From positions 181,600-245,599 of the forward strand of contig JAGXFW010000026.1 of the NCBI GenBank assembly GCA_024637035.1: DNA of 64,000 bases. The letters are read 5' to 3'. The translations under genes and the position numbers were made by a program. This stretch comes from Actinomycetes bacterium. Its GTDB lineage: Bacteria; Actinomycetota; Thermoleophilia; RBG-16-64-13. Below, piece by piece: positions 1 through 64,000 of this stretch. Positions within the stretch are counted from its first letter, which is position 1. The number at the start of each line of letters is the position of its first letter. The notes beneath the pieces are model-generated. The model had not been told where the DNA came from. It searched no databases and worked only from the letters and a program-made list of their open reading frames with translations.

Positions 1-11
1 GAGGAGGACCT

Positions 12-524
12 GTGCCACGCCGGGTGTTGGTTCTGAACGCCACGTACGAGCCGATCAATATCTGTTCGAGCAAGCGCGCCATCGTGCTGCTTCTGAAGAA
101 CCGCGCCGAGATCCTCGTAGCAGGGCTGGGGGAGATCAAGGCGGAGAGCCTCTCGATACCCCGACCGCTGGTGATCAAGCTGGTGGCCTACGTGATGGTC
201 CCGCGCGGGGAGAGGCGCCGGCTGTCGCGCCGGGTGGTCTTGGCCCGCGACGGGCATCGTTGCCAGTACTGCGGCAGCACGCGTCACCTCACCTTGGATC
301 ACGTGATCCCGAGAAGCCGAGGCGGTGGCACCTCGTGGGAGAACGTAGTGACCTCGTGTTTCCCCTGCAACACACGTAAGGGAGCCCACCTGCCCGCGGA
401 GATAGGCATGGTGCCGCGCGCACGTCCCCGGACCCCCAGCCTCGCAGAGTTCCTCGTCACCTCGCCCACCGAGATCCCGGACGGCTGGCGGCCCTATTTG
501 GAACCGATAGCCGCCACTCTCTGA
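12..524 (+). CDS. HNH endonuclease (McrA-like HNH nuclease family)
   Basis: Motif RCQYCGS...LTLDHVIPRSRGG...WENVVTSCFPCNTRKG matches the HNH C-x2-C...DH...N...C-x2-C signature; 170 aa; complete ORF. Confidence 0.75.
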   Translation: MPRRVLVLNATYEPINICSSKRAIVLLLKNRAEILVAGLGEIKAESLSIPRPLVIKLVAYVMVPRGERRRLSRRVVLARDGHRCQYCGSTRHLTLDHVIPRSRGGGTSWENVVTSCFPCNTRKGAHLPAEIGMVPRARPRTPSLAEFLVTSPTEIPDGWRPYLEPIAATL

Positions 525-613
525 CGAGGCTCCGGGGGGGTCTCGAGAGCACCCCTGCTCAAGCTGCGGTCCTCGGATTCCGATACTGAGTCGACCGGTA
601 GTATTAAACAGAC

Positions 614-1021
614 ATGGGAGCGGGAGACGTGGACTCAGGGGAACGGCTCGTCCTCATCGTCGATGACGAGCCCGACATTCGGACCTTCCTGCAGGACATG
701 CTTGAGATCAAAGGGTTCCGGTGCGAAACGGCCGACAGCGGCACAGCCGCGCTGGCGAAGCTGGCCTCACTCGATCCAGACCTCGTGCTGCTCGACATCA
801 TGATGCCGGGCATGAGCGGGATCGAGGCGCTTCGGCACATACGGGAGCGCAGCGGCATCAGCCCGGCCATCGTGATGATCTCGTGCCTCACGCACCCCAA
901 CACGACATTGCGAGCGTTGGATGAAGGAGCTGATCATTTCGTCGTGAAACCGTTCCGCGTGAACGAGTTGCTCGAGACCATCGAGATGGTCATGGCCCGC
1001 CGCGACGCCGAAGCCGTGTAG
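614..1021 (+). CDS. Single-domain response regulator receiver (CheY-like)
   Basis: LVLIVDDEPDIRTFL...DLVLLDIMMPGMSGIE...VMIS...GADHFVVKPF: phospho-acceptor Asp and conserved receiver Lys pattern; no output domain. Confidence 0.8.
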   Translation: MGAGDVDSGERLVLIVDDEPDIRTFLQDMLEIKGFRCETADSGTAALAKLASLDPDLVLLDIMMPGMSGIEALRHIRERSGISPAIVMISCLTHPNTTLRALDEGADHFVVKPFRVNELLETIEMVMARRDAEAV

Positions 1022-1065
1022 CGACAACAGCCTCTCGAGCATCGAGGCAGCGGTCACGACCATGC

Positions 1066-2046
1066 TCACACCGTCGTGAAACTGCCCATCTGCAGGTACT
1101 TCTGGCGTCGCTCGGCCACCCGCTGCAGGGGGTGGATGCTCTGAAGCTCACGCAGCGCCGCCTCGATCTGTCGGGCGACCACCTTGGCCGTGGCCCGGTG
1201 GCTCTTGTGAGCGCCCTTCCGTGGTTCGGGGATCACTGAGTCGACTATGCCAAGGCGAATCAGGTCGATGGCCGTGAGACAGAGGGCGTCCGCCGCCTGC
1301 GAGGCCTCGGCTGAATCCCTCCACAAGATCGCTGCGCAGCCTTCGGGAGTGATCACCGAGTAGATAGCGTTCTCCAGCATGAACACCCGATCGCACAGAG
1401 CGAGGGCGAGTGCGCCTCCCGAGCCACCCTCCCCGATCACCACGGCGATCGTCGGCACGGTGAGTTCAGCGAACACACGCAGGGACGTGGCGATCGCCCC
1501 CGCCTGACCCCCTTCCTCGGCGTCGACACCCGGGAACGCGCCCGGAGTATCGACGAGGGTGACCACCGGCATGCTGAACCTCTCGGCCAATCTGGCCAAC
1601 CGTTGGACCTTGCGATAGCCCTCGGGACGAGGCATGCCGAAGTTCCGCTGCTGGCGCTCGCGCAGGTCGTGGCCCTTCTGATGCCCGATAACCATGACCG
1701 TGCCGCCGTCCATCGTGGCCATGCCGCCAACGATGGCCGGGTCGTCGCCCCGGAGCCGATCTCCATGCAGTTCGAGAAAATCGGGGAACGTGTGCTTGAT
1801 GTAGTCGAGAGCCTGCGGTCTGTCCTTGTGCCGAGCGAGTTGTACGGTCTTCCACGCGGCGTCGGAGGGTTCACGCTCTCGGAGAGCCTCAAGGCTCTCT
1901 TGGATCTTCCGTATCTCTTCCTCGTAGCCGACGCCAGGGAACGAGGGCAAACTTCTTAACTCGTGCAAACGCTTGAGTAAGCGGGTTGCCTCCCCGTGGT
2001 ACGACTTCCTGATCCTGTCGAGCGGGTTCAACACTACAGCGAACAC
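1066..2046 (-). CDS. accA: Acetyl-CoA carboxylase carboxyltransferase subunit alpha
   Basis: ARHKDRPQALDYIKHTF...GGMATMDGG...VITPEGCAAILWRD are typical AccA motifs. The ORF-track start overlaps accD by 158 nt, so the true start is probably an internal GTG/TTG. Confidence 0.85.
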   Translation of the reverse strand: MFAVVLNPLDRIRKSYHGEATRLLKRLHELRSLPSFPGVGYEEEIRKIQESLEALREREPSDAAWKTVQLARHKDRPQALDYIKHTFPDFLELHGDRLRGDDPAIVGGMATMDGGTVMVIGHQKGHDLRERQQRNFGMPRPEGYRKVQRLARLAERFSMPVVTLVDTPGAFPGVDAEEGGQAGAIATSLRVFAELTVPTIAVVIGEGGSGGALALALCDRVFMLENAIYSVITPEGCAAILWRDSAEASQAADALCLTAIDLIRLGIVDSVIPEPRKGAHKSHRATAKVVARQIEAALRELQSIHPLQRVAERRQKYLQMGSFTTV

Positions 2047-2887
2047 CTCCTTCCAGCAAAGATAGGACCCGGTCCAGCCGCTCCTTCAGGTCGCGGCGAT
2101 GGATCACGAGGTCGAGTTGTCCGTTGGCGAAATTGGCCTCCGACCGACCGAAGCCCTCCGGCAACTTCTCCCGGGTGGTCTGCTCGATCACCCGAGGTCC
2201 GGCGAAACAGAGAAGGGCCCCGGGTTCGGCCACGACCACGTCGGCAAGAGTAGCGAAACTCGCCAGCACGCCACCGGTGGTCGGGTGGGTGAGCACGGAT
2301 ACGAAGGGCATCCTGACTGCGGTGAGCGAGTCGAGGGCAACGACCGTCTTGGCCATCTGCATCAGAGAGAGGATACCCTCCTGCATGCGCGCACCGCCCG
2401 ACGAGACCACGACGACCAACGGCACGGACGCACCTGCCGCGGCCGCGACCAGACGGACGAAGCGCTCACCCACGACCGAACCCATGGAGCCGCCTAGGAA
2501 ACGGAAGTCCATCACCCCCAAGGCCACCGGTCGCCCCGATATGCGGCAGAGACCACCGAGGAAAGCCTCGGACATCCCCGTCTCAGACTGCGCTTCCGCC
2601 AGGCGTTCCACGTACGAGCGGGTGTCGAAGAACTCCAGGGGGTCGGCGGGCCGAAGCTGATCGCCGATCGACTCCCATGACCCCTCATCCACGAGCTGAG
2701 CGACTCGCTCCGGGCCCGTCACGGGGTGATGATGGTCGCAGTGCGGGCACACGTGCAGGGCCGCCACCAGGGTGGCGCGGGGGAGGTCCTTGCCGCAGGC
2801 TTTGCACACTTCGCCGGAGGCGGGGGCCGAAGGCGGCGCCTCGCTCGGCTCCTTCGGAGTTATGTGGACTGTGACGTATTTCGTCAA
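1889..2887 (-). CDS. accD: Acetyl-CoA carboxylase carboxyltransferase subunit beta
   Basis: N-terminal Zn ribbon CKACGK...CPHCDHHH followed by the carboxyltransferase fold (GGSMGSVVGE...GGARMQEG). Confidence 0.85.
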   Translation of the reverse strand: MTKYVTVHITPKEPSEAPPSAPASGEVCKACGKDLPRATLVAALHVCPHCDHHHPVTGPERVAQLVDEGSWESIGDQLRPADPLEFFDTRSYVERLAEAQSETGMSEAFLGGLCRISGRPVALGVMDFRFLGGSMGSVVGERFVRLVAAAAGASVPLVVVVSSGGARMQEGILSLMQMAKTVVALDSLTAVRMPFVSVLTHPTTGGVLASFATLADVVVAEPGALLCFAGPRVIEQTTREKLPEGFGRSEANFANGQLDLVIHRRDLKERLDRVLSLLEGGVRCSVEPARQDQEVVPRGGNPLTQAFARVKKFALVPWRRLRGRDTEDPREP

Positions 2888-2912
2888 ATCATGAAGGCGG
2901 AGTACAAGCCGC

Positions 2913-4184
2913 CTACTCCTGGTGACGGCCGAACAGCAGGGTCACGTTATGACCGCCGAACCCGAAGCTGTTCGACGCCACATAGTCGAGCGATGCCGGC
3001 CGGGCGACGTTGGGCACGTAGTCCAAGTCGCAGCGCGAATCCGGATCATCGAGGTTGATGGTGGGCGGCACCATGCCGTGCGTCATGGCCAGCACCGTGG
3101 CCACCGCCTCGAGGGCGCCGGCCGCACCAAGACAGTGCCCGATCATGCTCTTGGTGGAACTCACGAGCACCGAATCGGCAGCGGAGCCGAGGGCCGACCG
3201 GATCGCCCTCGTCTCCATGGCGTCACCGAGCGGCGTGGACGTGCCGTGTGCGTTGACGTAGCCGAGTTGCTCGGGCTGGATGCCGGCCATCGCGATGGCG
3301 CGCCGCATGGCCGTTGCCGAAGGCTCGCCGGTCTCGTCGGGTTCGGTGAGGTGGTACGCGTCACCGGTCATGCCGTAGCCGAGGAACTCCCCGTAGATGC
3401 GAGCTCCGCGGGAGATCGCGCTCTCGCGTTCCTCGAGCACGAGGATGGCCGAGCCTTCGCCCATGACGAATCCGTCGCGCCCCGAGTCGAAGGGTCGGCT
3501 CGCGCGCTCAGGCTCCTCGTTTCGTGTGGAGAGTGCCCGCATAGCGGCGAAGGATCCGATGCCGATGTGACCTATCGGAGCCTCGGCCCCTCCGGCGAAC
3601 ACGACCTCGACGTCGCCCCGCCGGATCATCTGGAATGCGTCGCCGAGGGCGTTGGCGCTGGCCGCACATGCCGTGCATGTGGCCGTGACCGGACCCTTGA
3701 GCCCCAGGGACATCGACACGTGGGCCGCCGCCATGTTCGGGATCATCATGGGGATGAAGAGCGGGCTGATGCGGTCGGGCCCACGCTCGTGCAACACCTT
3801 GGTCTGATCGTAGAAGGTGTCGAGCCCCCCGATGCCCGAGCCGACAGACACTCCCACCGAATACGGGTCTCCGTCCATCGGCAGGCCGGAGTCCTCGCGG
3901 GCCAGCTTGGCCGCCGCCACCGCGTACTGCGAGTAGCGGTCAAGGCGACGCGCTTCTCGCTTGTCCATGAAGCCGAGAACGTCGAACGACGGTATCTCCG
4001 CCGCGATCTTGACCGCGTAGTCGGTGGTGTCGAACCTGGTGATGGTTCGCACGCCCGACCTGCCTGCCACGAGGCCCGCGAAGAACTCCTCGTGACCGAG
4101 GCCGAGGGCCGAGACCACTCCCAGACCGGTTATGACCACCCGTCTCGCGGGTTGCATTCCTGCAGTCGCACTCATCGCATCCAC
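2913..4184 (-). CDS. fabF: 3-oxoacyl-ACP synthase II (KAS II)
   Basis: RVVITGLGVVSALG..., active-site region TACAASANA, and the C-terminal ...NSFGFGGHN motif. Confidence 0.9.
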   Translation of the reverse strand: MDAMSATAGMQPARRVVITGLGVVSALGLGHEEFFAGLVAGRSGVRTITRFDTTDYAVKIAAEIPSFDVLGFMDKREARRLDRYSQYAVAAAKLAREDSGLPMDGDPYSVGVSVGSGIGGLDTFYDQTKVLHERGPDRISPLFIPMMIPNMAAAHVSMSLGLKGPVTATCTACAASANALGDAFQMIRRGDVEVVFAGGAEAPIGHIGIGSFAAMRALSTRNEEPERASRPFDSGRDGFVMGEGSAILVLEERESAISRGARIYGEFLGYGMTGDAYHLTEPDETGEPSATAMRRAIAMAGIQPEQLGYVNAHGTSTPLGDAMETRAIRSALGSAADSVLVSSTKSMIGHCLGAAGALEAVATVLAMTHGMVPPTINLDDPDSRCDLDYVPNVARPASLDYVASNSFGFGGHNVTLLFGRHQE

Positions 4185-4196
4185 TCCCCGACTCGC

Positions 4197-4967
4197 CTAG
4201 ATCCCGAGGCCGCCGTCGACGGGCAGCACGATGCCCGTTATGAACTTCGCCGTGTCGCCGGCCAGGAAGGCGACGGCCTCGGCGACGTCACTCGGGTCGC
4301 CAAGCCGGTTCAGCGGCGTGCCGCCCGCGATCGTGTTCTTCACCTCATCGGGCAGGGCGGCCGTCATCTCCGTCTGGATGTAGCCCGGGGCCACCGCGTT
4401 CACTCGGATGTTCCGCGAGGCCAACTCGCGGGCGAGGGTCTTCGTCAGGCCGATGAGACCGGCCTTCGCCGCGGAGTAGTTGGCCTGGCCCGCGTTGCCG
4501 CGACGGCCGACCACGCTGGAAAGGTTGACGATGGAGCCCGAGCGCCGCTTCATCATGCCCCTGGCCACCGCCCGCGTCATCAGGAAGGCTCCCTTCAGGT
4601 TCACGTTCAGTACGAGGTCCCAATCGGCTTCCTCCATGCGGACGAAGAGGCCGTCCCTGGTGAGACCCGCGTTGTTCACGAGGATATCGATGGGGCCGAG
4701 CGCCGCCTCGGCAGTCTCGACGATGGACTTCACATCCGACTCGTTCGAGACGTCTCCTAGGACGACCACGCCACGGCGCCCCATCGCCTCGAGTTCGGCG
4801 ACCACCGCCTCGGCGGCCTCAGGCCGAGCCACGTCGTTCACGACGACGTCGGCGCCCAACGCTCCCAGCTTCAGCGCGATCTCACGACCGATGCCTCGTC
4901 CGGCGCCGGTCACCAACGCCACCTTGCCTTCGAGAGATCCCGTCGCTGCTCCCGCCAAGAGAACCAC
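4197..4967 (-). CDS. fabG: 3-oxoacyl-ACP reductase (SDR family)
   Basis: KVALVTGAGRGIGREIA Rossmann motif, NNAG, and YSAAKAG catalytic Tyr-x3-Lys; 12-nt gap to fabF. Confidence 0.9.
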   Translation of the reverse strand: MVLLAGAATGSLEGKVALVTGAGRGIGREIALKLGALGADVVVNDVARPEAAEAVVAELEAMGRRGVVVLGDVSNESDVKSIVETAEAALGPIDILVNNAGLTRDGLFVRMEEADWDLVLNVNLKGAFLMTRAVARGMMKRRSGSIVNLSSVVGRRGNAGQANYSAAKAGLIGLTKTLARELASRNIRVNAVAPGYIQTEMTAALPDEVKNTIAGGTPLNRLGDPSDVAEAVAFLAGDTAKFITGIVLPVDGGLGI

Positions 4968-4995
4968 CAGCCTTTCTCGCCTGGATCCCGCCCGT

Positions 4996-5940
4996 CTACC
5001 GGGCGAGACCCTTCTCGATCGCCGTATTCAGATCATTCGAGTCGCCCGTGCCCACCGTAGGGAGGTCACGTCGCACTCGCTTCACCAAACCGGCGAGGAC
5101 GTTCCCTGGGCCCACCTCGATACCGAGGTCGATATCCGTCAACGCGGCCTGCACCGATTGGGTGAAACGGACAGGGGACGTGAGCTGACGCACAAGGACA
5201 TCGCGCAGATCGTCGACGGAAGGATACCGTAGCTCCGTCGTCGAGAAGAACTTCCCCTGTGAGGCTGGGAGAAGTCGCACGTCCCCAAGGACCTGACCGA
5301 GTTCCTCAGCCGCGCCGGCCACGAGGGGGCTATGGAACGCCCCCGACACCTGCAGCGGCATCACCTTTCGAGCTCCCCGTTCCACCGCCAGCTTGGCGAG
5401 GCGCTCGACGCCGGCCGGGCTCCCCGATACGACTACCTGACCGGGGGAGTTGAAGTTCGCGGGCCAAACCTCCCCGGCCTCCTCGCACGCCCGCTCGACG
5501 ACCTCGTCGTCGAGTCCGAGAACCGCGGCCATCGTGCCGGCCGCCCGCTCCCCACAGGCCCACATCGCCTTTCCGCGGCGCTCGACCACTCGCAGAGCGT
5601 CGGCGAAGGGAAGATGTCCCACGGCCACGAGGGCGGAGTATTCGCCGAGCGAATGGCCCATCGCCACGTCGAACCGAACGCCGCGTTCCTCCAGAACCCG
5701 CCAGGTGGCGACGCTGCACGTGAAGATGGCGGGTTGAGCGCGATCGGTGCGGGTCAGTTCTTCGGACGGTCCGTCCGAACAGAGAGCGCGGAGATCCCAC
5801 CCCAGTGTGTCCTCGGCCTCCTGGAAGGTCTGCAGGGCGATCGGAAACGCCTCCCACGCGTGCCGGCCCATGCCGACCGCCTGGCTGCCTTGCCCGGGGA
5901 ACAGGAGTGCCGTGCCGCTCATGTCGCGCTCACGCCCCAC
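4996..5940 (-). CDS. fabD: Malonyl-CoA:ACP transacylase
   Basis: ALLFPGQGSQAVGMG...GHSLGEYSALV (active-site GHSLG). Confidence 0.9.
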   Translation of the reverse strand: MGRERDMSGTALLFPGQGSQAVGMGRHAWEAFPIALQTFQEAEDTLGWDLRALCSDGPSEELTRTDRAQPAIFTCSVATWRVLEERGVRFDVAMGHSLGEYSALVAVGHLPFADALRVVERRGKAMWACGERAAGTMAAVLGLDDEVVERACEEAGEVWPANFNSPGQVVVSGSPAGVERLAKLAVERGARKVMPLQVSGAFHSPLVAGAAEELGQVLGDVRLLPASQGKFFSTTELRYPSVDDLRDVLVRQLTSPVRFTQSVQAALTDIDLGIEVGPGNVLAGLVKRVRRDLPTVGTGDSNDLNTAIEKGLAR

Positions 5941-5946
5941 CCCCGG

Positions 5947-7002
5947 TCACGCCCTACCCCACTCCATCAAGCAGGCCCCCCAGGTGAGCCCCGCTCCGAA
6001 CCCCATCAGCAACACCAGATCGCCCGGTTGAAGACGCCCTTCCGCCTTGGCGTCGTGCAGGCAGAGGGGGATGGAGGCACACGAGGTGTTGCCGTAGCGC
6101 TGCAGGTTGGTGTACACGCGGTCATCGCCGATGCCGAGGCGTCGCGTGGCCGCCTCGATGATGCGCAGATTGGCCTGGTGCGGCACGAACAGCCGCACCT
6201 CGTCGATGCTCCGCCCACACTTCTCGAGCACGCGGCGGGCCGAGTCGACGACGACACGGGTGGCGAAACGGTACACCTGACTCCCGCTCATCTTGAGGTA
6301 GTGAGCGCGTGCGCGAAGCGTCTCCTCGCTCGCGGGCATCCGGGATCCTCCGGCGGGTAGGCTGAGCATGTTGGCGCCGACGCCGTCGTTGCCCAGGTCG
6401 AATCCCAAGATACGGCCGCCACCGTCAGCCGTCGATACGACGGCCGCACCCGCGCCGTCCCCGAACAGCACGGCCGTCGAGCGGTCTTCCCAGTCGAGGA
6501 TGCTCGAGATGACCTCGGCTCCCACCACGACGACATTCCGATGGATGCCCGAGGCGACCATGCCGGTGGCGAGGGCGAGGGCGTACACGAAGCCGGTGCA
6601 CCCCGCCGAGAGGTCGCACGCACCGGCGTTGACGGCCCCGATCTCATAGGCGACTCTCGAAGCGGTCGCAGGAAAGATCTGATCGGGAGAGATGCTCGCC
6701 GTTATCAACAGATCGACCGAGGAGGGAGCGAGAGAAGCCGCCTCCAGCGCGCGCCGGGCGGCCACGATGCCGAGGTCGGACGCGCATACCCCCGGGTCGG
6801 CTATGCGACGCGTGCGTATGCCCGTGCGCTGCCCGATCCACTCGTCGGAGGTGTCGAGCGACTTGGAAAGATCTTCGTTCGAGACCACCCTGGCCGGCAG
6901 TTCGATGCCCAACCCGATGATAGCGGCCGCTGTTCCCCCCGATGGATCCATCCGCTCGATCAGGACGCGTCGAAGAGGGCGAAGGTCAGAGTCGCGGCGC
7001 AC
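5947..7002 (-). CDS. fabH: 3-oxoacyl-ACP synthase III (KAS III)
   Basis: Active-site Cys in ...[18 protein letters not shown]..., plus HQANLRII and [10 protein letters not shown]; 351 aa. Confidence 0.9.
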
Positions 7003-7391
7003 GCGAGTTCATCGCCCACGTATGCCCGGCCTTCGCCCTTGCCGAGGGGCGGCCTGGCGCGAGTCATCTGCACCTCGAGGCGCAAAGTGTCCCCCGGCTG
7101 CACCTGACGACGGAACCGGACCTTCTCTATGCCCGCGAACAGAGCCAGTTTGCCCTTGTTCTCGGGAAGCGACAGCGCGGCGACCGCACCGGCCTGAGCC
7201 AGCGCCTCCACCTGAAGTACTCCCGGGAACACCGGATATCCTGGAAAATGGCCCTTGAACACGTCCATGTCCGGCGAGATGTCCTTCTCGGCGATCACGC
7301 TCTCGCCAGGTACGAACTCCAGTACCCGGTCGAGGAGCAGGAACGGATCGCGATGTGGGATGATCGCCTCAATCTGTTCTCTATCGAGCAT
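6960..7391 (-). CDS. fabZ: 3-hydroxyacyl-ACP dehydratase
   Basis: [15 protein letters not shown]...[20 protein letters not shown] is the hot-dog dehydratase signature. Start moved to the internal MLDREQ (7391); the 202-aa ORF-track version is over-extended. Overlaps the fabH start. Confidence 0.8.
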
Positions 7392-7552
7392 GCCTTCACC
7401 GACCCCAATCGATGTGGAGACTTGGAAGAACGACGGACCCAGCGGGAGACAGGATGCCCATGCCCCTGGGTGATGGATGGTAGTATTCTCCGGCAAACAG
7501 GGCTCCATTTCAAGGACAGCCCCTCCCACCACTTCCGAAAGAACAGCACGCC

Positions 7553-8194
7553 ATGAGGCACCAATCATACGTCGATGAGACCCTCCGCTCGTTCCTGGTG
7601 AAGCTGGGGGCTCGCTCGCCGGAGCCCGCCGGCGGTGCCGCTCTTGCGCTCGCGGGGGCGGCCGCAGCCGCCTTGATGTCGCTCACCTGTCACGCAGGCG
7701 CGAAGGGCGACAGCGACCAGGGCGCGGGTTCGCTGGCGACGTGCCAGTTGGATTCGGAGCGGCTCGGCCGCACGATCCAACAGCTCATCGACGAAGACGT
7801 GCGCGCCTATCGCTCGGTGACGCTCGCACTGCGGCGCCCGCAGGTGACCGCGGGGGAGAAGGCGGAACGCGCCCGACTCCTGGAGGCGGCTCTCAGGGAC
7901 GCGACCGAGGTGCCGCTCGCGGTGGCGGAGGCCGGTCTGGCGGTACTGTCGCTCGCCGTGAGCGTGCAAGACGACGTGCGCGGACCCGTACTCGGAGACC
8001 TGGCCGCCGCAGTGCACCTGGCTGAGGCGGCCGTCAAGGGGTCGCTGCGGAACGCCCACATCAACGCAGGGACGATGTCCGACCGCGACTATGCCGCCGA
8101 AGCAGAGGAACGCATCGCCCAGATGCGCAGCCGCCTCGACGAGGCCGCCGAGACGATCGCCGCGTCACTCGTCGCGAAGGGCGTCGCCGGCTAG
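7553..8194 (+). CDS. Cyclodeaminase/cyclohydrolase family protein (FtcD C-domain / methenyl-THF cyclohydrolase-like)
   Basis: [32 protein letters not shown] is characteristic of the formiminotransferase-cyclodeaminase C-terminal domain family; stop lies 4 nt before the next gene. Confidence 0.6.
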
Positions 8195-8197
8195 GCC

Positions 8198-10333
8198 TTG
8201 CGGCGGCTCGGGACCGTGCAACTACAACTCTCCCTCACACTCGCCGACGACCTCTACGACCTGCTGGTCATGAGCGGCGAGCCCGTGGACTTCATGCAGG
8301 CCGCCGGCCTGCTGCTCTCTCTCACCGAGGCACCGGAGCCCTTGTGCCGCCGGGTGATGGACACGCTCGTCACCGAAGACCGACGTTTTGCCTGGAGCAG
8401 CCCCAACACCATCGGCCTCTGCGACTGGCGCTTCACCGACCCCGACCTCGCCGAGGTTTCTTTCGTGGTCATCGATCTCGAGACCACCGGAACCAGGCCG
8501 GGAGCCAGCAAGATCACAGAGATCGGGGCGGTCCGGATCGAAGGGCTGGAGCAGGTAGCCACGTTCGAGACTCTGGTAAACCCTCAGCGGCCCATCCCCC
8601 AGGTGATCATCGAGCTCACCGGTATCACGCCGCAGATGCTCTTGGGCGCACCACGCATCGAGGAAGTGATGCCTCATCTGCTCGACTTCATCGACGGCGC
8701 GGTGGTCGTGGCACACAACTCGTCGTTCGACCTGGGATTCCTCAACTACGAGCTCGCCCGGCTCAGAGGCCGCCGTCTCGGCGACGGAGCCATCGATACG
8801 GTGCCCCTATCGCGATGCGCCGCTCCGGGCCTTCCCAACCACAAGCTGGGCACCGTGGCCGAGGCCCTGGGCTCGCCGGTGGCGGCCAACCACCGTGCAC
8901 TCGCGGACGCACTGGCAACAGCCCACGTGTTCCTCACCTGCGTGGGAAGACTCCAGGAGCGTGGCGTCACTCGCTTGGACGAACTGCGTACGCATATCGA
9001 CCCCGGTCACCGGCGCGACCGTCACAAACTCGCTCTCACTCGAGACATCCCCCGCGCACCGGGGGCATACCTGTTCCTCGACGAAGACGGCAACGTGCTG
9101 TACGTCGGCAAGGCCAACCAATTGCGCGATCGGGTGCGCAGCTACTTCCTCTCGAATGTCGACCATTCGCGAAAGGTGCGCCAAGCGGTGCGGCGGCTGC
9201 GGAAGGTGGAGTGGGAGACCACTGGATCGCCGCTCCGCGCCGTGGTGAGGGAACAGGAGCTGATCCTGACCCATCGACCGACGTGCAACGTCTTCGGGCG
9301 GCGGCCCGAGAACTACTGCTACGTGAAGCTCGGGGGACGCGGGAGCGGCCTCCGACTCTACTCCAGCGATCGACCGGGGAACCCGGCGAAGACGCGGGCG
9401 CGAAAGAACCACAAGGCGAGCGCGCCCACCCGGCCCGCCGGCCAGGTGATCGGCCCCTTCAGGGGACGGTCGCGAGTGACGGCAGCGCTGGAGCTCCTCC
9501 ACCGCACCTTCCCGGTTCGCCAGTGCAGGGGCACCTCTCAGAACGGACCATGCATCTTCGGTCAGACCGAGCGTTGCCTAGCGCCTTGCTCTGAGGACGG
9601 ACTGACGCTGCCGGTTCACGATCAGCTCGCCGCAGACCTGCTCGACTGGCTCGGGGGTGGAGCCGCGCCCGCGCTCGGCGACCCGCTGGAGCGGGCGCGC
9701 CGGCACATGGAACGCCTCGCCGCGCAGCGGCGGTACGAGGAGGCGCAGGAGGTGCGCGACGCGCTCGACGGCCTGATCACCCTGCGCGGGTCGTACGCCG
9801 CGCTGCGCGAGGCGCACAAGATGCGTGTGGCCGTGCTCTGGCTCGACGGGGACGCGGGCGAGGGCCCCCGACTTCATGTGGACCTCGTGTGGCACGGACT
9901 GCCTGACTCCTCCGCGACCGTGAGCGGTTCGACCGCCGCGGTCGAGATCGGCCGCATGGTGCGGTCGCTCCCCACCGACACCACCGACCGCGACGAAAGC
10001 GACGGGGGTTCCGGTCGGGACAGCGGCGGTTTGGATCACGTCGCGGTTCCGCAGGATCGGCTCGACCTGCTGCTGGCGGTGCGGCGCTGGGTGATCGATG
10101 CGCCGACCTCTTCGTTGGTGTGGTACCCCGGAGACTCCGCTCCGGCCCCCCAGGGGGCGCCGGAGCAAGGCGCGCCCGAGTGCCACGGTCTCGACCTCCG
10201 CGACGAGACCGCGCGCCGAGAAGCCTGGCGTCAAGAGATACTGACGGCGAGCCTCACGCTGTTGCGGGAGCGACCCGTGATGCAGGAGCGCCCCTTGCCT
10301 GATACGACCAAGGGACGCTCCCCGGTATCGTGA
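8198..10333 (+). CDS. DEDD 3'-5' exonuclease (DnaQ-like) fused to a GIY-YIG UvrC/Cho-like nuclease domain
   Basis: VVIDLETTGTRPGASKITEIGAV...VAHNSSFDLGFL (exonuclease motifs Exo I/II) followed by APGAYLFLDEDGNVLYVGKANQLRDRVRSYF (GIY-YIG). Architecture resembles the mycobacterial Rv2191-type protein; the start may be a few codons downstream. Confidence 0.8.
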   Translation: MRRLGTVQLQLSLTLADDLYDLLVMSGEPVDFMQAAGLLLSLTEAPEPLCRRVMDTLVTEDRRFAWSSPNTIGLCDWRFTDPDLAEVSFVVIDLETTGTRPGASKITEIGAVRIEGLEQVATFETLVNPQRPIPQVIIELTGITPQMLLGAPRIEEVMPHLLDFIDGAVVVAHNSSFDLGFLNYELARLRGRRLGDGAIDTVPLSRCAAPGLPNHKLGTVAEALGSPVAANHRALADALATAHVFLTCVGRLQERGVTRLDELRTHIDPGHRRDRHKLALTRDIPRAPGAYLFLDEDGNVLYVGKANQLRDRVRSYFLSNVDHSRKVRQAVRRLRKVEWETTGSPLRAVVREQELILTHRPTCNVFGRRPENYCYVKLGGRGSGLRLYSSDRPGNPAKTRARKNHKASAPTRPAGQVIGPFRGRSRVTAALELLHRTFPVRQCRGTSQNGPCIFGQTERCLAPCSEDGLTLPVHDQLAADLLDWLGGGAAPALGDPLERARRHMERLAAQRRYEEAQEVRDALDGLITLRGSYAALREAHKMRVAVLWLDGDAGEGPRLHVDLVWHGLPDSSATVSGSTAAVEIGRMVRSLPTDTTDRDESDGGSGRDSGGLDHVAVPQDRLDLLLAVRRWVIDAPTSSLVWYPGDSAPAPQGAPEQGAPECHGLDLRDETARREAWRQEILTASLTLLRERPVMQERPLPDTTKGRSPVS

Positions 10334-10370
10334 GCTCGACGGGTCGTCGACGACCCACCGCGCTGATGCT

Positions 10371-10559
10371 TCAGACTGTGGCCGCCTCGCGACTCTCGAC
10401 GACGATACCCCTTGACTTCATCACCAAGGTGAGCAGGCTGCGGTCGATCTTCCCCTTGTAGATCGGGACGCTCTCTTCGACGCAGATCTGCACGACGTCT
10501 TTGGTCTCCATCCCGAACTCACGAGCCAGCTCTTGGGGAGTGAAGTGGTTCGCCATCAC
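10371..10559 (-). CDS. Small (62 aa) putative helix-turn-helix DNA-binding protein
   Basis: Internal start MANHFTPQELAREFGMETKDVVQICVEESVPIYKGKID... is preceded 5 nt upstream by AAAGGAG; the 113-aa ORF-track version is over-extended. Confidence 0.45.
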   Translation of the reverse strand: MMANHFTPQELAREFGMETKDVVQICVEESVPIYKGKIDRSLLTLVMKSRGIVVESREAATV

Positions 10560-10621
10560 CGCTCCTTTCGAAGGCAGAAGCCCCCGGGCACGAGCCCGGT
10601 CACCTACCTGCCCTTGAGGGA

Positions 10622-10660
10622 CAAAAAAAGCCTGGCAGCGCGCAGGCCACCAGGCATATC
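10622..10660 (-). terminator. Candidate rho-independent terminator downstream of moeA
   Basis: Minus strand reads GCCTGG...GC-rich loop...CCAGGC followed by TTTTTTT; A7/T7 runs are otherwise essentially absent from this GC-rich window. Confidence 0.45.
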
Positions 10661-10830
10661 GGACGATTTCGACCGGAGTTCGGGAAGAACATCTCCCCTC
10701 CGGCGGGGGCAAGCCCCCTGATTCAGACGAGGAATCATGACACGGTCATTCTACCCCCGGCAGTCCCCTCGCACAAGGCGGATGTCTTCCCGTCGCCCCC
10801 CGGGTCGAGCCTGAGAGGGCGTGCTGCGGT

Positions 10831-12051
10831 TCAGGCCTCGCGCCCCTCTGCGCGCAGCAACGTCATCTCGACCTCGTCCCCGGCCTTGATCCCGTGGGTG
10901 TCGGCCGGTACGAAAACAAGCCCATCGGCGTTCACCATCGAACGAAGGATGCCGGACCCCTGCGGCCCGGTACTCGTGGCGTACCAGCGATCGCCGACCC
11001 GCCGGGCACGCACCCGTACCACCTGCACCCGCCCATGCCGATTCGCAAGGTCTTCCTCGATGATGGCCCGGTATGTAGGGCGCAGCACCCTTCGATGACC
11101 CATCATGCTGAGCAGCGCCGGCCTGACGAACAGCTCGAACGAGACCATGGCGGCGACGGGGTTGCCAGGAACACCGAAGACCAGACACCCACCTCTAACC
11201 CCGAAGACCAGAGGCTTCCCGGGCTTCATGGCCACCTGCCACAGCTTGCGCTCGACGCCGAGTTCGTCCTGGACATCCTTCACGAAATCGAACTCCCCTA
11301 CCGACACGCCACCTGAGGTGATCAGCACATCGTAGCCAAGGCCCTGTTCGAGAAGGCGACGGGTGGCATCGCGTTCGTCGGGGGCGATTCCGAGCCGCTC
11401 GGCCTCGATGCCGATCTCACGACACTGGGCCTGCATCGAGTAGCTGTTGGAGTTGCGTATCTGGCCGGGAGCAATGGGCTGGTCGATCTCGACCAGCTCG
11501 CTGCCTGTGGAGACGATCGCCACACGGGGTAGTCGATACACGTGCAGCTTGGGACGCCCCATGCTGGCCGCCAGACCTATCTCGGCGGGCCCGACCACGT
11601 CTCCCGCGTGCAGTACCGTGGTGCCGGCGCGCACATCTTCGCCGGCGAAACGGACGCTCGTGCCCACTTCCACCTGGCGGCGGATCAGGACGTGGTCGCC
11701 ATCATCCTCCGTGGACTCGACCTCGACGACCGCATCAGCGCCTCGTGGCATCGGAGCCCCTGTCATGATCTTGACCGCCTCACCTGCCTGCAGCTCGAGG
11801 CGCGCGACATGGCCCGCAGGCACGGTCTCGGAGATGCGGAGTCGAGCGGGTGTCTCGTCCGCACCAACAGTCTCGGCGGCCTTCACCGCGAAACCGTCCA
11901 TCGCCGAGTTGTCAAAGGGAGGCACGGCGTGTGGAGCAACGACATCACGCGCGAGCACCCGTCCAAGAGCCTCGACAACCCCGACTTCTTCAGGCTCAAG
12001 GACCACGGCTTCGGCGAGAACGAGCCTCAGGGCCTCCTCGATTGTGACCAT
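10831..12051 (-). CDS. moeA: Molybdopterin molybdenumtransferase
   Basis: ...VPPFDNSAMDGFAVKA...GDVVGPAEIGLAASMG...ITSGGVSVGEFD are MoeA/gephyrin E-domain motifs; 406 aa. Confidence 0.85.
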   Translation of the reverse strand: MVTIEEALRLVLAEAVVLEPEEVGVVEALGRVLARDVVAPHAVPPFDNSAMDGFAVKAAETVGADETPARLRISETVPAGHVARLELQAGEAVKIMTGAPMPRGADAVVEVESTEDDGDHVLIRRQVEVGTSVRFAGEDVRAGTTVLHAGDVVGPAEIGLAASMGRPKLHVYRLPRVAIVSTGSELVEIDQPIAPGQIRNSNSYSMQAQCREIGIEAERLGIAPDERDATRRLLEQGLGYDVLITSGGVSVGEFDFVKDVQDELGVERKLWQVAMKPGKPLVFGVRGGCLVFGVPGNPVAAMVSFELFVRPALLSMMGHRRVLRPTYRAIIEEDLANRHGRVQVVRVRARRVGDRWYATSTGPQGSGILRSMVNADGLVFVPADTHGIKAGDEVEMTLLRAEGREA

Positions 12052-12155
12052 GCCGTTCCCTCCGATTGCACTCTGCGTATAAAGGAGTGAGGCCTACCGA
12101 CCGATATGTCAGGATAACATGGCCTCTGTCCCATAGGCCGAACTCGACGAGGTAG

Positions 12156-12458
12156 GTGCGTAGAGAAATGATCATCTCGCAGACCGAGGTCCTCAAAGTG
12201 ATAGACCTAATGGACAGCAGCGCCGTGATCGCAAGCCTTCTGCTCACCTCCCCGTCTCGCAGCCACCGGGATGACACCGAAGGGTCCCTCGTATCGCAGG
12301 CGACGACTATCGATGCCCAGAGCTACCGTAGAGGCCGGGTCGAAGACCTGCGACGCCTCTTTGCCAGCGGCGAATACAGCGTGGCGCCCCTCGACGTAGC
12401 CGACAAGATGCTCGGGCGTGCGTTCTGCGACCAGATGGCCCGTCTCTACGACCGCTGA
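12156..12458 (+). CDS. FlgM-family anti-sigma-factor-like protein (tentative)
   Basis: C-terminus RVEDLRRLFASGEYSVAPLDVADKMLG resembles the FlgM motif (K-V-x-x-L-K-x-A-I-x-x-G-x-Y-x-V-D-x-x-K-I-A). No flagellar genes nearby. Confidence 0.35.
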   Translation: MRREMIISQTEVLKVIDLMDSSAVIASLLLTSPSRSHRDDTEGSLVSQATTIDAQSYRRGRVEDLRRLFASGEYSVAPLDVADKMLGRAFCDQMARLYDR

Positions 12459-12535
12459 GCGCGTAGCGCACGCGCGTTTGTCGCCTGCCCCGCGGCGACC
12501 TACAATGCAGCCTGACCACACAGCGGGGAGAATCG

Positions 12536-14362
12536 ATGCAGTTCATCGGCCGGCGACGTATCGCGGACCGCATATGGCAGTCTAGGAAGATCACCTACGC
12601 GGCGAGTTCGACCGTCGTGGCCTTGGGCATGATCGCCGTCTTCCTCCTCATTTCGACCCCGTCTTCGGACATCACCGTGTCCACGAAGCCGACCTTCTTC
12701 GAAGCACCCCGCGCATTCCGAGCCGCGCAAGAACTATCCGAGCGGTTCTCCAACCCCGGTCTGGGAACCGAGCAGGCCGAACTCGAAGCGCAATACGTCG
12801 CCGACCGCCTCGATGAATTCGACATACCGCACGAAGATCAGCGTTTCACCGTTCCGTTCGGACACAGTGAGGTCGCTCTTAGGAACGTGTACGCGGTCTT
12901 CCCTGGGGCGAGTAGCGAGGCGATCCTCGTCACCACCTCGCGCGACCCCGACCCCGCGAGCAGACTGTCGCCCCTCGCCAATGCGACGGGCACCGCCATA
13001 CTCTTCGATCTCGCCCAGGTGTTCGCGGCACGCCCGCACGAGCGTACGATCATCCTCCTCTCCACCGAGGGTGCGGCCTACGGTGGATTGGGGCTCGCCC
13101 ACTTCCTGGAGAACGATCCCCTCGCTCAAGACGTACTAGTGATCCTGGCGATCCGAGGGCTGGGCAGGGAAGAGCGGACGGTGCTCCAGGGGAGTGTCTC
13201 CGGCCCCGACGGCTCGACGCCCGGCTGGTACCTGCGGCTGGTGTCTCGTGCCCTGCGGGAGTCCGATCTGACTCTCGAGACGACGAGTCTGGTGCGCCAG
13301 GTGGCCGATCAATCACTTCGCATAGGCTGGGGGCCTCAGGTGGCCGGACTGCGGGCCGGGATACCCTCTCTCCTCCTGCATGACCCAGACGGAGGCGCAC
13401 CATCATCCGCGGGTATGGCCACGCACGGGACGGCGATCGAGCGGATCGTGATGAGTCTGGACAGCGGCACCGAGATCCCTTCAGACCCAGGCACCGCAAT
13501 CGTGCTCCAGTCTGGACGATTCCTGACGAGGCGGGCGATCTCCTTCCTCGGCCTGCTCACGCTCCTGCCGGCGGCTCTGATGGCGGGCACCTGGCTCGGT
13601 GTGTCCCGCGTGCGACCCGAGGTGTGGGTACGGTACCTGCGCAACCTGCTGTCGTTCGCCCTGCCCTTCGCGCTCTTCGTCCTCGTCGCATATGGCGCGG
13701 CCCGGATCGGCCTCATGCCCCGCTATCCCCACCAGGCGCCCCTCGACGCCGCTCCTGCCAGAGACCCCGACTATTTCGTCTCGATCGCGCTCCTTATGAT
13801 AGGGCTGATCCTGTTCCTCCTCAGCCGCCACTACCTTGGCCACCTGCGAACCAGTGAGCCATTGATCATGACCGAGACCATGAAGCTGAGCACGGGCCTG
13901 GTCGTGCTGGTGGCAGGGCTCGCGGTACTCACGTTCAACTCGCCGTTCTCCCTGCTGACCGGGCTCACGGCCGCGTGGCTCTGGCCCCTGGTGACGTGTT
14001 TCGCTGAGCCGCGCGACGCAAGCAAGTGGCTGCGACCAGCCAGGAAGAACTCCAGACTGCTGCTGGCCGGTCTTGCGGCACCCGCGATGCTCTACGTCTA
14101 CCTGGTTCTCGCCACGGACATCCGCTGGTGGCAGGGCTGGTGGTACCTACTGGTGCAGTCGGTCTCCGGCGCCTATGGGCTGTGGGGACCCCTGGCCTCA
14201 GTGCTGATCACGGCCGGGTTCTTCACACTTCTAGGAGTGCGGCGGCTCCAGCTCATCCCTGTGGAGACCCTCGACGAAGAGGTGGACTTCGACAGAGTCG
14301 GTATGCCGACCGGGCGCGTCAAGAAGACGCGCGACCCTGGAGTCCCGGGCAACTACGAGTAG
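12536..14362 (+). CDS. Integral membrane protein with N-terminal extracytoplasmic M28-peptidase-like domain
   Basis: Signal anchor, then NVYAVFPG...GTAILFDLAQVFA...TIILLSTEGAAYGGLGLAHF resembling the M28 aminopeptidase fold, followed by about 8 predicted TM helices. Zinc ligands appear degenerate. Confidence 0.5.
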   Translation: MQFIGRRRIADRIWQSRKITYAASSTVVALGMIAVFLLISTPSSDITVSTKPTFFEAPRAFRAAQELSERFSNPGLGTEQAELEAQYVADRLDEFDIPHEDQRFTVPFGHSEVALRNVYAVFPGASSEAILVTTSRDPDPASRLSPLANATGTAILFDLAQVFAARPHERTIILLSTEGAAYGGLGLAHFLENDPLAQDVLVILAIRGLGREERTVLQGSVSGPDGSTPGWYLRLVSRALRESDLTLETTSLVRQVADQSLRIGWGPQVAGLRAGIPSLLLHDPDGGAPSSAGMATHGTAIERIVMSLDSGTEIPSDPGTAIVLQSGRFLTRRAISFLGLLTLLPAALMAGTWLGVSRVRPEVWVRYLRNLLSFALPFALFVLVAYGAARIGLMPRYPHQAPLDAAPARDPDYFVSIALLMIGLILFLLSRHYLGHLRTSEPLIMTETMKLSTGLVVLVAGLAVLTFNSPFSLLTGLTAAWLWPLVTCFAEPRDASKWLRPARKNSRLLLAGLAAPAMLYVYLVLATDIRWWQGWWYLLVQSVSGAYGLWGPLASVLITAGFFTLLGVRRLQLIPVETLDEEVDFDRVGMPTGRVKKTRDPGVPGNYE

Positions 14363-14438
14363 GGATGCGGTGGGCTCCGCCCAGGCGCGGCCGTAGGCCC
14401 GACCCGGGCGCGTCTGGCCGGCGCCCGTCAGGCGCCCG

Positions 14439-15155
14439 TCAGTCCAGGTCGAGGTACTCCAGGGCCATGTGACGGATCAACTCACCGTTCTCGGCGCACT
14501 TGTCGGCGAGGGCTTCGAGCCGCTCGATGATGGCCTTGAGTTGATGGAAGGTCTTGAAGTCAGTGTCCATGTCGAACATCGCCTTGTACATCTCGGCGAA
14601 CACGCGGTCGGCGCGGCTCTCGATCGCGTCGATCTCGATGGCGATGCCCACGCACTCCCGGAAGTCCCCACGCATGGCGAAGACGGCATCGCGGAGCTTC
14701 CGAACAGCCTCAAGATCGATCTTGGCCATCTCCACGAGCAGCTTGTTGAAGTCGGCAGGTAGCGTGAAGCGACGCATGACGATGCGGTCGACCGCGCCCA
14801 CGGCCAGGTTCGCGATGACGTCCATCGAGGCCACGAGGCGCGAGAGATCGGCGCGGCCCATGGAGAAGACGCCGGCGGACGACAGGCTATCGAGTATCTC
14901 GAGCTTGCGGTCGTCGGCCGCGCTCTCGAGCTTGTCCAGTTGGGCCGCGGTCACCGCCAGCCCCTCGTAGTCGTCGGCCACGAAGTAGCGCACCGCCGTG
15001 CCGAGTTCGTCGACGATCTCCACGACCTTGTCGGTGAACTCTCTCACCTCGGCAAGCACTTGACCTTCCTTGTGCCTGCCCATGGCGTCGATAGCGCCCT
15101 CGAGCGACGCCGGGCCGCCTAGGGAACGTCTGATCTTCTTGAAGGTGTCGCTCAT
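14439..15155 (-). CDS. DUF47 family (PhoU-like) protein, partner of PiT transporter
   Basis: 238-aa all-helical protein lying 20 nt upstream of, and co-oriented with, a PiT phosphate transporter; this pairing is common in bacterial genomes. Confidence 0.75.
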   Translation of the reverse strand: MSDTFKKIRRSLGGPASLEGAIDAMGRHKEGQVLAEVREFTDKVVEIVDELGTAVRYFVADDYEGLAVTAAQLDKLESAADDRKLEILDSLSSAGVFSMGRADLSRLVASMDVIANLAVGAVDRIVMRRFTLPADFNKLLVEMAKIDLEAVRKLRDAVFAMRGDFRECVGIAIEIDAIESRADRVFAEMYKAMFDMDTDFKTFHQLKAIIERLEALADKCAENGELIRHMALEYLDLD

Positions 15156-15174
15156 GTCCTCTCCTCCCCGGAAC

Positions 15175-16272
15175 CTACATCACCAGGTTCAAGGCGTAAT
15201 AGATGAGTGCAGCGGCAATGGCGCAGAACGGCAGAGTCACCGCCCACGCAAGCATGATCGCACGGAACACTTTCCAGCTGACCGAACCAAGTCCTCCCGC
15301 CAGGCCCGTACCCGTGACCGACGAGGTGACCACGTGCGTCGTCGAAACCGGCAACCCGAACAGCGAGGCCGCCTGGATGATGAGTGCCCCACCGGCTTCC
15401 GCGCTGAAGCCGTTCACGGGGTGCAGGTGCGTGATCTTCTCCCCCAGGGTTCGGATGAGGCGGAACGACCGCACCGACAGGTACGTGCCGACCGCCATCG
15501 CGGAGGCAGCTGAAAGGATCACCCACAGCGGGAACCCGTATTCCAGGATGTACTCATCCACATCGAGGCCTTCCCGCGCGGCGATGAAGATCAGGATGAT
15601 GCCCATGACCTTGGTGGCGTCGTTCGAACCATGGCTGAACGACACCCAACTGGAAGAGAGTATCTGCATGTGCCGGTAGAAGCCGTCGGCCCTGTCCAGG
15701 TCGAGACGCAGCCGACCGAAGACGAACTTGCTCATCTTCATGAACAGGTATCCGGTGGCGATGCCCAGGATGGGTGAGATCAGCAGTGAGCTGAAGATCA
15801 GGGCGACCTTGCCGAAGTTGATGCCCGCGGGACCGAGCGCGGCCATACCCGCTCCGAGAAGACCGCCGACGAGCGCATGAGACGAACTCACGGGGAGCGC
15901 CCATATCCAGGTGAGGATGTCCCACAACAGAGCGCCCGCGAGCGCCGCGATCACAAGGTGAGCCGTGGCGTCAGACGCCTTGATCACGCCGCCGATGGTG
16001 GAGGCGACCGCCACCCCGATCACCAGAGGCCCGATGAAGTTGAAGAACGCGGAGATCCCGATGGCGACCTTCGGTTTCAGGGCGCCGGTATAGATCACCG
16101 TGGAAACAGCGTTACAGCCGTCGTGGAATCCGTTCATCACGTCGAACGCGAGCGCAACCGTCACGACGGCGATGAGGAGGATGGTCTCGGTACTCACGAA
16201 CGCACCTCCGCACCACCAGACAGACTCACACGATCTCCCTCGGGTCGGGTTCCTCTGAGAACGGCCCGCCAA
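15175..16272 (-). CDS. Inorganic phosphate transporter, PiT family
   Basis: NGFHDGCNAVSTV and SHGSNDATKVMGII match the PiT GANDVANA-like repeats; polytopic. True start is probably the internal GTG near 16207. Confidence 0.8.
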   Translation of the reverse strand: MAGRSQRNPTRGRSCESVWWCGGAFVSTETILLIAVVTVALAFDVMNGFHDGCNAVSTVIYTGALKPKVAIGISAFFNFIGPLVIGVAVASTIGGVIKASDATAHLVIAALAGALLWDILTWIWALPVSSSHALVGGLLGAGMAALGPAGINFGKVALIFSSLLISPILGIATGYLFMKMSKFVFGRLRLDLDRADGFYRHMQILSSSWVSFSHGSNDATKVMGIILIFIAAREGLDVDEYILEYGFPLWVILSAASAMAVGTYLSVRSFRLIRTLGEKITHLHPVNGFSAEAGGALIIQAASLFGLPVSTTHVVTSSVTGTGLAGGLGSVSWKVFRAIMLAWAVTLPFCAIAAALIYYALNLVM

Positions 16273-16535
16273 TGATAGGCGGATGGGGCGCTCGCGACAA
16301 GCAGTGGCGCGAGTCGCCTCCCGTCGCGCACGGGTATCGAGCCCCGGGGCACGCCGGGGTTCGTGCCTCTTCTTGCGGGCGACGGCTCACGTATACGTTC
16401 CTCGCTCCCGATACCATCGTTAGAGAAGATGAACGTGCCACTCAAGAGGTCGTCTCGCGTGGCACTTCAGGGGGCTCCCGACCGAAGCATCAGCAAGACC
16501 AGTACCGAGGGGCGTCAACCGTGAGATCACCCACA

Positions 16536-18071
16536 ATGGACCACGAGGCACCGGCGATCAAGCCGGAGCGCCATCGTCCCGAGGAGTCTTCAACCGGCTG
16601 GCTGCGGCGACTCAAAGCGCTCGGCCGAGGTGGCCCCATCCTGAGCCGCGCCCGGGTGGCCCTCGTCTTCAAACTCATGTGCGCTGCCACGCTCACGGGC
16701 ACCTTGCTGCTTTCCCCGCTCGACGCGTACCTCGGTCTGATCCTGGCCGTCGGCTTCATCGCGGCCACCGTGCTACTCGACTACTGGGTGTATCGCGCCG
16801 TGGGTGATCTGTTCAAGCGCCTGCAGGAGCGGAACCGCAAGGAGGCGCTCCGCGAAGGGGCGGACGAGATCCATTCCGGCCTCGAACGGATGCTCGAAGG
16901 GGTGATGAGCGGAGGCCGGGCCGAGGGTCTCGAGGTGGAAGCGGTGAGAGCCGACCTCTATCGTCTGCGCGACCTCAACAACCAACTGATCCGCTTGGGC
17001 GAGATCGCCCAGGAACTGAACGCCGCGCTGCCCTACCGCGAGACACGCTCGAAGGCGCTCGACCTCTCCAGGCGCCTGCTCGGAGCAGACATCGTGGCCT
17101 TAGTGGCGGAAGAGGGTGGCGAGTTCACGCTCGAGGGTGTCGACGGCTGCGAACCGGGCGAGATCAACCCCTCCTGCTGCGGCTACTACGACCGATGCCC
17201 GGTGCGCACGTCGTTCCGGGACGTGGCACGAGGCCGCACGGCGTCACACCACTGCGGCATGTTCCCTCCGACCATGCGGGCGCAGCTCTCCCTGCCCTTC
17301 CGGCTCTCGGACACGCGCACCGTGGCGCTGATCGCATCCGGCGCCAGGCCGGGTGCCTTCGACGACCTGAGTTCCGTGGTGCTCGACACACTGGTGGGAC
17401 ATATCCACACGTCGCTCTCGACCGCCCTGAAGTATGACCGTATCCGCCGCGAGGTCGTCACCGATCCTCTCACCAACCTCTACAACCGCCGGTTCTTCGA
17501 GCAGCGGGCCCGGGAGGAGATCGAGCGCAGCCTGAGACACCAGACCCCGGTCACCCTGCTCATGGTCGACGTGGACCACTTCAAAAGGATCAACGACACA
17601 TACGGCCATCAGACCGGCGACCACGTCCTGCAGAGCGTGGCTAAGTTCCTCGGTGACAGCGTGCGTCAAACGGACATCTGCGGCCGGTACGGAGGCGAGG
17701 AGTTCGTCCTGCTCCTCCCCAACACACCGGGCGGCAACGCGGTGTTCCTGGCCGACAGGTTGCGTCGGGGCATCGCCGACCAACTGCACACCGGCCTCGG
17801 CATCCCCGGCCACGTCTCGGTGACCGTGAGCGGCGGCGTAGCCACCTGTCCACGCGACGCCACCGACGTGACCGAACTTATACGTCGCGCCGATGAGGCC
17901 CTGTACGAGGCCAAGCGCACGGGTAGGAATCGTATCGTACAGGCCGGTCTGCGGGAGACGGGGCCACCTGAGGCTTCGACGATCACCTCGCCGAACGTCA
18001 CAGAGACGACCCCGGCGCGCGCAAGCCAGAGCGGCGCGCACGCACGGGAACGCTCAGACGATCAGAGGTAG
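16536..18071 (+). CDS. Diguanylate cyclase (GGDEF) with N-terminal TM helices and a sensor region
   Basis: DPLTNLYNRRFF...LLMVDVDHFKRINDTYGHQTGD...RYGGEEFVLLLP shows an intact GGEEF active site; start placed at MDHEAP (16536). Confidence 0.85.
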   Translation: MDHEAPAIKPERHRPEESSTGWLRRLKALGRGGPILSRARVALVFKLMCAATLTGTLLLSPLDAYLGLILAVGFIAATVLLDYWVYRAVGDLFKRLQERNRKEALREGADEIHSGLERMLEGVMSGGRAEGLEVEAVRADLYRLRDLNNQLIRLGEIAQELNAALPYRETRSKALDLSRRLLGADIVALVAEEGGEFTLEGVDGCEPGEINPSCCGYYDRCPVRTSFRDVARGRTASHHCGMFPPTMRAQLSLPFRLSDTRTVALIASGARPGAFDDLSSVVLDTLVGHIHTSLSTALKYDRIRREVVTDPLTNLYNRRFFEQRAREEIERSLRHQTPVTLLMVDVDHFKRINDTYGHQTGDHVLQSVAKFLGDSVRQTDICGRYGGEEFVLLLPNTPGGNAVFLADRLRRGIADQLHTGLGIPGHVSVTVSGGVATCPRDATDVTELIRRADEALYEAKRTGRNRIVQAGLRETGPPEASTITSPNVTETTPARASQSGAHARERSDDQR

Positions 18072-18997
18072 TTCCTCCGCCAGAACAGCAGGGCCCCTAG
18101 CGAGGACAGGCCCAAAGAGATCAGCAGCACGATGGTGAAGGCGTGCCCGTTGTCCGCGAGAGGCAGGCGCACGTTCATGCCGTAGAATGCCGCGACCATG
18201 GCCGGCAACGACAAGATGATGGTGATCGAGGTGAGGAACTTCATCACCATGTTGAGGTTGTTGCTGATGATCGAGGCGAACGCGTCCATCATGCCGCTGA
18301 GGATGCCGGAGTAGACCTCGGCCATCTCGATGGCCTGCCGGGTCTCGACGATCACGTCCTCGAGCAAGTCTTCATCTTCCTCGTACTTCTTGATGGCGGG
18401 TGTGCGCATGAGCTTCTGGAGCACGGCGTCGTTCGAGCGGAGAGAGGTACTGAAGTAGACGAGGGCTTTCGCCATGGTGAGCAGGTCGAACAGCTCCTCG
18501 TTCTTCATCGATTGCCGGAGTTCGCGTTCGATCTTGTCTGTCTCGCGATCGATGCGACCTAGGTAGCGCAGGTAGAAGCTCGCCACCCGGAACAGGATCT
18601 GCAACAGGAACCGGGTCTTCTTGAAGGTGGCGAAGCTGCGCACCGTGCCCCGCTCGAACTCGCCCAAGATGGGGTTCGGCTGCAGGCAGGTGGTGATGAA
18701 GTAATCGGGATGGAGCAGCATTCCCAGCGGGATGGTGTCGTAGCCACGCTCGCCGCCGACCCGCTCGATGATGGGTATGTCCACGATCACATGCGTGAGT
18801 TCGTCTTCAACGTCGATGCGCGATTTCTCTTCCGCGTCGAGTGGGCCGCGGAGGAAGGCGAGGGGGATGTCAAGCCGGTCGGTGACGCGGTGGAGCTCTT
18901 CGTCGGTGGGACTGACGAGGTCGATCCAAGCGCCTGGCTCGAAATCCTCGAGCTCGATCAGAGCGCCCGAGGAATCTGTCTTGAAGATGTTGAGCAT
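18062..18997 (-). CDS. corA: CorA-family magnesium/cobalt transporter
   Basis: C-terminal two TM helices with the YGMNV signature loop; 311 aa. Confidence 0.8.
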   Translation of the reverse strand: MLNIFKTDSSGALIELEDFEPGAWIDLVSPTDEELHRVTDRLDIPLAFLRGPLDAEEKSRIDVEDELTHVIVDIPIIERVGGERGYDTIPLGMLLHPDYFITTCLQPNPILGEFERGTVRSFATFKKTRFLLQILFRVASFYLRYLGRIDRETDKIERELRQSMKNEELFDLLTMAKALVYFSTSLRSNDAVLQKLMRTPAIKKYEEDEDLLEDVIVETRQAIEMAEVYSGILSGMMDAFASIISNNLNMVMKFLTSITIILSLPAMVAAFYGMNVRLPLADNGHAFTIVLLISLGLSSLGALLFWRRNYL

Positions 18998-19189
18998 GAC
19001 TCACCCCCTTTGCGGACGGGCTCAGCGCGCGGTCTGGAGAGGGCTCGAGCCGGCCCCGCGTGGGATCTTTCCCGGCCGCCGACCGAGGACCGGCGCGACG
19101 CGAAAACACAACCCGTGCATTCTCTCACGAACCGAGGGTGGGTGCTACGAGGTGCGTGGACGCTCGTACCGGTCTGCCTGTGAAGACCT

Positions 19190-19402
19190 ATGCTCCGCTG
19201 TCGGGAAGTTGTAGAGGGGTGTGCAATTGTCACGTCAGCGGAGGCGCCCGTGCCCCAAGTCGTCATCGAGAACCCCATCCTGAGCTCCCCCTTCGACGAG
19301 CCACGCCGCCACTTCCGGTTCGGCGAGGACGGGATTACCGACGAGATCACCGAGGCCCGCCGGGTCAGCTCCTACTTCGTGCCCAGAAGTCGCTTAAGCT
19401 GA
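19190..19402 (+). pseudogene. N-terminal remnant of a restriction-endonuclease / helicase-like (type III Res-like) protein
   Basis: VIENPILSSPFDEPRRHFRFGEDGITDEITEARRVSSYFVP resembles the conserved N-terminus of large restriction/helicase subunits but stops after 70 aa; the opposite-strand vapC follows immediately. Confidence 0.35.
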
Positions 19403-19462
19403 TCCTTGGCATGGTTGAGCCTTCCGCCATCTTGTGGCCCCACAACTGGGTGTCGCTTCTCG

Positions 19463-19894
19463 CTATTGCTCCAGGGCCTCTCCCGGAGACAGCGCCTCGA
19501 TGTCGGGAGATAGACGGGTGCGCTGTTGCCGGTCGAGCGTGACCAGCGTGGCACCGAAACGTTGAGCCGTCGCTCCGTAGACTGCATCGCTGCCCTTCAT
19601 GCCCCTGGTCATGGCGAGACCCGCGGCGGCCTCAGCCAAGGAATCGTCCAAGGATACAAAGATAGCGCCCGAGATGTGCTCCACTCCTACCGTCACCAAG
19701 CGGGCGATATCCTGGCTCCCGCTAATCCTCCGCGAGCCGGCCGCAACTTCTGGCAGCACCAAGGTGGGTAGCACGACCGGGATCCTTTCTGCGTGCAGCC
19801 ATTCGAGGAATCTGCGGCTGGTGACGTGCCCGGCTTCGGTGGCGTTGGCAGCGTTGAGGAACACACTCGCGTCCACCGTGATCGGTCCGCGCAT
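19463..19894 (-). CDS. vapC: PIN-domain toxin (VapC-like)
   Basis: ITVDASVFLNA...LVTLD shows the PIN acidic-residue pattern; start at the internal MRGPITVD; lies 5 nt downstream of the antitoxin gene. Confidence 0.7.
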   Translation of the reverse strand: MRGPITVDASVFLNAANATEAGHVTSRRFLEWLHAERIPVVLPTLVLPEVAAGSRRISGSQDIARLVTVGVEHISGAIFVSLDDSLAEAAAGLAMTRGMKGSDAVYGATAQRFGATLVTLDRQQRTRLSPDIEALSPGEALEQ

Positions 19895-19899
19895 GAGGT

Positions 19900-20160
19900 C
19901 TACCGTCTCATCTCGTCGAGGACCTCGACGCTCGTGAGAGGTGTGTTCCAAGACTTGCCCAGGGCGTCAAGCGCAGCGAACAGTTGGGACCAGGACTCGT
20001 CTGGTGTCAGCGACTGCGCCTCTTCCTTGGGTGAGTACGGCACGATCACTCCAACCGGTTCACCCCGATGAGTCACTATGTAGCGAGCGCGATTCTCGCG
20101 GATGTCGCGCATCACCTCTGACGCGTGGGTCTTCAGATCCCGGACACCGATGCGGGGCAT
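19900..20160 (-). CDS. Phd/YefM-family antitoxin
   Basis: MPRIGVRDLKTHASEVMRDIRENRARYIVTHRGEPVGVIVPY is the classic Phd/YefM N-terminus; start at the internal M (20160). Confidence 0.65.
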   Translation of the reverse strand: MPRIGVRDLKTHASEVMRDIRENRARYIVTHRGEPVGVIVPYSPKEEAQSLTPDESWSQLFAALDALGKSWNTPLTSVEVLDEMRR

Positions 20161-20326
20161 GACGATATCCTCCGGATAATGTGGTTCTAAGAGTAACCAC
20201 ATAGTACTCCGATCCTCCCGCCGTGTCGCTACCCGTCGGCTTCTCATCGACTCGGGACATCATGGACCGCACGATATGGGAGTGGTATCGGTCTTTGGTT
20301 GTACGTTGGCCCAGCCCACACAACGC

Positions 20327-20390
20327 GTTTGGGCAGTCGGCAAAAAGGGAAGTTTCGAACGTTTGGGCAGTCGGCAAGAAGGGAAACTTC
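20327..20390. repeat. Two tandem 30-nt direct repeats (28/30 identical) separated by 4 nt
   Basis: gtttgggcagtcggcaaaaagggaagtttc / gaac / gtttgggcagtcggcaagaagggaaacttc, in the divergent intergenic region between the phd-vapC operon and the lipoprotein gene, and followed by an AT-rich stretch. Confidence 0.6.
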
Positions 20391-20449
20391 ATAATTAATA
20401 GAAATGGCGCAATGGCGAATGCCTGCAGAGCCGCGAGAAGGGTGGACCG

Positions 20450-20656
20450 ATGAAGAGCAAGCGGCGTAGGGGAGTACTGGCATTCGTAGGGTCGATATGG
20501 ATCTTGGCCGTTGCATTGGCCGGTTGCGATGTCTCGAGCACGACTCCGAGTTCAGGCTCCATGATGGGAACGACTCCGGGTTCGGGCTCCATGATGGGAA
20601 CGACTCCGTCGGGTTCGAGCGGAATGATGTACGGCACCACCCTGCCGGAACAATGA
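20450..20656 (+). CDS. Small lipoprotein with Met-rich tandem peptide repeats
   Basis: Signal peptide with lipobox LAGC; mature part contains GSMMGTTPGSGSMMGTTPSGSSGMMYGTT repeats. Confidence 0.5.
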   Translation: MKSKRRRGVLAFVGSIWILAVALAGCDVSSTTPSSGSMMGTTPGSGSMMGTTPSGSSGMMYGTTLPEQ

Positions 20657-20747
20657 TGAGAGGCCCGCCTTCCGCCTCCTCGTATCGATCGGGGTCACCG
20701 GGAGGACATGCATACGTGAACACGCGATTCGGGGAGACATCGAGATA

Positions 20748-20891
20748 ATGAACGGTTGGAACAACATGATGAACGGATGGGACGGCGGTATGGGCGGAGC
20801 GTTCGCGTGGCTGTTCATGCTTCTCTTCGTGGTCGCCGTCATAGTCGGAGTCGTGCTCGTGGTCAGGGGTACCGGCCGCGGAGGGCGATAA
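20748..20891 (+). CDS. Unlisted 47-aa membrane micropeptide (MNGWNNMMNGWDGGMGG + one TM helix)
   Basis: Hand translation gives ATG at 20748 preceded by GGGGAGA: MNGWNNMMNGWDGGMGGAFAWLFMLLFVVAVIVGVVLVVRGTGRGGR*. It sits 90 nt downstream of the Met-rich lipoprotein and is too short for the ORF track. Confidence 0.35.
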   Translation: MNGWNNMMNGWDGGMGGAFAWLFMLLFVVAVIVGVVLVVRGTGRGGR

Positions 20892-21139
20892 CGAGCAAGG
20901 CAGGGTCTGCCGGCGGGAAGGCCAAGAAGGCCACTGCCGGCGCTCCCCTAGAGCGTGAGTAATCTCGCCGCGTCGGCCGACTTCTCACCACTCTGATCGA
21001 CGAAGAAGACGTCCACCGACAGCAATGCGCTGTTGAACTGCACGACCATCTACCCGGCGAGAAGCTGCCGGCCGGGTCTCCAAGGGCTGGGATTCGACAG
21101 GAACTTGTCGGGACTGCCTCGCTCGCCGGGCGGTACCTG

Positions 21140-21370
21140 CTATCGAATCCCTGGAGCATCTCCCTCTTCCACCAGCGCCGCCAGATTGCGTGCATTCCCG
21201 TCCGGCACCGCGTGCACGCTCGTGTGATGAAGCGCCGGTACCCCGATCGCGGCTACAACCGAGATGATTGCGACAACCACGAGTACATCCATGGCGCTAA
21301 AGCCCCCGTCATGGGCGCCCCTCACGAGGGAAGAGCCAGGGATCAGAGCGGCTAGGCGAGATAGCTGCAT
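21140..21370 (-). CDS. Possible prepilin-like small protein (type IV pilin-type N-terminus)
   Basis: MQLSRLAALIPGSSLVRGAHDGG|FSAMDVLVVVAIISVVAAIGVPA resembles the class-III signal G/F-x-x-x-E plus hydrophobic helix, but Glu+5 is replaced by Asp and the protein is very short. Confidence 0.2.
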   Translation of the reverse strand: MQLSRLAALIPGSSLVRGAHDGGFSAMDVLVVVAIISVVAAIGVPALHHTSVHAVPDGNARNLAALVEEGDAPGIR

Positions 21371-21746
21371 AGAATGCCCGGGTTCGAGTAGAGCGAACGT
21401 TCCGCTGCCTGTCCCCAGCTGAAGAGGACTCCGAGGAGATAGGCCGCGCGGAGCCCGGTGGCCGCGGAGATCGTGATTCCAACCCGGAGCTTGCTCAACA
21501 GGGTGCCCCAAAGCCGCTGAGTGACCACGTACCCATCGGGCTCTTGGATCGCGGGCTTGGGCCCCCGGGCCCTACGTCGATCTCGCCGCCAGACCACGGA
21601 GGCTGGGGAACGGAGGTACGTGCCGCCGCGGGCTGAGGCCGCAGGCCCGCGGCCCGCTCCTACCGAAGGCCCAAAGCCGATGCTAGTATTGCGGCACTCG
21701 GCCGCCGGCCGGCGGCGCTGGAAACTCGGAACACGGGGCTGTACTC

Positions 21747-24700
21747 ATGAGACCCACTTTGACCGCTGTCGAACGCGACCTCCGGGGGATCCTCCACGGC
21801 GACGTCGAGTTCGACGCCATCACCCGCCACCTCTATTCCACCGATGGGGGTGTCTACCAGATCGTCCCCATGGGAGTGGTGAGTCCTCGCGATGCCGAGG
21901 ACGTCGTCAAGATCGTCGAGTACTGCACCGAGCGCGGCATCCCGATCGTGCCTCGCGGCTCCGGCTCCGGGCTAGCCGGCGCAGCAGTCGGCTCAGGCCT
22001 CATGGTCGACTTCACCCGCTACATGAACCAAGTGCTCGAGACGGCTCCCGACGGCTCGTGGGCACGCGTGCAACCAGGGTTGGTGATGGGCGCCCTGAAC
22101 GCGCACGCCAAGAAGTACGGCACCTTCTTCGCTCCAAACCCCTCGAGCGAGAACTACTGCTCGCTGGGCGGGATGATCGCGAACAACTCGTCGGGAGGGC
22201 GAAGCGTCGCCTACGGCGGCACGAAGGACCACGTGTTGGCTCTCGACGTGGTGTTGTCCGGGGGCGAGCTCTTCCATGCCGGCTCGGTGGGACGAGACTC
22301 TGAGACGCTCGGCGCACTCATGGCGGCAGGGTCGCTCAGTGGGAGGGCCTTCGCCGACATCCTGCCCCTCCTCGACCGGAAGCGGGCCGCTATCGCCGCG
22401 GCGATGCCGCGGGTGATGAAGAACTGCTCCGGCTATCGAGTGGAGAACGTGCTCGAATGGGGCGCCTCCCCAACCGGATACGGCGGCTGGGACAGCTCGG
22501 TCGCCCTCGCGGCAGCCGACGATGCTTGGGCGCGCGCCGAATTACACAAACTCTTCGTAGGCTCCGAGGGCACGCTGGGTCTGGTGACCGAAGCCACTCT
22601 CAATCTCGTTCCCGTGCCGCAGCGCCGCGCCATCGGTATGGCCTACTTCCCCACCGTCTTCACGGCGGGGGAAGCGGTGCAGTCCATCCTGGGCCTCAAA
22701 CCCACTTCGCTTGAGATCATGGACGCGAGCTTCCTGCGCTTCGTGCGCGAGGCCAACTCGAAGATCGACGCGATGCTGCCAGCTCAGGTGGACACCGCCC
22801 TTCTTGTAGAGTTCGAGGCCGCGAATGACGACGAGCTGGACGAGAAGCTCTCCCAGCTGGAAGGCCTCCTAGCCGGCGGCGACGCGATCGAAGTGAAGCG
22901 CGCCCTCGACCCCGCCGACCAAGCGCAGCTGTGGTCGGTACGCCAGGGGGCGGTGCCCCTGCTCCAGCGTCTGCCCGGCGCGAAGAAGATCGTGGAGTTC
23001 ATCGAGGACGCCACCGTGCACCCCGACGTCCTGGCCCAGTACATGAGCCGCCTCTCGACCATCCTGCAGAGTCACGGCGTCCAAGCGATCATGTACGGGC
23101 ACGCCGGCGACGGCAATATCCACACCAGGCCGATACTCGACATGCGCGACCCCGGCGACCTCAACCTCATGCACCGCATCATGGAAGAGGTCATGGAAGT
23201 GGTCATCGACCTCAAGGCCACGCCCTCGGGGGAGCACGGCGACGGCCTCGTGCGCACCCCTTACGTGCGCCGCGTCTACGGCGACGAGGTCTACGGGGTC
23301 TTCGAGAAGATCAAGAACACCCTTGACCCGGGCGGCATCATGAACCCAGGGAAGAAGGTGGCGAATCCAGCGGAAGCCGGCGGCATCGCCACCAACCTGC
23401 GCTACGGACGGGGCTACTGGACGCACGAGCAATCCACCGAACTGCACTTCCCCTCGGATGAATACGCACGTGAGATCGAGAAGTGCCACGGGTGCGCCCA
23501 GTGTAAGAGCGTGGTGGCCACCACGATGTGCCCCACATACAAGGCCACCCGCCGCGAGCACGCCTCGCCCCGCGCCAAGGCCAACCTGCTGCGCAACGTG
23601 ATCAACGGCAGGCTCGACCCCCAAGCCACTCACACGCTGGCGGCCACCAAGGAGATCACCGACTACTGCATCGAGTGCGGCATGTGCGCCCTCGAGTGTC
23701 CCTCGCGGGTGAACATCCCCAAGCTTATGCTCGAGGCCAAGGCGAAGTACCGCACCGCCCACATGGGCGGGGTCACCGACCAAGTGCTGGGCCACGCGGA
23801 GCTGGTGTCGCGCGTGAGCCGCGCCACCTCGGCGGTGTTCAACCCGCTCGTGGGCAACCCGGTGGTGCGGCGTCTTACCGAGCGGGTGGCCGGCATCGAT
23901 CGCCGCCGCGATCTGCCCTCATACGCCCGGAGGAGCTGGGAGCAGGTCCTTGCTGCGCGCGAGAAGAACGGCGGCGCGGCGGCGGCGGGCGCAACGCCCA
24001 CGTCCGGCGAGAAGAGCGGTACCCAGGGCAAGCCGGTGGCCTTCTTCTACGACGTCTACGCCAACTACAACGATCCCGCGCTCGCCCAGACTATGGAGTC
24101 GCTCCTGCTAGCCCACGGCGTTCCGGTGACCTTCCCGGCGCAGAAGGGCAGCGCGGTGCCGGAGATGCTGTACGGCTACGTGCAACGTGCCAAGGCCACG
24201 GCCGGCTACAACGTGCGGAACTTCGCCCCTCACGTGCGCGAGGGCGAGTTGCTCGTGAGTGGGGAGCCCACGGCGAGCTTCGCCTTCAAAGTGCACTACC
24301 CCGACATCACTCCAAGCGAGGAGTGCTCGCTGGTGGCGAACGCCACGCGAGACTTGGGCGAGTTCCTGGTCTCCCGCCGAGCCGAGAGGCCTGAGTGGGC
24401 GCCGCAACCCGTGAACGAGATCCCCTTGACGGTCGCCTACCATCAGCCCTGCCATCTCAAGACCCAGCAGATCGGCAGCCCGTTCCTGTCGCTCCTGCGC
24501 GAGGTTCCGGGGCTCACCATGGTGGACCTGGACGCCGGATGCTGCGGCATGGCCGGTACGTTCGGCATGAAGGCCGGCACGTACGATTTGAGCATGGAGA
24601 CAGGCAGGCCACTGTTCGAGCGGGTCGCTGCTGTGACCCCCGACTTGGTGGCCTCCGAGTGCAGCACCTGTCGCATGCAGCTGGCCCAGGCAACGGGCAA

Positions 24701-24749
24701 GGACACGATCCACCCGGCGGAGCTGTTGGCTCGCGCCTACGGCATCTAG
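21747..24749 (+). CDS. FAD-linked oxidase fused to 4Fe-4S/CCG domains (YdiJ / D-2-hydroxyacid dehydrogenase-like, GlcD-GlcF fusion)
   Basis: N-terminal FAD-binding PCMH domain (VVPRGSGSGLAGAAVG), central CxxCxxC...CP ferredoxin motifs (CHGCAQCKS...CIECGMCALECP) and C-terminal Cys-rich CCG domains; 1000 aa. Confidence 0.85.
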   Translation: MRPTLTAVERDLRGILHGDVEFDAITRHLYSTDGGVYQIVPMGVVSPRDAEDVVKIVEYCTERGIPIVPRGSGSGLAGAAVGSGLMVDFTRYMNQVLETAPDGSWARVQPGLVMGALNAHAKKYGTFFAPNPSSENYCSLGGMIANNSSGGRSVAYGGTKDHVLALDVVLSGGELFHAGSVGRDSETLGALMAAGSLSGRAFADILPLLDRKRAAIAAAMPRVMKNCSGYRVENVLEWGASPTGYGGWDSSVALAAADDAWARAELHKLFVGSEGTLGLVTEATLNLVPVPQRRAIGMAYFPTVFTAGEAVQSILGLKPTSLEIMDASFLRFVREANSKIDAMLPAQVDTALLVEFEAANDDELDEKLSQLEGLLAGGDAIEVKRALDPADQAQLWSVRQGAVPLLQRLPGAKKIVEFIEDATVHPDVLAQYMSRLSTILQSHGVQAIMYGHAGDGNIHTRPILDMRDPGDLNLMHRIMEEVMEVVIDLKATPSGEHGDGLVRTPYVRRVYGDEVYGVFEKIKNTLDPGGIMNPGKKVANPAEAGGIATNLRYGRGYWTHEQSTELHFPSDEYAREIEKCHGCAQCKSVVATTMCPTYKATRREHASPRAKANLLRNVINGRLDPQATHTLAATKEITDYCIECGMCALECPSRVNIPKLMLEAKAKYRTAHMGGVTDQVLGHAELVSRVSRATSAVFNPLVGNPVVRRLTERVAGIDRRRDLPSYARRSWEQVLAAREKNGGAAAAGATPTSGEKSGTQGKPVAFFYDVYANYNDPALAQTMESLLLAHGVPVTFPAQKGSAVPEMLYGYVQRAKATAGYNVRNFAPHVREGELLVSGEPTASFAFKVHYPDITPSEECSLVANATRDLGEFLVSRRAERPEWAPQPVNEIPLTVAYHQPCHLKTQQIGSPFLSLLREVPGLTMVDLDAGCCGMAGTFGMKAGTYDLSMETGRPLFERVAAVTPDLVASECSTCRMQLAQATGKDTIHPAELLARAYGI

Positions 24750-24750
24750 G

Positions 24751-26017
24751 AGGAGCAGCGATGTACATCGACGTGCCCTGGGATACCGGCTCGGTGCCCT
24801 TGAAGCTGGCCCGAGAACGGCTTGGTGAGGTCATCGAATCACGCACACTCACCGTGCGCGACGAGGCGGTGCACCTGAACGCGATCCTCGCGGGCGGCGA
24901 CGGGCGCTCGTCGTTCGACGAGTTCCTCGATGCAGCCGAGGGCCGCATCCTGTTCCTGGTCAACGACGCCACCCGCCCGACCCCCAGCGGCCGCGTCATC
25001 GAGATCATCGCCGACCGGCTCCGCGGCCGAAACGTCGAGTTCATGGTCGCCACGGGGGCGCACAAGATACCCGGCGAGACCGAACTCGAGCAGATCTTCG
25101 GCCGCAACATGCGCGAGCGCTTCATCGACCGCATCTCGAGTCACGACGCGCGCGACGAGGCTTCGCTCGTGTACCTCGGCGAGACCTCGCGGGGCACCCC
25201 GGTGTGGGTGAACCGCCACCTAGCTGAGGCCACCGACGTCGTGCTCATCAACTCCGTCGAACCCCACTACTTCGCGGGCTACACCGGAGGCCGCAAGTCG
25301 ATCTTCCCAGGCGTGGCGGGCTTCGCCACCATCGAGGGCAACCACAAGTTGGCGCTGGACCCCGCGGCCGACAACCTGGCCCTCGAGGGCAACCCGGTGC
25401 ACGAAGACATGATGGAGATGATGGGCATGCTCTCCGAGAAGCGCATGTACTCCATCCAGATGGTGCTCGATCACCAACATCGGATCCACTACGCCTACGC
25501 GGGTGACCTCGAGGAGAGCTGGCGCACGGCGGTGGAACACGCCGACGGACACTACGTGGTCGAGTTGAGCACCCGCTACGACATCGTGGTGGCGGCGGCT
25601 CCCTATCCCATGGACTACGACCTCTACCAGTCGCAGAAGGCGCTCGAGAACGGCTCTCTTGCCCTGAAGGACGGGGGCATCCTCATCTTGGTCTCGAAGT
25701 GTCGCCACGGCATCGGCGAAGAGACCTTCTTCACTTTGATGGCCAAGGCCGCCACCCCAGACCAGGTGCTCGCCTCGATCTTGGGCGACTACGTACTCGG
25801 TTTCCACAAGGCCGGGCGCCTGGCTCTGATCGCCAAGCGAGGGGAGATGTGGGGTGTCACCAGTCTCCCCGACGAAGACCTCGACGCCGCCTTCATCCGG
25901 CCGTTCCCCAGCGTACAGCGCGCGGTCGACGCCGCCCTCGCGAGGAAGGGGCCCAATGCCAAGGTACTCTTCTTGATGGACGCCTCGATCACCGTGCCGC
26001 GGGTGAACGGAGGGTAG
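24751..26017 (+). CDS. LarA-family (lactate racemase-like, DUF2088) protein
   Basis: FLVNDATRPTP...MVATGAHKIPGE match the LarA N-terminal domain motifs; ATG at 24751 preceded by AGGAGG; start lies 2 nt after the upstream stop. Confidence 0.7.
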
Positions 26018-26198
26018 AACGGGGGCTGGCGCCGGCTCCCCTGTCGAGCTCGCACTTCAAGACCCCCTAAACTCGACTACCGGTACTGCCGCGAGCCCCA
26101 GCCAATTCACCCAAGTGCGCAGTCTCCCGGGATCGGGCCTGGGGCCGTCCCCGTGAGGCGATTTTGAGTGCGCAGCGGACCATCCGGACATCCCTTAG

Positions 26199-26339
26199 GT
26201 GAGTATCATCGGCCAGAGGAACGTGCTGGCCCACGAGTACGGATCGATCGACCAGACGCGCATCTGGGTGCTCGTAGCAGACCGCATCCCGGATATCATC
26301 ACCCGACTCGACGATGCGATGCCGGAACCTCCCAACTGA
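26199..26339 (+). pseudogene. C-terminal remnant of a HepT/DUF86 (nucleotidyltransferase-substrate-binding) toxin gene
   Basis: Translation ...IIGQRNVLAHEYGSIDQTRIWVLVADRIPDIITRLDDAMPEPPN* carries the DUF86 R-N-x-x-x-H-x-Y motif, but only about 46 aa remain and no MntA partner is present. Confidence 0.4.
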
Positions 26340-26371
26340 GCCAACGTCCCGCGGTACGGCTCCCCCTCGCC

Positions 26372-26641
26372 TCAGGTCCCGATCAAGTCGAACAGCCACC
26401 ACGAGGCGGCGAGCGGCACGATCATCAGGAACGCGGCCGCAACATAGCGGCGGCGCCACACGAACAGCGCGGCGAACACGAGGTAGAGAGAACCGAAGAA
26501 GGTTGCGCCGGGGTCCGCGACGCCTATGCTGAGCGGCCAGGTGTAGAGGAAGAGCGCGGCCTGGAAGGACAGCGCTAGAGCCGGGCCGACGTACGGCAAC
26601 TCACTGATCCACCCGACCGGCCGGAGCAGATCACCCTCCAT
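26372..26641 (-). CDS. Small hydrophobic membrane protein (3 predicted TM segments)
   Basis: 89-aa ORF with W/F/L-rich helices and GC3-biased codons; no recognisable family. Confidence 0.35.
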   Translation of the reverse strand: MEGDLLRPVGWISELPYVGPALALSFQAALFLYTWPLSIGVADPGATFFGSLYLVFAALFVWRRRYVAAAFLMIVPLAASWWLFDLIGT

Positions 26642-26911
26642 CGGGCTGTTCGCGTACCAGAGCGCCGGTTGCTGAGACTCCCGTCATCGATCGACCTCCG
26701 GACCATGGGTGACTGCCAGACACGGCAACCATGAAGTTCCGGAGACTGCGGGTCAAGGGGCCCGCTCGTCTCCCCGCCACCGACGACTTCTCAGCGCGGT
26801 CGGTTCCTGCTGCCACACGCACGAAACGGCTCCCGACGACGGATGTCGACGGGAGCCGGGGGGATCGCGGTCAGCGGGGGTGCCGCAGCCCGTGTCGGAT
26901 CTCGTTACAGG

Positions 26912-27445
26912 TTAGGCGGCGGGAGGAGCGACGATGCACGTGCCCAGGCTGCCGGCTGCGCCCCGACCCATACCTTGACCCTGGCCGCGGCCGCCGAACG
27001 TTCCGGCTTCCCCATCCGCGCCTTGGCTTCCGCGAGGGCCGACTGCAGGATCAACGACTCTCTCGGAGACGCGCTCGGTCATGCGCTCCATCATAGCGTC
27101 GGCTCGCTCCTGGGTCAGCGTACCCGCCTCGACTGCTTCGTCGATCGATCCCTGGCGCGCCTGCAGGATGGTGCCGATAAGCGTCTGAGTATCCACGCCT
27201 TTCTCTGTGGCGATCTCGGCCAGGCTTTGCCCGCCGTGACGAGCGGTCTCTAGATCGTCCACGGACATGCCGAGCAGTCCGGCCACCGCGGTGTGGATGA
27301 CTCCGACGCCGGGGTGCGGAGAACCGGCCCATGCAGCCTGAGGTGTAGATCCGTCGATGGACTCGGCGGCAAGCGCCGGTGAAGCGGCGGTGACCATCAG
27401 GGCCAGCGCGGCTACGAGGGTTGGTATGGTCCGCTTGAGTCTCAT
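26912..27445 (-). CDS. Secreted hypothetical protein (signal peptide, Gly-rich C-terminus)
   Basis: N-terminal signal MRLKRTIPTLVAALALMVTAASPALA|AE; the mature part is helical then Gly-rich. Confidence 0.45.
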   Translation of the reverse strand: MRLKRTIPTLVAALALMVTAASPALAAESIDGSTPQAAWAGSPHPGVGVIHTAVAGLLGMSVDDLETARHGGQSLAEIATEKGVDTQTLIGTILQARQGSIDEAVEAGTLTQERADAMMERMTERVSERVVDPAVGPRGSQGADGEAGTFGGRGQGQGMGRGAAGSLGTCIVAPPAA

Positions 27446-27654
27446 TCTCAGCTCCTTCGTTTATCCGCACCGGATGATACCGGAGCGGACTCTGAACGGG
27501 ATAGTGATACTCACGATAGCGGCGAGTCGTAAGCGAACTATGAAAGGATGGTGAGAATTCAACGTCGGACTGGAGGTTGGATATCAAGTTCGTCGGGCCA
27601 GATCCGATCGTTCCGTCTTTGGGCGTTTCGCCCCCTGGTGTGTAGGATGACGAG

Positions 27655-28452
27655 GTGACTGCTGAGATGCCAGCGTACGATTCGAGTAGCCCGACGAAAC
27701 GGGCGACGCTCACCACCGTGATCGCTCTATGGCTTCTCTGGGCCCTGTTGCTGTTCGGCGGTTTCGCGCTCGGCTCCGCGGCGGACGATCCCACCCACCG
27801 CATGCCCACTTGGACCCGCATGGCGTCGTCGCTGGCTTTGGTCGCCGCAGGGTGGGCGTGGTTCGCGCTATCGCGTTCGGGGGGCGGTCGGGGCGATCAG
27901 GGCAGCCCGCGCTTCCCACTGTTCTTGGCGCTCGGCATGACCGCCGGCCTCGCAGGAGACCTCATCCTGGCCGGGCTTCTCCCTGGAGGGGAGAACGTGC
28001 TCGCCGGGATCGCGGCCTTCGGCATCGGGCACGTGCTGTACATCGCCGCGATCCTCCACTGGGCGGGAGCCCACGGTCTCAACCGAGCCGGCCCGCGCTG
28101 GGCCTCGTTCGCGGCGTGGTGGGTGATCGGCGCGCTGGCCTGGTACCTGGTCGTATTCAGAGGGCAGGAGGCAACCGTGCTCCACTGGGCGGCGCTCCCC
28201 TACGCGCTTCTGCTGGCCGGCACCTGCGGCGCCGCCACCGGGGTGGCGGCGCAGACCCGCACCTTCGTACCGATGGCTGTGGGCGCAGCCCTGTTCCTGG
28301 CCAGCGACCTCATCCTGGCCGCGCAGCTCTTCAACGACCTCGACTTCGCACTGATCGGCGACGTGATCTGGCTCACGTATGGGCCGGGCCAGATGCTGAT
28401 CGTGTACACGAACGCGGTAACGCGAGAACCACGCCGCGGGGCCATCACCTGA
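27655..28452 (+). CDS. YhhN/lysoplasmalogenase-family membrane protein
   Basis: Eight hydrophobic segments with conserved GD...LA and FxxGHxxY-like motifs (GIGHVLYIAA) typical of the YhhN family. Confidence 0.5.
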   Translation: MTAEMPAYDSSSPTKRATLTTVIALWLLWALLLFGGFALGSAADDPTHRMPTWTRMASSLALVAAGWAWFALSRSGGGRGDQGSPRFPLFLALGMTAGLAGDLILAGLLPGGENVLAGIAAFGIGHVLYIAAILHWAGAHGLNRAGPRWASFAAWWVIGALAWYLVVFRGQEATVLHWAALPYALLLAGTCGAATGVAAQTRTFVPMAVGAALFLASDLILAAQLFNDLDFALIGDVIWLTYGPGQMLIVYTNAVTREPRRGAIT

Positions 28453-29443
28453 ACCGAGGCAGCACCTCATCGCCCAGTAGCTCGATAGCTCGGCGCGGGT
28501 CGGGGCCGAGCGGCCCGCCGAGCGACACGTGGGTCACGCCAGCCTCGAGCAGGCCTTCGATCTGCTCGACGACCTCACCGGACGTGCCCACCAGAGCCAG
28601 CCCGAGCATGCGGTCGGTGACTCGGGAAGCCGCGCCCCGATAGTCGCCGGCGACGATACACTCCCTGATCGGCGCCACGTCGGCAGGAGTCACACCGATC
28701 GTGTCCAGCGCCTCTTGCTCCAGGTAGGGGACGAAGTAAGCCACGATCTCCCGGATGGAATCGCGGGCGGCGTCCCCACTCTCGGAGATCGATACCCAGG
28801 CGCAGCCGGCGATCTCGAAGTCGGCCGGGTCGCGCCCGGCGCGACGGAGACCGTCGAAGATAGGCGCCAGCATCAGCGAAGCAGAGGCGGGCGGGGTCAC
28901 CATGGGAAGGCTGCCGTCGCACACCTCTCCGGTCATGCGAAGAAACTCAGAACCCCAACCCCCACCGTAGATCGGCAGGTCGCGGCGGCGTGGCTCGAAG
29001 CGTAGGTAGGCCTGCTCGGTCCAGGGGAAGGCATCGCCCCCGGCGACCACGCCGCCCTTTAGGAGGGCTCGCACCTTCTCCACCGCCTCCCGGGTACGGG
29101 CGATCATGTCTTCCGCGGGGATGCCCAGCCACCCGATCATCTCGTCGGTGTGCGGCCCGAGACCCAGGATGGCCCGCCCTCCGGAGAGCTCGTCGAGTGT
29201 GGCGAAGTATGACGCTATCTCCGAAGGTTCGGTGGTGTAGGGATTGGTGCCCACCGTCGCGACCTTGATCGTCGACGTGGCCGCCGCCACCGCCGAGCAG
29301 AAAGCCCAGCTGTTCTTGCGAAAGGTGTCATGGGGGAACCAGCAGGCGTCGAAGCCCTTTGCCTCAGCGAGTACGGCCCATTCGACCAGAGTGCGCGCCG
29401 GCGCCAAATGGTCCAGGAAGCGGATGCCGAAGGTGGAGCTCAT
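28445..29443 (-). CDS. LLM-class (luciferase-like) flavin/F420-dependent oxidoreductase
   Basis: TIM-barrel LLM motifs (FDACWFPHD...; GTNPYTTEP; GRAILGLGPH). It is the last gene of the long minus-strand cluster; the 4-nt overlap at 29440-29443 is with the upstream gene. Confidence 0.75.
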   Translation of the reverse strand: MSSTFGIRFLDHLAPARTLVEWAVLAEAKGFDACWFPHDTFRKNSWAFCSAVAAATSTIKVATVGTNPYTTEPSEIASYFATLDELSGGRAILGLGPHTDEMIGWLGIPAEDMIARTREAVEKVRALLKGGVVAGGDAFPWTEQAYLRFEPRRRDLPIYGGGWGSEFLRMTGEVCDGSLPMVTPPASASLMLAPIFDGLRRAGRDPADFEIAGCAWVSISESGDAARDSIREIVAYFVPYLEQEALDTIGVTPADVAPIRECIVAGDYRGAASRVTDRMLGLALVGTSGEVVEQIEGLLEAGVTHVSLGGPLGPDPRRAIELLGDEVLPRFR

Positions 29444-30507
29444 CGCCTTCGAGTCGGCGATTCTCCCCGCGGCTTGGGCCGGTTGCCTTCAGGCACAGCC
29501 AGCGCTGCCACCTCGGTCATGTGTATGCTGCCACCCGAAACCACACACACCACCTTGCCGTAGCCGGCGCCGCCGGCAAGCGCGCAGGCCACCGGGCACG
29601 CGCCGGCGCCTTCCGCGATCACATGATTGCGCTCCGCCATTAGCAAGAGCGCCGCCGCAACCGCGGATACCTCGGCCACCAGGCTCCCCGCGATCACGGG
29701 TCGTGCTCGTTCGAACATCTGGGGGAAGACCGTGGGGCTCCCGATCCCATCGACGAACGAAGATGTGTAGTCGATCTCGACGGGCTTCCCCGCATCGAGT
29801 GCCGCGGCGAGGGGGGCGGCTCCCGCCACCTCGGCCGCGTAGACCTTGATCTCGGGGCGCAGAGCGTGGGCGGCGGCGGCCACGCCGCAGGTGAGGCCGC
29901 CGCCGCCCCAGGGGGTGATGATGGCATCGGCGTCGGGTAGGTCTTCCAGTATCTCGAGTGCGATGGTGCCGTTGCCCGCCATGACCCAGGGGTCGTCGAA
30001 GGCGTGGATGAAGGTGCCTTCCACCCCGGGATAGGCGTGCTCCTCGAAGGCGCGCCACCACTCCTCGAACGGCACCCGGATCACACGGCCGCCCATACGC
30101 TCAACGGCGTCGGTCTTCACTTTGGGGGCCGATTCGGGGGCGACGACCGTGCAGGGGATGCCACGCTCACGTGCCAGCCAGGCGACTCCCTGGGCCATGT
30201 TGCCCGCGGAGGCGGTGACCACGCCGCGGGCGAGTGCCTCGGGCGGTGTCGCGGCCATGACGGCGGCGGCTCCGCGGATCTTGAACGAACCGATGGGCTG
30301 CAGGTTCTCGAGCTTGAGGTAGATCTCGGGGCCGTCGCCGGCCGGTCTGGTGGCGTCCAGGCGCACCAGCGGCGTGCGGATGGCCGACGCGCCGCCGGGC
30401 GGGCCGATGATGGCCAGGCGGGCGGTCTCGATCTCGGCGAGGGTAGGCATGACGGTCGCCGGACCGATCGCCGGGCCGAGGCCACCTGGAGCGGCCGCCC
30501 GACTCAT
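29440..30507 (-). CDS. PLP-dependent threonine/serine dehydratase-family enzyme (fold type II)
   Basis: PLP lysine in SFKIRGAA, plus TASAGNMAQGVA and the glycine-rich GGGGL loop; no C-terminal ACT domain. Confidence 0.75.
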   Translation of the reverse strand: MSRAAAPGGLGPAIGPATVMPTLAEIETARLAIIGPPGGASAIRTPLVRLDATRPAGDGPEIYLKLENLQPIGSFKIRGAAAVMAATPPEALARGVVTASAGNMAQGVAWLARERGIPCTVVAPESAPKVKTDAVERMGGRVIRVPFEEWWRAFEEHAYPGVEGTFIHAFDDPWVMAGNGTIALEILEDLPDADAIITPWGGGGLTCGVAAAAHALRPEIKVYAAEVAGAAPLAAALDAGKPVEIDYTSSFVDGIGSPTVFPQMFERARPVIAGSLVAEVSAVAAALLLMAERNHVIAEGAGACPVACALAGGAGYGKVVCVVSGGSIHMTEVAALAVPEGNRPKPRGESPTRRR

Positions 30508-31484
30508 CGCTTCACCAGCGTGCCGACGCCCCGATCACGCGCCAAGGCATAGACGTGTGCGGCCGCGGCCACGTCCTCCACCGCGATGCCCAAGGACTTG
30601 AACAGGGTGATCTGGTCAGACGAGGTCCTTCCCGGCCGCAGACCGGCCACCACCTCACCGATGGTCCCCCGGACATGCTCCGGCCCTATCGCCCCGGAGG
30701 CCACGGCCGAGCGGTACTCGGCCGACTCGTTCTCGGCGGCGGTGCGATCGTCGAGGAAGAGCGCGGAACGGGCCATGGCATCGTCGTCGACCTCGCAGGC
30801 GCCGGGCCCTCCGATCACGTTCACATGGGCGCCGGGTGCAAGCCAAGCGCCCTCGACGACCGGGGAGGTAGCCGTGGTCGCCACCACCACGAGATCGGCG
30901 TGCCGCACCGCCTGCTCCACACTGTCGACCGCGGTGATGGGAAAGGAGAAACGCGGACCATGCTCCTCGGCGAAGCGGCGGGCGGTCTCGCCGGTGCGCG
31001 AGGCCACACGCACGCTGCGCAGGTCGCGCACGGCGGCCATCGCATCCAGATGGTAGGCGGCCTGCACGCCCGCACCCACCAGGGCCAGGTCACCGGCGTC
31101 CTCACGCGCCAGCAGCCGGGTGGCCAGGGCCGAGACGGCCGCCGTACGGATGCCGGTGAGAGCCGATGCGTTGACCAGGGCCAGATTCTCGCCCGTCTCG
31201 GGGCTCATGAGCAAGACAGCGCCCTGGTGCGAGTCGATACCGAGTTCCCGGTTTCCTGGGAACACGCTGATCACCTTGATCCCGTAGGCGGGAGCGCGGC
31301 CGCCCAGAAAAGCGGGCATGAGACCCATGAGGCCGGCGGCCTTCTCCGGAGCCACCACCGACCGGAGCGGCATGTGGCAGTCGCCGCGGGCCAGGGCGAT
31401 GAAGGCCTCCTCCATCACGGGGATGCAGTCCTCGATCGAGAGCAATCCCTCAACATCTGCGTCGCCGAGCACGAGCAACTCCAC
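30504..31484 (-). CDS. Ornithine cyclodeaminase / mu-crystallin family protein
   Basis: N-terminal dimerisation region, Rossmann GAGVQAAYHLDAMAAV; family contains OCD, pyrroline-2-carboxylate reductases and SbnB-like enzymes. Confidence 0.8.
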   Translation of the reverse strand: MELLVLGDADVEGLLSIEDCIPVMEEAFIALARGDCHMPLRSVVAPEKAAGLMGLMPAFLGGRAPAYGIKVISVFPGNRELGIDSHQGAVLLMSPETGENLALVNASALTGIRTAAVSALATRLLAREDAGDLALVGAGVQAAYHLDAMAAVRDLRSVRVASRTGETARRFAEEHGPRFSFPITAVDSVEQAVRHADLVVVATTATSPVVEGAWLAPGAHVNVIGGPGACEVDDDAMARSALFLDDRTAAENESAEYRSAVASGAIGPEHVRGTIGEVVAGLRPGRTSSDQITLFKSLGIAVEDVAAAAHVYALARDRGVGTLVKR

Positions 31485-31496
31485 GGGAGCCTCCTT

Positions 31497-32489
31497 TCAG
31501 CGCACCTCAGAGGGGCCGAAGTATCCGCCGATCCGGCGCCATTCGTCGTCGGTCAGATCGAGTTCGAGCGCACGCAGGGCCGGCTCGAGCTGATCCGGGC
31601 GCCGCGGACCCACGATCGGCGCGGTGACACGCGGGTGTCGCACGACCCAAGCCAACGTCAGCGTCGCCATATCGACGCCCCGCTCCGCCGCGTGGGCGCG
31701 GAGCGCGTCGAGGGCATCGTGCACCCGCTCATTCAGATAGCCTCCGTAAGGCTCGGGGCGCAGGGTCATTCGCGAGCCCTCGGGGAACGGCTCGCCCCGG
31801 CCGTACTTGCCGGTGAGCCATCCTCCGGCCAGGGGACTGAACGGCGTGTAGCCCAATCCTTGGTCGGCCAGGAGGGGGAACAGCTCGGCCTCGTCGTTCC
31901 GCTCGAGCAGGCTGAACGAGTTCTGCACCCACTCGAAGCGAGCCCAGCCGTGCTTGTCGCTGAGCCAGAGCGCTTTCGCGGTGAGCCAGGCGGGCATGTT
32001 GGAAGCCCCGATGTAGCGCACTTTGCCCTGTCGCACCAGGTCGTCCAGCGCCCAGAGGGTCTCATCCAACGGCGTCGTGGGGTCGGGTTCGTGGATCAGA
32101 TAGAGATCGAAGTGTTCGGCGCCCAGGCGCCGCAGGCTGGCCTCCACCTGCCGCATGATGTGCCGCCGGGAGAGCCCCCAGTCGTTGGGACCTTCGCCCA
32201 CCGGATTGAACACCTTGGAGCTCAGGAGCAGCTGATCGCGTGCAGCCGGGCCCTTCCGCGCGAGCCAGCGACCGATCATCTCCTCGCTGCGCCCACCGCC
32301 GTAGGCGTCGGCCGTATCGAACACGTTGACACCGGCCTCGAAGGCGGCGTCCATGAGCGCGCCCGCCTGCTCCTCAGTCTCACCCTGTCCGAAGAAGGCC
32401 GGGGAACTGCCGATGCCTCCGAAGTTGCCACAGCCCAGTATCACCGAGGAGACCTTGACCCCCGTGCGTCCCAATCTCACGTACCGCAT
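31497..32489 (-). CDS. Aldo/keto reductase
   Basis: MRYVRLGRTGVKVSSVILGCGNFGG...DTADAYGGGRSEE; start set at the internal M (32489); the ORF-track N-terminal extension is Arg-rich junk. Confidence 0.8.
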   Translation of the reverse strand: MRYVRLGRTGVKVSSVILGCGNFGGIGSSPAFFGQGETEEQAGALMDAAFEAGVNVFDTADAYGGGRSEEMIGRWLARKGPAARDQLLLSSKVFNPVGEGPNDWGLSRRHIMRQVEASLRRLGAEHFDLYLIHEPDPTTPLDETLWALDDLVRQGKVRYIGASNMPAWLTAKALWLSDKHGWARFEWVQNSFSLLERNDEAELFPLLADQGLGYTPFSPLAGGWLTGKYGRGEPFPEGSRMTLRPEPYGGYLNERVHDALDALRAHAAERGVDMATLTLAWVVRHPRVTAPIVGPRRPDQLEPALRALELDLTDDEWRRIGGYFGPSEVR

Positions 32490-32496
32490 GTCCACT

Positions 32497-33300
32497 CTAC
32501 GTTCGCCCCGCTTTCTCGGCGGACGTCGGCGGACACGGCTTGAACGCGACGAGTCCTGTGCCCAACAGCTCCTCCTTGGAGCGCCGAACATGATCCAGCG
32601 CCGTCCGATTGGCTGCCTCCGGGTCGCGCGCCTCGATGGCGTCGAAGATAGCCTGGTGATCCACCACCACGCGCGCGACGCGCGAGGGGAGCGCCATGAT
32701 GGCTCGACGCGCGTCGAGCACGTGATCTTCAAGGTCGTTCAGGATCTGGGCGATGATCTGGTTGCCACCGACCTCGCGAATGATCCTGTGGAACTCGGAA
32801 TCCGCTGCCACCAGGGCTTCGTGATCCTGAGCCTCCACTGCCGCCTTCATCGCGGTGAGAGCGGACTCGAGCCGGCCCACGCCCCGGTCGGTGACGTGTG
32901 TCGCCGCAAGTTCGGCCACCTTCACCTCCAGCGCCTCATGCACTTCGAGCACCCGCACCACTTCCTGACGATGACCGAGGAGCCAGTGGAACCAATCGTC
33001 GGAGAGGGTGGTCACCGGCCGCTCGGCGACGTATGTGCCGCGCCCGGGTGCTACGCGCAGCACTCCCATGGTCTCCAAGGTGCGGATGGCTTCGCGCAGC
33101 GACGTGCGACTGACCGACAGCAACTCCATCAACTCGCGTTCGGGCGGCAATCTGACCCCCGGGGCCAGACTGCCATCGGAAACGAGTTTCTGGATCTGTT
33201 CCATGGCCCCGTCCGAGAGCCGGCGAGGCTTGACCGGCTTGAAGATCTTGTTCACAAGCACTGCTCCCGATCGGCGGCTTCTAGACCAGCGCTGCGTCAA
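32497..33300 (-). CDS. GntR-family transcriptional regulator (FadR/FCD subfamily)
   Basis: Winged HTH LPPERELMELLSVSRTSLREAIRTLETMGVL followed by a helical FCD domain. Confidence 0.8.
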   Translation of the reverse strand: MTQRWSRSRRSGAVLVNKIFKPVKPRRLSDGAMEQIQKLVSDGSLAPGVRLPPERELMELLSVSRTSLREAIRTLETMGVLRVAPGRGTYVAERPVTTLSDDWFHWLLGHRQEVVRVLEVHEALEVKVAELAATHVTDRGVGRLESALTAMKAAVEAQDHEALVAADSEFHRIIREVGGNQIIAQILNDLEDHVLDARRAIMALPSRVARVVVDHQAIFDAIEARDPEAANRTALDHVRRSKEELLGTGLVAFKPCPPTSAEKAGRT

Positions 33301-35954
33301 CCCCCCAAGTAGGCTTCCCTGATCGCAGCGTCGCCCGCTAGATTGCAGGCTTCATCGGCAGCGACGATCCGGCCCGTTTGGAGCACATAACCTCTGTGCG
33401 CGATGTTCAGAGCCATACTGGCGTTCTGCTCCACCATGAAGATGGTGGTGCCCAAGTCCTGGTTGATCTTCTGGATGATCTGGAACACCTGCTGCACGAG
33501 GATGGGCGAGAGTCCCATAGAAGGCTCGTCCAGGCAGAGTAGACGCGGCTCTGTCATGAGCGCCCGCCCGATGGCCAGCATCTGCTGCTCGCCACCTGAT
33601 AGCGTAGCCGCCTTCTGGTCCCGGCGTTCGTGCAGGATGGGGAACTGCTCGAACGCCCGCTCGATGCCCCGCTTGATCATGGCCTGATCGTTGGTGGTGT
33701 AGCCGCCGATCTTCAGATTGTCCAGCACGGAGAGCAGCGGGAACACCCGCCTGCCCTCAGGCACCAACGCGACGCCACTCGAGACGATGCGCCCTGTGGG
33801 CCACGCTTCGATGCGCTGACCATCGAACTCGATGGTGCCGGCGCTGGCGCGGACGTTGCCCATGATGGTCTTGATCGTCGTGCTCTTCCCGGCTGCGTTG
33901 GCTCCCAATAGCGTGACTATCTCGCCCGAGTAGACGTCGAGGTCCAAACCCTTCAGCACACTGATGGGACCGTAGCCTGCCTCGACGCCTTTGAGGCTGA
34001 GCAGGGGCGAGCCTGAGACGAGCGAAGGCTTGGAGGCCACCTCGCAATCCTCCTGCTCGCCCAGATAGGCGGCGATGACTTTGGGATGTTCCTGCATCTC
34101 CTTCGGAGTGCCTTCCGCCAGCACCTGCCCCTTGTTCACCACCACGATGCGGTCGGAAACGTTCATGACCACCGGCATCTGGTGCTCGACCAGTATCACG
34201 GTGTAGCCGCTGTCGCGGAGCTCCCTGATCTGGCGCGTGATCTCGCCCACTTCCGAGGGATTCATCCCGGCTGCGGGCTCGTCGAGCAACAGCAGGTTGG
34301 GTCGGAGGGTCATGGCGCGCGCGATCTCTACCCGCCGGCGGTCGGCGTAGCTGAGGGCTGTCACATAGTCGTCCTTGCGTTCGGCGACCGCGCGGTTGAA
34401 AAACGTCAGATTGCGGATGCCTTCCGCCTCGGCGACACCCTCCTCCCGATTGACGGCGCGAGTTCGAGCAATCGACCGAAAGATGCCGGCCTTGAGCCAG
34501 GGGTGAGCCCCCGCCATGACGTTGTCCAGGACGGAGAGCTGCGGAAATATGCGGATGTTCTGAAAGGTCCGCGCCAGACCGCGCGAAGCGATGCGATCGG
34601 GCGAGTTGCCCGTCAGGTCGTCGTCGCGGTAGGTGACCGTGCCGCTGTCGGGCTTGTAGATGCCGGTGATCAGGTTGAAGAGCGTGGTCTTGCCCGCGCC
34701 GTTCGGCCCGATGACTCCGAGGATCTCGCCTTCGCGGACCTCGAGTGTCACGTCGTCGACGGCAACGACCCCACCGAAGCTCTTGCTGAGACCCTTCACC
34801 GAAAGGAGCACGTCGCCGATCTTTGGCGCGTGGCTCTGGTTCGTGTCCTCACGCGCCGGGGTGATCGAAGGCGCGCCCCCACCTTCCGATGTGGACGAGA
34901 TACCCGGCGGCGGCGCACCCATGGCCTCGTCGATCGAGGTCCTACTCTTCCGCGCCCTGGCGCGCAACAAGCCCTGGGGCAACAGGACGATGACCACGAG
35001 GAGGATCAGACTCAGGATGGCCATGCGCCACTGGACCAGACTGGGGAAGTATCGCAAGAACTCCCCGAGGAACGTGTAGACCACGGCGCCCACAACGACA
35101 CCCACTGGGTTGCCCGAACCGCCCAGGATGATGATCAGGTAGACCGATACGAGCTCGTCGAGGCTGAAGTTCTTGTCGAAGACGCCCGCCTGGAACGCGG
35201 CGAGCAGCGCACCGGCAAGACCGATGATCGCCGCGGTCGTCAGAAACGAGAACACCCGGTAGCGGGGCAGGTTCACGCCCATGCTCGAAGCCGTGATCTC
35301 GTCGTCGCGGATGCCGGCCCAAGCTCGGCCGGTGCGGGAGTACAGCAGGCGCACCGAGATGAAGAGGACCGCCGCTGCGAAGATCCAATAGAAGTAGTAG
35401 TACTGTATCGGGCTCTTGATGGTGAGCCCGAACAACGCCGGCCGGGCTACGCCGGAGATGCCGTCCGGCCCGTTGGTGAGACCGTCCAGATTGAGTATCA
35501 GGCGCTGCACGATGTAGAAGAAGCCCAGGGTCACGATGGCAAGGTAGTCTCCGCGCACCCGCAGACTGGGGATCCCGATGACGGCGCCGAAGATGACGGC
35601 GACAAGCACGCAGATGGGCAGCGAAGGCCAGAATCCCAGGTGGATGCCGAGTTGGGCCGAGTTCAGAACCGCATAGGTGTAGGCCCCGATAGCGTAGAAG
35701 GCGATGAACCCCATATCGAGCAGGCCCGTGATGCCCGCGAGGATGTTGAGGCCGTTGCCCAGGATGACGTAGATGGCCACGGTCACCCCGACCCGGGTCC
35801 AGTAACTATTCTGGACCAGGAGGGGGAAGACGACGACAGCGAGAGCGAAGATGGCAAAGCGGAACTGGATCGGGATCCGGGAGGTCACCCGGGTGACCGG
35901 AGCGAGGCCGTGGGCCAGGAAGCCGCCGGCGCGCGTCTTGAACGATTCGGCCAT
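33297..35954 (-). CDS. Fused branched-chain-amino-acid-type ABC transporter: permease (LivM-like) + ATPase (LivG-like) + ATPase (LivF-like)
   Basis: N-terminal 8-9 TM permease, then two complete nucleotide-binding domains (Walker [13 protein letters not shown] and [12 protein letters not shown]; signature LSGGEQQML; Walker [11 protein letters not shown] and LLCLDEP). Confidence 0.8.
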
Positions 35955-35964
35955 GACTGCTCCC

Positions 35965-36873
35965 TCAGACCTTCACTGGGATCTGCTTACCCAGCAGTCC
36001 GGCGGGTCGGAACAGGAGCAGGACGATGAGTAACCCGAATGCGATGACGTCTCTGTAGGCATACGAGATATACGTGGCCCCTAGAGTCTCGGCGCTGGCC
36101 AGGATCAGCGCGCCCAGCACTGCGCCCCGCAAGTTACCGATGCCGCCCAAGACTGCTGCCGTGAATGCCTTCATGCCGAGGCCGAAGCCCATGGCGAAGT
36201 CCACCTGAGTGTAGTACAGACCTGTCAGCACACCCCCGATGCCGGCCAACATGGCGCCAACCAGGAATGTGGCCGAGATGATGCGGTTGACCGAGATACC
36301 CATGTAGGAAGCGGCTTCGCGGTCCTGGGCAGTGGCCCGCATGGCCTTGCCCATCTTGCTGCGCCCCATGAAGATCTCGAGGCCGATGAGGGTGATGATC
36401 GTCACCACCACGACCACGACCCGGCTCGCCGAGACGGTCACGTCGCCGATGTGCAGGGCCCAGGAATCCGGAAGCAGCAGATCGGTGCGAACGGGGCGGG
36501 CGCGGAACTTGGTGAGCACCCCCACGACGTTCCGCAGAAGGATGGACATGGCAAGCGCGCTGATGAGCGGAGCCAGACGCGCCGCGTTGCGCAAGGGCCG
36601 ATAGGCGAAGAACTCGATGCTCACGGCGAGCGCGCCACATACGGCCATCGCAATAACCAGCATCATGGCGATGATGAGGATGGGGTTCGCCGTGAGCTGA
36701 TCGCCCTGCAGGAACTGTTGCTGGACGAGGTATCCCACGAAACCCCCGATCATGAAGACCTCGCCATGGGCGAAGTTCAGCATGGTCAGGATGCCGTACA
36801 CCATGGAATAACCCAGGGCGAACAGTGCGTACACAGAGCCGAGTGTAAGCGCATTGACGACTTGTTGAGTCAT
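35965..36873 (-). CDS. livH: Branched-chain amino acid ABC transporter permease (LivH-like)
   Basis: 302-aa polytopic protein with LivH-type motifs (FAHGEVFMIGGF...; GIGNLRGAVLGALIL). Confidence 0.85.
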   Translation of the reverse strand: MTQQVVNALTLGSVYALFALGYSMVYGILTMLNFAHGEVFMIGGFVGYLVQQQFLQGDQLTANPILIIAMMLVIAMAVCGALAVSIEFFAYRPLRNAARLAPLISALAMSILLRNVVGVLTKFRARPVRTDLLLPDSWALHIGDVTVSASRVVVVVVTIITLIGLEIFMGRSKMGKAMRATAQDREAASYMGISVNRIISATFLVGAMLAGIGGVLTGLYYTQVDFAMGFGLGMKAFTAAVLGGIGNLRGAVLGALILASAETLGATYISYAYRDVIAFGLLIVLLLFRPAGLLGKQIPVKV

Positions 36874-37020
36874 GTGTGAACTGTCCTCCCCCAGATCGAG
36901 ATGGTTGGTTCCGCCAGCTCGGCGGCCGCGACCTGCGTGGGAAGCACGCCGCGTTCCCCCGCCGATCCCAGCCGGGGCGGCGGCGCCGCCCCGGCTGGGA
37001 CTACTACAAGTTGACCCGCC

Positions 37021-38304
37021 TTACGGCAGGGTCACCATCTTCACCGGAACGAAATCGCTGCCCTTCACCTGAAGGACGGTGATCCCACCGCCCACCAAGT
37101 CACCCTCAGGGGTGAACGCGATGGGGAATCCGAGGATGCCGGTGTAGTTCGAAGCGCTGAGGGCAGCGTTGACGGCCGCGCGGTCGATCTTGCCGTCCAC
37201 GACGCCTACGGACTTGATGGCCTCGAGCAGCACGTTGGTCGCCTCATACGACTGGGCGGTGAACGCGCTCGTCACTTGGTACTTGGCGATGTACTTGTCG
37301 AGGAACGGCTTGGCCGAATCCAAGGTCTCGGGCAGAGGGCCGAGAACGGTGGAGTACATCCCTTCGGTCGCGCCGCCGGCTGCCGTCATGAGTTCGCCGT
37401 CGTGGGTGCCGTCGGCTCCCATCATCTGGACCTGGAAGCCCATGCTCTTCATCTGCTTCGCGATGGCCGCGGCCTGAGGCGGATTGGGAAGGGGGACGAA
37501 CAGGACGGTGGGATTCATCTCCTTGACCTGCGTCAACACGGTCGCGAAGTCTTTGTCGGAGCCCGCGATCTGGGCACGCTTGACTGTCACGCCGCCGGCC
37601 GTCAAAGCTTCCTCGGCTTGATCGGCCAGGCCCTTGGCGTAGGCCTCACCGTCATCGATGATGAACACGCTCTCGGCCTTGAGGTCGTCGATCATGAACT
37701 TGGCGATCGAGGGACCCTGCACGCCGTCGCTCGGGCAGATGCGGTGGAACGACGAGAAGCCGAGCGTGGAGAGATTGACGTTGGTGGCCGACTGGGTGAT
37801 CAGGGCCACGTTCGCGTCGCTGAGGATCGGCAGCGCCGCCTGGACCGCGCCGCTGGTCATCGGGCCTACGACTCCCACGACCGATTCGTCAGAGGCGAAC
37901 TTCTCGGCGATCGTCGCGGCTTTGGCCGGATCGGCACCGTCGTCGCCTACTTCGACCGTGAACGTCACGCCCGGCATCGCGCCGGAAGCATTGAAGTCAT
38001 CAACAGCCATTTGGACGGCCTGGAGTGCGTCTGTGCCGATCTTGGCAAGGTCGCCCGTGAACGGGCCTGCCCCACCGATTTTGAAAGTGTATTCCTCCGT
38101 CGGCGCCGCGGTCGTGTCCGTCGAAGCTGCTGTGGTGCCGGTCGCGTCTGCTGTGGTGGTGGTCGTGTCGCCGCAGGCCGTGAGCGCGAGCCCAACGACC
38201 ATCAGGAGCGCCAGTACTGCCACCAGGTTCTTTGATACTTTCACTGCGTGTACCCCCTCGTCCGTGAACACATCAGGTGTTAGGAATTGTCGATATTCAA
38301 CCAT
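37021..38304 (-). CDS. ABC transporter substrate-binding lipoprotein (LivJ/LivK-like, branched-chain amino acid type)
   Basis: Lipobox LTACG, Thr-rich linker, then type-I periplasmic binding fold (KIGGAGPFTGDLAKIG...); start may be the GTG near 38238. Confidence 0.8.
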   Translation of the reverse strand: MVEYRQFLTPDVFTDEGVHAVKVSKNLVAVLALLMVVGLALTACGDTTTTTADATGTTAASTDTTAAPTEEYTFKIGGAGPFTGDLAKIGTDALQAVQMAVDDFNASGAMPGVTFTVEVGDDGADPAKAATIAEKFASDESVVGVVGPMTSGAVQAALPILSDANVALITQSATNVNLSTLGFSSFHRICPSDGVQGPSIAKFMIDDLKAESVFIIDDGEAYAKGLADQAEEALTAGGVTVKRAQIAGSDKDFATVLTQVKEMNPTVLFVPLPNPPQAAAIAKQMKSMGFQVQMMGADGTHDGELMTAAGGATEGMYSTVLGPLPETLDSAKPFLDKYIAKYQVTSAFTAQSYEATNVLLEAIKSVGVVDGKIDRAAVNAALSASNYTGILGFPIAFTPEGDLVGGGITVLQVKGSDFVPVKMVTLP

Positions 38305-38402
38305 CCCCGGCGTCCCTAGATGCTCGGCCCTCCCTTCCTCGCGAAGCCCGAATCGCCGCCCTGACTCTCACGCTGCGCCTTTCTGGAGTCGTGCATCGTG
38401 CA

Positions 38403-38789
38403 CTACCCGGCCAAGCGACAGACAGCGGAGATCTCCACCAGGGCGTCCTTGGGCAGACGAGCCACCTGCACGGTCTCCCGCGCCGGGGGTTCCCCGGGGA
38501 AGAAGCGGCCGTACACTTCGTTGAAGATCGGAAAATCGTTCATGTCGGCCAGGAAACAGGAGGTCTTGACCACGTGGGCCAAAGTACCTCCGGCCGCCTC
38601 GACCACCGCCGCCAGGTTGTGGAGCACGCGGTCGGTCTGCTCCATGATGCCACCCGCCACCAGTGAACCCGTCGCCGGATCGAGCGGTATCTGTCCGCTC
38701 ACGAACAGAAGACTGCCCGAGCGAACAGCCTGCGAGTACGGTCCGATCGCGGCCGGCGCACGATCCGTATGGATGATCTCTTTGCTCAA
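38403..38789 (-). CDS. ridA: RidA (YjgF/TdcF) reactive enamine/imine deaminase
   Basis: APAAIGPYSQAV...PARETVQVARLP; 128 aa; typical chorismate-mutase-like RidA motifs. Confidence 0.85.
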   Translation of the reverse strand: MSKEIIHTDRAPAAIGPYSQAVRSGSLLFVSGQIPLDPATGSLVAGGIMEQTDRVLHNLAAVVEAAGGTLAHVVKTSCFLADMNDFPIFNEVYGRFFPGEPPARETVQVARLPKDALVEISAVCRLAG

Positions 38790-40039
38790 GCTGACAGATC
38801 CTCCTCGAAGACGGCCTTCAAAGCATCCAGAGCCAGGTCCACGTCGTCAAGCGTGTTGTAGAAATGCGGAGCCAGGCGGATCACCGGGCCCCTCGCGGCC
38901 GCCAGGATCCCGCGCTTGAGCAGGAGGGCCTCCACGCGGTGAGATTCGCCCTCAGGGCACACGAAGGCGGTGCTCGGAGTCTTGCGCCCCGGGTCATCGA
39001 TGCCGTGGAGTCGGAAACCCCGGGCCCGACCACCTTCGATGAGGCGTCGAGTGAGGTGCTCGGTCCAGGCGGCGATCGCGTCCACGCCGATCTCGTTGAT
39101 CACGGCCATGCCGGCCCGAGAGATATAGGCGTTGATCACGGGGGGTGTTCCCGTGTCGAAGCGGGCAGCCGTGGGCGCCCAGTCCAGCCCCCGCACGTCG
39201 AACGCGAACGGGTTTGCTCGTCCGAACCAGCCGGTCACGGCCGGTTTCAGATGTTCAACCAGGCCGGGGCGCACGTAGAGGAAGGCGATGCCAGGCACAC
39301 CCAGCAAGAACTTCAAGTTGCCCGAGGCCAGGATGTCGATGTCCATAGCCTGCACATCGACCTTGGTGACGCCCAGACTCTGATAGGCGTCGACATACAG
39401 CAGGGCTCCTTTTTCATGAGCCTTGCGGGCGATCGCGGCGACATCCTGTACGTAGCCATTCTGGTAGTACGCATGACAGGCGGACACCAGGAGCGTCCGC
39501 TCGTCGATGACTCCGTCGTAGTCTTCCGTGTAGACGATGTCGTCGCGGACGGGCACCCAGTCGAGCTCGAGTCCGTATTTGGCGTGCGCCTGCCACACGT
39601 GAGCCACGGAGGGGAACTCCGCTTCGGTCGTGACCACCCTTCGCCGCTCACCGCTGAGGTCGAGCGCGCTCGCAAGGCTGGCGGTGGCCTCACTCACCGA
39701 GCTGGAGACGGCGATGTCGTCGGGCGAGGCGTTGATGAGCCGGGCGAACTCGACTTTGGCCTTGTAGGTCTCAGCCATCCACGCGTCCCAATCCATGCCG
39801 GCCTTGTTCCACGAGTCCAGATAAGCTTCGGCTGCCTCTCGCGTCACGTCGAGCTGGGGAGCCTGGGAACAGTTGTTCATCAGCACCAGGGACTTGAGAA
39901 GAGGGATGCGGCGACGCCAGGCGGCGATGTCGTACGCGGGCTGGGCGTTCGGAGAGCTTTCCACGACGTCCGTGCGATCGGCGACCATGGGGTCGGCGTC
40001 CACGCGCTCGGCGTGGGTGTGACCGGTGACCGCGCTCAC
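38786..40039 (-). CDS. Aminotransferase class V-fold PLP-dependent enzyme
   Basis: IPLLKSLVLMNNCSQAP N-terminal region and SGNLKFLLGVPGIAFL (SGHK-like PLP-Lys region); exact subfamily unclear. Confidence 0.6.
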   Translation of the reverse strand: MSAVTGHTHAERVDADPMVADRTDVVESSPNAQPAYDIAAWRRRIPLLKSLVLMNNCSQAPQLDVTREAAEAYLDSWNKAGMDWDAWMAETYKAKVEFARLINASPDDIAVSSSVSEATASLASALDLSGERRRVVTTEAEFPSVAHVWQAHAKYGLELDWVPVRDDIVYTEDYDGVIDERTLLVSACHAYYQNGYVQDVAAIARKAHEKGALLYVDAYQSLGVTKVDVQAMDIDILASGNLKFLLGVPGIAFLYVRPGLVEHLKPAVTGWFGRANPFAFDVRGLDWAPTAARFDTGTPPVINAYISRAGMAVINEIGVDAIAAWTEHLTRRLIEGGRARGFRLHGIDDPGRKTPSTAFVCPEGESHRVEALLLKRGILAAARGPVIRLAPHFYNTLDDVDLALDALKAVFEEDLSA

Positions 40040-40248
40040 CCGCTGATCCGCCCTATCCCCACGACGTGCCCCCCCTGACTGGATTCAATGATGAGATCTT
40101 CTCGCCGCCGAACCCACCCTGCGATTCTCTTCCGGCAGAGCAACGAACACCGCCGCTCGTGGTAGACAGATTGGACCGCAGCATACGACAGCGACGAAAC
40201 CCTGTCAACGCGCTCCTGTACGGGGTCCAGTGAGTTCCGACCGCCCGT

Positions 40249-41283
40249 CTACCCCAGAGCTGCCCGAGCCGCCCGCAGGGCGGCGTCAACTCCGGATGCT
40301 CCCACACCATGGTGCGTGACGAGGCGCACGCGAGTCGACCCCACTGCGCCCGCACGCACCCCAGCCGCCGCCAGGCCGGCCACGAACGAGGCCGCGTCCA
40401 GGCCATGCGCGACGACTTCCGCGAACACCATGTTCGTCTGCACGCACTCCAGATCCACATCCAGACCAGGAATGCCGGCCAACCCCTCGGCTAGGCGCCG
40501 TGCGTTCTCGTGATCCTCCGCAAGACGCTCCACCATGGTCTCGAGGGCCACGATGCCGGCCGCCGCCAGCACGCCCACCTGCCGCAGGCCTCCGCCCAGC
40601 ATCTTGCGGGCGCGACGGGCCTCGGCGATCCAATCGGCCGGCCCGGCCAGCATCGACCCCACCGGGGCGCAGAGACCCTTGGAGAGACAGAACATCACGG
40701 AATCCGCATGGGCCGCGATCTCAGCCGCGGGCACTCCCAGCGCCACGGAAGCGTTGAAGAGCCGGGCGCCGTCGAGGTGCACCGCCAGACCGCCGCGATG
40801 CGCCGTCGCGCAGAGGTCGGCCATCAGGTCGAGGGGAGCCACGATGCCACCCCCGGAATTGTGCGGGTTCTCCAGACACAGCAGGCGGCTGCGGGGAAAG
40901 TGCACGTCGTCGGGACGGATCGCGGTCTCCACCTGCTCCGGCCGCAGCAGACCCTTGACGCTCTCGAGTGGGCGGGCCTGGACACCGGAAAGGACGGCTA
41001 GGCCGCCCACCTCCGCGTCGTACACGTGGGAGGTGAGGTCGCAGATCACTTCGTCGCCGCGACGCGTGTGAACGAGCACGGCGATGCCGTTGCCCATGGT
41101 GCCGCTGGGCACGAAGAGGGCCGCTTCCTTGTCCACGCGCGCGGCGGCAAGATCCTCCAGACGGCGCACGGTGGGATCCTCCCCGTACACGTCGTCGCCG
41201 AGTTCGGCCGTAGCCATGGCCCGCAACATCTCTGGCGTGGGGAGAGTGACCGTGTCGCTGCGCAGGTCGACGACGGAGCTCAC
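40249..41283 (-). CDS. ltaE: Low-specificity L-threonine aldolase
   Basis: [20 protein letters not shown]...[11 protein letters not shown]...PSGTMGNG...; 4-nt overlap with the upstream AOR gene. Confidence 0.85.
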
Positions 41284-43160
41284 CCCTCGGCGCCTCTATC
41301 TACCCGCAGGCCCAGCTCGGCCAGCTTGGCCGGCGTGGGCAGGCCGGTGGCCACATCCCAGCCGCGCGCTTCGTAGTATTCGTCGAGCATCTGGTCGAGA
41401 TCGACCGTCGCCCCGGACGAGGGGGTGCCGGTCGGACCCAGGGGCTCCTCAAGGAAGCGGCGCGGCAGGGTGTCGTCCTTACGGGTGACTCCCTCGCGGG
41501 CGATGAACAGCCGCTCCAGGTTGACGATGCGCTCACCCGCCTGCCGCACCTCCTCGCCGGTCATGTCCCAGCCGGTCGAGGCGTTCAGGAGGTCGGCGGT
41601 CTCCTGCCAGTCGAGCACCTCCATGTTGTTGTAGGTGTTCTTGCAGACTCCGAGCGAGTCGCAAACGGCGGCCATCTCCTCGAAGTGCTTGACCACGCGG
41701 CCCTTGCCCTTGTGTTCCAAGCGGAAGGCCGACTCCGCGACTCCGTACCGGCGGATGCCCTCCTCGGCATCGCCGGAGAACTCGAACCAAGGCTCGGAGC
41801 GCAGGTGGTCGGCCCCCCTGCTGGAGACCGCGTTGCCGAGAGCGTAGGCCTTGACGGTTCGCGGGTCGGCCTGGAACACCTCGAGTCCCTTGGAGTGCAT
41901 GGCGATCTCCTCGGAGCCGCCGCCCACCCGCTCGGCCGCCGCGCGTACCCCGTCGGCCAGCACGTCACCGAACCCCTCCCGTCGCATGATCTTCTCGATC
42001 AGCGTCAATACCGCTTCCATGTTCCCCCAGGCGAGATCGAGACCGTCGGTATCGGCAGGCGTCAGGATGCCCCGCTCCTGGCACTCCATCGTCCAGGAGA
42101 TCACCTCGCTGAGGGCGATCGCGTCCATGCCGTAGCGATTGGCCAGGTCGACGCAGCGCAGGGCGAAGGCAAGGTCACCGTTGCCGATGCGCGAGGTGAA
42201 CCCGGCGAGGGGCTCGTACTCCGGCCCCTCGAGCTTGAGCCCGGGGAAGCGGGGATCGTCCACCACCAGGAAGCGGCTGCAGGGGATGGTGCACGAAAAG
42301 CACGCCTTGCTCTTCACCTTGAACCGCGCTTCGATCGTCTCGCCACTCACCTGGTCGGCGTATTCGAAGCGGCCCTCCTTGAAATGCCGGGTGACGATGC
42401 CACCGATGCCGTTCATCGCCTTCACCAGCTTGGTCGTGCCGAGGCGCACCCTGATCTCGTACTCCTCGTGAGAGTAGATACGCTCGTCGACCATGTCGAT
42501 GAGCCGTTGGAACCCTTGCATGTCGGCCACCGGCACCGTCCCGGTGCCCCGCACAGCCACGGCCTTCAAGTTCTTGGAGGCCATGAGCGACCCCATGCCC
42601 GTGCGGGCGGCGGCCCGCACCAGGTTGGTGAAGATCCCGGCGAAACGCACGCCGTTCTCCGCCGCGGGACCGATCACCGCGGTCTGCACGTCGCGATCGC
42701 CAAGCTCCGCCCGGATGGCCTCGGTGGCCTCGGTGACGTCCAGTCCCCAGAGGCCGGAGGCGTCGCGCAGTTCCACCCAATGATCCCAGATCACTAGATA
42801 GACCGGGCTTTCGGCACGGCCTTCCACAATGAGTTGATCCACCCCAGAGAACTTGAGCTCGGGGCCGAAGAACCCGCCGGCGTTGGAGTCGCCCAGGATG
42901 CCTGTTTGCGGCGACATGCCGCTCACGTTGAAACGGGAGCCGCCGGGGAAGAGCGACCCCGCGAGCGGTCCCACCCCAAAGATCAACTTGTTCTCAGGGG
43001 CCAGGCCGTCGGTGTGGGCCGGCACCTCGTCCCAGAGGCGCTTGACGTTGAGGCCTCGTCCGCCCAGGAAGGCGCGGGCTTCGGCCGGGTCGGTGGGCTG
43101 CCTGGTGATGCTCCCGCTCGTCAGATCCACGCGCAGGATGGAGCCGCCGTAGCCGTTCAC
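41280..43160 (-). CDS. Aldehyde:ferredoxin oxidoreductase (AOR family, tungsto-/molybdopterin-dependent)
   Basis: AOR N-terminal domain [13 protein letters not shown]...GGRGLNVK...[20 protein letters not shown] and the large C-terminal pterin/4Fe-4S domain. Start set at GTG 43160, preceded by GGAAAGGGGGA; the ORF-track 764-aa version has an Arg-rich false extension. Confidence 0.85.
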
Positions 43161-43849
43161 TCGGTCCCCCTTTCCTTCTGCGTGGGTCTCTCGCCGCGCG
43201 GCGCCCCTGCGGGCGGGCGGTTCGCCCGGAAGCGGGCGGGCGCTAGACCTGAGGCGCCCGTAGGTTCGGGGTGGGCGCCGGAAGCGGCATCGGCGCCCTG
43301 AGCACCGACGGGACCGCCGCCCGATTCGCCGCCGCCGGATGTGTCGTTTCGGGTATCGCCCGTGCGCCCACCGAGCTGCCGCAGGGCCAGAGTCTCGCGC
43401 CGGTCCCGAGCTTGTTCGTCGACACCGCCCCAGCGTATGGCCCCCGGAGCGCAGCGTTTCACGCAGGCGGGGTCGCCGTCGCAGAGATCGCAGATGAGAG
43501 GTAGGCCGGTGGTTGGATGCATGATCACCATGCCGAAGGGACACCCGTCGGCACAAGCGCCGCAGGCGATGCATTCCTCCTCGTTCAGCCGCACCACGCC
43601 CAGAGAGGCGTCGCGACTCAAAGCACCGGCTGGGCAGGCTTTCACGCAGCCCGGCCGCCGGCAGAGCCTGCAGACCGAAGGCACGTCGAGGCCCTCGGTC
43701 TCGATCTTGGTGACCTTGATGCGGGCTGCACCCGTGCCGAAGCCACCCTCGTGCGCGGCCACGCAGGCCAGCATGCAGGCTTTGCAGCCGCTACATATGT
43801 CGCTCCGCACCAGAATGCGTCCCGCGCGCCCCATGTGCTCCACCGTCAC
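43157..43849 (-). CDS. 4Fe-4S ferredoxin-type electron-transfer protein (AOR partner)
   Basis: Four Cys clusters (CSGCKACMLAC; CRLCRRPGCVKACP; CIACGACADGCP; CDLCDGDPACVKRCAP); GTGA overlap with the AOR start; Gly/Ser-rich C-terminal tail. Confidence 0.75.
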   Translation of the reverse strand: MTVEHMGRAGRILVRSDICSGCKACMLACVAAHEGGFGTGAARIKVTKIETEGLDVPSVCRLCRRPGCVKACPAGALSRDASLGVVRLNEEECIACGACADGCPFGMVIMHPTTGLPLICDLCDGDPACVKRCAPGAIRWGGVDEQARDRRETLALRQLGGRTGDTRNDTSGGGESGGGPVGAQGADAASGAHPEPTGASGLAPARFRANRPPAGAPRGERPTQKERGTE

Positions 43850-44086
43850 CTTTCAATCGTCCGCAGCGGCCGAGCAGCCGGCTCCACGATCACGCCTCCA
43901 GACGCACACGTGCCGATGGCCGCCACACCCGCTGGTGCGGTCCGAACATCAGACCACAGGATAAGGAACGCCCGGAATGCTGTCAATGGGCATGCCCCCG
44001 GTACACCCGCCGTGGCCTTCCCCGGGCTGCCTGCCGGCATGGTCGCCACAATCACCGCTTTGTTGCGATAGGCTTGCTATTGAGAG

Positions 44087-46153
44087 GTGCTTCGACCTAG
44101 TTCGCCGAGAGAGGGGATGCCGATCATGGGAGGGGCAGAACGGCCTGGTCTGAGGATGCCGAGTGCGGTCGTCGTCGCGTTTGCGGTCGCGCTGTCGGCG
44201 CTTCTAGCGTTCACGGGGTCGGCAGCCGCCGCCCTGGAGGTGAGCACCTACGCGGGCAGGACTCAGGTGGCGGGCGCCACCAACGGCGCAAGGATCACCG
44301 CGACCTTCAACGTCCCCGTGGGCATCGCCATCGACGCTCAGGGCACTCAGTACGTCGCTGATCTCGAGAACCGCGTGATACGCAAGATCTCTCCCACCGG
44401 GATCGTCAGCACCTTCGCGGGCAAGGTCGGAGTGGAGGGCTCAGCCGATGGGATCGGTGGGGCGGCACGTTTCCGCGCCCCCGCCGACGTGGCCGTTGAT
44501 TCCTCGGGAAACGTCTACGTAGCCGACGCCGGTAACAGCACTATCCGCAAGATCACCAAGTCCGGGGTGGTGACCACCATCGCCGGGTGGCCGCAAGCGG
44601 TGGGTCACAAAGACGCCAACGGGTCCTTTGCTCGATTCGGCATGCCCTATGGGATCGCGGTGGGCGAGGTCGGCGGCCAGGTCACGCTCTACGTGGCCGA
44701 CACGTTCAATAGCGTGATCCGAAGGATCAGCCAGGCGGGCGACGTGACCACGATCGCGGGCACGCCGGGATCGTCCGGTTCTGCCGATGGCACAGGCGCT
44801 AGCGCCCGGTTCGACTTCCCCACGGGACTCGCCGTGGACTCATCCGGCCTCACCCCGGTGGTCTACGTAGCCGATGCCAACAACCACACCATCCGACGGA
44901 TCGGATATGACTTCCTGCTCAAGGTGTGGAAGACCGGCACCATCGCCGGGGAGGCCGGCGTCTCGGGCAGCGACGACGGGACCATAGCGCACTTCGCCAA
45001 GCCTTGGCACCTCGCGCTCGACGGTCCTCGAAGGCTATACGTGGTGGACTTCGAGAACCACACGGTGCGTGAGATCGCGAAGTTCCGGCTGGGCTCTATC
45101 GATATCTTCTCCGTCTCGACCGTCGCGGGAAAGGCCGGCGTGATGGGCAGCACAGACGGCCCCGCGGCTGACGCCCGTTTTGCGCAACCGATGGGAGTCG
45201 CCGTGCACCCCGCCGGCACCGTCTACGTGGCCGAGTACGCATTCCAGACTATCCGCCGCATCGCCGAGGCTCCCACCTTCTCCCAGTTCGTCGGACCCGA
45301 CCGCTACGAGACCGCCATCTTGATCTCCAAGAAGGCCTATCCCGGCGGGGCGACCAACGTGTTCCTGGTGAAGGGGGACAACTTCCCCGACGCCCTGGCG
45401 GCCGCACCCCTCGCCAAGGCCTATGACGGCCCGGTGATCCTCACGCCGTCCGGCGGTCTGACGCCGGCGGTCAAGGCCGAACTCACGCGTCTCAACCCCG
45501 GCAAGGTGTTCTTCATCGGGCTGCAAGACTCACTGAAACCCGCCATCCTCCAAGCCGTGTCGGGCGTCAAGATCGAGACCATCCGCGGGGTCGACCGCTA
45601 CGACACGGCAGCGCGTCTCGCCGATGCTCTGGTCGCGAAGATCGGAACCCCCTCCCGTATCGTCCTGGTGGCCGGGGACAAGTTCCCCGACGCCCTTTCG
45701 GTGGCGCCCCTGGCGGGGAACAAAGGCTGGCCCATCCTGCTCACGCCTCAGGCGGGGCCGCTGCCGAACTACACCCGGGACAAGATCGTGTCTTTGGGCG
45801 TCACGCAAGCCCTGAGGGTGGGCACGTACGTCGGCCTGCCTGCCGGTGTGGCGGTGGTCTCCAAAGTAGGCACCGACCGCTACGACACGAGCGCCCAGGT
45901 CGCCCAGTATGGTGACATGCAGGGACTCTCCTACGCGCACCTGGCGGTAGCCACGGGAGAGAACTACCCCGACGCCCTGGTGGTGGGACCGTATCTCGCC
46001 AAGGACGGGGGCATCCTCCTGCTCACCCATCCCACCGCGCTGCCGAGCCCCATCCGGACTCAGCTCGTACTGAACCGGGACTGGATCGGACAGGTGGACT
46101 TCCCGGGGCTGCCGGCGGGGATGATCTCCATCGTCAAAGGGGTGGTGGAGTAG
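44087..46153 (+). CDS. Secreted NHL-repeat beta-propeller protein with three C-terminal CWB2 (cell-wall-binding repeat 2) domains
   Basis: Signal peptide; repeated (Y)VAD..N..IRKI/RRI NHL blades; three GxDRYxTA...PDALAAAPLA...GPVILTP...IGL CWB2 repeats. Confidence 0.7.
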   Translation: MLRPSSPREGMPIMGGAERPGLRMPSAVVVAFAVALSALLAFTGSAAAALEVSTYAGRTQVAGATNGARITATFNVPVGIAIDAQGTQYVADLENRVIRKISPTGIVSTFAGKVGVEGSADGIGGAARFRAPADVAVDSSGNVYVADAGNSTIRKITKSGVVTTIAGWPQAVGHKDANGSFARFGMPYGIAVGEVGGQVTLYVADTFNSVIRRISQAGDVTTIAGTPGSSGSADGTGASARFDFPTGLAVDSSGLTPVVYVADANNHTIRRIGYDFLLKVWKTGTIAGEAGVSGSDDGTIAHFAKPWHLALDGPRRLYVVDFENHTVREIAKFRLGSIDIFSVSTVAGKAGVMGSTDGPAADARFAQPMGVAVHPAGTVYVAEYAFQTIRRIAEAPTFSQFVGPDRYETAILISKKAYPGGATNVFLVKGDNFPDALAAAPLAKAYDGPVILTPSGGLTPAVKAELTRLNPGKVFFIGLQDSLKPAILQAVSGVKIETIRGVDRYDTAARLADALVAKIGTPSRIVLVAGDKFPDALSVAPLAGNKGWPILLTPQAGPLPNYTRDKIVSLGVTQALRVGTYVGLPAGVAVVSKVGTDRYDTSAQVAQYGDMQGLSYAHLAVATGENYPDALVVGPYLAKDGGILLLTHPTALPSPIRTQLVLNRDWIGQVDFPGLPAGMISIVKGVVE

Positions 46154-46214
46154 GATCGGCCACAGGGCCCGCGAACCGCGCTGGGCGCCCAGATACCGTG
46201 AGATCGGAGGAGAC

Positions 46215-48203
46215 ATGATCGCCACAGAGACCACCGACTCCAGGACGCATCTCAACTCCGCCCTGATCATCGCAGCCCTGCTCTCGATCGTCGCGTTCAC
46301 GTTGGGGGTGGCCGCAAAGCCTGCCGCCGCCTCCTCCTACCATGTCACGACATTCGCCGGGAAGGCGGCGGTCTCGGGTGTCGCCAACGGCACCTTGGCC
46401 GCGGCACGATTCGACAACCCTGCGGGGATCGCCTTCGGATACGACGGCACCATGTACGTCGCGGACACCGACAACCACACCATCCGCAAGATCACGCCGG
46501 CGGGAGTGGTGACCACGCTCGCCGGCAAGCCGGGTGTGGAGGGCAGCGCCGACGGCACCGGGGCGGCGGCGCGGTTCAGCTACCCCGAGGGCATCGCGGT
46601 CACCCCCGGTGGTGTGCTCTATATCGCCGACAGCGGGAACCAGACCATCCGCAAGATCACGCCGGCAGGAGTGGTGACCACGCTTGCAGGCACACCCGGT
46701 GTCCAGGGTAGCGCCGACGGCACCGGGGCGGCGGCGCGGTTCCGGTACCCCGGAGACATCGCCCTAGACGTTGCCTTCAACCTGTATGTCACCGACGTCA
46801 ACAACCACACCATCCGCAGGGTCACGCCCGCGGGCGTGGTCTCCACGTGGGCAGGCACAGCCGGGGCGTCCGGCGGGGTCAACGGTACCGGCGCGGCGGC
46901 GCGGTTCAATTCCCCCCAGGGCATCGCCGTCGACGCCGGGGGCACCCTCTACGTGACCGAGAAGTTCGGGCGACGCGTTCGGACGATCTCCTTTGCGCGG
47001 GTCGTTTCCACCCTTGCCGGTAGCGGGGCGAGCGGCAGCATCGACGGCACCGGCACCGCGGCGCGGTTCGTCATGCCCTATGGAATCGCCGTCGACAGCA
47101 CTGGCACCGTGTTCGTCACCGACAACCAGACCATACGCACGATCACGCCGGCAGGTCAGGTCACCACTGTGGCGGGCAAGCCGGGGGTCTACGGAAGCGC
47201 CGACGGAACCGGTACAGCGGCTCGTTTCTTCATCCCCTACGCGGTCGACGTTGACTCCTCGGGCGATCTCTTCGTGGCCGACATCAACAACCACACCGTC
47301 CGTCGCGTGTCCACGTCGCCGCAGTATCTGACCCTCGTCGGGTCTGATCGCTACGAGACCGCCATCCTCGTCTCAAAGCAGGCGTACCCGGGCGGAGCGC
47401 CCGCGGTCGTGCTCGCCAAGGGCGACGACTTCCCCGACGCGCTTGCGGCCGCGCCACTGGCCGTCGCCTACGGGGGGCCGGTCATCCTCACCCCCTCCTG
47501 GGGTCTCACCAGCGCCGTCGAGAACGAGCTGAAACGACTCGATCCCACCACCGTGATCTTCATCGGACTTCCGGCCAACGTCAAAACCGAGCTCGTGGCG
47601 GTGCTCCCCACCGCCACGGTGAAATCCTTCGTAGGCACGGACCGCTACCACACCGCCGCCCTGCTCGCCGCGGAACTCAAGACCAAGCGCGGGTCGGTGG
47701 TCAGAGTGGTGCTCACCGCCGGCGACAAGTTCCCCGACGCGCTCTCCGTGGCGCCGCTGGCCGCGAAGAAGGGTTGGGCTATCATCCTCACCCCGCAGGC
47801 GGGCCCCTTGCCCGACGTGAGCCGCGACGCCATCCAGGACCTCGGCGTGACCCGAGCCCTGATAGTGGGCACCTACGTGCAACCCCCGGCTGTGGTGACC
47901 CAGAAGGTCTCGAAGGTCGGAGCCGACCGCTACCACACCAGTGCACTCGTGGGCGAGTACGCGAAGCTCGTGGGACTCTCATACGCGCACCTCGCCGTAG
48001 CTACGGGAGAGAACTATCCCGACGCCTTGGTCGTGGGGCCATACCTTGCCAAGGACGGTGGGATACTCCTGCTCACCATGCCCAACGGAGTTCCGGCGAC
48101 CATCCAGGCGGCCCTCATCATCAACCGCGACGAGGTGGAGCACGTGGTCTTCCCCGGGCTGCCGCCCGCCGTGATAACCACCGTGAGGGTGATGCTGAAA
48201 TAG
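46215..48203 (+). CDS. Paralogous secreted NHL-repeat protein with three CWB2 domains
   Basis: Same architecture as the upstream gene (YVADTDNHTIRKITPAGVVTTLAG... x6; GSDRYETA/GTDRYHTA/GADRYHTS CWB2 repeats). Confidence 0.7.
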   Translation: MIATETTDSRTHLNSALIIAALLSIVAFTLGVAAKPAAASSYHVTTFAGKAAVSGVANGTLAAARFDNPAGIAFGYDGTMYVADTDNHTIRKITPAGVVTTLAGKPGVEGSADGTGAAARFSYPEGIAVTPGGVLYIADSGNQTIRKITPAGVVTTLAGTPGVQGSADGTGAAARFRYPGDIALDVAFNLYVTDVNNHTIRRVTPAGVVSTWAGTAGASGGVNGTGAAARFNSPQGIAVDAGGTLYVTEKFGRRVRTISFARVVSTLAGSGASGSIDGTGTAARFVMPYGIAVDSTGTVFVTDNQTIRTITPAGQVTTVAGKPGVYGSADGTGTAARFFIPYAVDVDSSGDLFVADINNHTVRRVSTSPQYLTLVGSDRYETAILVSKQAYPGGAPAVVLAKGDDFPDALAAAPLAVAYGGPVILTPSWGLTSAVENELKRLDPTTVIFIGLPANVKTELVAVLPTATVKSFVGTDRYHTAALLAAELKTKRGSVVRVVLTAGDKFPDALSVAPLAAKKGWAIILTPQAGPLPDVSRDAIQDLGVTRALIVGTYVQPPAVVTQKVSKVGADRYHTSALVGEYAKLVGLSYAHLAVATGENYPDALVVGPYLAKDGGILLLTMPNGVPATIQAALIINRDEVEHVVFPGLPPAVITTVRVMLK

Positions 48204-48235
48204 ACCACCACCCACCATCCGACGGGACACCCACG

Positions 48236-48808
48236 GGTCTTCGCTGCCCGTGGGTAGACCTGTCGAAGCCCGACTACGTCGCCTACCACGACCAGGAGTG
48301 GGGCGTGCCCGTACACGACGACCGGCTGCAGTTCGAGTTCCTGATCCTCGAGGGCGCGCAAGCCGGTCTCAGCTGGTACACGGTACTGCGCAGGCGCGAG
48401 AGCTACCGGGCGGCCTTCGACGGCTTCGACCCCGAGAAGGTCGCCCGCTACGATGAAGCCAAGGTCGCTGAATTGCTCTCAGACCCCGGCATCATACGCA
48501 ACCGCGCCAAGGTGGCGGCGGCGGTGAACAACGCCCGGCGTTTCCTCGAGGTCACCGAGGAACGCGGCAGCTTCGCCGCCTACCTGTGGGATTTCGTCGA
48601 CGGCCGACCGATCGTCAACGAACTGCGGACCCTCGCCGACTACGTGGCGACCTCACCCGAGTCCGAGGCGCTCAGCCGCGACCTCAAGCGCCGCGGCTTC
48701 TCCTTCGTGGGACCCACCATCGTCTACGCACACATGCAGGCGACCGGCATGGTCAACGACCACACCGTCGACTGCTTCCGTCGCGCGGAGATCATCGCGC
48801 GCTCCTGA
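48236..48808 (+). CDS. tag: DNA-3-methyladenine glycosylase I
   Basis: RCPWVDLSKPDYVAYHDQEWGVP...LILEGAQAGLSW...VGPTIVYAHMQATGMVNDH matches Tag including the Zn ligands; the start codon is uncertain, as no ATG/GTG/TTG precedes the conserved Cys. Confidence 0.7.
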   Translation, partial: GLRCPWVDLSKPDYVAYHDQEWGVPVHDDRLQFEFLILEGAQAGLSWYTVLRRRESYRAAFDGFDPEKVARYDEAKVAELLSDPGIIRNRAKVAAAVNNARRFLEVTEERGSFAAYLWDFVDGRPIVNELRTLADYVATSPESEALSRDLKRRGFSFVGPTIVYAHMQATGMVNDHTVDCFRRAEIIARS

Positions 48809-48860
48809 GGCCTGTGCAGCACCGCCCGGCCGGCCCGAGCGGCGTCGCCTGCGGAGACGC

Positions 48861-50723
48861 CTAGGGCGCCACCACCGTCACCGTCCCTTTTCGAGCCCAC
48901 GGCGCGATGAGCCCACTGTCATCCAGGGCACGCAACCACACCTTCTTCGTCCCCAGGAAGGAGCTCGTGAAGGTGAGGGGGACGGTGGTGGTCAAAGTAT
49001 CCCCGACCTTGACGACGCTCGTGCCTGCGAGGTCGAGCACGACCCGTCCGTTCGACAGGGTCGGAGCGGCGGTGGGGGTCGTTGCGCCGGGCACGCCCGA
49101 GATCCACCCGGTGCTGGCAGCGTTGCGCAGGTATATCTTGTTCTGGTTCTCGGAGTAGTAGAGGAAGACACCGCCAACAGCGGTGATGCTCGTGGAGTTG
49201 AGGAGCATGTAGACGTTGCGAAAATCGGAGGACCCATCGCCGTCGGAGTACGTAGCTTCGAATGTCTGGACCTGACCGACCAGGAGACTTGCGAGTGTTG
49301 CGGGGACTAGACTGTCGACGGTGGGAGCGACGGGCGCCACCAGGGTCACTCTGCTCACAACAGCCCACGGAGCCACGAGTCCTCCATCGTCCAGGGCCCG
49401 CAGCCACACCTTCTTCGTCCCGAGGAAGGCGTCGGTGAACGTGAGGGAGGTCACCAGGGTTAGGGTCTTCCTTATTTTCCCTACCGCGGTCTTCGAAAGG
49501 TCGAGGCTGACCCGCTCGTTCTCGAGCTTGGCGGCCGCACCGGGGGTGCCTGAAAGCCACGCAGTGTTCGCTCCGTTCCTGAGATAGACCCTGTTCGAGT
49601 TCTCGGAGTAGAAGAGGAAGACACCGTCGGCGGCGGTGATGCTCGTGGAGTTGAGGAGCATGTAGACATTCCTCAGGTCGTCGGCGCCGTCCGGATCGGA
49701 ATACTTGGCGATGAAGGTCTGGGCGCGGCCCGTGTGCAGGCTTGCGACGGGCCCGGGGGTGAGGCTCTCGATGGTGGGAGCGGTCGTGCGCAGCCCGATC
49801 TCGAGATCAGACGGCGCCACCCATGGATCGATCGTGACGAGGGTGGCCAGTGGTTTGGCGGGCATATCCGCGTACCACTCCGTGATATATCCCGGAGCAG
49901 TTATCCGCACAGCGTAGTCGCCCCAATCGTCGGGACCGAAGCCCGTCACGGCGAACGACCCGTCGGCCGCCGTGATCCCAGAACGTGCGATCAGGCCCAC
50001 GACTCTCACCGTGGCGCCGGCGATCGGAGCACCCGTCGCCTCGTCGACCACCGTGCCGTACACGCCGAGCGGAAGCAGTGACACGTCGGGCACCACCACC
50101 GTACCCGTGCCGAGCGCCACCGATGTGGCTCCCGCCGCCGAATAGGAGTCGTCGTACCACTCGACGAAGTGGAAGTCACTGAAGAAAGAGATCGTGTAGT
50201 CACCAGGAGTCAGATTCCGGAACTGATAGCGGCCATCGGCGAAGGTGCCCTCACCGTCGGGCGTCGGGCCGTCGGCGGAGACCGACACGCTGGATATGGG
50301 GAACCCGGTCAACTGGTCGAACACACGGCCGACGATGCGGGGCCCGTTATACTCGAGAGCGGCGTTGATGCCACTGACAGTGCCGTCGGCGGTCACCGTG
50401 ATCGAGGTGGCGGCCGAGGAGTCGAGAACATCGTCGTACCACTCGATGATGTAGTCGTCGGCGAAGAAGCTGATTGTGTACTCACCCGGCGTGAGGCCGC
50501 TGAACCTGAAGCGGCCGTTGGCGTCGACGCCCTCGCCGTCTGGACTCGGCCCGTCCGCACTCACCGAGACAGAGGTCAGCGGAAGGCCGGTGGCCGCATC
50601 GGTGACGACACCCTCGATCTGGATGACCGGGGCGGCCGACGCGATACCCGCGACCCCCAAGACCAGCACGACGGCAAGAACCACAGCCCCGATGGTGAAC
50701 CTGCGTGCGCACATCGACCACAC
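48861..50723 (-). CDS. Secreted repeat protein with carboxypeptidase-regulatory-like (CarbopepD_reg) domains
   Basis: Signal peptide; two copies of VSVSADGP.PDGEG...GRF.F..LTPG.YTISFF.D...EWYDD, one further ...ITAPGYITEWY, and two roughly 140-aa internal duplications (YSDPDGADDLRNVYMLLNSTSITA...). Confidence 0.5.
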   Translation of the reverse strand: MWSMCARRFTIGAVVLAVVLVLGVAGIASAAPVIQIEGVVTDAATGLPLTSVSVSADGPSPDGEGVDANGRFRFSGLTPGEYTISFFADDYIIEWYDDVLDSSAATSITVTADGTVSGINAALEYNGPRIVGRVFDQLTGFPISSVSVSADGPTPDGEGTFADGRYQFRNLTPGDYTISFFSDFHFVEWYDDSYSAAGATSVALGTGTVVVPDVSLLPLGVYGTVVDEATGAPIAGATVRVVGLIARSGITAADGSFAVTGFGPDDWGDYAVRITAPGYITEWYADMPAKPLATLVTIDPWVAPSDLEIGLRTTAPTIESLTPGPVASLHTGRAQTFIAKYSDPDGADDLRNVYMLLNSTSITAADGVFLFYSENSNRVYLRNGANTAWLSGTPGAAAKLENERVSLDLSKTAVGKIRKTLTLVTSLTFTDAFLGTKKVWLRALDDGGLVAPWAVVSRVTLVAPVAPTVDSLVPATLASLLVGQVQTFEATYSDGDGSSDFRNVYMLLNSTSITAVGGVFLYYSENQNKIYLRNAASTGWISGVPGATTPTAAPTLSNGRVVLDLAGTSVVKVGDTLTTTVPLTFTSSFLGTKKVWLRALDDSGLIAPWARKGTVTVVAP

Positions 50724-51227
50724 ACCCCTTTCCGGCTGTCCAATTGGTAAGGGACGAGGCGTCCGACCATGTCGCGCTCATCCCCGGGACCACGCAGCGA
50801 CAGCGGTAACCAATGTCCCCAGCCGCCCGACACTACCACGCGGCCGGGCCATTCGGTAGTAGCCCTAGCGATGGTCTGGAGAGCACTAAGGGGCTCCTTC
50901 GCCGGGGGTAGCGCCCAGGGCAGCTCAGCCCTTACCCGAGGAGGCAGGAGGTGCCGCATCGTGCGGATGCTCGGATACCCAGCGCTAGAATCCGCGTCCC
51001 GCCGGTCCCCGGAACGAACACAGCGCGAGGTGCAGGTCGTTCGGCGTCGCTTGAGGTCGGATCTCCACGGGTGCGACCCGGTGCCGGGTGTCGTCCTGGT
51101 GGGTCGGTGCGCTCGTCCACCACGTGCCCATACCCGCCGTGCCTGCCGAATCACCCGCCTCGCCCGCGGGTAGACTGGTGGAGACATACCGCACACCGCA
51201 GCCACAGCGATCTGGAGGAGTCCCCGC

Positions 51228-52160
51228 ATGAGCATGCCGCGTCGTCAGCGCCACCCCATGCCGGTCGACATCGAGGAAGCTCTGAGCGAGCGGGGACTAG
51301 CCGACGCCTACGCAGCCCGCCCGCCCTACCAGCGCAACGACTACCTCGGCTGGATCGGCCAAGCCAAGAGGGACGACACCCGCCGGCGACGTATCGCCCA
51401 GATGCTCGACGAACTCGCCTCCGGCGACGTCTACATGAAGATGGACTGGCGCCCCAGGCGCGCCGGCACCCCGGGCGGCACGGGCACCCCGGGCGGGACC
51501 GACTCCCGTACTGCCGCGCGCACCGCGCGCGCCGACGCCGACGCCGGCGCGCCGCCGAGCCCCGCCCGCCGACCTACGGCGCGGAAAAAGACGCGCCTCG
51601 CCGACCTCGAACTGGTCGCGCCCGCCGACCGCGCCGAGTGGCGAACGTGGCTCGAGGCCAACCACACCACGTCTCCGGGCATCTGGCTCGCGGTCGGCAA
51701 GAAAGACAACACAGTCACCACACTCACCTACGACGACGCCGTCGAGGAGGCTCTGTGCTTCGGCTGGATCGACAGCACGGTGCGCGCACTGGACGACGCG
51801 AGGTTCCACCAACTCTTTACCCCCCGCAAACCGGGCGGCACGTGGGCGCGCACGAACAAGGCCCGCGTGGAACGCCTGCTGGCGGCCGGTCTGATGCGAC
51901 CCGCCGGGGTGGCCGCCGTGGAGGCGGCCAAGGCGGATGGCTCGTGGACACTCCTCGACGAGGTGGAGGCGCTACTGGTGCCGGAGGACCTTGCGGCCGC
52001 GCTTGCCGCCCACTCGGCGGCGGAGGCCGGGTTCGACGCCTGGCCCGACTCCCAGAAGAAGCAGGCCCTGTACTGGATCCAGTCGGCCAAACGTCCGGAG
52101 ACTCGGGCGACGCGCATATCCGAGACAGTGGTGGCGGCGGAGGGACGACCGCCACGATGA
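51228..52160 (+). CDS. YdeI/OmpD-associated family protein (DUF1905-like core plus duplicated YdeI motifs)
   Basis: N-terminal DYLGWIGQAKRDDTRRRRIAQMLDEL and C-terminal ALYWIQSAKRPETRATRISETV copies of the YdeI motif; low-complexity PGGTGTPGGT linker. Confidence 0.55.
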   Translation: MSMPRRQRHPMPVDIEEALSERGLADAYAARPPYQRNDYLGWIGQAKRDDTRRRRIAQMLDELASGDVYMKMDWRPRRAGTPGGTGTPGGTDSRTAARTARADADAGAPPSPARRPTARKKTRLADLELVAPADRAEWRTWLEANHTTSPGIWLAVGKKDNTVTTLTYDDAVEEALCFGWIDSTVRALDDARFHQLFTPRKPGGTWARTNKARVERLLAAGLMRPAGVAAVEAAKADGSWTLLDEVEALLVPEDLAAALAAHSAAEAGFDAWPDSQKKQALYWIQSAKRPETRATRISETVVAAEGRPPR

Positions 52161-52408
52161 ACGGAGGCCGCCGGCGGCCGGAACCGGGCCCTCAGACGCG
52201 GGCGGCGACCATCTCCTCGTAAAGGCGATCGAGTGCCAGGTAGGCTCTGCGCCACTTGCGATCCGGGCAGTCGGGACAGCCCGGCAGGCGACAGATGAAG
52301 TAGTCGGCGCAGCGACTGCACGAATGCCCACAGCCCGTCACGGCGCCCCCCTCGTATGTGCCCGTCTCACTCACGCCGGGCACGTTACCATACACTCCGC
52401 GCCCTCGG

Positions 52409-53689
52409 CTACCCGTCCGCCGTACCGCCCGCGAAAGGCCCCGTGCGCGGGCAGCATCCCCGCCATTCCACCTCCATCTCCGAGTAGCCAACAGACTGCG
52501 ACCACGCGAAACGGCCCAGGTCTTCTCGCCAGCGACTGAAGATGGCGACGACCTCGGTTCCTAGGCCCGGGGCCGCGGTGTCGACCGCTTCGACCATGGC
52601 TCCAAGGCCCAGCGACAGGCGTCTCACCAGGGCCTGCCGCAAGGGTCGGGGCAGATCGTAGCCACGACGTGCGCCCAGGGCATCCACAAACCGCCGCGCT
52701 CCAGCTTCCGACCCCGTGATCATGTCGTAGAGCAGCCCGGCGGCCCGATCGAGCCACTCGGCATCGACCTCCACCATCGCGGACAGGAACTCGAACAGCT
52801 CGTCGCCCCCGAAGAGCCGCTCCTCCAGTCGCTCGGTGACCCCCGGGAGCCGGCGCTTGAACATGGTGCAGAGCAGCCGGCCGGCTGCGAACCAATCGGT
52901 GTGATCGCAGGTCAACACGCTCTCGGGAAGGCAACCGAGGTCGACCGACAGGAACCTCCTCGCGACGAGGTCGAGGAAGCGCTCCTTCTCTTCGGCCGAA
53001 AGTGGGCGCCGAACGGCGGCAAGACGGGCGGCACTCGGCCGAGCCTCGCTGAACGGCAAGTCGGCGGCGCGCTCGACGAGATTCCCCCGACCGAGCTTCA
53101 CACCCTCCATGTAGGGCTCGAGCCACCAGTCGGGTTCGACGCAGTCGAAGACGCGACCGAGCAGTTCGGCGGCGTGGGCGAACCCATACTCGAGGTCGTT
53201 CCAAACCGTGGCTACGAGATCGACGGTGAGGGCGCACAGGTCGTCCGGCCACCGGCGAAGGGCGAGCGCCAGGAACTCCGGCGCCCACTCCCGACGTGGG
53301 GGCCGCAGCCGCACGGAATGGAAGTCGGAGGACAGCACGACGTCGTCGTCGAGGCCGAACAACTCGTGCAGGTCCACATGCTCCATGCCCACCCAAAGGT
53401 CTTCGTCGTCGTCGAACAACCCGTGCCGCGCGAGCACCTCCCAGACCAGATCCCAAGGAAGACCGAGCAGTTCCGCCACCTGACTCAACCACACCGGCGT
53501 GCGTGGGTGCATGTTGAATTCGGCTGCACAGGCCAGCAACACCTGGCGATCGATCGGCGCGATGTCCAAGCGTTTGCAGGCACCTATGCCCAGCCGCATG
53601 CGTTCGCTGGATGAGCCGACCCGCGCGGAGATCTCGCGGGCGCGCGCCGGCCGAGGGTCACGAGCGGGTCGGGGGTCGTGAGAACTCAT
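52409..53689 (-). CDS. Hypothetical protein (about 426 aa), acidic, no recognised family
   Basis: Long ORF with GC3-biased codons; start at MSSHDP; the overlapping alternative frames (52371..53492 minus, 52901..53614 plus) are Arg-rich or antisense-like. Confidence 0.4.
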   Translation of the reverse strand: MSSHDPRPARDPRPARAREISARVGSSSERMRLGIGACKRLDIAPIDRQVLLACAAEFNMHPRTPVWLSQVAELLGLPWDLVWEVLARHGLFDDDEDLWVGMEHVDLHELFGLDDDVVLSSDFHSVRLRPPRREWAPEFLALALRRWPDDLCALTVDLVATVWNDLEYGFAHAAELLGRVFDCVEPDWWLEPYMEGVKLGRGNLVERAADLPFSEARPSAARLAAVRRPLSAEEKERFLDLVARRFLSVDLGCLPESVLTCDHTDWFAAGRLLCTMFKRRLPGVTERLEERLFGGDELFEFLSAMVEVDAEWLDRAAGLLYDMITGSEAGARRFVDALGARRGYDLPRPLRQALVRRLSLGLGAMVEAVDTAAPGLGTEVVAIFSRWREDLGRFAWSQSVGYSEMEVEWRGCCPRTGPFAGGTADG

Positions 53690-53987
53690 GGCTGGCCTTC
53701 TCCTGCGTGACGACAGTCGGATGACCGCCGGGGCGATAGCGGAGATTCCAGCATAGAGAACGGGTCGGACGGAAAGACGGGGAGGTCGGGCGGGCTTTCC
53801 CTCCAGACTGCGGCATCGACCGCGAGGAGTTCCTGCAGCGTAGGAACGACCTCCTGTCGCAGCCGGGCGCCGCCAGCGAATAGAGCGCCCAACGCGACTC
53901 ACCCGCCCACTGAAGCTCCCCCATGGCGCCTCGGTCCGCTCCCGCGGGCTGGGGCGCTTCCTTGTCTAGACCCGAACCTCGCGCCAC

Positions 53988-54395
53988 CTACGGAAAGATC
54001 AGCCGCAACCCCGGGAAATAGGTGCGGTGGCGGGCGGGATCTCGCGTCACCAGGGTCATCCGTTCCACGACGGCATGTGCGCCGATGAAGAAGTCGGGAA
54101 GGGGAGAGAGCTTCTCCCCTCCTGCGCGCCGGTAGCGAAGGAAGGACGTGCCGGCCAAGAAAGCGGCCTCCCAGGGAATCGGTAGACGAGCGAACGCTCC
54201 AGCCGGCAAAGCCTGCTCGACGTCTTCGATGCGCTCGAACCCGGCCGAGACTTCCGCGTAGATGACCGGGTTGATGGCCAGCATCGAGCGCTCGGCGCAC
54301 GCGGCCAGAGTGGCGGCGGACCACTCGTACCACGTGGGGTCCTCGGTGAGCACGTCCAGCAGGACGCTGGAATCCACCAGGACCGGCGTGCTCAC
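53988..54395 (-). CDS. vapC: PIN-domain toxin VapC
   Basis: VLVDSSVLLDVL...INPVIYAEV...LVTRD PIN signature; 4-nt overlap with the upstream antitoxin gene. Confidence 0.75.
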   Translation of the reverse strand: MSTPVLVDSSVLLDVLTEDPTWYEWSAATLAACAERSMLAINPVIYAEVSAGFERIEDVEQALPAGAFARLPIPWEAAFLAGTSFLRYRRAGGEKLSPLPDFFIGAHAVVERMTLVTRDPARHRTYFPGLRLIFP

Positions 54396-54661
54396 CCCTC
54401 ACCCCGCGTCAGCGCCAAGATCTCGTCTGTGGTCATCTTCACCGTGGCGCGCCCGGTCAGGTGACGCACCAGATCGTCGCCGCGAGCGGACCGCCCGGGT
54501 TCCCTCTCCAAGTACACCCGGTCGCCGTCTACCTGGAACCGGACCTCGGTATGGGGGAGCAGCCCGAACAACTCGCGTATCTCCTGAGGGATGGTCACCT
54601 GACCCTTCGTGGTTATGCGCATGCCGGCCTCGCCAGGAGTAGGAGTAATACTGGTATGCAT
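54392..54661 (-). CDS. vapB: AbrB/MazE/SpoVT-type antitoxin (VapB)
   Basis: MRITTKGQVTIPQEIRELFGL swapped-hairpin motif; start at an internal M. Confidence 0.65.
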   Translation of the reverse strand: MHTSITPTPGEAGMRITTKGQVTIPQEIRELFGLLPHTEVRFQVDGDRVYLEREPGRSARGDDLVRHLTGRATVKMTTDEILALTRGEG

Positions 54662-55007
54662 CTTACCGCCCTTCCCTACCTGTGTCGACACCTGCGTAGC
54701 GACCGCGCCACGCCCTCTTCCCGGGGGTATGCCCCGTCAGAGGTCCAACGATACGCCGGGGTCAAGAGCGTCGATGCTAGCCGACAGATAGGGCGCAGGG
54801 CATACGCAGAAGGTCACAGGATGGCGCCGGGGGGTTCGGCGCCATCCTGTGTGAGGGCGGGTGCACGGGCGGGTCGGGGCGAAGTAGGCCGCGGTGCGCC
54901 GGCGCGGCTCGGACTCGTCGCCCGACGCGGACCCGCCCGGCTCCTCGCGGAGACGCGCGTCGGGCGGCAGTGCGCCGCACCGCGACGCACTGCGCGGCGC
55001 CCGCGCC

Positions 55008-56120
55008 CTACCTCATCGCCGCGAGCACGTCCTTGAGCGCCTCCACGAACACCACGTTCTCCTCGGGCGTGCCCACCGTCACGCGTAGGTGAGTGGGGAG
55101 GCCGCACGAAGTCTGGGGTCGCACGATCACCCCGCGCTGAAGCAACTCGTCGAACGCCTTGGCCGCGTCGATGCCGATGTCCACCAAAACGAAGTTGGTC
55201 CATGAGGGAGCGTAGGCCAAGCCCATGGCGGTGAAGGCTTCGTAGAGCTGGGCCCGTCCCTTGTCGGCGAACTGTACTGAGGCACGCAGATGTTCCTGGT
55301 CGGCGAGGGCCGCCACCGCGCCGGCCTGGGCGATGGAGCTCACGTTGAACGGTTGGCGCACCTTGTTCACCGCTTCGGTGAGGGCGGGCCTGGCTACCGA
55401 GTAGCCGATGCGTGCCCCCGCCAGTCCGTACGCCTTCGAGAAAGTGCGCAGCGAGATGACGTTGCGACCCTCCAGGATCAGCTTGCGGCTGTCGGGGTAG
55501 TCGAAGTCGTGCACGTACTCGGCGTAGGCTTCGTCGAGCACGACCAGCAGCTCCTCGGGCATCCGGTCGAGGAAGCGTTCCACCGACGTCGCGTCCACCA
55601 CGGTGCCCGTGGGGTTGTTCGGATTGCAGATGATCACCATCTTGGTCTTCGACGTGACGGCCTCGGCCATGGCGTCGAGGTCGAAGGCGAAGTCCATCAG
55701 CGGCACCTGCACCGACCGCGCCTTCATCAGGTTGGCCATGAACTCGTACGTCGAGAACGAGGGCCACCCGTAGAGCAACTCGTCACCCGGCTCAAGGACG
55801 GTCTCGGCGAGCATGTTGAGGATCTCGGCGCAGCCGCAGCCGATGAGGAAGTGGTCGGCGCTCAGGTCCATGTGGCTAGCCAGCGCGTGCCGGAGCACGT
55901 AGCTGCCGCCGTCCGGATACATGTGGCACTCGGCCACCATGGCCACCATGGCCGCTTTCGCGGCGGGTGAGGCGCCGAACGGATTCTCGTTCGACGCCAA
56001 CTTGACGAAGTGCTCGATGCCGAGCTCGCGCTTGCACTCGTCGATGGGCTTGCCCGGCACGTAAGGCTGGATGGCCAACACGTTCTCGCGACAGGTGCGA
56101 TCCACGCCGCATTCGTTCAT
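55008..56120 (-). CDS. Class I/II aminotransferase (histidinol-phosphate aminotransferase family)
   Basis: LASNENPFG...NPNNPTG...SKAYGLAGARIGY motifs; start ATG overlaps the upstream stop (ATGA); the 674-aa ORF-track version is over-extended. Confidence 0.8.
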   Translation of the reverse strand: MNECGVDRTCRENVLAIQPYVPGKPIDECKRELGIEHFVKLASNENPFGASPAAKAAMVAMVAECHMYPDGGSYVLRHALASHMDLSADHFLIGCGCAEILNMLAETVLEPGDELLYGWPSFSTYEFMANLMKARSVQVPLMDFAFDLDAMAEAVTSKTKMVIICNPNNPTGTVVDATSVERFLDRMPEELLVVLDEAYAEYVHDFDYPDSRKLILEGRNVISLRTFSKAYGLAGARIGYSVARPALTEAVNKVRQPFNVSSIAQAGAVAALADQEHLRASVQFADKGRAQLYEAFTAMGLAYAPSWTNFVLVDIGIDAAKAFDELLQRGVIVRPQTSCGLPTHLRVTVGTPEENVVFVEALKDVLAAMR

Positions 56121-57580
56121 CGGACCGCGCCCTCTTCCAACCGGTGGAACCCCGCGACGAGCGCATCCATCTTCGCGCCGAACTGCGCATCGAGCGGTTC
56201 CGGCGTGTGGGTAGCCAGCAGGTGGGTCACCCGGCGCCGCGCCTTCTCGGCCATATCGACGGAGCCGTCGGCCTCCCACTTGTCGCGTCCCTTGCGGTTG
56301 AGCAGGGTGGGACGCCACTGCACGTCGCGCACGTGTTGGTAGGTGTGCTCCTGGGTCATGAAGTGACCGCCCGCGCCGACCTCGGCGATGGTGTCGAGGG
56401 CGAGGGTCTCGGGCGAGATCTCGATGCCCTTGAGGAACCGCCGGTTCATGGCGACGAACTCGTCGGTGATCACGATCTGCTCGAGGGATCCGGTGAGCCC
56501 GAAATCGAGGTAGCCCACGTCGTGGTTCAGGTTGGACCCGGCCTGCATCACCAGGAAGGTGAGTTCGGCCACTTCCATGCCCATCTGTACGTCCACGGCC
56601 TGAGAATCGGTGGTGCCGCCGAAGCCGAAGTTGGGCAGGTCGAGCCAGCGGGACATCTCCACCTGGATCATGTGGGCCATCAGGCCTTCGATGGAGTTGT
56701 ACGAGCACTGGGCGGTCACCATGTCGAGCGTGGCGAGGCCGCTCCCGAACACGAATGGCGCGCCCGGACGCCGAAGTTGGTGCACGACGAGGCCGAACAG
56801 CGACTCCGCCATGCCTTGAGCGATCTGCCCGGCGGTGGTGATGGGTGCGCTGGCGCCCGCCATCGGCGCCGAGACGTAGATGGCCGGCACGCCGGTGTCG
56901 GCGCAGAGCATCAATTTGTCGAGGCTCTCCCAGGGGTGCTCCAAGGGGGAGATCGGCTCGAGGTACGCGATGAAGTACGGGGTCTCGCGCAACGCCTCGG
57001 CCCCGCCGCGGAGCTCGCCGGCGATGTCGCACATCACCTTGAGGTCGCCGGCGTTCTCGGCCGTCACCACGAGCGGCTTGGTAGTGTTCTCGACCATGGT
57101 CTTGAAGCTCACCAGGTACGAGTCGTGCGCCTCGATGTCCGAGGGGTACGCCGACGACATGACGAAGTCCATGTTCGGCAGCGCGTCGACCAGGCGGGCG
57201 GCCCGGACGATGTCCTCGAGGACGCTCTTGCGCCTGATGCCGGTCTCCAGGTCGAGGGTGTGCATGAGGTCGGAGCCCGTGCCGAAGTACGAGTTGTACC
57301 CGCCGAGGTCCATGGCCGGATCACCGACGCGGTCGTGCATCTTGATCACGCTGGGCGCGCTCTCGATGGCCTTCGCGACGAGGTCCCGGGGGATGGTCAC
57401 CAGACGGTCGTCCTTGACGGTGCAGCCCGCATCGACGAGCATGGCGAGGGCTTCGTCGTTGTGCACGCGCATACCGATGGTCTCGAGGATGGTGAGGGTC
57501 CCCTCGTGCAGGTCGATCTTCTCCTGCTCGGTCATGAAGCTCAGGCGCCCCACCCGCGATCCGTTGAGCAGCTCCTTCAT
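56117..57580 (-). CDS. MttB-superfamily (trimethylamine / glycine-betaine-type) corrinoid methyltransferase homologue, non-pyrrolysine
   Basis: 487 aa; TIM-barrel MttB-family features (MKELLNGSRVGRLSFMTEQEKIDLHEGTLTILETIGMRVHNDEAL...); no in-frame amber codon, so it belongs with the non-Pyl quaternary-amine methyltransferases. Confidence 0.7.
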   Translation of the reverse strand: MKELLNGSRVGRLSFMTEQEKIDLHEGTLTILETIGMRVHNDEALAMLVDAGCTVKDDRLVTIPRDLVAKAIESAPSVIKMHDRVGDPAMDLGGYNSYFGTGSDLMHTLDLETGIRRKSVLEDIVRAARLVDALPNMDFVMSSAYPSDIEAHDSYLVSFKTMVENTTKPLVVTAENAGDLKVMCDIAGELRGGAEALRETPYFIAYLEPISPLEHPWESLDKLMLCADTGVPAIYVSAPMAGASAPITTAGQIAQGMAESLFGLVVHQLRRPGAPFVFGSGLATLDMVTAQCSYNSIEGLMAHMIQVEMSRWLDLPNFGFGGTTDSQAVDVQMGMEVAELTFLVMQAGSNLNHDVGYLDFGLTGSLEQIVITDEFVAMNRRFLKGIEISPETLALDTIAEVGAGGHFMTQEHTYQHVRDVQWRPTLLNRKGRDKWEADGSVDMAEKARRRVTHLLATHTPEPLDAQFGAKMDALVAGFHRLEEGAVR

Positions 57581-57700
57581 CGTGATGCCCCCGCGTTCTC
57601 AGCCATGCCTACTCCTTGTAGTTTGATCCAGGCGGATCTATATGATCCAGTCCCGGCCCGCGAAGGGCCCGGGATAACCGTTCGTATCGGCCGCGTCTCC

Positions 57701-58462
57701 CTACGGAGAGACTCCGGCCAGACGGGCGCTGACGGCCCGCCCACTTTCCTCGAGTGCTTCGATCAGACCCTCGAGGTCTTCGTTCTCCCGACGGCTTGTG
57801 GGCCAGGCGAGACTGAGCGCCGCCACAGCCGTGCCGCGGCCGTCGAAGACCGGGACCCCTATGCCGGTGGCGTCGGGATCGACCGCCCCCGACGTGACGA
57901 CGTGACCTTCCGCACGGACGCGCTCGAGAGACTCCAGGATGCGCTCCCGGGTGACGACCTCGCCGTTCGCGTAGCGCTTTCCTGCGTTGGCGGAGACGAC
58001 CCTCTCGATGAGCCTCGCGTCCAGATGTGCCAGGAGCGCGGTGGCCGAGCCGGCATAGAGCGGAGCGATCTGCCACTTGCCGAAGGCCACCCGCACGCCG
58101 CGGGGGCTCTCCACAGCCTCGATGCACACCACTTCGAGCCCGGAACGCACGGTCAGATAGGAGGTCTCGCCCGTAGTCCGGACGAGGTCTTCCATCAGCG
58201 GCAGAGCGAGTTTCGGCAGGTCGCCGCCGATCTGCTGGTTGGCGGCGCGGGCCAGCTCGAAGAGAGCCGGCCCCAGCGTGATCTGGCTGCGCCCTTCGCG
58301 GAGTAGCAGCCCGCGGTCCCGCAGAGCCTGGACGAGCCGGTACGCCGTGCTGTCCTTGAGGCCAGTGCGCTCCGCGATCTCGCTCACCGAGAGCGGCCCG
58401 GCCGACTCAGCCACGAGGAACAAGATGTCGAGGCTGCGGTCGAGTGTCTGCGTGCCCGCCAT
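57701..58462 (-). CDS. IclR-family transcriptional regulator
   Basis: LDRSLDILFLVAESAGPLSVSEIAERTGLKDSTAYRLVQALRDRGLL HTH plus C-terminal effector domain. Confidence 0.85.
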   Translation of the reverse strand: MAGTQTLDRSLDILFLVAESAGPLSVSEIAERTGLKDSTAYRLVQALRDRGLLLREGRSQITLGPALFELARAANQQIGGDLPKLALPLMEDLVRTTGETSYLTVRSGLEVVCIEAVESPRGVRVAFGKWQIAPLYAGSATALLAHLDARLIERVVSANAGKRYANGEVVTRERILESLERVRAEGHVVTSGAVDPDATGIGVPVFDGRGTAVAALSLAWPTSRRENEDLEGLIEALEESGRAVSARLAGVSP

Positions 58463-58533
58463 CGGACGTCGCTACCGTCGGACCCTGAAGCCGACGCCCG
58501 TCTTCACTTCGCCGATGCTCACGTCGCCCGCGC

Positions 58534-59352
58534 TCAGACCCAGCTGTGTAGGACTTCGCCGCCGGTGACCGTCGAGCCGTTGCTGTAGTACTGCGCGCCG
58601 AGCACTTCGATCGGGGCGAGAGCGGCCATGTGCTCCTCGACCTCGGACGGGAAGAACTTCAACGTGGCGTCGCCCAGCCACACATCGCCGGTGCGGAGGT
58701 CGCACCCGTTGAGCTTCACCAGTTCGAGGACGGAAGGAGCCGCACCCGGCACCAAACTCGGGAAATGGCGGAGGTTGATCACCGGACGGCTGAAGATCGT
58801 GGGCAGATCGGCCTCGGTGCCCTTGCCGGTGATGGTCATCATGCCCTCAGCCAGCCGCTCTCCATGAGCGGACACGAAACCCTTGAGCTTCGACCCGGGG
58901 CCGATGGGATCCATGCGCGGGTTCAGGGGATTGGGGTCGCTCATGATGGTGACACCGAGTTTCTTCGGAAAGCCCATGAACCAGCCGCGGGCCAGGGTGA
59001 AGTCGTTGTCCACCCAGGTGAGGACGCAGGTGCGGCCTTGCTCACCCTTGTAGGAGCAGCCGACCCAGGCGATGGTCTCGCGATAGAAGGTGCGCTCGGG
59101 GTTGACCTCGACCATGTCCGTCTGGTTGTCCCAGACCGACCACCACTTGCTGAAGGCGATGTTGACCACGTCGGGCTCGTCGCCGGGCTCAAGTGGATCG
59201 GGCAGGTAGGCCGCGATGGCATCGGGATCGGCCCGGTACGTGATGTTGATGTACTGCGAGGCGAAGTGCCACGGCAGGTCACCCACCACCGAGGACTTGC
59301 CGTTGGGAGTGAGCGGATACGAGAAACCCTTCAAATCACCGATGTTCGTCAT
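58534..59352 (-). CDS. Acetoacetate decarboxylase (ADC)-family protein
   Basis: 272-aa beta-cone-like protein with YP...Y...ITY and conserved Lys/Glu positions resembling the ADC/MppR family; family assignment made by eye only. Confidence 0.5.
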   Translation of the reverse strand: MTNIGDLKGFSYPLTPNGKSSVVGDLPWHFASQYINITYRADPDAIAAYLPDPLEPGDEPDVVNIAFSKWWSVWDNQTDMVEVNPERTFYRETIAWVGCSYKGEQGRTCVLTWVDNDFTLARGWFMGFPKKLGVTIMSDPNPLNPRMDPIGPGSKLKGFVSAHGERLAEGMMTITGKGTEADLPTIFSRPVINLRHFPSLVPGAAPSVLELVKLNGCDLRTGDVWLGDATLKFFPSEVEEHMAALAPIEVLGAQYYSNGSTVTGGEVLHSWV

Positions 59353-59504
59353 GAACCAACAACCTCCGCGATCAAGAAGACACTGACACCCCGATACTGT
59401 GACCAGACACGAGGCCCCGGCGGAGCCCCGGTTGCGGGCGGGCCGAGTGGCGGGGTCTGGCTACTTCGGTCGACGTTACGCCGCTATCCCGACCACGTCA
59501 AGCG

Positions 59505-59535
59505 GATTCTCATATATAGATATTGATTCTCATAT
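59505..59535. promoter_or_regulatory. AT-rich direct repeats GATTCTCATAT (x2, 20-nt spacing) upstream of the ADC/IclR/MttB operon
   Basis: ggattctcatatatagatattgattctcatattgtgg lies in the 355-nt divergent intergenic region, is strongly AT-rich against a roughly 70 % GC background, and is a candidate operator/promoter. Confidence 0.4.
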
Positions 59536-59706
59536 TGTGGTGGCTATTGAGTTGCTGCCGGGAGTACGGCGGGCCGCTCGATTGCCGGCTGCTAGAATGG
59601 CCTCCACACGAACGGTAGCCGAAGACCTTCCTGGAGGAGCGGTGGCGTTGTCGATCCTGGTGCCGAACTTCCTAGCCTGCCACGCTTCGCGATCTGAGCT
59701 CCCCGC

Positions 59707-60915
59707 ATGACTCGGGGTGGTCCGCCCAGTCGGCCGCGTCGGATCGCGCTCTTCCTCCCTAATCTCGAAGGCGGCGGCGCCGAACGAGTGACGCTGAACC
59801 TCGCCGCGGGACTTCGCGCCGAAGGCGTCGAGGTGGAGCTCGTGGTGGGCTCGGCGACCGGCGTGTTCGCCGACAGCGCGCGAGAACAAGGCCGCGTGGT
59901 CGATCTCAACGTGGAGAGCCTTCGGTGGAGCATCGGGCCGTTGGCCCGCTACCTGCGCCGGTCGAAGCCGGACGGCATCATCGCGGCCATCTACCACGCC
60001 AATGTAGCCGCCGTCGCCGCGAAACTGATCGCGCGGACAGGTGTCCCAGTGGTCGCGACCGTCCACACGCCGCTGCGCCTTGCCCTACAGAACGAGCCGG
60101 CGATGCTCCGCTGGGTCAAACTCCGAGCAGACTACTCAGCCTACCGCCACGCGGACGCCGTGGTCGCCGTGTCACAGTCGGTCGCCGACGTGGTTGCGAA
60201 CGAGGTGCCGGCCATCGCGGGCAAGCTGTTCGTGATCCACAACCCGGTGGTCACCGACGAACTCCTGTCGGTCGCGGCTCAGTCCGCGGGGGAGTCGCAT
60301 GCCGCCGACGCGACCTCTGACGCCGCCCCTGGCGCGACGGCCGTTTCCGCCCCTGGCGCGACGGCCGCTCCCGCCCCCGCGGTGCCCGTGATCATGGGGG
60401 CGGGCAGGCTGGCCCCCGAAAAGGACTTCGCGACGCTGATACGAGCCTTTGCCATCCTTCGCCGAACGAGAAGCGCGCGCCTCGTCATTCTCGGCGAAGG
60501 CGACGAGAGATCGTCGCTGGAGCTGCTCTCGAGACAAGCGGGCGTACAAGACGATGTCGATCTTCCGGGTTTCAAGGCGGACGCCCTGGCGCGCATCGCC
60601 GCCGCCGACGTGTTCGCGCTGAGCTCGGTGCGGGAGGCGCTTCCCACGGTGCTGATCGAGGCGTTGGCGCTCGGCACGCCGATCGTGTCGACCGATTGCC
60701 CGGTCGGCCCCCGGGAGATCCTGGCCGACGGGCGGTACGGGCTTCTTGTCCCCGTCGGAGACCCGGAGGCTATGGCGACAGCCCTCCGGCAGGCGCTCGA
60801 TGAGACCAGGCCCACCGGCGACCGACCCGACCTGACCCGCTACACCCCAAGGGCGGCGGCTCACGCATACCTGAGGGTGATCGAGGGGTGTCGAGAGTGG
60901 GCGTTCAGGGCGTGA
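59707..60915 (+). CDS. Glycosyltransferase family 4 (GT-B, group 1)
   Basis: RIALFLPNLEGGGAERVTLNLA N-terminal motif and C-terminal E-x7-E region (EALPTVLIEALALGTPIVSTD). Confidence 0.8.
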   Translation: MTRGGPPSRPRRIALFLPNLEGGGAERVTLNLAAGLRAEGVEVELVVGSATGVFADSAREQGRVVDLNVESLRWSIGPLARYLRRSKPDGIIAAIYHANVAAVAAKLIARTGVPVVATVHTPLRLALQNEPAMLRWVKLRADYSAYRHADAVVAVSQSVADVVANEVPAIAGKLFVIHNPVVTDELLSVAAQSAGESHAADATSDAAPGATAVSAPGATAAPAPAVPVIMGAGRLAPEKDFATLIRAFAILRRTRSARLVILGEGDERSSLELLSRQAGVQDDVDLPGFKADALARIAAADVFALSSVREALPTVLIEALALGTPIVSTDCPVGPREILADGRYGLLVPVGDPEAMATALRQALDETRPTGDRPDLTRYTPRAAAHAYLRVIEGCREWAFRA

Positions 60916-60947
60916 GACCCCGACAAGCCTCGAGCGCGAGGACCGGA

Positions 60948-61682
60948 TCAGGCGCTCGATGATGTCCGAACATCCGTCCTTTGTGCAGTGACAACTGACG
61001 TCCAAGTTGTCCTTCCGGCAAGGCCATATCTCACCACTGCGGCCCGCCCACGCCACGTGTTCGCGCAATCCAGGAAGGATCGCAGCCCATTGACCCTGTC
61101 CATCAGCGTGTTCTCCGGCACGAACAGACTTGCCGGCATCTCTTTGGCATCGATCTCTGGGTAGGAGTTCCATTCGTGCTCGTGAGACAGAGCTTGCTCG
61201 TAGTCGAGCAGATCGCCGTACGGCGGAGGACCGTTCTTTCGCAACGAGGCGACGACCTCGGTGTTGCCGGTCGAGTCTGCCCACGCCAGGGTGTCCTCGT
61301 AGAACATGATGTCCGTCTCACGCGGGCTGACCATCTGCCCGGCGCCCACGAACGCATGGAACGACTCGGGGTGCTGCTGAGCGGCCAACACGCTGGGAAT
61401 CGTGCCCCAAGAGTTGCCTGCCAGGTAGACCTTCTCCTCGTCAAAGCGGTCGCGCAGGTAATCGGTCAATTCGAGCGTGTCGGCCACTGTCTGGGCGAGC
61501 GTCAGGGTTTCCACCGGGTCGAGGGCCGAGTACGACTTCCCGGCGCCGCGCTGTTCCCAGGTGACCACCACGAAGTCCTGCTCGAGTCCGACGTCGCCGC
61601 GCATGGCGCCGAGGTCGGTGCCGCCCGGCCCGCCCGCAAGGTACAAGAGCACGGGGTTGTCCACGCTCCGTCCCCGGATCAT
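60948..61682 (-). pseudogene. Alpha/beta hydrolase (proline-iminopeptidase-like), apparently C-terminally degenerate
   Basis: PVLLYLAGGPGG and nucleophile elbow GNSWG are present, but no recognisable His motif and only 244 aa; an overlapping alternative-frame ORF (61103..61444) suggests a frameshift. Confidence 0.45.
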
Positions 61683-61684
61683 GA

Positions 61685-61903
61685 GGGTCTGTTCGTGACC
61701 GCGGCAACCTAGACTCGACGAGTTCCTCCGAAGTCATCGACTTGATGCGCCAGATCAATCGTCAGACCGGCACGACGTTCGTGCTCGTGACCCACGACGA
61801 AGAAGTCGCGTCACGCTGCGACAGGATCATCCGGATGCGTGATGGGGTGGTCCTCGACCGGGAGTCCGAGGACGCCGGCCGCGCGGTGGAGCGGGCGGCC
61901 TAG
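61685..61903 (+). pseudogene. C-terminal fragment of an ABC transporter ATP-binding protein (LolD/MacB type)
   Basis: Frame opens directly after a TGA: [50 protein letters not shown] aligns with the D-loop/H-loop end of ABC ATPases; Walker A/B and the signature motif are missing. Confidence 0.5.
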
Positions 61904-62050
61904 GATTCGGTGGAGGCATTGCGGGTCCCCGAGTGGTCGGGGACCCGCGTCTCTGCATCACCTTCGAGCAGTCGTGGGCATGCGCCCCTCGATCACCCTC
62001 GAGCAGTCATAGCCGCGTACGCCGCCGCAACGATCCGCCCACTCCCCCCA

Positions 62051-63985
62051 CTACCCCGTGGGCACGCTCGGCGGGAAGCGCGTCTCCATCTCCGTGCTGA
62101 TGGCGGCGGGCAGCCCCACGATGTCGCAGATCCGCACGGTGGAGATGTTGCCCTCGAGCAGCGTCACTATCCGACTGGGGAGCGCAGTCTGTGCCGTCAG
62201 CAGGACGGTCCCGGACACACCCTCCAGGTAGGGCCCCACCACCAGCGCATCGGGATAGTTGTCGCCCTTCACGAGGGCGATGTGCTCGAAGGTGACCCCG
62301 AAGGCCTTGCCGTATTCGGCCACGAGGGCGCTCGTGTGGTAGCGGTCCACGCCCACAAGATCGGTGGGGGTGACCCGCGCGGGCAGACCGACCCAGTTCC
62401 CTACTCGGAGCGCCTTGGTCACCTTCAGGTCCAGTATCTTCTGCCGGGTGACGGCAGGCAGGGGGCCCTTCTGAGGTGTAAGCAGCACGGCCCAACCCTG
62501 CTTGGCCGCCAGCGGCCCGACAGAGAGAGCGTCGGGGAAGTTGTCGCCCGCCACCAAGACGACTCGGGCGACGGAGCCCCTCTTGGCCAGGAGTTCGTCG
62601 GCAATGAGCGTGGCCGTGTGATAGCGATCCGTTCCGCGGATCTCGTGGAGATCGCTATCGGTGAGGCCGGGCAGCGCCGCCTTCACCTGGGCGTTCAGCG
62701 CGACCGGCAGTCCGATGACGAACACCGTGCCCGGGGCGAGACGTTTCAGTTCCTGCCGCACCGTGTCGTTCAGCCCGGTGGAGGGCGTGATCATGATGGG
62801 GCCCCCGTAGGCGGCGGCCAGGGGACCGGCGGCCAGGGCGTCGGGATAGTTGTCGCCCTTCACCAAGAAGACGACCGGTGCACCGGAGGGATAGGCCGCC
62901 TTGGAGATCTGGACGGCGGTCTGGTAGCGGTCGGCCCCACGGATGGTGCTGTACAACGGCTGAGCCGGTCGCGCCACGACCGTGATGGTGACTGTGGCGG
63001 GAATCGACGCGGACTCCCCATCGAACACCGCATAGGTGAATGTGTCCTCACCGACGAAGCCCGGGCTGGGTTGGTAGGTGAAGGAGCCGTCGTCCCCGAG
63101 GCTCAGAGCTCCGTGACCGGGCCAGGCGACCACCTCGGGCCACAGGGTATCGCCGTCGGCATCGTAATCGTTGGCGAGAACACCCTCCGATGCGGGCACC
63201 GAAAGGAGGGTGCCCTGCGTTGCTTCGTAGGAGTCGTCGTAGGCGATGGGCGGAGTGTTCGGCAATTCTGTGACCGAAAGCACGTAGGGTCCCCACGATG
63301 CGCCGTCGTTCGCGTTCCTCACCATCAAGAAGACGGTCTGATCGGCTGTGCAAGACCAGACGATGCGGGAGAACGAAGAGGCGCCCCCGTTATCGTCCTC
63401 CAAGGCCGTGCCTTCGGCATAGAGATACAGATAGGTGTCTGTAATGGAGTTGGCGCTGGGCTGCGTCTCAATCACGTACGTGGTGCCGGCCAGGGCCTGG
63501 AACGTCACCCAATCGTGGTCGCCCAGAGGGTAGATCGAACGCTCCTGGCTAGGGCCTCCGACAACGATCGATTTGCTCTGCTCGAACGTGTCGTCAGGTT
63601 CGTAGGCGTCCGGACCCACGGCAACGACTACGAATCCCACGCTGAGGACTGCGGCGCCGTCCCAGTTAGTGTCCACCGACTGGAGCCAGTGGCCGGGGAC
63701 GTTGACACTGAACCGGTATTCGCCCGGTCCACGTGCCTCGGTCTCGTACAAGACGTACCATCCGTCAGCTCGCGAGTAGGCCTCCCCTACCCATTCGTAC
63801 GAACTCCCGTTGGACCAGTAGGCCTGAACGTGTGCACCCGTGACGTTTGCGCCGGTGCCGGCGTAGGTCACCGTGCCCTGCGCGATGAGCTTGGCGGAGG
63901 CCAGGGCCACATCGTGGGTCAGGGGAGCGCCGCCGTTCCAGGTGACGTCATATGTCTGAGAGACTCGGCCCCCGGCCGCGTACAC
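62051..63985 (-). CDS. Cell-surface protein with three C-terminal CWB2 domains and an N-terminal Ig-like/Asp-rich repeat region (5' end probably beyond the window)
   Basis: GADRYQTA/GTDRYHTA/GVDRYHTS CWB2 repeats; upstream DYDADGDTLWPEVV...FTYQPSPGFVGEDTFTY cadherin/Big-like segment; no signal peptide at the called M, so the ORF likely continues past coordinate 63999. Confidence 0.65.
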   Translation of the reverse strand: MYAAGGRVSQTYDVTWNGGAPLTHDVALASAKLIAQGTVTYAGTGANVTGAHVQAYWSNGSSYEWVGEAYSRADGWYVLYETEARGPGEYRFSVNVPGHWLQSVDTNWDGAAVLSVGFVVVAVGPDAYEPDDTFEQSKSIVVGGPSQERSIYPLGDHDWVTFQALAGTTYVIETQPSANSITDTYLYLYAEGTALEDDNGGASSFSRIVWSCTADQTVFLMVRNANDGASWGPYVLSVTELPNTPPIAYDDSYEATQGTLLSVPASEGVLANDYDADGDTLWPEVVAWPGHGALSLGDDGSFTYQPSPGFVGEDTFTYAVFDGESASIPATVTITVVARPAQPLYSTIRGADRYQTAVQISKAAYPSGAPVVFLVKGDNYPDALAAGPLAAAYGGPIMITPSTGLNDTVRQELKRLAPGTVFVIGLPVALNAQVKAALPGLTDSDLHEIRGTDRYHTATLIADELLAKRGSVARVVLVAGDNFPDALSVGPLAAKQGWAVLLTPQKGPLPAVTRQKILDLKVTKALRVGNWVGLPARVTPTDLVGVDRYHTSALVAEYGKAFGVTFEHIALVKGDNYPDALVVGPYLEGVSGTVLLTAQTALPSRIVTLLEGNISTVRICDIVGLPAAISTEMETRFPPSVPTG

Positions 63986-64000
63986 GAATCGGTAGTCTCC

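What the first reader, a model, noticed from the sequence alone, without database searches (positions are those of the whole stretch)
20450..20891. Met-rich repeat lipoprotein followed by an unlisted 47-aa micropeptide (MNGWNNMMNGWDGGMGG + TM helix)
The lipoprotein's mature region is essentially three GSMMGTTP-type repeats. The downstream short ORF (20748-20891, with RBS) begins with a Met/Trp/Gly-rich motif, MNGW x2 and GGMGG, then a single TM helix. Met-rich MxxM/MM motifs are classic Cu(I)/Ag(I) ligands in CopC/CusF/PcoE-type proteins. A secreted Met-rich lipoprotein plus a membrane micropeptide could be a minimal metal-handling or signalling pair. Micropeptides of this size are routinely missed by annotation.
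Basis: partly seen in the sequence, partly recalled or inferred. Interest (0 to 1): 0.6.

Follow-up and report, generated by a model that had tools for sequence, protein, structure and literature searches.

The report
Domain-less Met-rich lipoprotein plus membrane micropeptide
Two tiny neighbouring genes in an uncultured Thermoleophilia actinobacterium are real and conserved: they are "head-only" versions of a copper-protein (cupredoxin) lipoprotein and of a SHOCT membrane protein, so a role in copper handling at the cell surface is plausible, but it rests on context alone.

Summary
ORF 20450-20656 encodes a 68-aa lipoprotein precursor with lipobox LAGC. Its mature part is 2.9 copies of a 10-aa SMMG-type repeat. 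ORF 20748-20891 encodes a 47-aa peptide with a Met/Trp/Gly tail, one TM helix and a basic C-terminus.

Both have homologues. A close syntenic relative (L087) keeps both ORFs intact behind the same TA module. The lipoprotein belongs to a small, apparently Thermoleophilia-restricted family. In that family the same signal peptide and Met-rich tether either stand alone or precede a type-1-copper cupredoxin domain. The micropeptide is the N-tail plus TM of DUF2078/SHOCT membrane proteins and lacks the linker and SHOCT domain. This short form also occurs in a second lineage, with the stop at the same codon.

In a related MAG (L084), a Met-rich lipoprotein sits about 70 nt upstream of the full-length SHOCT protein, inside a Cu(I)-ATPase island.

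In this window the pair lies in a TA-rich 2.75-kb insertion between CorA and an FAD oxidase, with no copper genes in 64 kb.

Best reading: a reduced copy of a copper-island two-gene module that presents Met-rich segments at the outer membrane face. The identity of the genes is well supported. The metal function is inferred only. Decay into non-functional relics is the main rival.

The parts
20326..20393 (+). Tandem 34-nt duplication (20326-20359, 20360-20393) of a conserved upstream, promoter-like element (CGTTTGGGCAGTCGGCAARAAGGGAA). CATAAT follows at 20390-20395.
   Evidence: the repeat finder D2. The element is single-copy in L087. The same GGTTTGGG-N14-16-GGGAAC/TAC plus TATATT/TACTGT/CATAAT layout lies upstream of the homologous lipoprotein genes in L081, L084, L090, L094 and L095. 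Promoter function is inferred. The sigma-70 scan found nothing.
20396..20449 (+). 5' leader with a strongly conserved translation-initiation region (GCCGCGAGAAGGGTGGACCG; RBS GAAGGGTGGA at 20437-20446).
   Evidence: Nearly invariant in nine loci, including the cupredoxin-bearing forms. No covariation-supported structure. No Rfam match.
20450..20656 (+). Lipoprotein precursor, 68 aa. Signal peptide is residues 1-25, with lipobox LAGC at 20516-20527 and Cys26 at 20525-20527. The mature part is a disordered Ser/Thr/Gly/Met tether with three MM pairs. Double stop TGATGA.
   Evidence: Homologues P0001 and P0006-P0013. Conserved in L087 with an in-frame 12-nt indel; dN/dS 0.33, the lowest of the six frames.
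20540..20629 (+). 30-nt tandem repeat, 2.9 copies, encoding the SMMG-type repeats.
   Evidence: Tandem Repeats Finder score 124 / 90; the repeat finder D1 and D3.
20630..20656 (+). Frameshifted C-terminus. Relative to the '...MMGGQTTAP' homologues a 2-nt indel puts the fourth ATGATG (Met-Met) out of frame, so it is read as the stops TGATGA.
   Evidence: Alignment A1 with L081. The same state occurs in L087.
20657..20747 (+). 91-nt spacer. The RBS for the micropeptide is GGGGAG at 20731-20736.
   Evidence: The spacer varies between the window and L087, with indels of 8, 11 and 14 nt. GAGGAGAC..GAGAT(A/G)ATG is conserved in L087, L082 and L084.
20748..20891 (+). 47-aa single-pass membrane micropeptide. 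Met/Trp/Gly N-tail is residues 1-17 (20748-20798), TM helix about residues 18-39 (20799-20864), basic C-tail RGTGRGGR (20865-20888). Predicted N-out / C-in.
   Evidence: Codon-usage likelihood. Exhaustive HMMER search: P0002 (48 aa, 72% identity, E 2.7e-13) and the SHOCT-bearing P0003-P0005. L087, L082, L083 and L086 carry the same short form. Hydropathy and charge distribution.
20892..20899 (+). End of the block conserved with L087: homology stops 8 nt after the micropeptide stop codon.
   Evidence: Alignment A4.
19463..20247 (-). PIN-domain toxin (19463-19951) and Phd/YefM antitoxin (19900-20247, probable start near 20157). Together with the pair they form an insertion between CorA and the FAD oxidase.
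   Evidence: Pfam PF01850 and PF02604. In L002, L005 and L006, CorA directly abuts the FAD-oxidase gene. L087 has the same TA + lipoprotein + micropeptide block.

Best explanation
Shown. These are two genuine small genes on one strand, 91 nt apart, each with its own conserved RBS.
- The first encodes only a lipid anchor plus a disordered Met-rich Ser/Thr/Gly tether. It is the N-terminal 'head' of a family of Thermoleophilia lipoproteins whose longer members carry a type-1-copper cupredoxin domain.
- The second encodes only the N-tail and TM helix of a DUF2078/SHOCT-type single-pass membrane protein. It has lost the cytoplasmic linker and the SHOCT domain.
- The lipoprotein-then-membrane-protein order recurs in an independent lineage, inside a Cu(I)-ATPase island.
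- In this genome the pair sits with a PIN/Phd module in a variable insertion between CorA and an FAD oxidase.

Inferred.
- In a monoderm actinobacterium the lipoprotein is tethered to the outer leaflet of the cytoplasmic membrane.
- By the positive-inside rule the micropeptide places its Met/Trp/Gly tail on the same face.
- Together they would form a thioether-rich surface layer that binds and buffers Cu(I), and perhaps Ag(I), next to the membrane, as the Met-rich regions of CopI, PcoE/SilE or Ctr1 are thought to do.
- They would do this without the redox (cupredoxin) or cytoplasmic (SHOCT) modules of their longer relatives.

Confidence that they are real, homologous, head-only genes is about 0.85. 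Confidence in the copper-buffering mechanism is about 0.35-0.4. The confidence value given for this explanation refers to the mechanism.
For: Gene reality:
- Codon-usage frame preference for the micropeptide.
- Conserved start, RBS and stop in L087, L082, L083 and L086.
- Signal peptide and lipobox kept despite a divergent h-region in nine homologues.
- A conserved upstream cassette.

Family links:
- The profile search links the lipoprotein to P0010, P0012 and P0013. P0012 and P0013 exceed the gathering scores of both PF00127 and PF13473, and carry a C-x2-H-x2-M site. P0010 exceeds PF00127 only.
- HMMER links the micropeptide to SHOCT proteins (PF09851, 35.8 bits against a cutoff of 27).

Pairing and copper context:
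- In L084/L085 the lipoprotein lies 70 nt upstream of SHOCT protein P0003.
- That island holds an ATPase with CxxC-HMA, CPC, YNx4P and MxxSS motifs, a YHS-like protein, DsbD, DUF2933, a two-component system, a second SHOCT protein with an MMGSGFGGMMG tail, and a GGMMG-tailed protein.

Persistence of the short forms:
- The window and L087 differ at dS 0.45 (lipoprotein) yet keep both ORFs.
- L082 and L086 keep the micropeptide behind a lipoprotein-type upstream region after apparent loss of the lipoprotein ORF.

Literature:
- Met-rich domains bind Cu(I) in the periplasm (PMC11840665).
- A SHOCT membrane protein is induced by silver in Haloferax (PMC10694973).
- SHOCT is predicted to be intracellular and membrane-proximal, which fits C-in topology (PMC11237479).
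Against: - There is no metal-related gene in the 64-kb window (tblastn with ten seeds; L001 gene table).
- The copper context rests on one island (L084/L085) plus the domain fusion.
- The other lipoprotein loci have unrelated neighbours: TA modules, DsbA/PadR/HxlR, nitroreductase, DUF4230.
- Micropeptide-only loci sit among stress, osmotic and small-membrane-protein genes.
- The Mets are MM pairs, not canonical MxxM/MxM motifs, and there is no His or Cys in the mature lipoprotein.
- Met15 of the micropeptide is Ile, Ala or Thr in homologues.
- dN/dS for the micropeptide is 0.38-0.7 and does not separate the reading frames, so constraint is weak or the sample too small.
- Both proteins are truncated relative to homologues, as expected for decay.
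- No expression data exist.
Confidence: 0.4

Rival explanations
1. Decaying relics. The pair is a degraded copy of a copper-island module (cupredoxin lipoprotein plus SHOCT protein) that landed in a TA-rich variable spot. The ORFs stay open only because little time has passed or by chance, and they have no function.
For: - Both are truncated relative to longer homologues.
- The lipoprotein's C-terminus arises from a 2-nt frameshift that turns the fourth ATGATG into TGATGA.
- The locus is an insertion absent from 79 syntenic loci of relatives.
- GC is 54-60% here against about 65% in the flanks.
- Micropeptide dN/dS is 0.7 against L087.
- There are no metal genes nearby.
Against: - Both ORFs, their RBSs and the upstream element are intact in the window and in L087, despite dS 0.45 in the lipoprotein and an in-frame 12-nt indel.
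- The short micropeptide, with the same N-terminal duplication and the same stop codon position, exists in a second lineage. There it has kept a lipoprotein-type upstream region while the lipoprotein ORF is gone.
- Cupredoxin-less lipoproteins ending in ...TTAP occur as at least five distinct sequences, so head-only forms are a stable state.
- Codon usage of the micropeptide is gene-like.
Confidence: 0.25
2. Metal-independent envelope proteins. The micropeptide acts like other tiny single-pass membrane proteins in membrane stress, osmotic adaptation or complex assembly. The lipoprotein is a generic disordered surface tether. The Met content reflects oxidative scavenging or has no specific role.
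For: - The micropeptide-only locus L082 lies among Usp, Na+/H+ exchanger, MscS and DUF5670 small-membrane-protein genes.
- SHOCT-family proteins are linked to envelope-stress (PSP) neighbourhoods (PMC11237479).
- The function of SHOCT is unknown (PMC3581485).
- Lipoprotein-only loci include DsbA, PadR, HxlR and YceI.
Against: - The Met-rich tether is specifically shared with cupredoxin lipoproteins.
- The only locus with the full pair and a long flank is a Cu(I)-ATPase island that holds two more Met-rich proteins.
Confidence: 0.2
3. Type I toxin-like membrane peptide. A 47-aa hydrophobic peptide in a toxin-antitoxin-rich islet that depolarises the membrane when expressed.
For: Its size, single TM helix and basic C-terminus resemble Hok/TisB/Fst-type toxins (my own knowledge). 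It lies next to PIN/Phd, and in L087 a second PIN module follows it.
Against: - It is homologous over its whole length to the N-terminus of ordinary SHOCT membrane proteins.
- It sits downstream of, and is probably co-transcribed with, a lipoprotein gene.
- No antisense promoter or terminator signal was found.
- There is no PADLOC hit.
- The 15-nt inverted repeat that could pair within the mRNA is not conserved in L087.
Confidence: 0.05
4. Chance ORFs in GC-rich, repeat-containing non-coding DNA.
For: - Many spurious ORFs of this size occur in the window.
- The antisense frame of the lipoprotein gene is also open, and scores better by codon usage and almost as well by dN/dS.
- There are no Pfam or NCBIfam hits.
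Against: - Homologues exist in at least ten other contigs, with conserved signal peptide and lipobox, RBS, start and stop.
- Longer homologues carry recognised domains in the same frame.
Confidence: 0.03

Closest known systems
DUF2078 / SHOCT-domain single-pass membrane proteins (Pfam PF09851; Eberhardt et al. 2013, PMC3581485)
   Same: The micropeptide aligns over residues 7-45 with the N-terminus (MM-x-G-W/Y-D/G-GG-x-GG tail plus TM helix plus basic stop-transfer) of P0003, P0004 and P0005, which end in a SHOCT domain.
   Different: The window protein stops 8 residues after the TM helix and has no linker or SHOCT domain (no Pfam hit). No SHOCT remnant lies downstream in any frame. It also has a 7-aa N-terminal duplication.
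Cupredoxin lipoproteins (plastocyanin/azurin family PF00127, Cupredoxin_1 PF13473); functionally CopI of Rubrivivax gelatinosus (PMC13308877)
   Same: The same basic n-region, hydrophobic core, lipobox and Ser/Thr/Gly/Met-Met tether as P0010, P0012 and P0013, which continue into a cupredoxin domain with C-x2-H-x2-M ligands. Like CopI, this combines (in the family) a cupredoxin with a disordered Met-containing metal-capture region.
   Different: The window protein has no cupredoxin domain at all. The tether has no His. There is no detectable sequence relation to CopI itself. CopI is a soluble periplasmic protein of a diderm.
Met-rich periplasmic Cu(I)/Ag(I) binders PcoE/SilE, CusF and CopC, and the Mets motifs of Ctr1
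   Same: Extracytoplasmic location and high Met density in a flexible segment. The Trp next to Met in the micropeptide tail recalls the Met2-His plus Trp cation-pi site of CusF (my own knowledge).
   Different: No sequence homology. The motifs are adjacent MM pairs rather than MxxM/MxM/HxxM. The proteins are lipid- or TM-anchored rather than soluble. No binding data exist.
Type I toxins and other bacterial membrane micropeptides
   Same: Size of 47 aa, one TM helix, charged C-terminus, and location beside TA modules.
   Different: Clear descent from a SHOCT-family membrane protein, and no antisense RNA evidence.

Membership tests
Bacterial lipoprotein (Lgt/LspA substrate) | N-terminal signal peptide with basic n-region and hydrophobic h-region, ending in lipobox [LVI][ASTVI][GAS]C | tested here: met
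   KSKRRR, a hydrophobic stretch (Kyte-Doolittle 15-residue maximum 2.61) and LAGC at residues 23-26. The Cys and lipobox are conserved in all nine homologues.
Bacterial lipoprotein (Lgt/LspA substrate) | Actual diacylglyceryl modification and signal peptidase II cleavage | not testable with these tools
   Needs biochemistry (globomycin sensitivity, mass spectrometry).
SHOCT-domain proteins (PF09851) | Presence of the roughly 28-aa bi-helical SHOCT domain | tested here: not met
   No Pfam hit for the 47-aa protein. The protein ends 8 aa after the TM helix. tblastn with three SHOCT C-termini finds nothing in 20700-21800.
SHOCT-domain proteins (PF09851) | Homology of the N-tail plus TM region to DUF2078-type members | tested here: met
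   phmmer against 1.84 billion representatives: P0003 E 2.4e-7, P0004 1.2e-4, P0005 1.0e-3. P0003 scores 35.8 bits on PF09851 against a cutoff of 27.
Cupredoxins (PF00127 / PF13473) | Greek-key cupredoxin domain with His, Cys, His and Met type-1 copper ligands | tested here: not met
   The window lipoprotein is 68 aa with no Pfam hit and no Cys or His after the lipobox Cys.
Cupredoxins (PF00127 / PF13473) | Homology of the signal peptide plus Met-rich tether to cupredoxin-bearing lipoproteins | tested here: met
   The profile of four short lipoproteins hits P0010 (5.5e-11), P0012 (8.3e-7) and P0013 (2.4e-4). P0012 and P0013 exceed the Pfam gathering scores for both models, P0010 for PF00127 only.
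PcoE/SilE, CusF, CopC metal-binding families | Sequence membership (Pfam models) and canonical MxxM/MxM/HxxM motifs | tested here: not met
   No Pfam hit at E up to 1. The motifs are MM pairs spaced about 10 residues apart.
PcoE/SilE, CusF, CopC metal-binding families | Cu(I)/Ag(I) binding | not testable with these tools
   Needs peptide binding assays.
Copper-resistance island component | Located next to copA/csoR/cop genes | tested here: not met
   Not met in this window: no hit to CopA, CsoR, CopZ, YHS, DUF2933, cupredoxin, DsbD or the island's two-component system. Met only for the homologous pair in L084/L085.
Type I toxin-antitoxin | Small hydrophobic toxin with an overlapping or adjacent antisense RNA | tested here: inconclusive
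   The peptide features fit. No promoter-like or terminator-like signal supports an antisense RNA, and there is no RNA-seq.
Known RNA families / riboswitch in the leader | Rfam match or covariation-supported structure | tested here: not met
   Rfam gathering search of the whole window gave 0 hits. RNAalifold on seven leaders gave 6 pairs with 0 compensatory changes.

The most novel reading that the evidence does not exclude
The disordered Met-rich tether and the Met/Trp-tailed TM peptide are themselves the functional units. Parallel loss of the cupredoxin and SHOCT domains would have produced a minimal, fold-less two-peptide Cu(I)/Ag(I) buffer anchored at the outer face of the membrane. It would be carried as a small mobile cassette with its own conserved promoter and leader, able to move between a copper island and TA-rich variable loci.
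Probability: 0.2. Interest if true: 0.55.

Novelty: new variant of a known kind. Interest (0 to 1): 0.4.

Why it matters
If the head-only forms are functional, the Met-rich tethers of cupredoxin lipoproteins and the Gly/Met/aromatic N-tails of DUF2078/SHOCT proteins would be working modules in their own right. That would give a first functional handle on the SHOCT family, whose function has been unknown since 2013. It would also add a very small, easily synthesised peptide pair to the set of extracytoplasmic Cu(I) binders.

It is also a clean example of real genes under 70 aa that automatic annotation handles inconsistently: one was called and the other truncated on an identical public contig.

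If they are relics, the locus is simply a record of how copper-island fragments are scattered into TA-rich hot spots.

Tried and rejected
1. Word-indexed protein search with the micropeptide found nothing. The exhaustive HMMER search was needed.
2. Synteny search with the FAD oxidase gave 79 loci of relatives. None encodes either small protein, so the pair is not part of the ancestral CorA / FAD-oxidase neighbourhood.
3. No SHOCT-domain remnant lies downstream of the micropeptide in the window or in L082.
4. The long +2 frame ORF (20497-20748), whose TAA overlaps the micropeptide ATG, was considered as a frameshift-restored lipoprotein with translational coupling. Its tail is not conserved with L087 and has non-coding codon statistics.
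5. The antisense ORF 20395-20640 is open in the homologues too and scores well by codon usage. I rejected it because the sense strand keeps a signal peptide and lipobox and continues into cupredoxin domains in longer homologues.
6. The 15-nt perfect inverted repeat linking the two ORFs has 4 of 15 pairs broken in L087.
7. No leader RNA structure or riboswitch: no Rfam hit and no covariation.
8. No link to defence systems or phages, no hit in plasmids, no solved structure, no NCBIfam family.
9. A RiPP precursor was considered and dropped. No modifying enzymes are nearby (gene table) and the peptide is clearly homologous to membrane proteins.
10. dN/dS as a proof of frame is uninformative for the micropeptide at this length.
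Full report
**1. What is in the sequence**

ORF1 (20450-20656, 68 aa):
- It starts with a basic n-region (MKSKRRRG), then a hydrophobic core and the lipobox LAGC at residues 23-26.
- From Cys26 on it is Ser/Thr/Gly/Pro/Met only.
- It is built from a 30-nt unit repeated 2.9 times at 20540-20629 (Tandem Repeats Finder; the repeat finder D1 and D3).
- The mature part has six Met in 43 residues, all as adjacent MM pairs. Trusted long ORFs of the window have 1.9% Met (P about 1.5e-4).

ORF2 (20748-20891, 47 aa):
- GGGGAG lies 11 nt upstream of the ATG.
- It begins with a 21-nt internal duplication giving MNGWNN / MMNGWDG (D5).
- It has one strongly hydrophobic helix (Kyte-Doolittle 19-residue mean 3.23) and ends in RGTGRGGR.
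- The charge distribution predicts N-out, C-in.

ORFs of this size are common by chance in this GC-rich window, so the rest of the work asked whether these two are genes.

**2. Are they genes?**

A codon-usage likelihood trained on 18 long ORFs of the window prefers the annotated frame of ORF2 over the five others by at least 11.5 nats. That is comparable with the neighbouring 86-aa Phd antitoxin.

For ORF1 the composition is too biased for this test, and an antisense frame scores better. However, the sense strand is the one that keeps a signal peptide and lipobox in every homologue, and it runs on into a recognised domain in longer homologues (see section 4).

A public Logan contig (L001) is 100% identical to window 16018-30891. 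Its automatic gene calls include the 47-aa ORF but only an internal 31-aa piece of ORF1.

Pfam, NCBIfam, PADLOC, PHROGs, PDB sequences and Rfam give nothing for either ORF or for the region.

**3. Organism and locus**

The flanking 1000-aa FAD-linked oxidase finds its best relatives (79% identity) in Thermoleophilia / Gaiellales-like actinobacterial MAGs.

In L002, L005 and L006 the CorA gene (window 18062-18997, minus strand) lies directly next to the oxidase gene. In the window the two are separated by 2.75 kb. This stretch holds a PIN/Phd toxin-antitoxin pair, the two small ORFs, and about 850 nt of unique DNA. L003 and L004 have other TA modules at the same spot.

None of the 79 syntenic loci encodes a relative of either small protein. 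GC drops to 54-60% across the small genes, against about 65% in the flanks. So the pair lies in a variable insertion hot spot.

**4. Homologues of the lipoprotein**

The first search found one relative, P0001. Its contig, L081, shows the gene between TA modules and without a micropeptide.

A profile of four short lipoproteins then found nine proteins.
- Five are stand-alone Met-rich lipoproteins: P0001 and P0006-P0009. Their lengths run from 64 to 114 aa including upstream ORF-call extensions, and all end in ...TTAP.
- P0011 (81 aa, from a 670-nt contig) is related but ends differently.
- Three (P0010, P0012, P0013; 138-149 aa) have the same signal peptide, lipobox and SxMMG tether, followed by a cupredoxin domain. 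P0012 and P0013 exceed the gathering scores of both PF00127 and PF13473. P0010 exceeds PF00127 only (22 bits against 21.2).
- P0012 and P0013 carry a C-x2-H-x2-M motif, the amicyanin-like type-1 copper spacing (my own knowledge).

The window protein is therefore the 'head' of a cupredoxin-lipoprotein family without the cupredoxin.

Compared with the ...TTAP forms, a 2-nt indel shifts the frame just before the fourth ATGATG, which is then read as the double stop TGATGA (alignment A1).

All short-form genes share an upstream cassette:
- GGTTTGGG, then 14-16 nt, then GGGAAC/GGGTAC;
- an AT-rich hexamer (TATATT, TACTGT or CATAAT);
- a leader of about 55 nt;
- a nearly invariant GCGCGAAGGGTGGACCGATGAA around the start codon.

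In the window the first part of this cassette is tandemly duplicated (34 nt x 2, 20326-20393). It is single-copy in L087. I could not show that it is a promoter, and the leader has no covariation-supported structure.

**5. Homologues of the micropeptide**

The word-indexed search found nothing. An exhaustive phmmer search of 1.84 billion representatives found four proteins.
- P0002 is 48 aa, 72% identical and has the same architecture.
- P0003-P0005 are 91-124 aa. In them the same tail and TM helix are followed by a Pro/Ser-rich linker and a SHOCT domain (PF09851, 35.8 bits for P0003).

The micropeptide is thus a SHOCT-less member of the former DUF2078 family. Nothing resembling a SHOCT domain follows the stop in the window or in L082.

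The window, L087 and L082 genes share the N-terminal 7-aa duplication and stop at the same codon, so the short form arose once and has persisted (alignments A2 and A4).

In L082, L083 and L086 the short gene stands without a lipoprotein gene. Its upstream region is about 71% identical over 56 nt to the upstream region of the cupredoxin-lipoprotein gene of L092. That suggests the lipoprotein ORF was deleted while the expression signals were kept.

**6. Is the pairing conserved?**

Yes, in two lineages.

First lineage: L087, a 338-kb metagenome contig, is a close syntenic relative. It reads CorA / PIN / Phd / lipoprotein / micropeptide / a second PIN module / FAD oxidase. Alignment A4 shows:
- the upstream element, RBSs, both ORFs and both stop positions are conserved;
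- the lipoprotein repeat has an in-frame 12-nt indel;
- the inter-ORF spacer has indels of 8, 11 and 14 nt;
- homology ends 8 nt after the micropeptide stop.

Second lineage: in L084/L085 a ...TTAP lipoprotein lies 70 nt upstream of the full-length SHOCT protein P0003. L084 comes from MAG GCA_021802965.1, the same MAG as the syntenic locus L006.

That locus is a copper island. It holds:
- a P1B ATPase with CxxC-HMA, CPC, YNx4P and MxxSS motifs, the Cu(I) signature (motifs; their interpretation is my own knowledge);
- a YHS-like protein, DsbD and DUF2933;
- a histidine kinase and an OmpR-type regulator;
- a second SHOCT protein with an MMGSGFGGMMGSGFGGWGG tail;
- a 134-aa protein ending in GGMMGG repeats.

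Elsewhere each gene occurs alone in unrelated contexts. P0004 follows a CorA gene. The 64-kb window has no hit to ten copper-island seed proteins.

**7. Selection**

Window against L087:

| Gene | dS | dN/dS |
|---|---|---|
| CorA | 0.70 | 0.11 |
| FAD oxidase | 0.78 | 0.18 |
| Lipoprotein | 0.45 | 0.33 |
| Micropeptide | 0.15 | 0.70 |
| PIN and Phd | about 1.4 | 0.28 and 0.17 |

- For the lipoprotein, 0.33 is the lowest of the six frames, with the co-phased antisense frame at 0.40.
- For the micropeptide, the counts are only 4.5 synonymous and 10.5 mostly conservative non-synonymous changes. Against L082 its ratio is 0.38.
- For the micropeptide these ratios do not separate the frames, so they are weak evidence.
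- The low dS of the micropeptide relative to the genome baseline is unexplained. Recent exchange of this segment or nucleotide-level constraint are both possible.

**8. Mechanism**

Shown: two small genes that are head-only relatives of a cupredoxin lipoprotein and a SHOCT membrane protein; the gene order recurs, once inside a copper island.

Inferred: both products expose Met-rich, disordered segments on the outer face of the cytoplasmic membrane. The lipoprotein does so through its lipid anchor. The micropeptide does so through N-out topology, which agrees with the prediction that SHOCT is intracellular (PMC11237479).

Met-rich domains bind Cu(I) in the periplasm (PMC11840665). The cupredoxin-like CopI is described as a modular copper buffer that uses disordered His/Met regions (PMC13308877). 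A SHOCT membrane protein is induced by silver in Haloferax (PMC10694973).

The most likely function is therefore local Cu(I)/Ag(I) capture or buffering. I put this at about 0.35-0.4.

The case is weaker for the micropeptide than for the lipoprotein. Its Met15 is not conserved, and in the long forms the MM is just the N-terminus.

Rivals:
- non-functional relics of a copper-island module (0.25);
- metal-independent envelope or stress proteins (0.2);
- a type I toxin-like peptide (0.05);
- chance ORFs (0.03).

**9. Comparison and novelty**

The pair is not a member of the SHOCT, cupredoxin, PcoE/SilE, CusF or CopC families by their defining features. The domains are absent and there are no Pfam hits. 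It is demonstrably related to the first two through the N-terminal regions.

My searches of the paper library for SHOCT, copper and DUF2078 found no paper describing the Met-rich lipoprotein family, its pairing with SHOCT proteins, or SHOCT-less short forms.

I class it as a new, domain-less variant of known kinds. It is rare: four hits among 1.84 billion representatives and nine among 5.8 billion proteins. It is probably lineage-restricted. The specialist interest is moderate and depends entirely on experimental proof of function.

Noticed in passing
window 20326-20393: A 34-nt tandem duplication of an upstream element. The element is single-copy in L087 and conserved (GGTTTGGG-N14-16-GGGAAC plus an AT-rich hexamer) upstream of all the short lipoprotein genes. 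It could be a duplicated promoter or operator. The function is unknown.
   Followed up: partly
window 20535-20549 and 20845-20859: A perfect 15-nt inverted repeat with one arm in each small ORF, 295 nt apart. Only about 1% of shuffles reach this length, but 4 of the 15 pairs are broken in the close relative L087, so it is probably not a conserved RNA structure.
   Followed up: yes
window 18998-21746: The CorA / FAD-oxidase intergenic position is an insertion hot spot. Relatives L002, L005 and L006 have nothing there. The window and L087 have PIN/Phd plus the small gene pair. L087 adds a second PIN module, and L003 and L004 carry other TA modules.
   Followed up: partly
window 20748-20891 against L087 6001-6144: Synonymous divergence of the micropeptide gene (dS 0.15) is far below that of the flanking core genes (0.70-0.78), while the adjacent PIN/Phd genes are far above (about 1.4). 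The islet is a mosaic of different ages. Recent exchange or nucleotide-level constraint on the micropeptide gene is unexplained.
   Followed up: partly
window 20497-20748 (+2 frame): An 83-aa alternative-frame ORF runs from inside the lipoprotein gene to a TAA that overlaps the micropeptide ATG (ATAATG). The equivalent frame is also open in L087. Its tail is not conserved and looks non-coding, but it is the frame the ancestral fourth MM repeat would have used.
   Followed up: yes
window 53815-53853 (+): A 13-aa stretch, IDREEFLQRRNDL, is 92% identical to the SHOCT domain of P0003. It lies in a frame without a start codon, in what is probably the intergenic region upstream of a minus-strand gene whose likely ATG is at 53690. 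It may be a SHOCT gene fragment or chance.
   Followed up: partly
window 21140-21511 (-): A 123-aa ORF whose C-terminal half (MDVLVVVAIISVVAAIGVPA...) weakly resembles a prepilin N-terminal methylation/TM motif (Pfam N_methyl E 0.096; PHROG pilin 3e-4). It lies in the DNA that is unique to the window relative to L087. It is unclear whether it is a gene.
   Followed up: no
L084 5867-7322 (-): The copper island of the related MAG holds further uncharacterised Met-rich proteins. One is a 134-aa secreted protein ending in GGMMGGSAAAGGMMGSSGAGGMMGGSI. Another is a second SHOCT protein with an MMGSGFGGMMGSGFGGWGG tail, next to a YHS-like protein.
   Followed up: partly
L082 3904-4053 and 5675-5824; L086 690-836: The micropeptide-only loci have one or two DUF5670 49-aa membrane-protein genes next to the micropeptide gene, among Usp, Na+/H+ exchanger and MscS genes. 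This is a cluster of very small membrane proteins.
   Followed up: no
window 26199-26339 (L001 10182-10322): A 46-aa gene call with a HepT-like (PF01934) hit just after the LarA-like gene. It may be a truncated HepT toxin.
   Followed up: no

Follow-up and report, generated by a model that had tools for sequence, protein, structure and literature searches.

A fused FAD/Fe-S dehydrogenase paired with a group-4 LarA homologue in Thermoleophilia: a candidate route for oxidising both enantiomers of a malate-like 2-hydroxy acid

Organisation of the gene pair and the fused dehydrogenase

The window, a 64-kb stretch of DNA from a Thermoleophilia (Actinomycetota) genome, contains a forward-strand pair of genes, encoding a 1000-aa FAD/2x[4Fe-4S]/CCG fusion (21747–24749, +) and a 418-aa LarA homologue (24761–26017, +). 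The dehydrogenase TAG stop (24747–24749) and the racemase ATG (24761) are separated by 11 nt, not by the 2 nt given in the first-pass annotation. The AGGAGG reported there ahead of the racemase gene was found at 24748–24753 (+), where this Shine-Dalgarno sequence overlaps the TAG stop and lies 7 nt before the ATG. The junction is a normal tight operon junction, and translational coupling of the two genes is plausible; among relatives the intergenic distance varies from roughly 15 to 95 nt. A mechanical GTG start of the racemase gene at 24395, inside the upstream gene, was rejected in favour of the ATG at 24761; homologues align from residue 1 of the ATG product. The GC3 values of the two genes (0.87 and 0.89) are those of the host genome. 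A PIN/Phd module and a truncated HepT remnant flank the pair.

The first gene encodes a predicted D-2-hydroxyacid dehydrogenase comprising a VAO/GlcD-type FAD domain, a 2x[4Fe-4S] ferredoxin domain and a GlpC-like CCG domain; the translation and the Pfam domains bear out the 1000-aa FAD, ferredoxin and CCG fusion described before. Specifically, FAD_binding_4 (aa 42–178; 21870–22280, +; PF01565, E 2.2e-38) is followed by the FAD-oxidase_C substrate/cap domain (aa 291–536; 22617–23354, +; PF02913, E 2.3e-54), which carries an H-x-GDGN-x-H motif (GHAGDGNIH) and a GEHGDG motif. In the alignment, the His/His/Glu positions of both motifs are common to E. coli YdiJ, whose counterparts are GHVDAGVLH and GEHGKG; in D-2-hydroxyacid dehydrogenases, such as those of the human D2HGDH and LDHD structures, these residues bind the metal. 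The cysteine map places the two [4Fe-4S] motifs (23472–23708, +; Fer4_8/Fer4_17, aa 576–655) at C580-x2-C583-x2-C586-x8-C595-P and C641-x2-C644-x2-C647-x3-C651-P, and the complete C-terminal CCG motif (24432–24683, +; aa 896–979; PF02754, E 1.8e-11) at C902 ... C932-C933-G ... C972-x2-C975. A preceding CCG-like repeat (about aa 765–860) aligns without its cysteines, the same as in YdiJ. No hydrophobic segment of transmembrane strength was found in the dehydrogenase (maximum 19-residue Kyte-Doolittle mean 1.34).

E. coli YdiJ aligns collinearly over its full length (26% identity, E 2e-96) with the same order of FAD_binding_4, FAD-oxidase_C with the same insertion, two [4Fe-4S] motifs, and a degenerate followed by a complete CCG repeat. 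The YdiJ model is also the top NCBIfam match, at 442 bits against a cut-off of 1350, while GlcD scores 292 bits. With this identity and score the fusion was rejected as a YdiJ orthologue, so the earlier label "YdiJ-like" holds for architecture and fails for orthology. YdiJ differs further in having no racemase next to its gene and in being strict for D-2-hydroxyglutarate (D-2HG). The last 425 aa align with the whole of the GlpC model and score just under its cut-off (PRK11168, aa 576–999, 267.3 bits against 278). As in GlpC, GlcF and TfrB, they contain a full CCG motif and two cluster motifs of the ferredoxin type; unlike in these proteins, the module is fused to a flavoprotein. Among PDB entries, glycolate oxidase and mitochondrial D-lactate dehydrogenase match the FAD domain best.

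Active site and grouping of the racemase

The second gene product consists of a Lar_N domain (aa 8–202; 24782–25366, +) and a LarA_C domain (aa 273–402; 25577–25966, +), as defined by Pfam and alignments; the former contributes D69, R72, H101, H169, Y170, F171, K179 and H195, and the latter Q290, Q292, K293 and the G347-F-H349-K350 "GHK" specificity motif. The Lys that tethers the nickel-pincer nucleotide (NPN), K179, corresponds to K184 of LpLarA, the Ni-ligand H195 to H200, and the catalytic H101 and H169 to H108 and H174; R72/D69 and the carboxylate-binding Q290/K293 are also kept. The protein is thus not the pseudo-enzyme, stripped of tethering Lys and catalytic His, that the first-pass annotation had named as a possible refutation. 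The cofactor-binding and catalytic residues are invariant in a 30-sequence alignment, and of the 87 clade loci examined, which span 43–96% identity to the window racemase, 75 have exactly its 13-residue active-site signature, DRHHYFKHQQKHK.

Identity is 44–45% to group-4 sequences of Desguin et al. 2020 versus 28–34% to the tested groups 1, 3, 5, 6 and 7, and an NJ tree likewise puts the window racemase in group 4. By sequence, the protein therefore belongs to this published group of "putative malate racemases", which gives it the place among LarA homologues that the earlier annotation had proposed to look for. Published members (e.g. MMALV_14900 of Ca. Methanomethylophilus, TALC_01392 and Kcr_0555) are 42–45% identical to it and agree with it at every signature position (D,R,H,H,Y,F,K,H..Q,Q,K,G,H,K). 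The published group has 18–19 members, and those examined in Dataset S2 are archaeal. Activity has been demonstrated for none of the group-4 LarAH proteins in published work; the sole one tested, L. zymae LarAH4, was insoluble and, after refolding, inactive.

The specificity signature of the racemase is Y170, F171, Q292 and G347-x-H349-K350. The published residue rule assigns H/Q then K to malate racemases (MAR), F,F,W,E/Q to lactate racemases (LAR) and Y,F,H/Q,T to hydroxyglutarate racemases (HGR). The GHK motif is that of the malate-racemase groups, not the lactate F-F-W-E/Q or the hydroxyglutarate N-Q-T, and narrows the earlier substrate list of lactate, 2-hydroxyglutarate and malate toward the malate type. 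The best PDB match is Mar2/LarAH6 of Thermoanaerobacterium thermosaccharolyticum (6D6Z; E 4.7e-52, end-to-end alignment), which has the same catalytic and NPN residues, the GHK motif, the Q before the catalytic K and the Y after the catalytic His; it differs by its 33% identity. Mar2 residues Y172, K173, Q293 and K351 correspond to Y170, F171, Q292 and K350, so that three of the four substrate-recognition residues of the Mar2 crystal structure are matched by Y/Q/K, whereas position 171 is Phe in place of Lys; the resulting Y-F loop is common to hydroxyglutarate racemases. No NCBIfam equivalog cut-off is reached by the window racemase (LarAH6 malate racemase 342/500, the best; LarAH5 271/462; LarA 252/460), and the whole clade also stays below these cut-offs, at 300–400 bits.

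Conservation of the pairing and its genomic surroundings

Thermoleophilia relatives with 65–96% identical racemases carry the fused dehydrogenase immediately ahead of the racemase gene, and one Thermoleophilia MAG has the pair with a 48% identical racemase. The loci with a fusion in this upstream position are L003-L006, L083, L085/86, L087, L068, L092-L096, L098, L113, L114, L130, L148 and L153. Across 80 species-level representative genome loci holding the racemase clade, a GlcD/YdiJ-type dehydrogenase (split or fused, with or without an Fe-S partner) is found within 6 kb in 45, adjacent and on the same strand in 34, and the pairing recurs across many bacterial and archaeal phyla. Lack of conservation in related genomes, on which the two-gene reading could have fallen, was thus not observed. 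At least two dehydrogenase subtypes stand beside the same racemase clade, namely the YdiJ-type fusion and, in other phyla, a GlcD type whose Fe-S partner is TfrB-like or MvhD-like, which argues for recruitment by function; in the unfused loci the genes run GlcD, Fe-S protein, LarAH, the same order as that of the fusion's domains and the LarAH gene after them. In sister lineages, dehydrogenase homologues of 53–58% identity are found at the same syntenic position (MoeA, 608-aa unknown, CorA, fusion, convergent sdhBA) and lack a racemase within 4 kb. The pairing is therefore facultative: the "two-gene module" proposed earlier stands as a recurrent association and not as an obligate unit.

The published neighbourhood table for group 4 lists COG0247 Fe-S oxidoreductase at 39%, COG0277 FAD dehydrogenase at 17% and MvhD at 17%, a dehydrogenase association that was tabulated and not interpreted (Desguin et al. 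2020). The pairing has not been studied as a unit before. Compared with the published set, the window pair differs in that the partner is one 1000-aa protein, a YdiJ-type fusion, the host is an actinobacterium, and larBCE, adjacent in 28% of the published set, are not adjacent. Both a Pfam scan of all window ORFs of at least 200 aa (no AIRC/LarB, LarC or LarE) and tblastn over the 64 kb with LarE, LarB and LarC of locus L044, all above their NCBIfam cut-offs (no match at E <= 1e-3), agree with the earlier statement that larBCE are missing from the window. No NPN-biosynthesis genes were found near any Thermoleophilia relative examined, and larBCE are linked to the racemase in 1 of about 170 loci of the clade, so their absence from the window says little.

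The genomic context of the racemase clade is heterogeneous. Malate or TCA-cycle genes are present in 35 of the 80 loci: NAD-malate dehydrogenase (Mdh; above the TIGR01763 cut-off) directly upstream in 12, MaeB malic enzyme in 5–7 (directly downstream in L088 and L090), class-I fumarase in 9, SdhA in 8–9, aconitase in 12, citrate synthase in 7 and SucCD in 7. In L087, whose pair is 68–69% identical to that of the window, sdhABCD, fumarase and malic enzyme all lie within 9 kb. Of the 47 loci with full flanks, 10 lack both a dehydrogenase and a TCA gene, and in Desulfobacter curvatus the cluster runs on into dhaKLM, not TCA genes. Since NAD-Mdh is itself adjacent in 12 loci, the module is not simply an Mdh replacement.

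Proposed reaction and competing interpretations

These data support and narrow the earlier interpretation that the two genes racemise and then oxidise a 2-hydroxy acid. The racemase and the dehydrogenase are probably functionally coupled, and we favour, by a modest degree of belief, a two-gene operon for NAD-independent, stereo-convergent oxidation of a dicarboxylic 2-hydroxy acid, most probably malate. Taken alone, malate is a possible substrate at somewhat below even chance, and another hydrophilic or dicarboxylic 2-hydroxy acid (2-hydroxyglutarate, tartrate, glycerate) is a weaker, still considerable possibility. As its residues and family suggest, the NPN-loaded LarA homologue would turn the L- into the D-enantiomer and back, a hydride passing transiently to the cofactor, which LarB/E/C encoded elsewhere may supply. 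H101 and H169 would serve as the two acid/base catalysts, and the distal carboxylate may be held by Q292 together with the GHK residues H349 and K350. The VAO/GlcD-type FAD domain, whose family acts only on D-2-hydroxy acids, would then convert the D-enantiomer into the 2-oxo acid, oxaloacetate if the substrate is malate. Electrons may pass from FAD through the two [4Fe-4S] clusters and the GlpC-like CCG cluster to menaquinone or another acceptor, as the motifs suggest. The net reaction would be L-substrate plus acceptor to 2-oxo acid plus reduced acceptor, with no need for an L-specific dehydrogenase. The dehydrogenase is probably a resident gene of the lineage, and the racemase would extend its use to the L-enantiomer in the one sub-lineage with a racemase gene.

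D-malate is a second, efficiently used substrate of several D-2HG dehydrogenases in this enzyme family (PMC9504171). E. coli YdiJ, proven to be strictly D-2HG-specific, does not oxidise D-malate; as YdiJ is the nearest characterised relative of the fusion, this counts against malate. The specificity of YdiJ also feeds an alternative that we regard as unlikely, in which the pair repairs or recycles 2-hydroxyglutarate, the fusion removing SerA-made D-2HG and the racemase feeding in L-2HG, a side product of malate dehydrogenase. Collinearity with YdiJ and its top-ranking model point this way, as do Y170-F171 and H349, which agree with the HGR rule at three of its four positions, the adjacency of Mdh, a known L-2HG source, in the 12 loci, and the racemase-less sister lineages, as expected of a housekeeping D-2HG enzyme. 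However, the fourth specificity position is Lys (GHK), not the Thr of NQT in HGR groups 7a and 11; the racemase is 28–33% identical to characterised Hgr, well under its group-4 identity (44–45%); the YdiJ score is one third of the cut-off at 26% identity; and the malic enzyme and fumarase neighbours indicate C4 over C5 acids.

Lactate utilisation by a lactate racemase and a quinone-linked D-lactate dehydrogenase is improbable. Where lactate racemases have F,F,W,E/Q, the window racemase has Y,F,H,K, which implies a polar, cationic pocket; the LarA score of 252 falls short of 460, the NJ tree separates group 4 from lactate groups 1 and 3, and no lactate permease was found in the window, the examined relatives' gene tables or the annotated neighbour clusters. 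The case for it draws on the PGAP-style source names ("nickel-dependent lactate racemase"), the FAD-domain PDB matches and the known pattern of LarA plus D-lactate dehydrogenase clusters. Shewanella, Desulfovibrio and Geobacter have GlcD plus Fe-S/CCG D-lactate dehydrogenases, of which the fusion would be a fused form. We give equally little credence to the absence of any coupling, with the racemase having landed by a resident dehydrogenase in a toxin-antitoxin-rich region or being a relic without NPN biosynthesis. The racemase-less slot in sister lineages, the PIN/Phd module and HepT remnant, and the lack of larBCE in the window agree with it. Against it stand the 45 of 80 loci in many phyla, 34 of them adjacent on one strand, where chance adjacency would be about 1% (a rough estimate, not computed), together with a strictly conserved active-site signature not expected of a relic, the host-like GC3, intact Shine-Dalgarno sequence and ATG of the racemase gene, and the single larBCE-linked locus among about 170.

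If the malate-type reading is true, the pair is an analogue of known lactate racemase plus D-lactate dehydrogenase operons. Known lct clusters combine a lactate racemase with EtfAB and a D-lactate dehydrogenase of the GlcD type (PMC8914356, PMC7702098), and Desguin Table S1 gives COG0277 at 35% for group 1. In the lct clusters of Acetobacterium, Anaerobutyricum and Anaerostipes, a LarA-family racemase likewise feeds a D-specific VAO/GlcD-type flavoenzyme, so that one dehydrogenase oxidises both enantiomers; they differ in racemase group (1 versus 4), in substrate (lactate versus a predicted malate-like acid) and in electron outlet (Etf with bifurcation versus the fused Fe-S/CCG module). With malate and quinone, the net effect would be functionally equivalent to malate:quinone oxidoreductase (Mqo), a likeness that is wholly inferential; Mqo has no sequence relationship to the pair, in which two enzymes and a nickel cofactor would stand in for one flavoprotein.

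The two enzymes and the placement of the racemase

The dehydrogenase gene (1000 aa; 21747–24749, forward strand) and the racemase gene (418 aa; 24761–26017, forward strand) follow one another in the window. The first-pass annotation had placed an AGGAGG motif ahead of the LarA-like gene, and this motif is present at 24748–24753 (forward strand), where it overlaps the TAG stop codon of the dehydrogenase gene (24747–24749) and lies 7 nt before the racemase ATG at 24761. The spacer between the genes had been put at 2 nt, but measures 11 nt from this TAG to the ATG. A mechanically called GTG start at 24395, inside the upstream dehydrogenase gene with a 355-nt overlap, was rejected because the homologues align from Met-1 (ATG 24761). 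The GC3 values of the two genes (0.87 and 0.89) are host-like, and the G+C content of the window is 66%. An Rfam scan of 19000–27700 (E ≤ 1) gave no match, and therefore no described riboswitch or leader RNA stands ahead of the operon; a scan of 20800–27000 for sigma-70 promoters and intrinsic terminators yielded nothing beyond shuffled expectation, so consensus signals do not define the operon boundaries. Taken by itself, the result for the window is modest: two recognisable members of known superfamilies in a sensible operon.

The racemase shows the two-domain LarA fold (Lar_N PF09861, E 5.3e-48; LarA_C PF21113, E 5.3e-13) and aligns end-to-end with the Mar2 and LarA structures. The tether K184, the nickel ligand H200 and R75/D72 of LpLarA correspond to K179, H195 and R72/D69, while the catalytic H108/H174 and the carboxylate-binding Q295/K298 correspond to H101/H169 and Q290/K293; all of these residues are invariant in an alignment of 30 homologues. 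The assignment to the LarA family therefore holds, with all NPN-binding and catalytic residues present, and the cofactor-tethering Lys (K179) and catalytic His (H101, H169), whose loss had been named as a sign of a pseudo-enzyme, are retained in the alignment to LarA and Mar2. Since every defining residue is present in both this and the 30-sequence alignment, the racemase, judged by its sequence, is not a pseudo-enzyme.

The dehydrogenase contains the Pfam domains FAD_binding_4, FAD-oxidase_C, Fer4_8/17 and CCG. The first two of these, together with H-x-GDGN-x-H and EHG motifs, identify it as a VAO/GlcD-type enzyme. Its GHAGDGNIH and GEHGDG motifs compare with GHVDAGVLH and GEHGKG of YdiJ, with conservation of the His/His/Glu positions, which we take to be metal ligands. 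Two ferredoxin-type Cys motifs (C580/583/586/595 and C641/644/647/651) are followed by a single complete CCG motif (C902, C932-C933-G, C972/975), while the first CCG repeat carries no cysteines, likewise in YdiJ; no hydrophobic segment of transmembrane strength was found in the protein. E. coli YdiJ aligns with it over the full length (BLASTP, E 2e-96), with the FAD, 2×[4Fe-4S] and CCG parts collinear. The label "YdiJ-like" thus describes the architecture well, but does not extend to equivalence, given 26% identity and 442 bits against a cut-off of 1350 for the YdiJ equivalog model (NCBIfam NF049975). The C-terminal 425 residues match positions 9–400 of the 401 in the GlpC model NF008369 with 267.3 bits (cut-off 278). 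The closest PDB matches are glycolate oxidase, mitochondrial D-lactate dehydrogenase (LDHD), LctD and D-2-hydroxyglutarate dehydrogenase (D2HGDH), all of which act on D-2-hydroxy acids.

Among the NCBIfam models, LarAH6 (Mar2) malate racemase NF052593 ranks top for the racemase with 342 bits (cut-off 500), and ten relatives from the clade score 300–400 bits with the same model. The LarAH5 (Mar1) model NF052595 gives 271 bits (cut-off 462), the lactate racemase LarA model NF033504 gives 252 bits (cut-off 460), and the LarAH10 model gives 240 bits, also under its cut-off. Neither protein of the pair and none of the ten relatives reaches an NCBIfam equivalog cut-off, and therefore no curated functional name is transferable. 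We then placed the racemase among the groups with the complete sequences from Dataset S2 (Desguin et al. 2020). The racemase is 42–45% identical to three group-4 "MAR?" sequences and 28–34% identical to the tested sequences of groups 1, 3, 5, 6 and 7, including Mar1, Mar2 and Hgr, and in a neighbour-joining tree it clusters with group 4 together with all relatives sampled. The phylogenetic placement proposed in the first-pass annotation thus leads to group 4, the "putative malate racemases", of which the sole enzyme tried (LarAH4) was refolded and inactive (Desguin et al. 2020). The racemase shares G347-F-H349-K350 (GHK) and H169-Y170-F171 with the group-4 entries of Dataset S2. Its specificity residues are Y170, F171, H349 and K350, with Q292 ahead of the catalytic Lys, and it matches three of the four substrate-recognition residues seen in the Mar2 crystal structure. 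The published residue rule assigns H/Q,K to malate racemases, F,F,W,E/Q to lactate racemases and Y,F,H/Q,T to hydroxyglutarate racemases.

An Actinomycetota subgroup of the relatives carries N292/Q349/Q350 in place of Q292/H349/K350 and has lost GHK (loci L025, L026, L032, L033, L038, L041, L057, L068, L071, L073 and L089); it may have a different substrate. The racemase gene lies at about 10001–11300 in most of these loci, mostly between thiolase/sucCD and rpmG-secE-nusG, with the exceptions of L068, L041 and L057; in L068 the neighbours are sdhA and fumarase.

Pairing and neighbourhood across the clade

The pair, here from a Thermoleophilia (Actinomycetota) metagenome-assembled genome, is kept in related genomes; a lack of such conservation had been named in the first-pass annotation as a refutation. 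The fused dehydrogenase lies directly upstream of the racemase in close relatives, namely L003/L004 (95–96% racemase identity), L005/L006/L083 (85–86%), L085/L086 (75%), L087 (68–69%, dehydrogenase split into 792 + 193 aa) and the Thermoleophilia metagenome-assembled genome locus L068 (48%), and also in the metagenome loci L092–L096, L098, L113, L114, L130, L148 and L153. In L006, a 4.6-Mb Thermoleophilia FR_37 contig, the racemase (10001–11253) occupies two frames with a frameshift near 10417–10441, and the two dehydrogenase pieces of L087 (7051–9964) overlap at their ends; either assembly errors or real disruptions would account for these.

We also compared 80 GTDB species-representative loci across phyla, picked solely by racemase similarity (43–96%). 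A GlcD/YdiJ-type dehydrogenase and/or an Fe-S partner lies within 6 kb of the racemase in 45 of the 80, and the dehydrogenase is adjacent on the same strand in 34; these counts are lower bounds because many contigs are short. Three gene orders are found repeatedly. In the first, GlcD (about 476 aa) precedes an Fe-S protein (about 312 aa) and LarAH, which reproduces the order of the fusion domains plus LarAH; in the second, LarAH precedes an approximately 830-aa GlcD::TfrB-like fusion, frequently with GcvH in the gap; and the third runs LarAH, malic enzyme, GlcD and an Fe-S/CCG protein. At least two dehydrogenase subtypes (YdiJ-type in Thermoleophilia, GlcD-type elsewhere) and at least three kinds of Fe-S partner (GlpC-like, TfrB-like, Fer4 + MvhD) are involved. 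The partner subtypes vary, while 75 of 87 examined loci of the clade share one and the same racemase active-site signature; this pattern speaks for repeated recruitment on the basis of function.

The reverse comparison started from the dehydrogenase. Homologues of 53–58% identity occupy the syntenic slot of the window, in the order MoeA, a 608-aa unknown protein, CorA, fusion and convergent sdhBA, and none of them has a racemase gene at a distance of up to 4 kb (L097–L112, L115, L121, L126 and L129; fusion at about 4001–7000 in the full-flank loci). The 608-aa protein of these loci has no Pfam match, and the sdhB-sdhA pair is convergent to the fusion. Because the homologues keep this slot, the dehydrogenase is the resident gene, and the racemase was either gained or lost in a single sub-lineage.

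Malate and TCA enzymes are the commonest neighbours of the racemase across the clade. A NAD-malate dehydrogenase gene above its equivalog cut-off lies directly upstream of the racemase in 12 loci, which weakens the idea of the module as a simple replacement of this enzyme. MaeB malic enzyme is present in 5–7 loci (directly downstream in L088 and L090), class-I fumarase in nine, SdhA in 8–9, HdrB/SdhE-like CCG subunits in eight, aconitase-family genes in 12, and citrate synthase and SucCD in seven each. At least one malate/TCA gene is found in 35 of the 80 loci and a TCA gene or the dehydrogenase in 61, while 10 of the 47 full-flank loci have neither. The locus of Desulfobacter curvatus DSM 3379 (L046:7118–15625) encodes GlcD, a (2×Fer4 + MvhD/FlpD) protein, the racemase, DhaK, DhaL and a DhaM-like PTS fusion, and such a dihydroxyacetone-kinase setting is at odds with a simple TCA function. 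Desulfobacter latus AcRS2 (L063) is another cultured carrier. A supplementary table of Desguin et al. 2020 gives COG0247 (39%), COG0277 (17%) and MvhD (17%) as group-4 neighbours, and lists malic enzyme and these COGs for group 6 without comment.

In 12 loci (L017, L019, L037, L039, L043, L045, L054, L056, L065, L070, L079 and L082), a gene for the lipoyl carrier GcvH (above the TIGR00527 cut-off) is the neighbour of the group-4 racemase. In L019, a WOR-3 locus, it lies at 11593–12027 between the racemase and the approximately 830-aa GlcD::TfrB-like (Fe-S + CCG) fusion. Lipoyl disulfide could serve as electron acceptor, as the position of the lipoyl protein next to a CCG module of thiol/disulfide type suggests. 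Two WOR-3 loci (L019:6663–9964 and L043:6834–7907) carry a second LarA paralogue, 40–42% identical, upstream of the group-4 racemase, and in L019 two tandem NAD-malate dehydrogenase genes (8090–9013 and 9029–9964) lie between the two LarA genes.

The larBCE genes were reported as missing from the window, and neither Pfam on all large ORFs nor tblastn with verified LarE, LarB and LarC sequences found any in the 64 kb; nor did any occur within 10 kb of the pair in the relatives. By tblastn over about 170 loci (2.03 Mb), larE-larB-larC lies beside the racemase only in L044 (WOR-3), with a LarC fragment in L034, and a PP-loop motif screen again returned L044 alone. In this locus (7376–14016), the products of an operon LarAH-larE-larB-larC all exceed the NCBIfam cut-offs, and genes for citrate synthase and an aconitase-family protein diverge from the operon. 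The larBCE genes are thus normally unlinked in this clade, and their absence from the window therefore says little.

Malate oxidation as a possible function

Gene order, domains, residues and pairing were read directly from the loci, whereas the catalytic steps are our reconstruction. With the NPN cofactor, the racemase would interconvert the L- and D-enantiomers of a dicarboxylic 2-hydroxy acid, and the dehydrogenase would oxidise the D-form to the 2-oxo acid with FAD, passing the electrons through two [4Fe-4S] clusters to the CCG cluster and on to menaquinone or another acceptor. As a net result, one D-specific enzyme would oxidise both enantiomers. The substrate of the pair would most probably be malate, for which the reaction would be like that of malate:quinone oxidoreductase (Mqo), and the pair would be a functional analogue of Mqo that depends on a nickel cofactor. 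We tentatively consider it possible that the group-4 racemase and the D-specific FAD/Fe-S dehydrogenase form a widespread nickel-dependent, two-enzyme and NAD-independent system of malate oxidation in central metabolism. Such a route would span actinobacteria, Chloroflexota, Desulfobacterota, WOR-3, Zixibacteria, Spirochaetia, Thermoplasmata and others, with electron outlets that are interchangeable by Fe-S unit: presumably quinone for the GlpC-like unit, possibly lipoyl disulfide for the TfrB-like CCG unit beside GcvH, and presumably Hdr-type complexes for the MvhD-like unit. Where NAD-malate dehydrogenase is encoded alongside, it could cycle oxaloacetate and malate together with the racemase and the D-malate dehydrogenase, and so deliver NADH electrons to these acceptors.

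Other functions of the pair have to be weighed against malate oxidation. A couple for repair of 2-hydroxyglutarate is unlikely; it would agree with YdiJ, which is strictly D-2HG-specific, and with Y,F and H349 of the racemase, while other D-2HG dehydrogenases oxidise D-malate well too (PMC9504171), the N-Q-T motif of the hydroxyglutarate racemases (groups 7a and 11) is replaced by GHK with K350 at the fourth position, and identity to the Hgr sequences is 28–33%. For lactate, the principle of a racemase with a D-dehydrogenase is already known, and the clusters of lactate racemase with D-lactate dehydrogenase/Etf are a well-known precedent with the same logic; the racemase has Y,F,H,K where the lactate signature demands F,F,W,E/Q, and we regard a lactate couple as improbable. 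Equally improbable in our view is a fortuitous adjacency or an inactive racemase. The resident dehydrogenase also occurs alone; on the other side stand the intact active site and the recurrence of the pairing with different partner subtypes.

In published descriptions, malate-type LarA racemases make up the largest functional group within the nickel-pincer enzyme superfamily, and their physiological role is stated as an open question. In the literature searched, malate racemase is rarely mentioned, and none of the papers examined connects it with a dehydrogenase partner or the TCA cycle; we found there no functional treatment of a group-4 racemase together with an FAD/Fe-S dehydrogenase, nor the breadth of the pair across phyla and its TCA-cycle setting. 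Together with roughly 45 counterparts across phyla, the window locus offers a testable answer, in which the racemase would feed a D-specific flavin/iron-sulfur dehydrogenase. The NAD-malate dehydrogenase step is thermodynamically unfavourable, and with malate as the substrate the pair would provide a nickel-dependent bypass of it in many anaerobes and some actinobacteria. The locus is also a handle on the electron acceptor of YdiJ-type enzymes, and its soluble-looking, high-GC racemase is a group-4 candidate for expression after the one earlier failure.

Surroundings of the pair in the window

A PIN/Phd toxin-antitoxin insert upstream and a truncated HepT remnant downstream isolate the pair; unrelated genes lie farther out, both upstream (CorA, GGDEF) and downstream (YhhN, a luciferase-like gene, PALP, OCD, AKR, GntR). 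The insert, 2.7 kb of lower GC (0.627) at 19000–21746, separates CorA from the dehydrogenase gene, a gap of 216 nt in the relative L085. It contains the PIN/PhdYeFM pair (19463–20247), an imperfect direct repeat of about 34 nt (about 20318–20385) and two small Gly/Met-rich ORFs (about 20450–20660, with a lipoprotein-like signal, and about 20748–20890). What remains of the HepT toxin (HEPN, RNVLAHEY motif; 26200–26339) is a 46-aa C-terminal piece immediately beyond the racemase gene, with no MNT antitoxin partner. The 608-aa ORF of the window (12536–14362) has no Pfam match, and in several related loci, L085 and L101 among them, it follows MoeA and precedes PhoU/PHO4 or CorA. Elsewhere in the window, at 41280–43574, 56117–57580, 44087–48203 and 62051–63985 taken jointly, an aldehyde:ferredoxin oxidoreductase is extended N-terminally by about 140 aa, the gene for an MttB-family methyltransferase adjoins that of an IclR regulator, and three surface proteins carry CWB2 domains together with NHL or cadherin-like repeats.

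Follow-up and report, generated by a model that had tools for sequence, protein, structure and literature searches.

A 64,000-nt stretch of DNA (the window) from an uncultured high-GC actinobacterium contains a run of 13 minus-strand genes that probably constitutes a two-operon, repressor-controlled regulon with which an anaerobic, Thermoleophilia-type actinobacterium takes up and ferments one class of α-amino acid. From the placement of its operators, one repressor appears to control an importer, a tungsten aldehyde-oxidizing enzyme, and several vitamin B6 enzymes. The cluster is more than one operon and more than one pathway.

The original prediction placed the cluster at 28445-43849 on the minus strand, which the gene coordinates bear out (Table 1), and counted 14 genes; we found 13, the number that its own list names. 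Profile searches of each product upheld every family assignment. Several 4-nt overlaps had also been claimed, and there are six (Fdx/AOR, AOR/LtaE, class-V/RidA, LivMGF/GntR, OCD/PALP, and PALP/LLM). The large gaps follow LtaE (209 nt, before the class-V gene), RidA (158 nt, before the binding-protein gene), and the binding-protein gene (147 nt, before LivH). The remaining gaps are 10, 7, and 12 nt, and spacing across the LivH-LLM stretch is tight, at −4 to 12 nt. Both cluster edges are strand switches.

Table 1. Features of the cluster and its flanks, in the direction of transcription of the cluster
Feature	Position	Strand	Remarks
NHL/CWB2 gene	44087-46153	+	Divergent neighbor at the Fdx-side edge
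Promoter P1	43958..43986	-	TTGACA-17-TATCCT; σ70-like; upstream of the ferredoxin gene
Operator O1	43939..43955	-	GGTCTGATGTTCGGACC; begins 2 nt past the P1 -10 box
WorS/AorA-type electron-transfer subunit (Fdx)	43157..43849	-	Pfam Fer4_11 and Fer4_7
Tungsten-type aldehyde:ferredoxin oxidoreductase large subunit (AOR, WorL)	41280..43160	-	AFOR_N and AFOR_C
Low-specificity L-threonine aldolase (LtaE)	40249..41283	-	Beta_elim_lyase, 2.9e-107; 4-nt overlap with AOR
Promoter P2	40180..40208	-	TTGACA-17-TATGCT; σ70-like; in the 209-nt LtaE/class-V gap
Operator O2	40161..40177	-	GGTCCAATCTGTCTACC; begins 2 nt past the P2 -10 box
Class-V-fold PLP enzyme, kynureninase/SufS-like	38786..40039	-	Aminotran_5; leads the importer operon
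RidA enamine/imine deaminase	38403..38789	-	TIGR00004, 166.7 (cut-off 106); 4-nt overlap with the class-V gene
5′ leader of the binding-protein gene	38245..38375	-	Conserved at the nucleotide level even with a different upstream gene
LivJ-type substrate-binding lipoprotein	37021..38244	-	Peripla_BP_6; conserved GTG start; lipobox LTAC
GC-rich hairpin	36967..36999	-	Directly 3′ of the binding-protein stop; −45.3 kcal/mol, z = −3.4
LivH-type permease	35965..36873	-	BPD_transp_2; LivH model, 1.3e-74
LivM permease-LivG-LivF ATPase fusion (LivMGF)	33297..35954	-	885 aa; BPD_transp_2, two ABC_tran, BCA_ABC_TP_C
GntR/FCD-family regulator	32497..33300	-	GntR and FCD domains; start codon overlaps the LivMGF stop
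Aldo-keto reductase (AKR)	31497..32489	-	330 aa; Aldo_ket_red, 3.8e-76
OCD/mu-crystallin-family NAD(P)H reductase (OCD)	30504..31484	-	OCD_Mu_crystall, 9e-78
IlvA-type serine/threonine ammonia-lyase catalytic domain (PALP)	29440..30507	-	PALP, 2.2e-64; no ACT domain
Luciferase-like oxidoreductase (LLM), Mer type	28445..29443	-	Bac_luciferase
YhhN gene	27655-28452	+	Convergent neighbor at the LLM-side edge

Between 28000 and 44300, P1 and P2 are the only two σ70-like matches, both on the strand of the cluster and each in one of the two largest gaps, and each is followed by the same palindromic operator, with the consensus GGTC-N9-(G/T)ACC. P1 is kept in three relatives (L003, L005, and L094), and 14 related loci have P2 5′ of their class-V gene; in more distant relatives, O2 is the perfect palindrome GGTCGAACCATTCGACC. 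With a TGY prefix, the operator motif, for which 0.56 matches are expected in the window, occurs at O1, at O2, and at one site outside the cluster (~51614-51633). Of the related loci, the 15 with a GntR gene or the region 5′ of the class-V gene all contain the promoter-plus-operator unit or the operator, and the nine with neither all lack the unit. The operator was phylogenetically footprinted among loci whose remaining intergenic sequence has diverged, and in two loci (L092 and L010) the LtaE gene bears its own copy. This co-occurrence suggests that the GntR protein of the cluster binds the operator, in agreement with the regulatory role first proposed for it. The two promoters with their operators argue for at least two transcription units in place of the single 14-gene unit originally envisaged. 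The GntR/FCD protein, encoded within the second operon, most likely represses P1 and P2, and a small carboxylate or 2-oxo-acid product would release it. Its nearest named models (NanR, LldR, PdhR, and GlcC) are all below cut-off.

It is very improbable that the cluster lacks functional unity, with unrelated operons (AOR, PLP enzyme, Liv transporter, and oxidoreductases) lying head to tail by chance. Such an arrangement would fit the three gaps of 147-209 nt, the free separation of the modules in other genomes, and the mostly unrelated contexts of the class-V and PALP families. However, both promoters share an operator that co-occurs with the regulator gene, and that gene sits in the middle of the tightly packed LivH-LLM stretch. 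In addition, gene order is maintained across 60-92% protein identity, and the adjacency of AOR or the class-V gene to the importer recurs in other phyla (L012, L015, L086, L013, L104, and L138).

When we compared gene neighborhoods, three related MAG species whose binding proteins are 86-92% identical showed the entire order, and loci at 60-68% identity showed most of it; the pairing of AOR with LtaE was confined to the nearest relatives. The importer (binding protein, LivH, and LivM-G-F fusion) is constant. Around it are four separable modules: the WorS-WorL tungsten AOR with threonine aldolase; the kynureninase/SufS-like PLP enzyme with RidA; the GntR/FCD regulator; and the AKR, OCD-family reductase, IlvA-type dehydratase, and Mer-like LLM. 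OCD is missing from five loci (L007, L008, L023, L087, and L091). LLM, found in L009, L084, and L088, is missing from L003 and L094, two of the closest relatives. Both genes are thus dispensable. OCD and PALP also lie side by side in an acidobacterium (L172). In three Bacillota MAGs, Fdx, AOR (60-61% identity), binding protein, LivH, and LivMGF lie together; the AOR-importer link spans phyla. Rather than a fixed linear pathway, the cluster is a combination of four modules that can be exchanged.

The first operon encodes a tungsten AOR and an aldolase. The Fdx protein has four CxxCxxCxxxC-type cluster motifs, a low-complexity C-terminal tail, and no visible twin-arginine motif; its best solved relatives are the Fe-S subunits of A. 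aromaticum AOR (8c0z_C, 5.5e-26) and WOR5. The true AOR start is the GTG at 43160, which overlaps the Fdx stop codon in a GTGA and gives a 626-aa protein, as does the gene call in L001. Since it matches P. furiosus AOR (1aor, 5.6e-123), the large subunit is, by homology, of the true AOR type, with an AorA/WorS-like partner. LtaE passes two NCBIfam cut-offs (NF041359, 454.9 against 230; NF007825, 312.4 against 312) and would yield glycine and an aldehyde. The class II tungsten AOR would oxidize aldehydes to acids, with electrons passing via the four-cluster subunit to ferredoxin; characterized relatives oxidize aldehydes derived from amino-acid breakdown (PMC13328260; PMC6365974).

The original prediction combined these enzymes into a dedicated catabolic pathway for threonine and serine (β-hydroxy amino acids). 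LtaE would split threonine into glycine and acetaldehyde, which AOR would oxidize to acetate; PALP would dehydrate threonine or serine to a 2-imino acid, to be hydrolyzed by RidA or reduced by OCD to 2-aminobutyrate or alanine. Parts of this scheme stand: both cut-offs passed by LtaE are curated for threonine aldolases, its 4-nt overlap translationally couples it to AOR, PALP has IlvA-type ASAGNxAQG and SFKxRG motifs and not the serine-racemase motif HSSGNH, and the importer has a predicted amino-acid pocket. RidA is a known partner of IlvA-type enzymes, and the E. coli tdc operon, which combines a dehydratase, a transporter, and a RidA paralogue, offers a precedent. However, the LtaE-acetaldehyde-AOR chain is not conserved, as the co-occurrence of AOR and LtaE is limited to the window and the three relatives nearest to it; four loci have LtaE without AOR (L008, L009, L087, and L091) and five have AOR without LtaE (L084, L088, L012, L015, and L086). 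PALP scores below the cut-off of every equivalog for threonine or serine dehydratases (233 against 379; TdcB, 187 against 453), and the scheme has no place for the class-V enzyme, encoded at the head of the importer operon. Together with the importer pocket and the lyases found beside it in relatives, both described below, these findings make the pathway unlikely.

In our preferred reading, uptake and fermentation under a common repressor, operon 2 (class-V enzyme to LLM) would import the amino acid via the lipoprotein, LivH, and the LivM-G-F fusion, which scores 375 bits for LivG and 373 bits for LivF and is retained in relatives of three phyla. The leader of the binding-protein gene is non-coding, because it contains in-frame stops in L006 and L008; it has no Rfam match and a weak consensus fold (−5 kcal/mol), and may conceal a third promoter. 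A longer ATG ORF from 38304 was rejected as the start of the binding protein, as it is non-coding in relatives. The hairpin, which relatives have at the same position after this gene, is a probable attenuator or mRNA stabilizer.

The structures nearest to the binding protein are Atu2422 (3ip5) and LivJ. Its pocket signature, I-M-T-S-S-A-T-Y-P-D-G-F compared with Y-L-C-S-A-A-T-Y-Y-E-G-F in LivJ, is identical in 36 aligned homologs, nearly all of those with at least 55% identity. S79, T102, and Y150 are retained and Asp replaces Glu226, a pattern in which the residues predicted to hold the α-amino acid are kept. Two LivJ tyrosines are lost (Y18 to I and Y202 to P), suggesting a larger, not smaller, ligand, a further point against threonine or serine.

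The kynureninase/SufS-like enzyme would cleave or deaminate the imported amino acid. Its family profile best matches kynureninase among solved structures (1qz9, 1e-32, full length), and Foldseek gave TM scores of 0.83-0.85 to 1qz9 and 0.79-0.84 to SufS. The SufS Cys loop is absent, the kynureninase cut-off is not reached (73 against 246), and more than 3000 homologs at 60-66% identity are spread across phyla. The enamine or imine that this enzyme or the IlvA-type enzyme releases would go either to RidA for hydrolysis or to the OCD-family protein for reduction. The latter is a likely imine or ketimine reductase; its best structure is Δ1-pyrroline-2-carboxylate reductase (6t3e, 3e-66), and archaeal alanine dehydrogenase comes next. 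The IlvA-type enzyme (IlvA catalytic domain, 1.4e-44; motifs SFKIRGA, ASAGNMAQG, and GGGGL), whose family is 67-70% identical across phyla, would eliminate water and ammonia from an amino acid. The AKR (best structures 4xk2, an aldo/keto reductase, and 7utf, an aryl-alcohol-dehydrogenase-like AKR, ~6e-64) and the Mer-like enzyme would be further reductive sinks; the latter is probably F420-dependent (Mer model, 223 bits against a cut-off of 276; Mer structure 8qq8, 7.9e-49). As PALP, OCD, AKR, and LLM are below cut-off for all NCBIfam equivalog models, homology does not reveal their substrates.

Clues to the substrate come from orthologous importers. A lyase of the tryptophanase family (658 bits, cut-off 285) is encoded within the importer operon itself in L009, L084, and L088 and adjoins the importer in L023 and in the Bacillota locus L021. 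IorAB (indolepyruvate:ferredoxin oxidoreductase) is found in L084, L088, and L011, and L018 and L014, two related MAGs, have a tyrA-aroA-aroC-aroKB-aroQ block a short way upstream, with gaps of 460-560 nt. Since the loci with these lyase, IorAB, or aro/tyrA genes share the pocket signature, they point to aromatic substrates no less strongly than to threonine or serine. The cluster in the window itself contains neither the lyase nor IorAB, which bear most of this argument, and LtaE, IlvA-type PALP, and RidA are classically threonine/serine enzymes. We somewhat favor an aromatic (Trp/Tyr-type) class, as a tentative assignment; a β-hydroxy (Thr/Ser-type) class is doubtful, and broad specificity equally so.

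The cluster can also be compared with the β-hydroxyaspartate cycle. In an assimilatory analogue, AOR would use reduced ferredoxin to convert an acid to an aldehyde, LtaE would condense the aldehyde with glycine, PALP would dehydrate the β-hydroxy amino acid, OCD would turn the imine into a new amino acid by reduction, and the class-V enzyme would regenerate glycine by transamination. Each of the four enzyme types of BhcA-D has a representative in the cluster (a class-V PLP enzyme, a fold-type-II dehydratase, an aldolase, and an OCD-family imine reductase), and the BhcA, BhcB, and BhcD models gave weak matches; the OCD-PALP pair occurs by itself in L172, and AORs are able to reduce acids (PMC9295118). 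However, all Bhc equivalog scores are far under cut-off (26 against 650, 171 against 550, and 169 against 500), and OCD, AOR, and LtaE are not conserved as a set. Repressor control over a high-affinity importer typifies catabolism, and acid reduction requires very low-potential electrons. We therefore consider this direction of flux a slim prospect. The LtaE-type aldolase also differs in fold type from BhcC. The original prediction held that the combination of genes is not a textbook one, and our literature search found no description of this arrangement; its layout is new and its parts are familiar.

The cluster consists of 13 consecutive minus-strand genes, one fewer than the 14 first claimed; Pfam and NCBIfam profile searches upheld every family name in the original prediction. 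In order of transcription, the genes encode a four-cluster ferredoxin-like protein; an AFOR_N/AFOR_C aldehyde:ferredoxin oxidoreductase (AOR); a threonine aldolase (LtaE); a class-V-fold PLP enzyme; RidA; a Peripla_BP_6 binding protein; LivH; a LivM-LivG-LivF fusion (LivMGF); a GntR/FCD regulator; an aldo-keto reductase (AKR); an OCD/mu-crystallin protein; an IlvA-type PALP enzyme; and a luciferase-like oxidoreductase (LLM). Six junctions are 4-nt overlaps; of the gaps, just three (209, 158, and 147 nt) are sizeable. We corrected two start codons. The AOR gene begins at a GTG that forms a GTGA overlap with the ferredoxin stop codon, giving a 626-aa product, and the binding-protein gene begins at a conserved GTG, giving a lipoprotein signal peptide. 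A longer, ATG-started ORF for the binding protein was rejected because relatives carry in-frame stops there. A convergent YhhN gene borders the cluster on one side and a divergent NHL/CWB2 gene on the other. G+C content is 0.635-0.643 at 32-40 kb, which holds the class-V, transporter, and regulator part, and 0.68-0.70 at both enzyme ends (28-32 kb and 40-44 kb).

Coordinates of features in the window and in related loci (L-numbers) of other genomes and contigs
Feature	Sequence	Position	Strand
Cluster of 13 genes	window	28445-43849	-
Promoter P1, upstream of the ferredoxin gene	window	43986-43958	-
Operator O1, upstream of the ferredoxin gene	window	43939-43955	-
AOR start codon	window	43160	-
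Promoter P2, gap between the LtaE and class-V genes	window	40208-40180	-
Operator O2, gap between the LtaE and class-V genes	window	40161-40177	-
5′ leader of the binding-protein gene	window	38245-38375	-
Binding-protein start codon	window	38244	-
Hairpin 3′ of the binding-protein gene	window	36967-36999	-
LivMGF gene	window	33297-35954	-
LLM gene	window	28445-29443	-
Further operator-motif match	window	~51614-51633	
YdiJ-like and LarA-family genes	window	21687-26017	+
Large secreted proteins	window	44087-48203	+
Large secreted proteins	window	62051-64000	-
MttB-superfamily gene and neighbors	window	56117-59460	-
Class-V/SNF symporter operon	L169	8001-12453	
Class-V/SNF symporter operon	L170	8001-12405	
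OCD-PALP pair	L172	5842-7948	
GntR-PALP pair	L174	2969-8951	
HydG region	L021	15201-17842	
HydG region	L086	18239-21257	
HydG region	L015	~11975-13441	

Several neighbors of the cluster were recorded. Three large secreted proteins carry NHL or cadherin-like repeats and three CWB2 domains; this cell-wall-binding domain is better known in Clostridia than in Actinobacteria. A LarA-family (malate or 2-hydroxyacid racemase-like) gene comes after one for a 1020-aa YdiJ-like FAD/Fe-S/CCG dehydrogenase, and this pair also adjoins the related cluster in L087. An MttB-superfamily methyltransferase gene, an uninterrupted 493-aa frame with a very high third-position GC of 0.93, adjoins genes for an IclR regulator and an acetoacetate-decarboxylase-family protein.

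A consensus scan of positions 28000-44300 for sigma-70-like promoters returned two, P1 and P2, both intergenic. Two bases after each begins a 17-bp palindrome-like site (GGTCTGATGTTCGGACC and GGTCCAATCTGTCTACC), and the form of the operator at both -10 boxes is GGTC-N9-(G/T)ACC. Promoter and 17-bp site are kept in the upstream regions of related loci where the flanking intergenic DNA has diverged, and in more distant relatives the operator is a perfect palindrome, GGTCGAACCATTCGACC. The TGY-prefixed operator motif, for which ~0.56 chance matches are expected in the window, occurs in the cluster region at these two sites only, with one more match outside the cluster. Our operator scan took in 24 related loci: the promoter-plus-operator unit, or the operator alone, was present in 15 of 15 loci with a GntR gene or class-V upstream region and absent from all nine that have neither. 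The LtaE gene carries its own copy of the operator in L092 and L010.

The regulator joins an N-terminal GntR winged helix-turn-helix domain (PF00392, 3.2e-18) to a C-terminal FCD domain (PF07729, 6.2e-28), and the promoters it is predicted to regulate bear a palindromic operator, as expected of a FadR/FCD-subfamily repressor. Since its gene overlaps the LivMGF stop codon and lies 7 nt before the AKR gene, it belongs to the second unit. We conclude that at least two transcription units, fdx-AOR-ltaE and the class-V gene through LLM, are under one repressor, which is most probably the encoded FCD protein. The co-directional arrangement originally described holds, but as at least two transcription units, each promoter having its operator; the proposed GntR control agrees with the conserved operator at both promoters and its co-occurrence with the regulator gene. 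The predicted repressor-operator pair is a clean one. The shared operator and the tight packing contradict an accidental neighborhood of genes forming no functional unit, a reading we consider very unlikely.

To collect related loci, we used as anchors the binding protein in one genome per species, exact-sequence contexts, and the class-V enzyme in metagenomes, and then mapped all window proteins onto these loci. Gene order is conserved: where the binding protein is 86-92% identical (L003, L004/L094, and L005), the whole order recurs except for LLM. At 65-67% identity (L009, L084, and L088), nearly all genes are kept and a tryptophanase-family lyase gene lies between LivMGF and GntR; L084 and L088 (67%) have genes for an aminotransferase, an FrhB-like protein, and IorA-IorB before Fdx-AOR, and for a second class-V enzyme instead of LtaE. 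Four loci at 63-65% (L008, L087, L091, and L092) contain LtaE, class-V, an Asp/Glu-racemase-family protein that replaces or joins RidA, and the importer, without AOR and OCD; the first three also have GntR, AKR, and PALP, and L092 ends within LivMGF. L007 (63-68%) retains only the importer, AKR, and PALP, and three Bacillota loci (L012, L015, and L086; ~50%) only Fdx-AOR-binding protein-LivH-LivMGF. In a Spirochaete MAG (L013, 46-50%), a divergent LtaE, RidA, a racemase-like protein, a class-V enzyme, and the importer adjoin a 2-oxoacid:ferredoxin oxidoreductase and an ADP-forming acyl-CoA synthetase. Comparison of the loci thus shows an importer present throughout, accompanied by enzyme modules that can be exchanged. 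Links of the importer to AOR and to the class-V enzyme are each seen in two or more phyla, which is not true of the specific AOR-LtaE link. LLM, missing from the close relatives L003 and L094, is 85-91% identical in the more distant L009, L084, and L088, compared to 65-67% for the transporter.

The importer has the parts of a HAAT system: a Peripla_BP_6 protein, two BPD_transp_2 domains, and two ATPase domains with the BCA C-terminal motif. The structures closest to the binding protein are Atu2422 and LivJ. In the alignment, LivJ residues S79, T102, Y150, and F276 are retained, Asp replaces E226 as in Atu2422, and Y18 and Y202 become Ile and Pro, so that the predicted pocket is compatible with an amino-acid ligand. 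A 12-residue pocket signature is unchanged in 36 aligned homologs, nearly all at ≥55% identity, and most of the Bacillota group show a single change in it, T to N; gene context can therefore reasonably be pooled across loci. The pooled context includes tryptophanase/tyrosine-phenol-lyase-family genes in five loci (PRK13238, 657-659 bits against a cut-off of 285), indolepyruvate:ferredoxin oxidoreductase (IOR) in three loci, and a tyrA-aroA-aroC-aroKB-aroQ block immediately upstream in two Bacillota MAGs. This context favors an aromatic amino acid as the imported substrate. Against it, the window's own cluster lacks tryptophanase-family, IOR, and aro genes; a single lineage supplies the aro evidence; and broad specificity is frequent among HAAT systems. 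In three Bacillota loci, HydG, a tyrosine-using maturase of [FeFe]-hydrogenase, is encoded just 3′ of the orthologous importer, accompanied by HydE in L021 and L086; the HydE/HydG link to the importer is probably coincidental.

Directly 3′ of the binding-protein gene lies a strong hairpin (-45 kcal/mol, z = -3.4) whose position is conserved. Such hairpins are the usual device for over-expressing a binding protein relative to the membrane components. On its 5′ side, the gene has a conserved 130-nt non-coding leader, with an invariant block of purines, GAGGAAGGGAGGGCCGAG, and further conserved sequence that reaches the GTG start; its nucleotide sequence is kept even where the upstream gene differs. 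We rejected a riboswitch or leader RNA here, since the leader had no relevant match in Rfam and its RNAalifold consensus fold was weak, with only -5 kcal/mol and little covariation.

The AOR large subunit matched PF02730 (2e-73), PF01314 (2.1e-129), and the structures 1aor (5.6e-123) and 8c0z (2.8e-100). Its WorS-type partner has four Cys motifs in translation and best matches the Fe-S subunits of AOR and WOR5; its translated N terminus has no RR (Tat) motif. From these matches, we assign the large subunit as a genuine AOR-type enzyme and, with its AorA/WorS-type partner, as a class II WOR in a published scheme (PMC13328260), with predicted use of tungsten and ferredoxin. It is placed in class II rather than class III because there is no WorN/AorC NAD subunit: neither WorN/AorC nor WorABC lies beside the AOR gene, whose neighbors are LtaE and the divergent NHL gene. 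No tungstate transporter was found within the 64-kb window. Only two class II enzymes have been characterized and only 5 of 92 clades of tungsten oxidoreductases have a defined physiological role (PMC13328260); characterized AOR relatives oxidize aldehydes from amino-acid breakdown (PMC13328260, PMC6365974). Shared operators link the class II AOR of this cluster with a specific importer and specific PLP enzymes, so that the role of this AOR can be tested directly.

The family of the class-V enzyme numbers >3000 homologs, with identities of 60-66% between phyla. Kynureninase gave the best alignment to the profile of this family, a full-length one that takes in the GWFG motif and the C-terminal arginine region. 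In Foldseek searches with an AlphaFold2 model (pLDDT 84), kynureninase and SufS appeared about equally close (TM 0.79-0.85). A true kynureninase was rejected, as the enzyme scored below the TIGR01814 equivalog cut-off (73 bits against 246). This anaerobe is also unlikely to form kynurenine by an oxygen-dependent route. A cysteine desulfurase was rejected because the catalytic Cys is lacking: the stretch matching the GHHC loop of SufS is ARGPVIRLAP, and the SufS score was 106 against 475. Outside Thermoleophilia, the class-V gene occurs in a conserved operon with genes for an SNF-family amino-acid symporter, a split ComDE/Ppd-like TPP decarboxylase, and a KynB-like cyclase (Gemmatimonadota-type and other contigs, such as L169 and L170). 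This operon appears uncharacterized; a literature search for the class-V, split decarboxylase, and cyclase combination found nothing relevant. An amino-acid importer adjoins the class-V gene in every annotated context examined, and these contexts often include enzymes making or using 2-oxo acids and aldehydes.

LtaE scored above the curated NCBIfam cut-offs for a low-specificity L-threonine aldolase (NF041359, 454.9 against 230; NF007825, marginally, 312.4 against 312), as did RidA (TIGR00004, 166.7 against 106.25). PALP has IlvA-like catalytic motifs, lacks an ACT domain, and fell below all equivalog cut-offs (best, TIGR01127, 233 against 379; TdcB, 187 against 453); it probably works like a dehydratase, yet is a member of neither the IlvA nor the TdcB equivalog. 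Members of its family in Acidobacteriota and Chloroflexota show 67-70% identity. A 44%-identical homolog occurs in a GntR-PALP pair on the Aminobacter sp. SR38 plasmid pSR1 (L174), adjoining an annotated kynureninase gene, an ABC transporter, and salicylyl/anthraniloyl-CoA-type degradation genes; we rejected functional transfer from this context as suggestive but too distant. The original reading of the cluster as threonine/serine catabolism fits part of these data, as a dedicated pathway of this kind accounts for LtaE, PALP, and RidA. We nevertheless consider it improbable, since it leaves the class-V enzyme without explanation, AOR and LtaE are not co-conserved, and the aromatic contexts are unaccounted for.

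The structure closest to OCD is a Δ1-pyrroline-2-carboxylate reductase (6t3e, 3e-66), and archaeal alanine dehydrogenase is also near; the score was below the Δ1-pyrroline-2-carboxylate/piperideine-2-carboxylate reductase cut-off (NF004793, 244 against 322). OCD and PALP occur as a pair alone in a Pyrinomonadaceae contig (L172; OCD 53% and PALP 70% identical), which suggests a self-contained dehydratase and imine-reductase couple of the BhcB/BhcD or EutB/EutC type. As scores for BhcB (171 against 550), BhcD (169 against 500), EutB (192 against 413), and EutC (180 against 472) were all below cut-off, the substrate of the couple is probably different. BhcA was also far below cut-off (26 against 650), and the cluster contains no BhcC-type aldolase and no DoeA- or DoeB-type genes; membership in the β-hydroxyaspartate cycle (BHAC), EutABC, or SbnAB was rejected, all scores being below cut-offs. 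An assimilatory, BHAC-like role would draw on the enzyme types in common, but every equivalog test failed and such a role is at odds with importer-plus-repressor logic, making it highly doubtful. The nearest structures to AKR include an aryl-alcohol-dehydrogenase-like AKR. LLM best matches Mer structurally and scored below the Mer equivalogs (NF002619, 223 against 276; TIGR03555, 204 against 349).

Taken together, we think it reasonably likely that the cluster mediates repressor-controlled import and fermentation of an amino acid through PLP enzymes, AOR, and reductive sinks. The FCD protein would repress both units until product or substrate accumulates. The amino acid, taken up by the importer, would be turned by the PLP enzymes into aldehydes, enamines or imines, and 2-oxo acids, with LtaE performing retro-aldol cleavage, the class-V enzyme cleavage or elimination, and PALP elimination. 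Imines could be hydrolyzed by RidA or reduced by OCD, and aldehydes would be oxidized by AOR with reduction of ferredoxin. AKR and an F420-type LLM would use up reducing equivalents. In L084 and L088, an FrhB-like gene next to IorAB fits a ferredoxin-to-F420 link.

A more specific version, which we regard as speculative and rather unlikely, is an undescribed, Stickland-like anaerobic dismutation that acts on one imported amino acid, probably of aromatic type. The kynureninase-like PLP enzyme would make the first cleavage, the class II tungsten AOR would be the dedicated oxidative branch, and the dehydratase with the OCD imine reductase, AKR, and the Mer-like F420 enzyme would form a reductive branch that removes a hydroxyl or imine function, one FCD repressor switching all branches. 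If true, this would explain what a new WOR clade and two orphan PLP families do physiologically.

The family of each part and the general idea of AOR-assisted amino-acid fermentation are established. What is new is that a class II AOR and one importer are coupled physically and in regulation, and that the dehydratase/OCD pair and the orphan kynureninase-like enzyme occur in this setting. The view that this is not a textbook pathway agrees with our literature search, which found no description of the gene arrangement and nothing relevant for AOR with threonine aldolase, OCD with dehydratase and AKR, or Thermoleophilia with AOR. The cluster exposes two very large, highly conserved enzyme families without an assigned substrate, one kynureninase/SufS-like and one of IlvA-type dehydratases, and gives a picture of how uncultured anaerobic Thermoleophilia of digesters and sediments may ferment amino acids.

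Among known systems, the E. coli tdcABCDEFG operon resembles this cluster in joining a transporter, an ACT-less IlvA-type dehydratase, and the RidA-family TdcF under anaerobic, substrate-linked control. The cluster differs in having an ABC importer rather than the TdcC permease, in lacking TdcD (propionate kinase) and TdcE (keto-acid formate-lyase), and in adding AOR, an aldolase, the class-V enzyme, AKR, OCD, and LLM. KynU and SufS/NifS share the fold of the class-V enzyme (TM 0.79-0.85), which is only 21-24% identical to any solved enzyme. As in BhcB/BhcD and EutB/EutC, a gene for a fold-type-II PLP dehydratase adjoins one for an OCD/mu-crystallin-family reductase; here the two overlap by 4 nt and the pair recurs in Acidobacteriota (L172), whereas OCD is missing from several otherwise orthologous clusters. 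The importer shares with LIV-I/HAAT (LivJHMGF) the binding-protein fold, the permease and ATPase families, and several of the residues that would clamp the α-amino and α-carboxylate groups. It differs in the fusion of LivM, LivG, and LivF into one 885-aa protein; this transporter subfamily retains the fusion throughout, at 865-1041 aa, in Actinomycetota, Bacillota, and Spirochaetota. Other differences are the lipoprotein nature of the binding protein, which has a Thr-rich linker, the replacement of two LivJ pocket tyrosines (Y18 to I, Y202 to P), and the catabolic enzymes encoded nearby. Finally, tungsten AORs of this family, paired with an AorA/WorS-type four-cluster subunit, also operate in Thermococcales amino-acid (peptide) fermentation (PfAOR) and in anaerobic phenylalanine degradation in Aromatoleum aromaticum (AaAOR), where the function proposed for them is likewise the oxidation of amino-acid-derived aldehydes; as in the Thermococcales scheme, IorAB lies directly upstream of the AOR genes in L084 and L088. 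Unlike those systems, the window's cluster has no 2-oxo-acid decarboxylating enzyme, and its AOR is tied, physically and by regulation, to one ABC importer and a threonine aldolase in a high-GC actinobacterial host.
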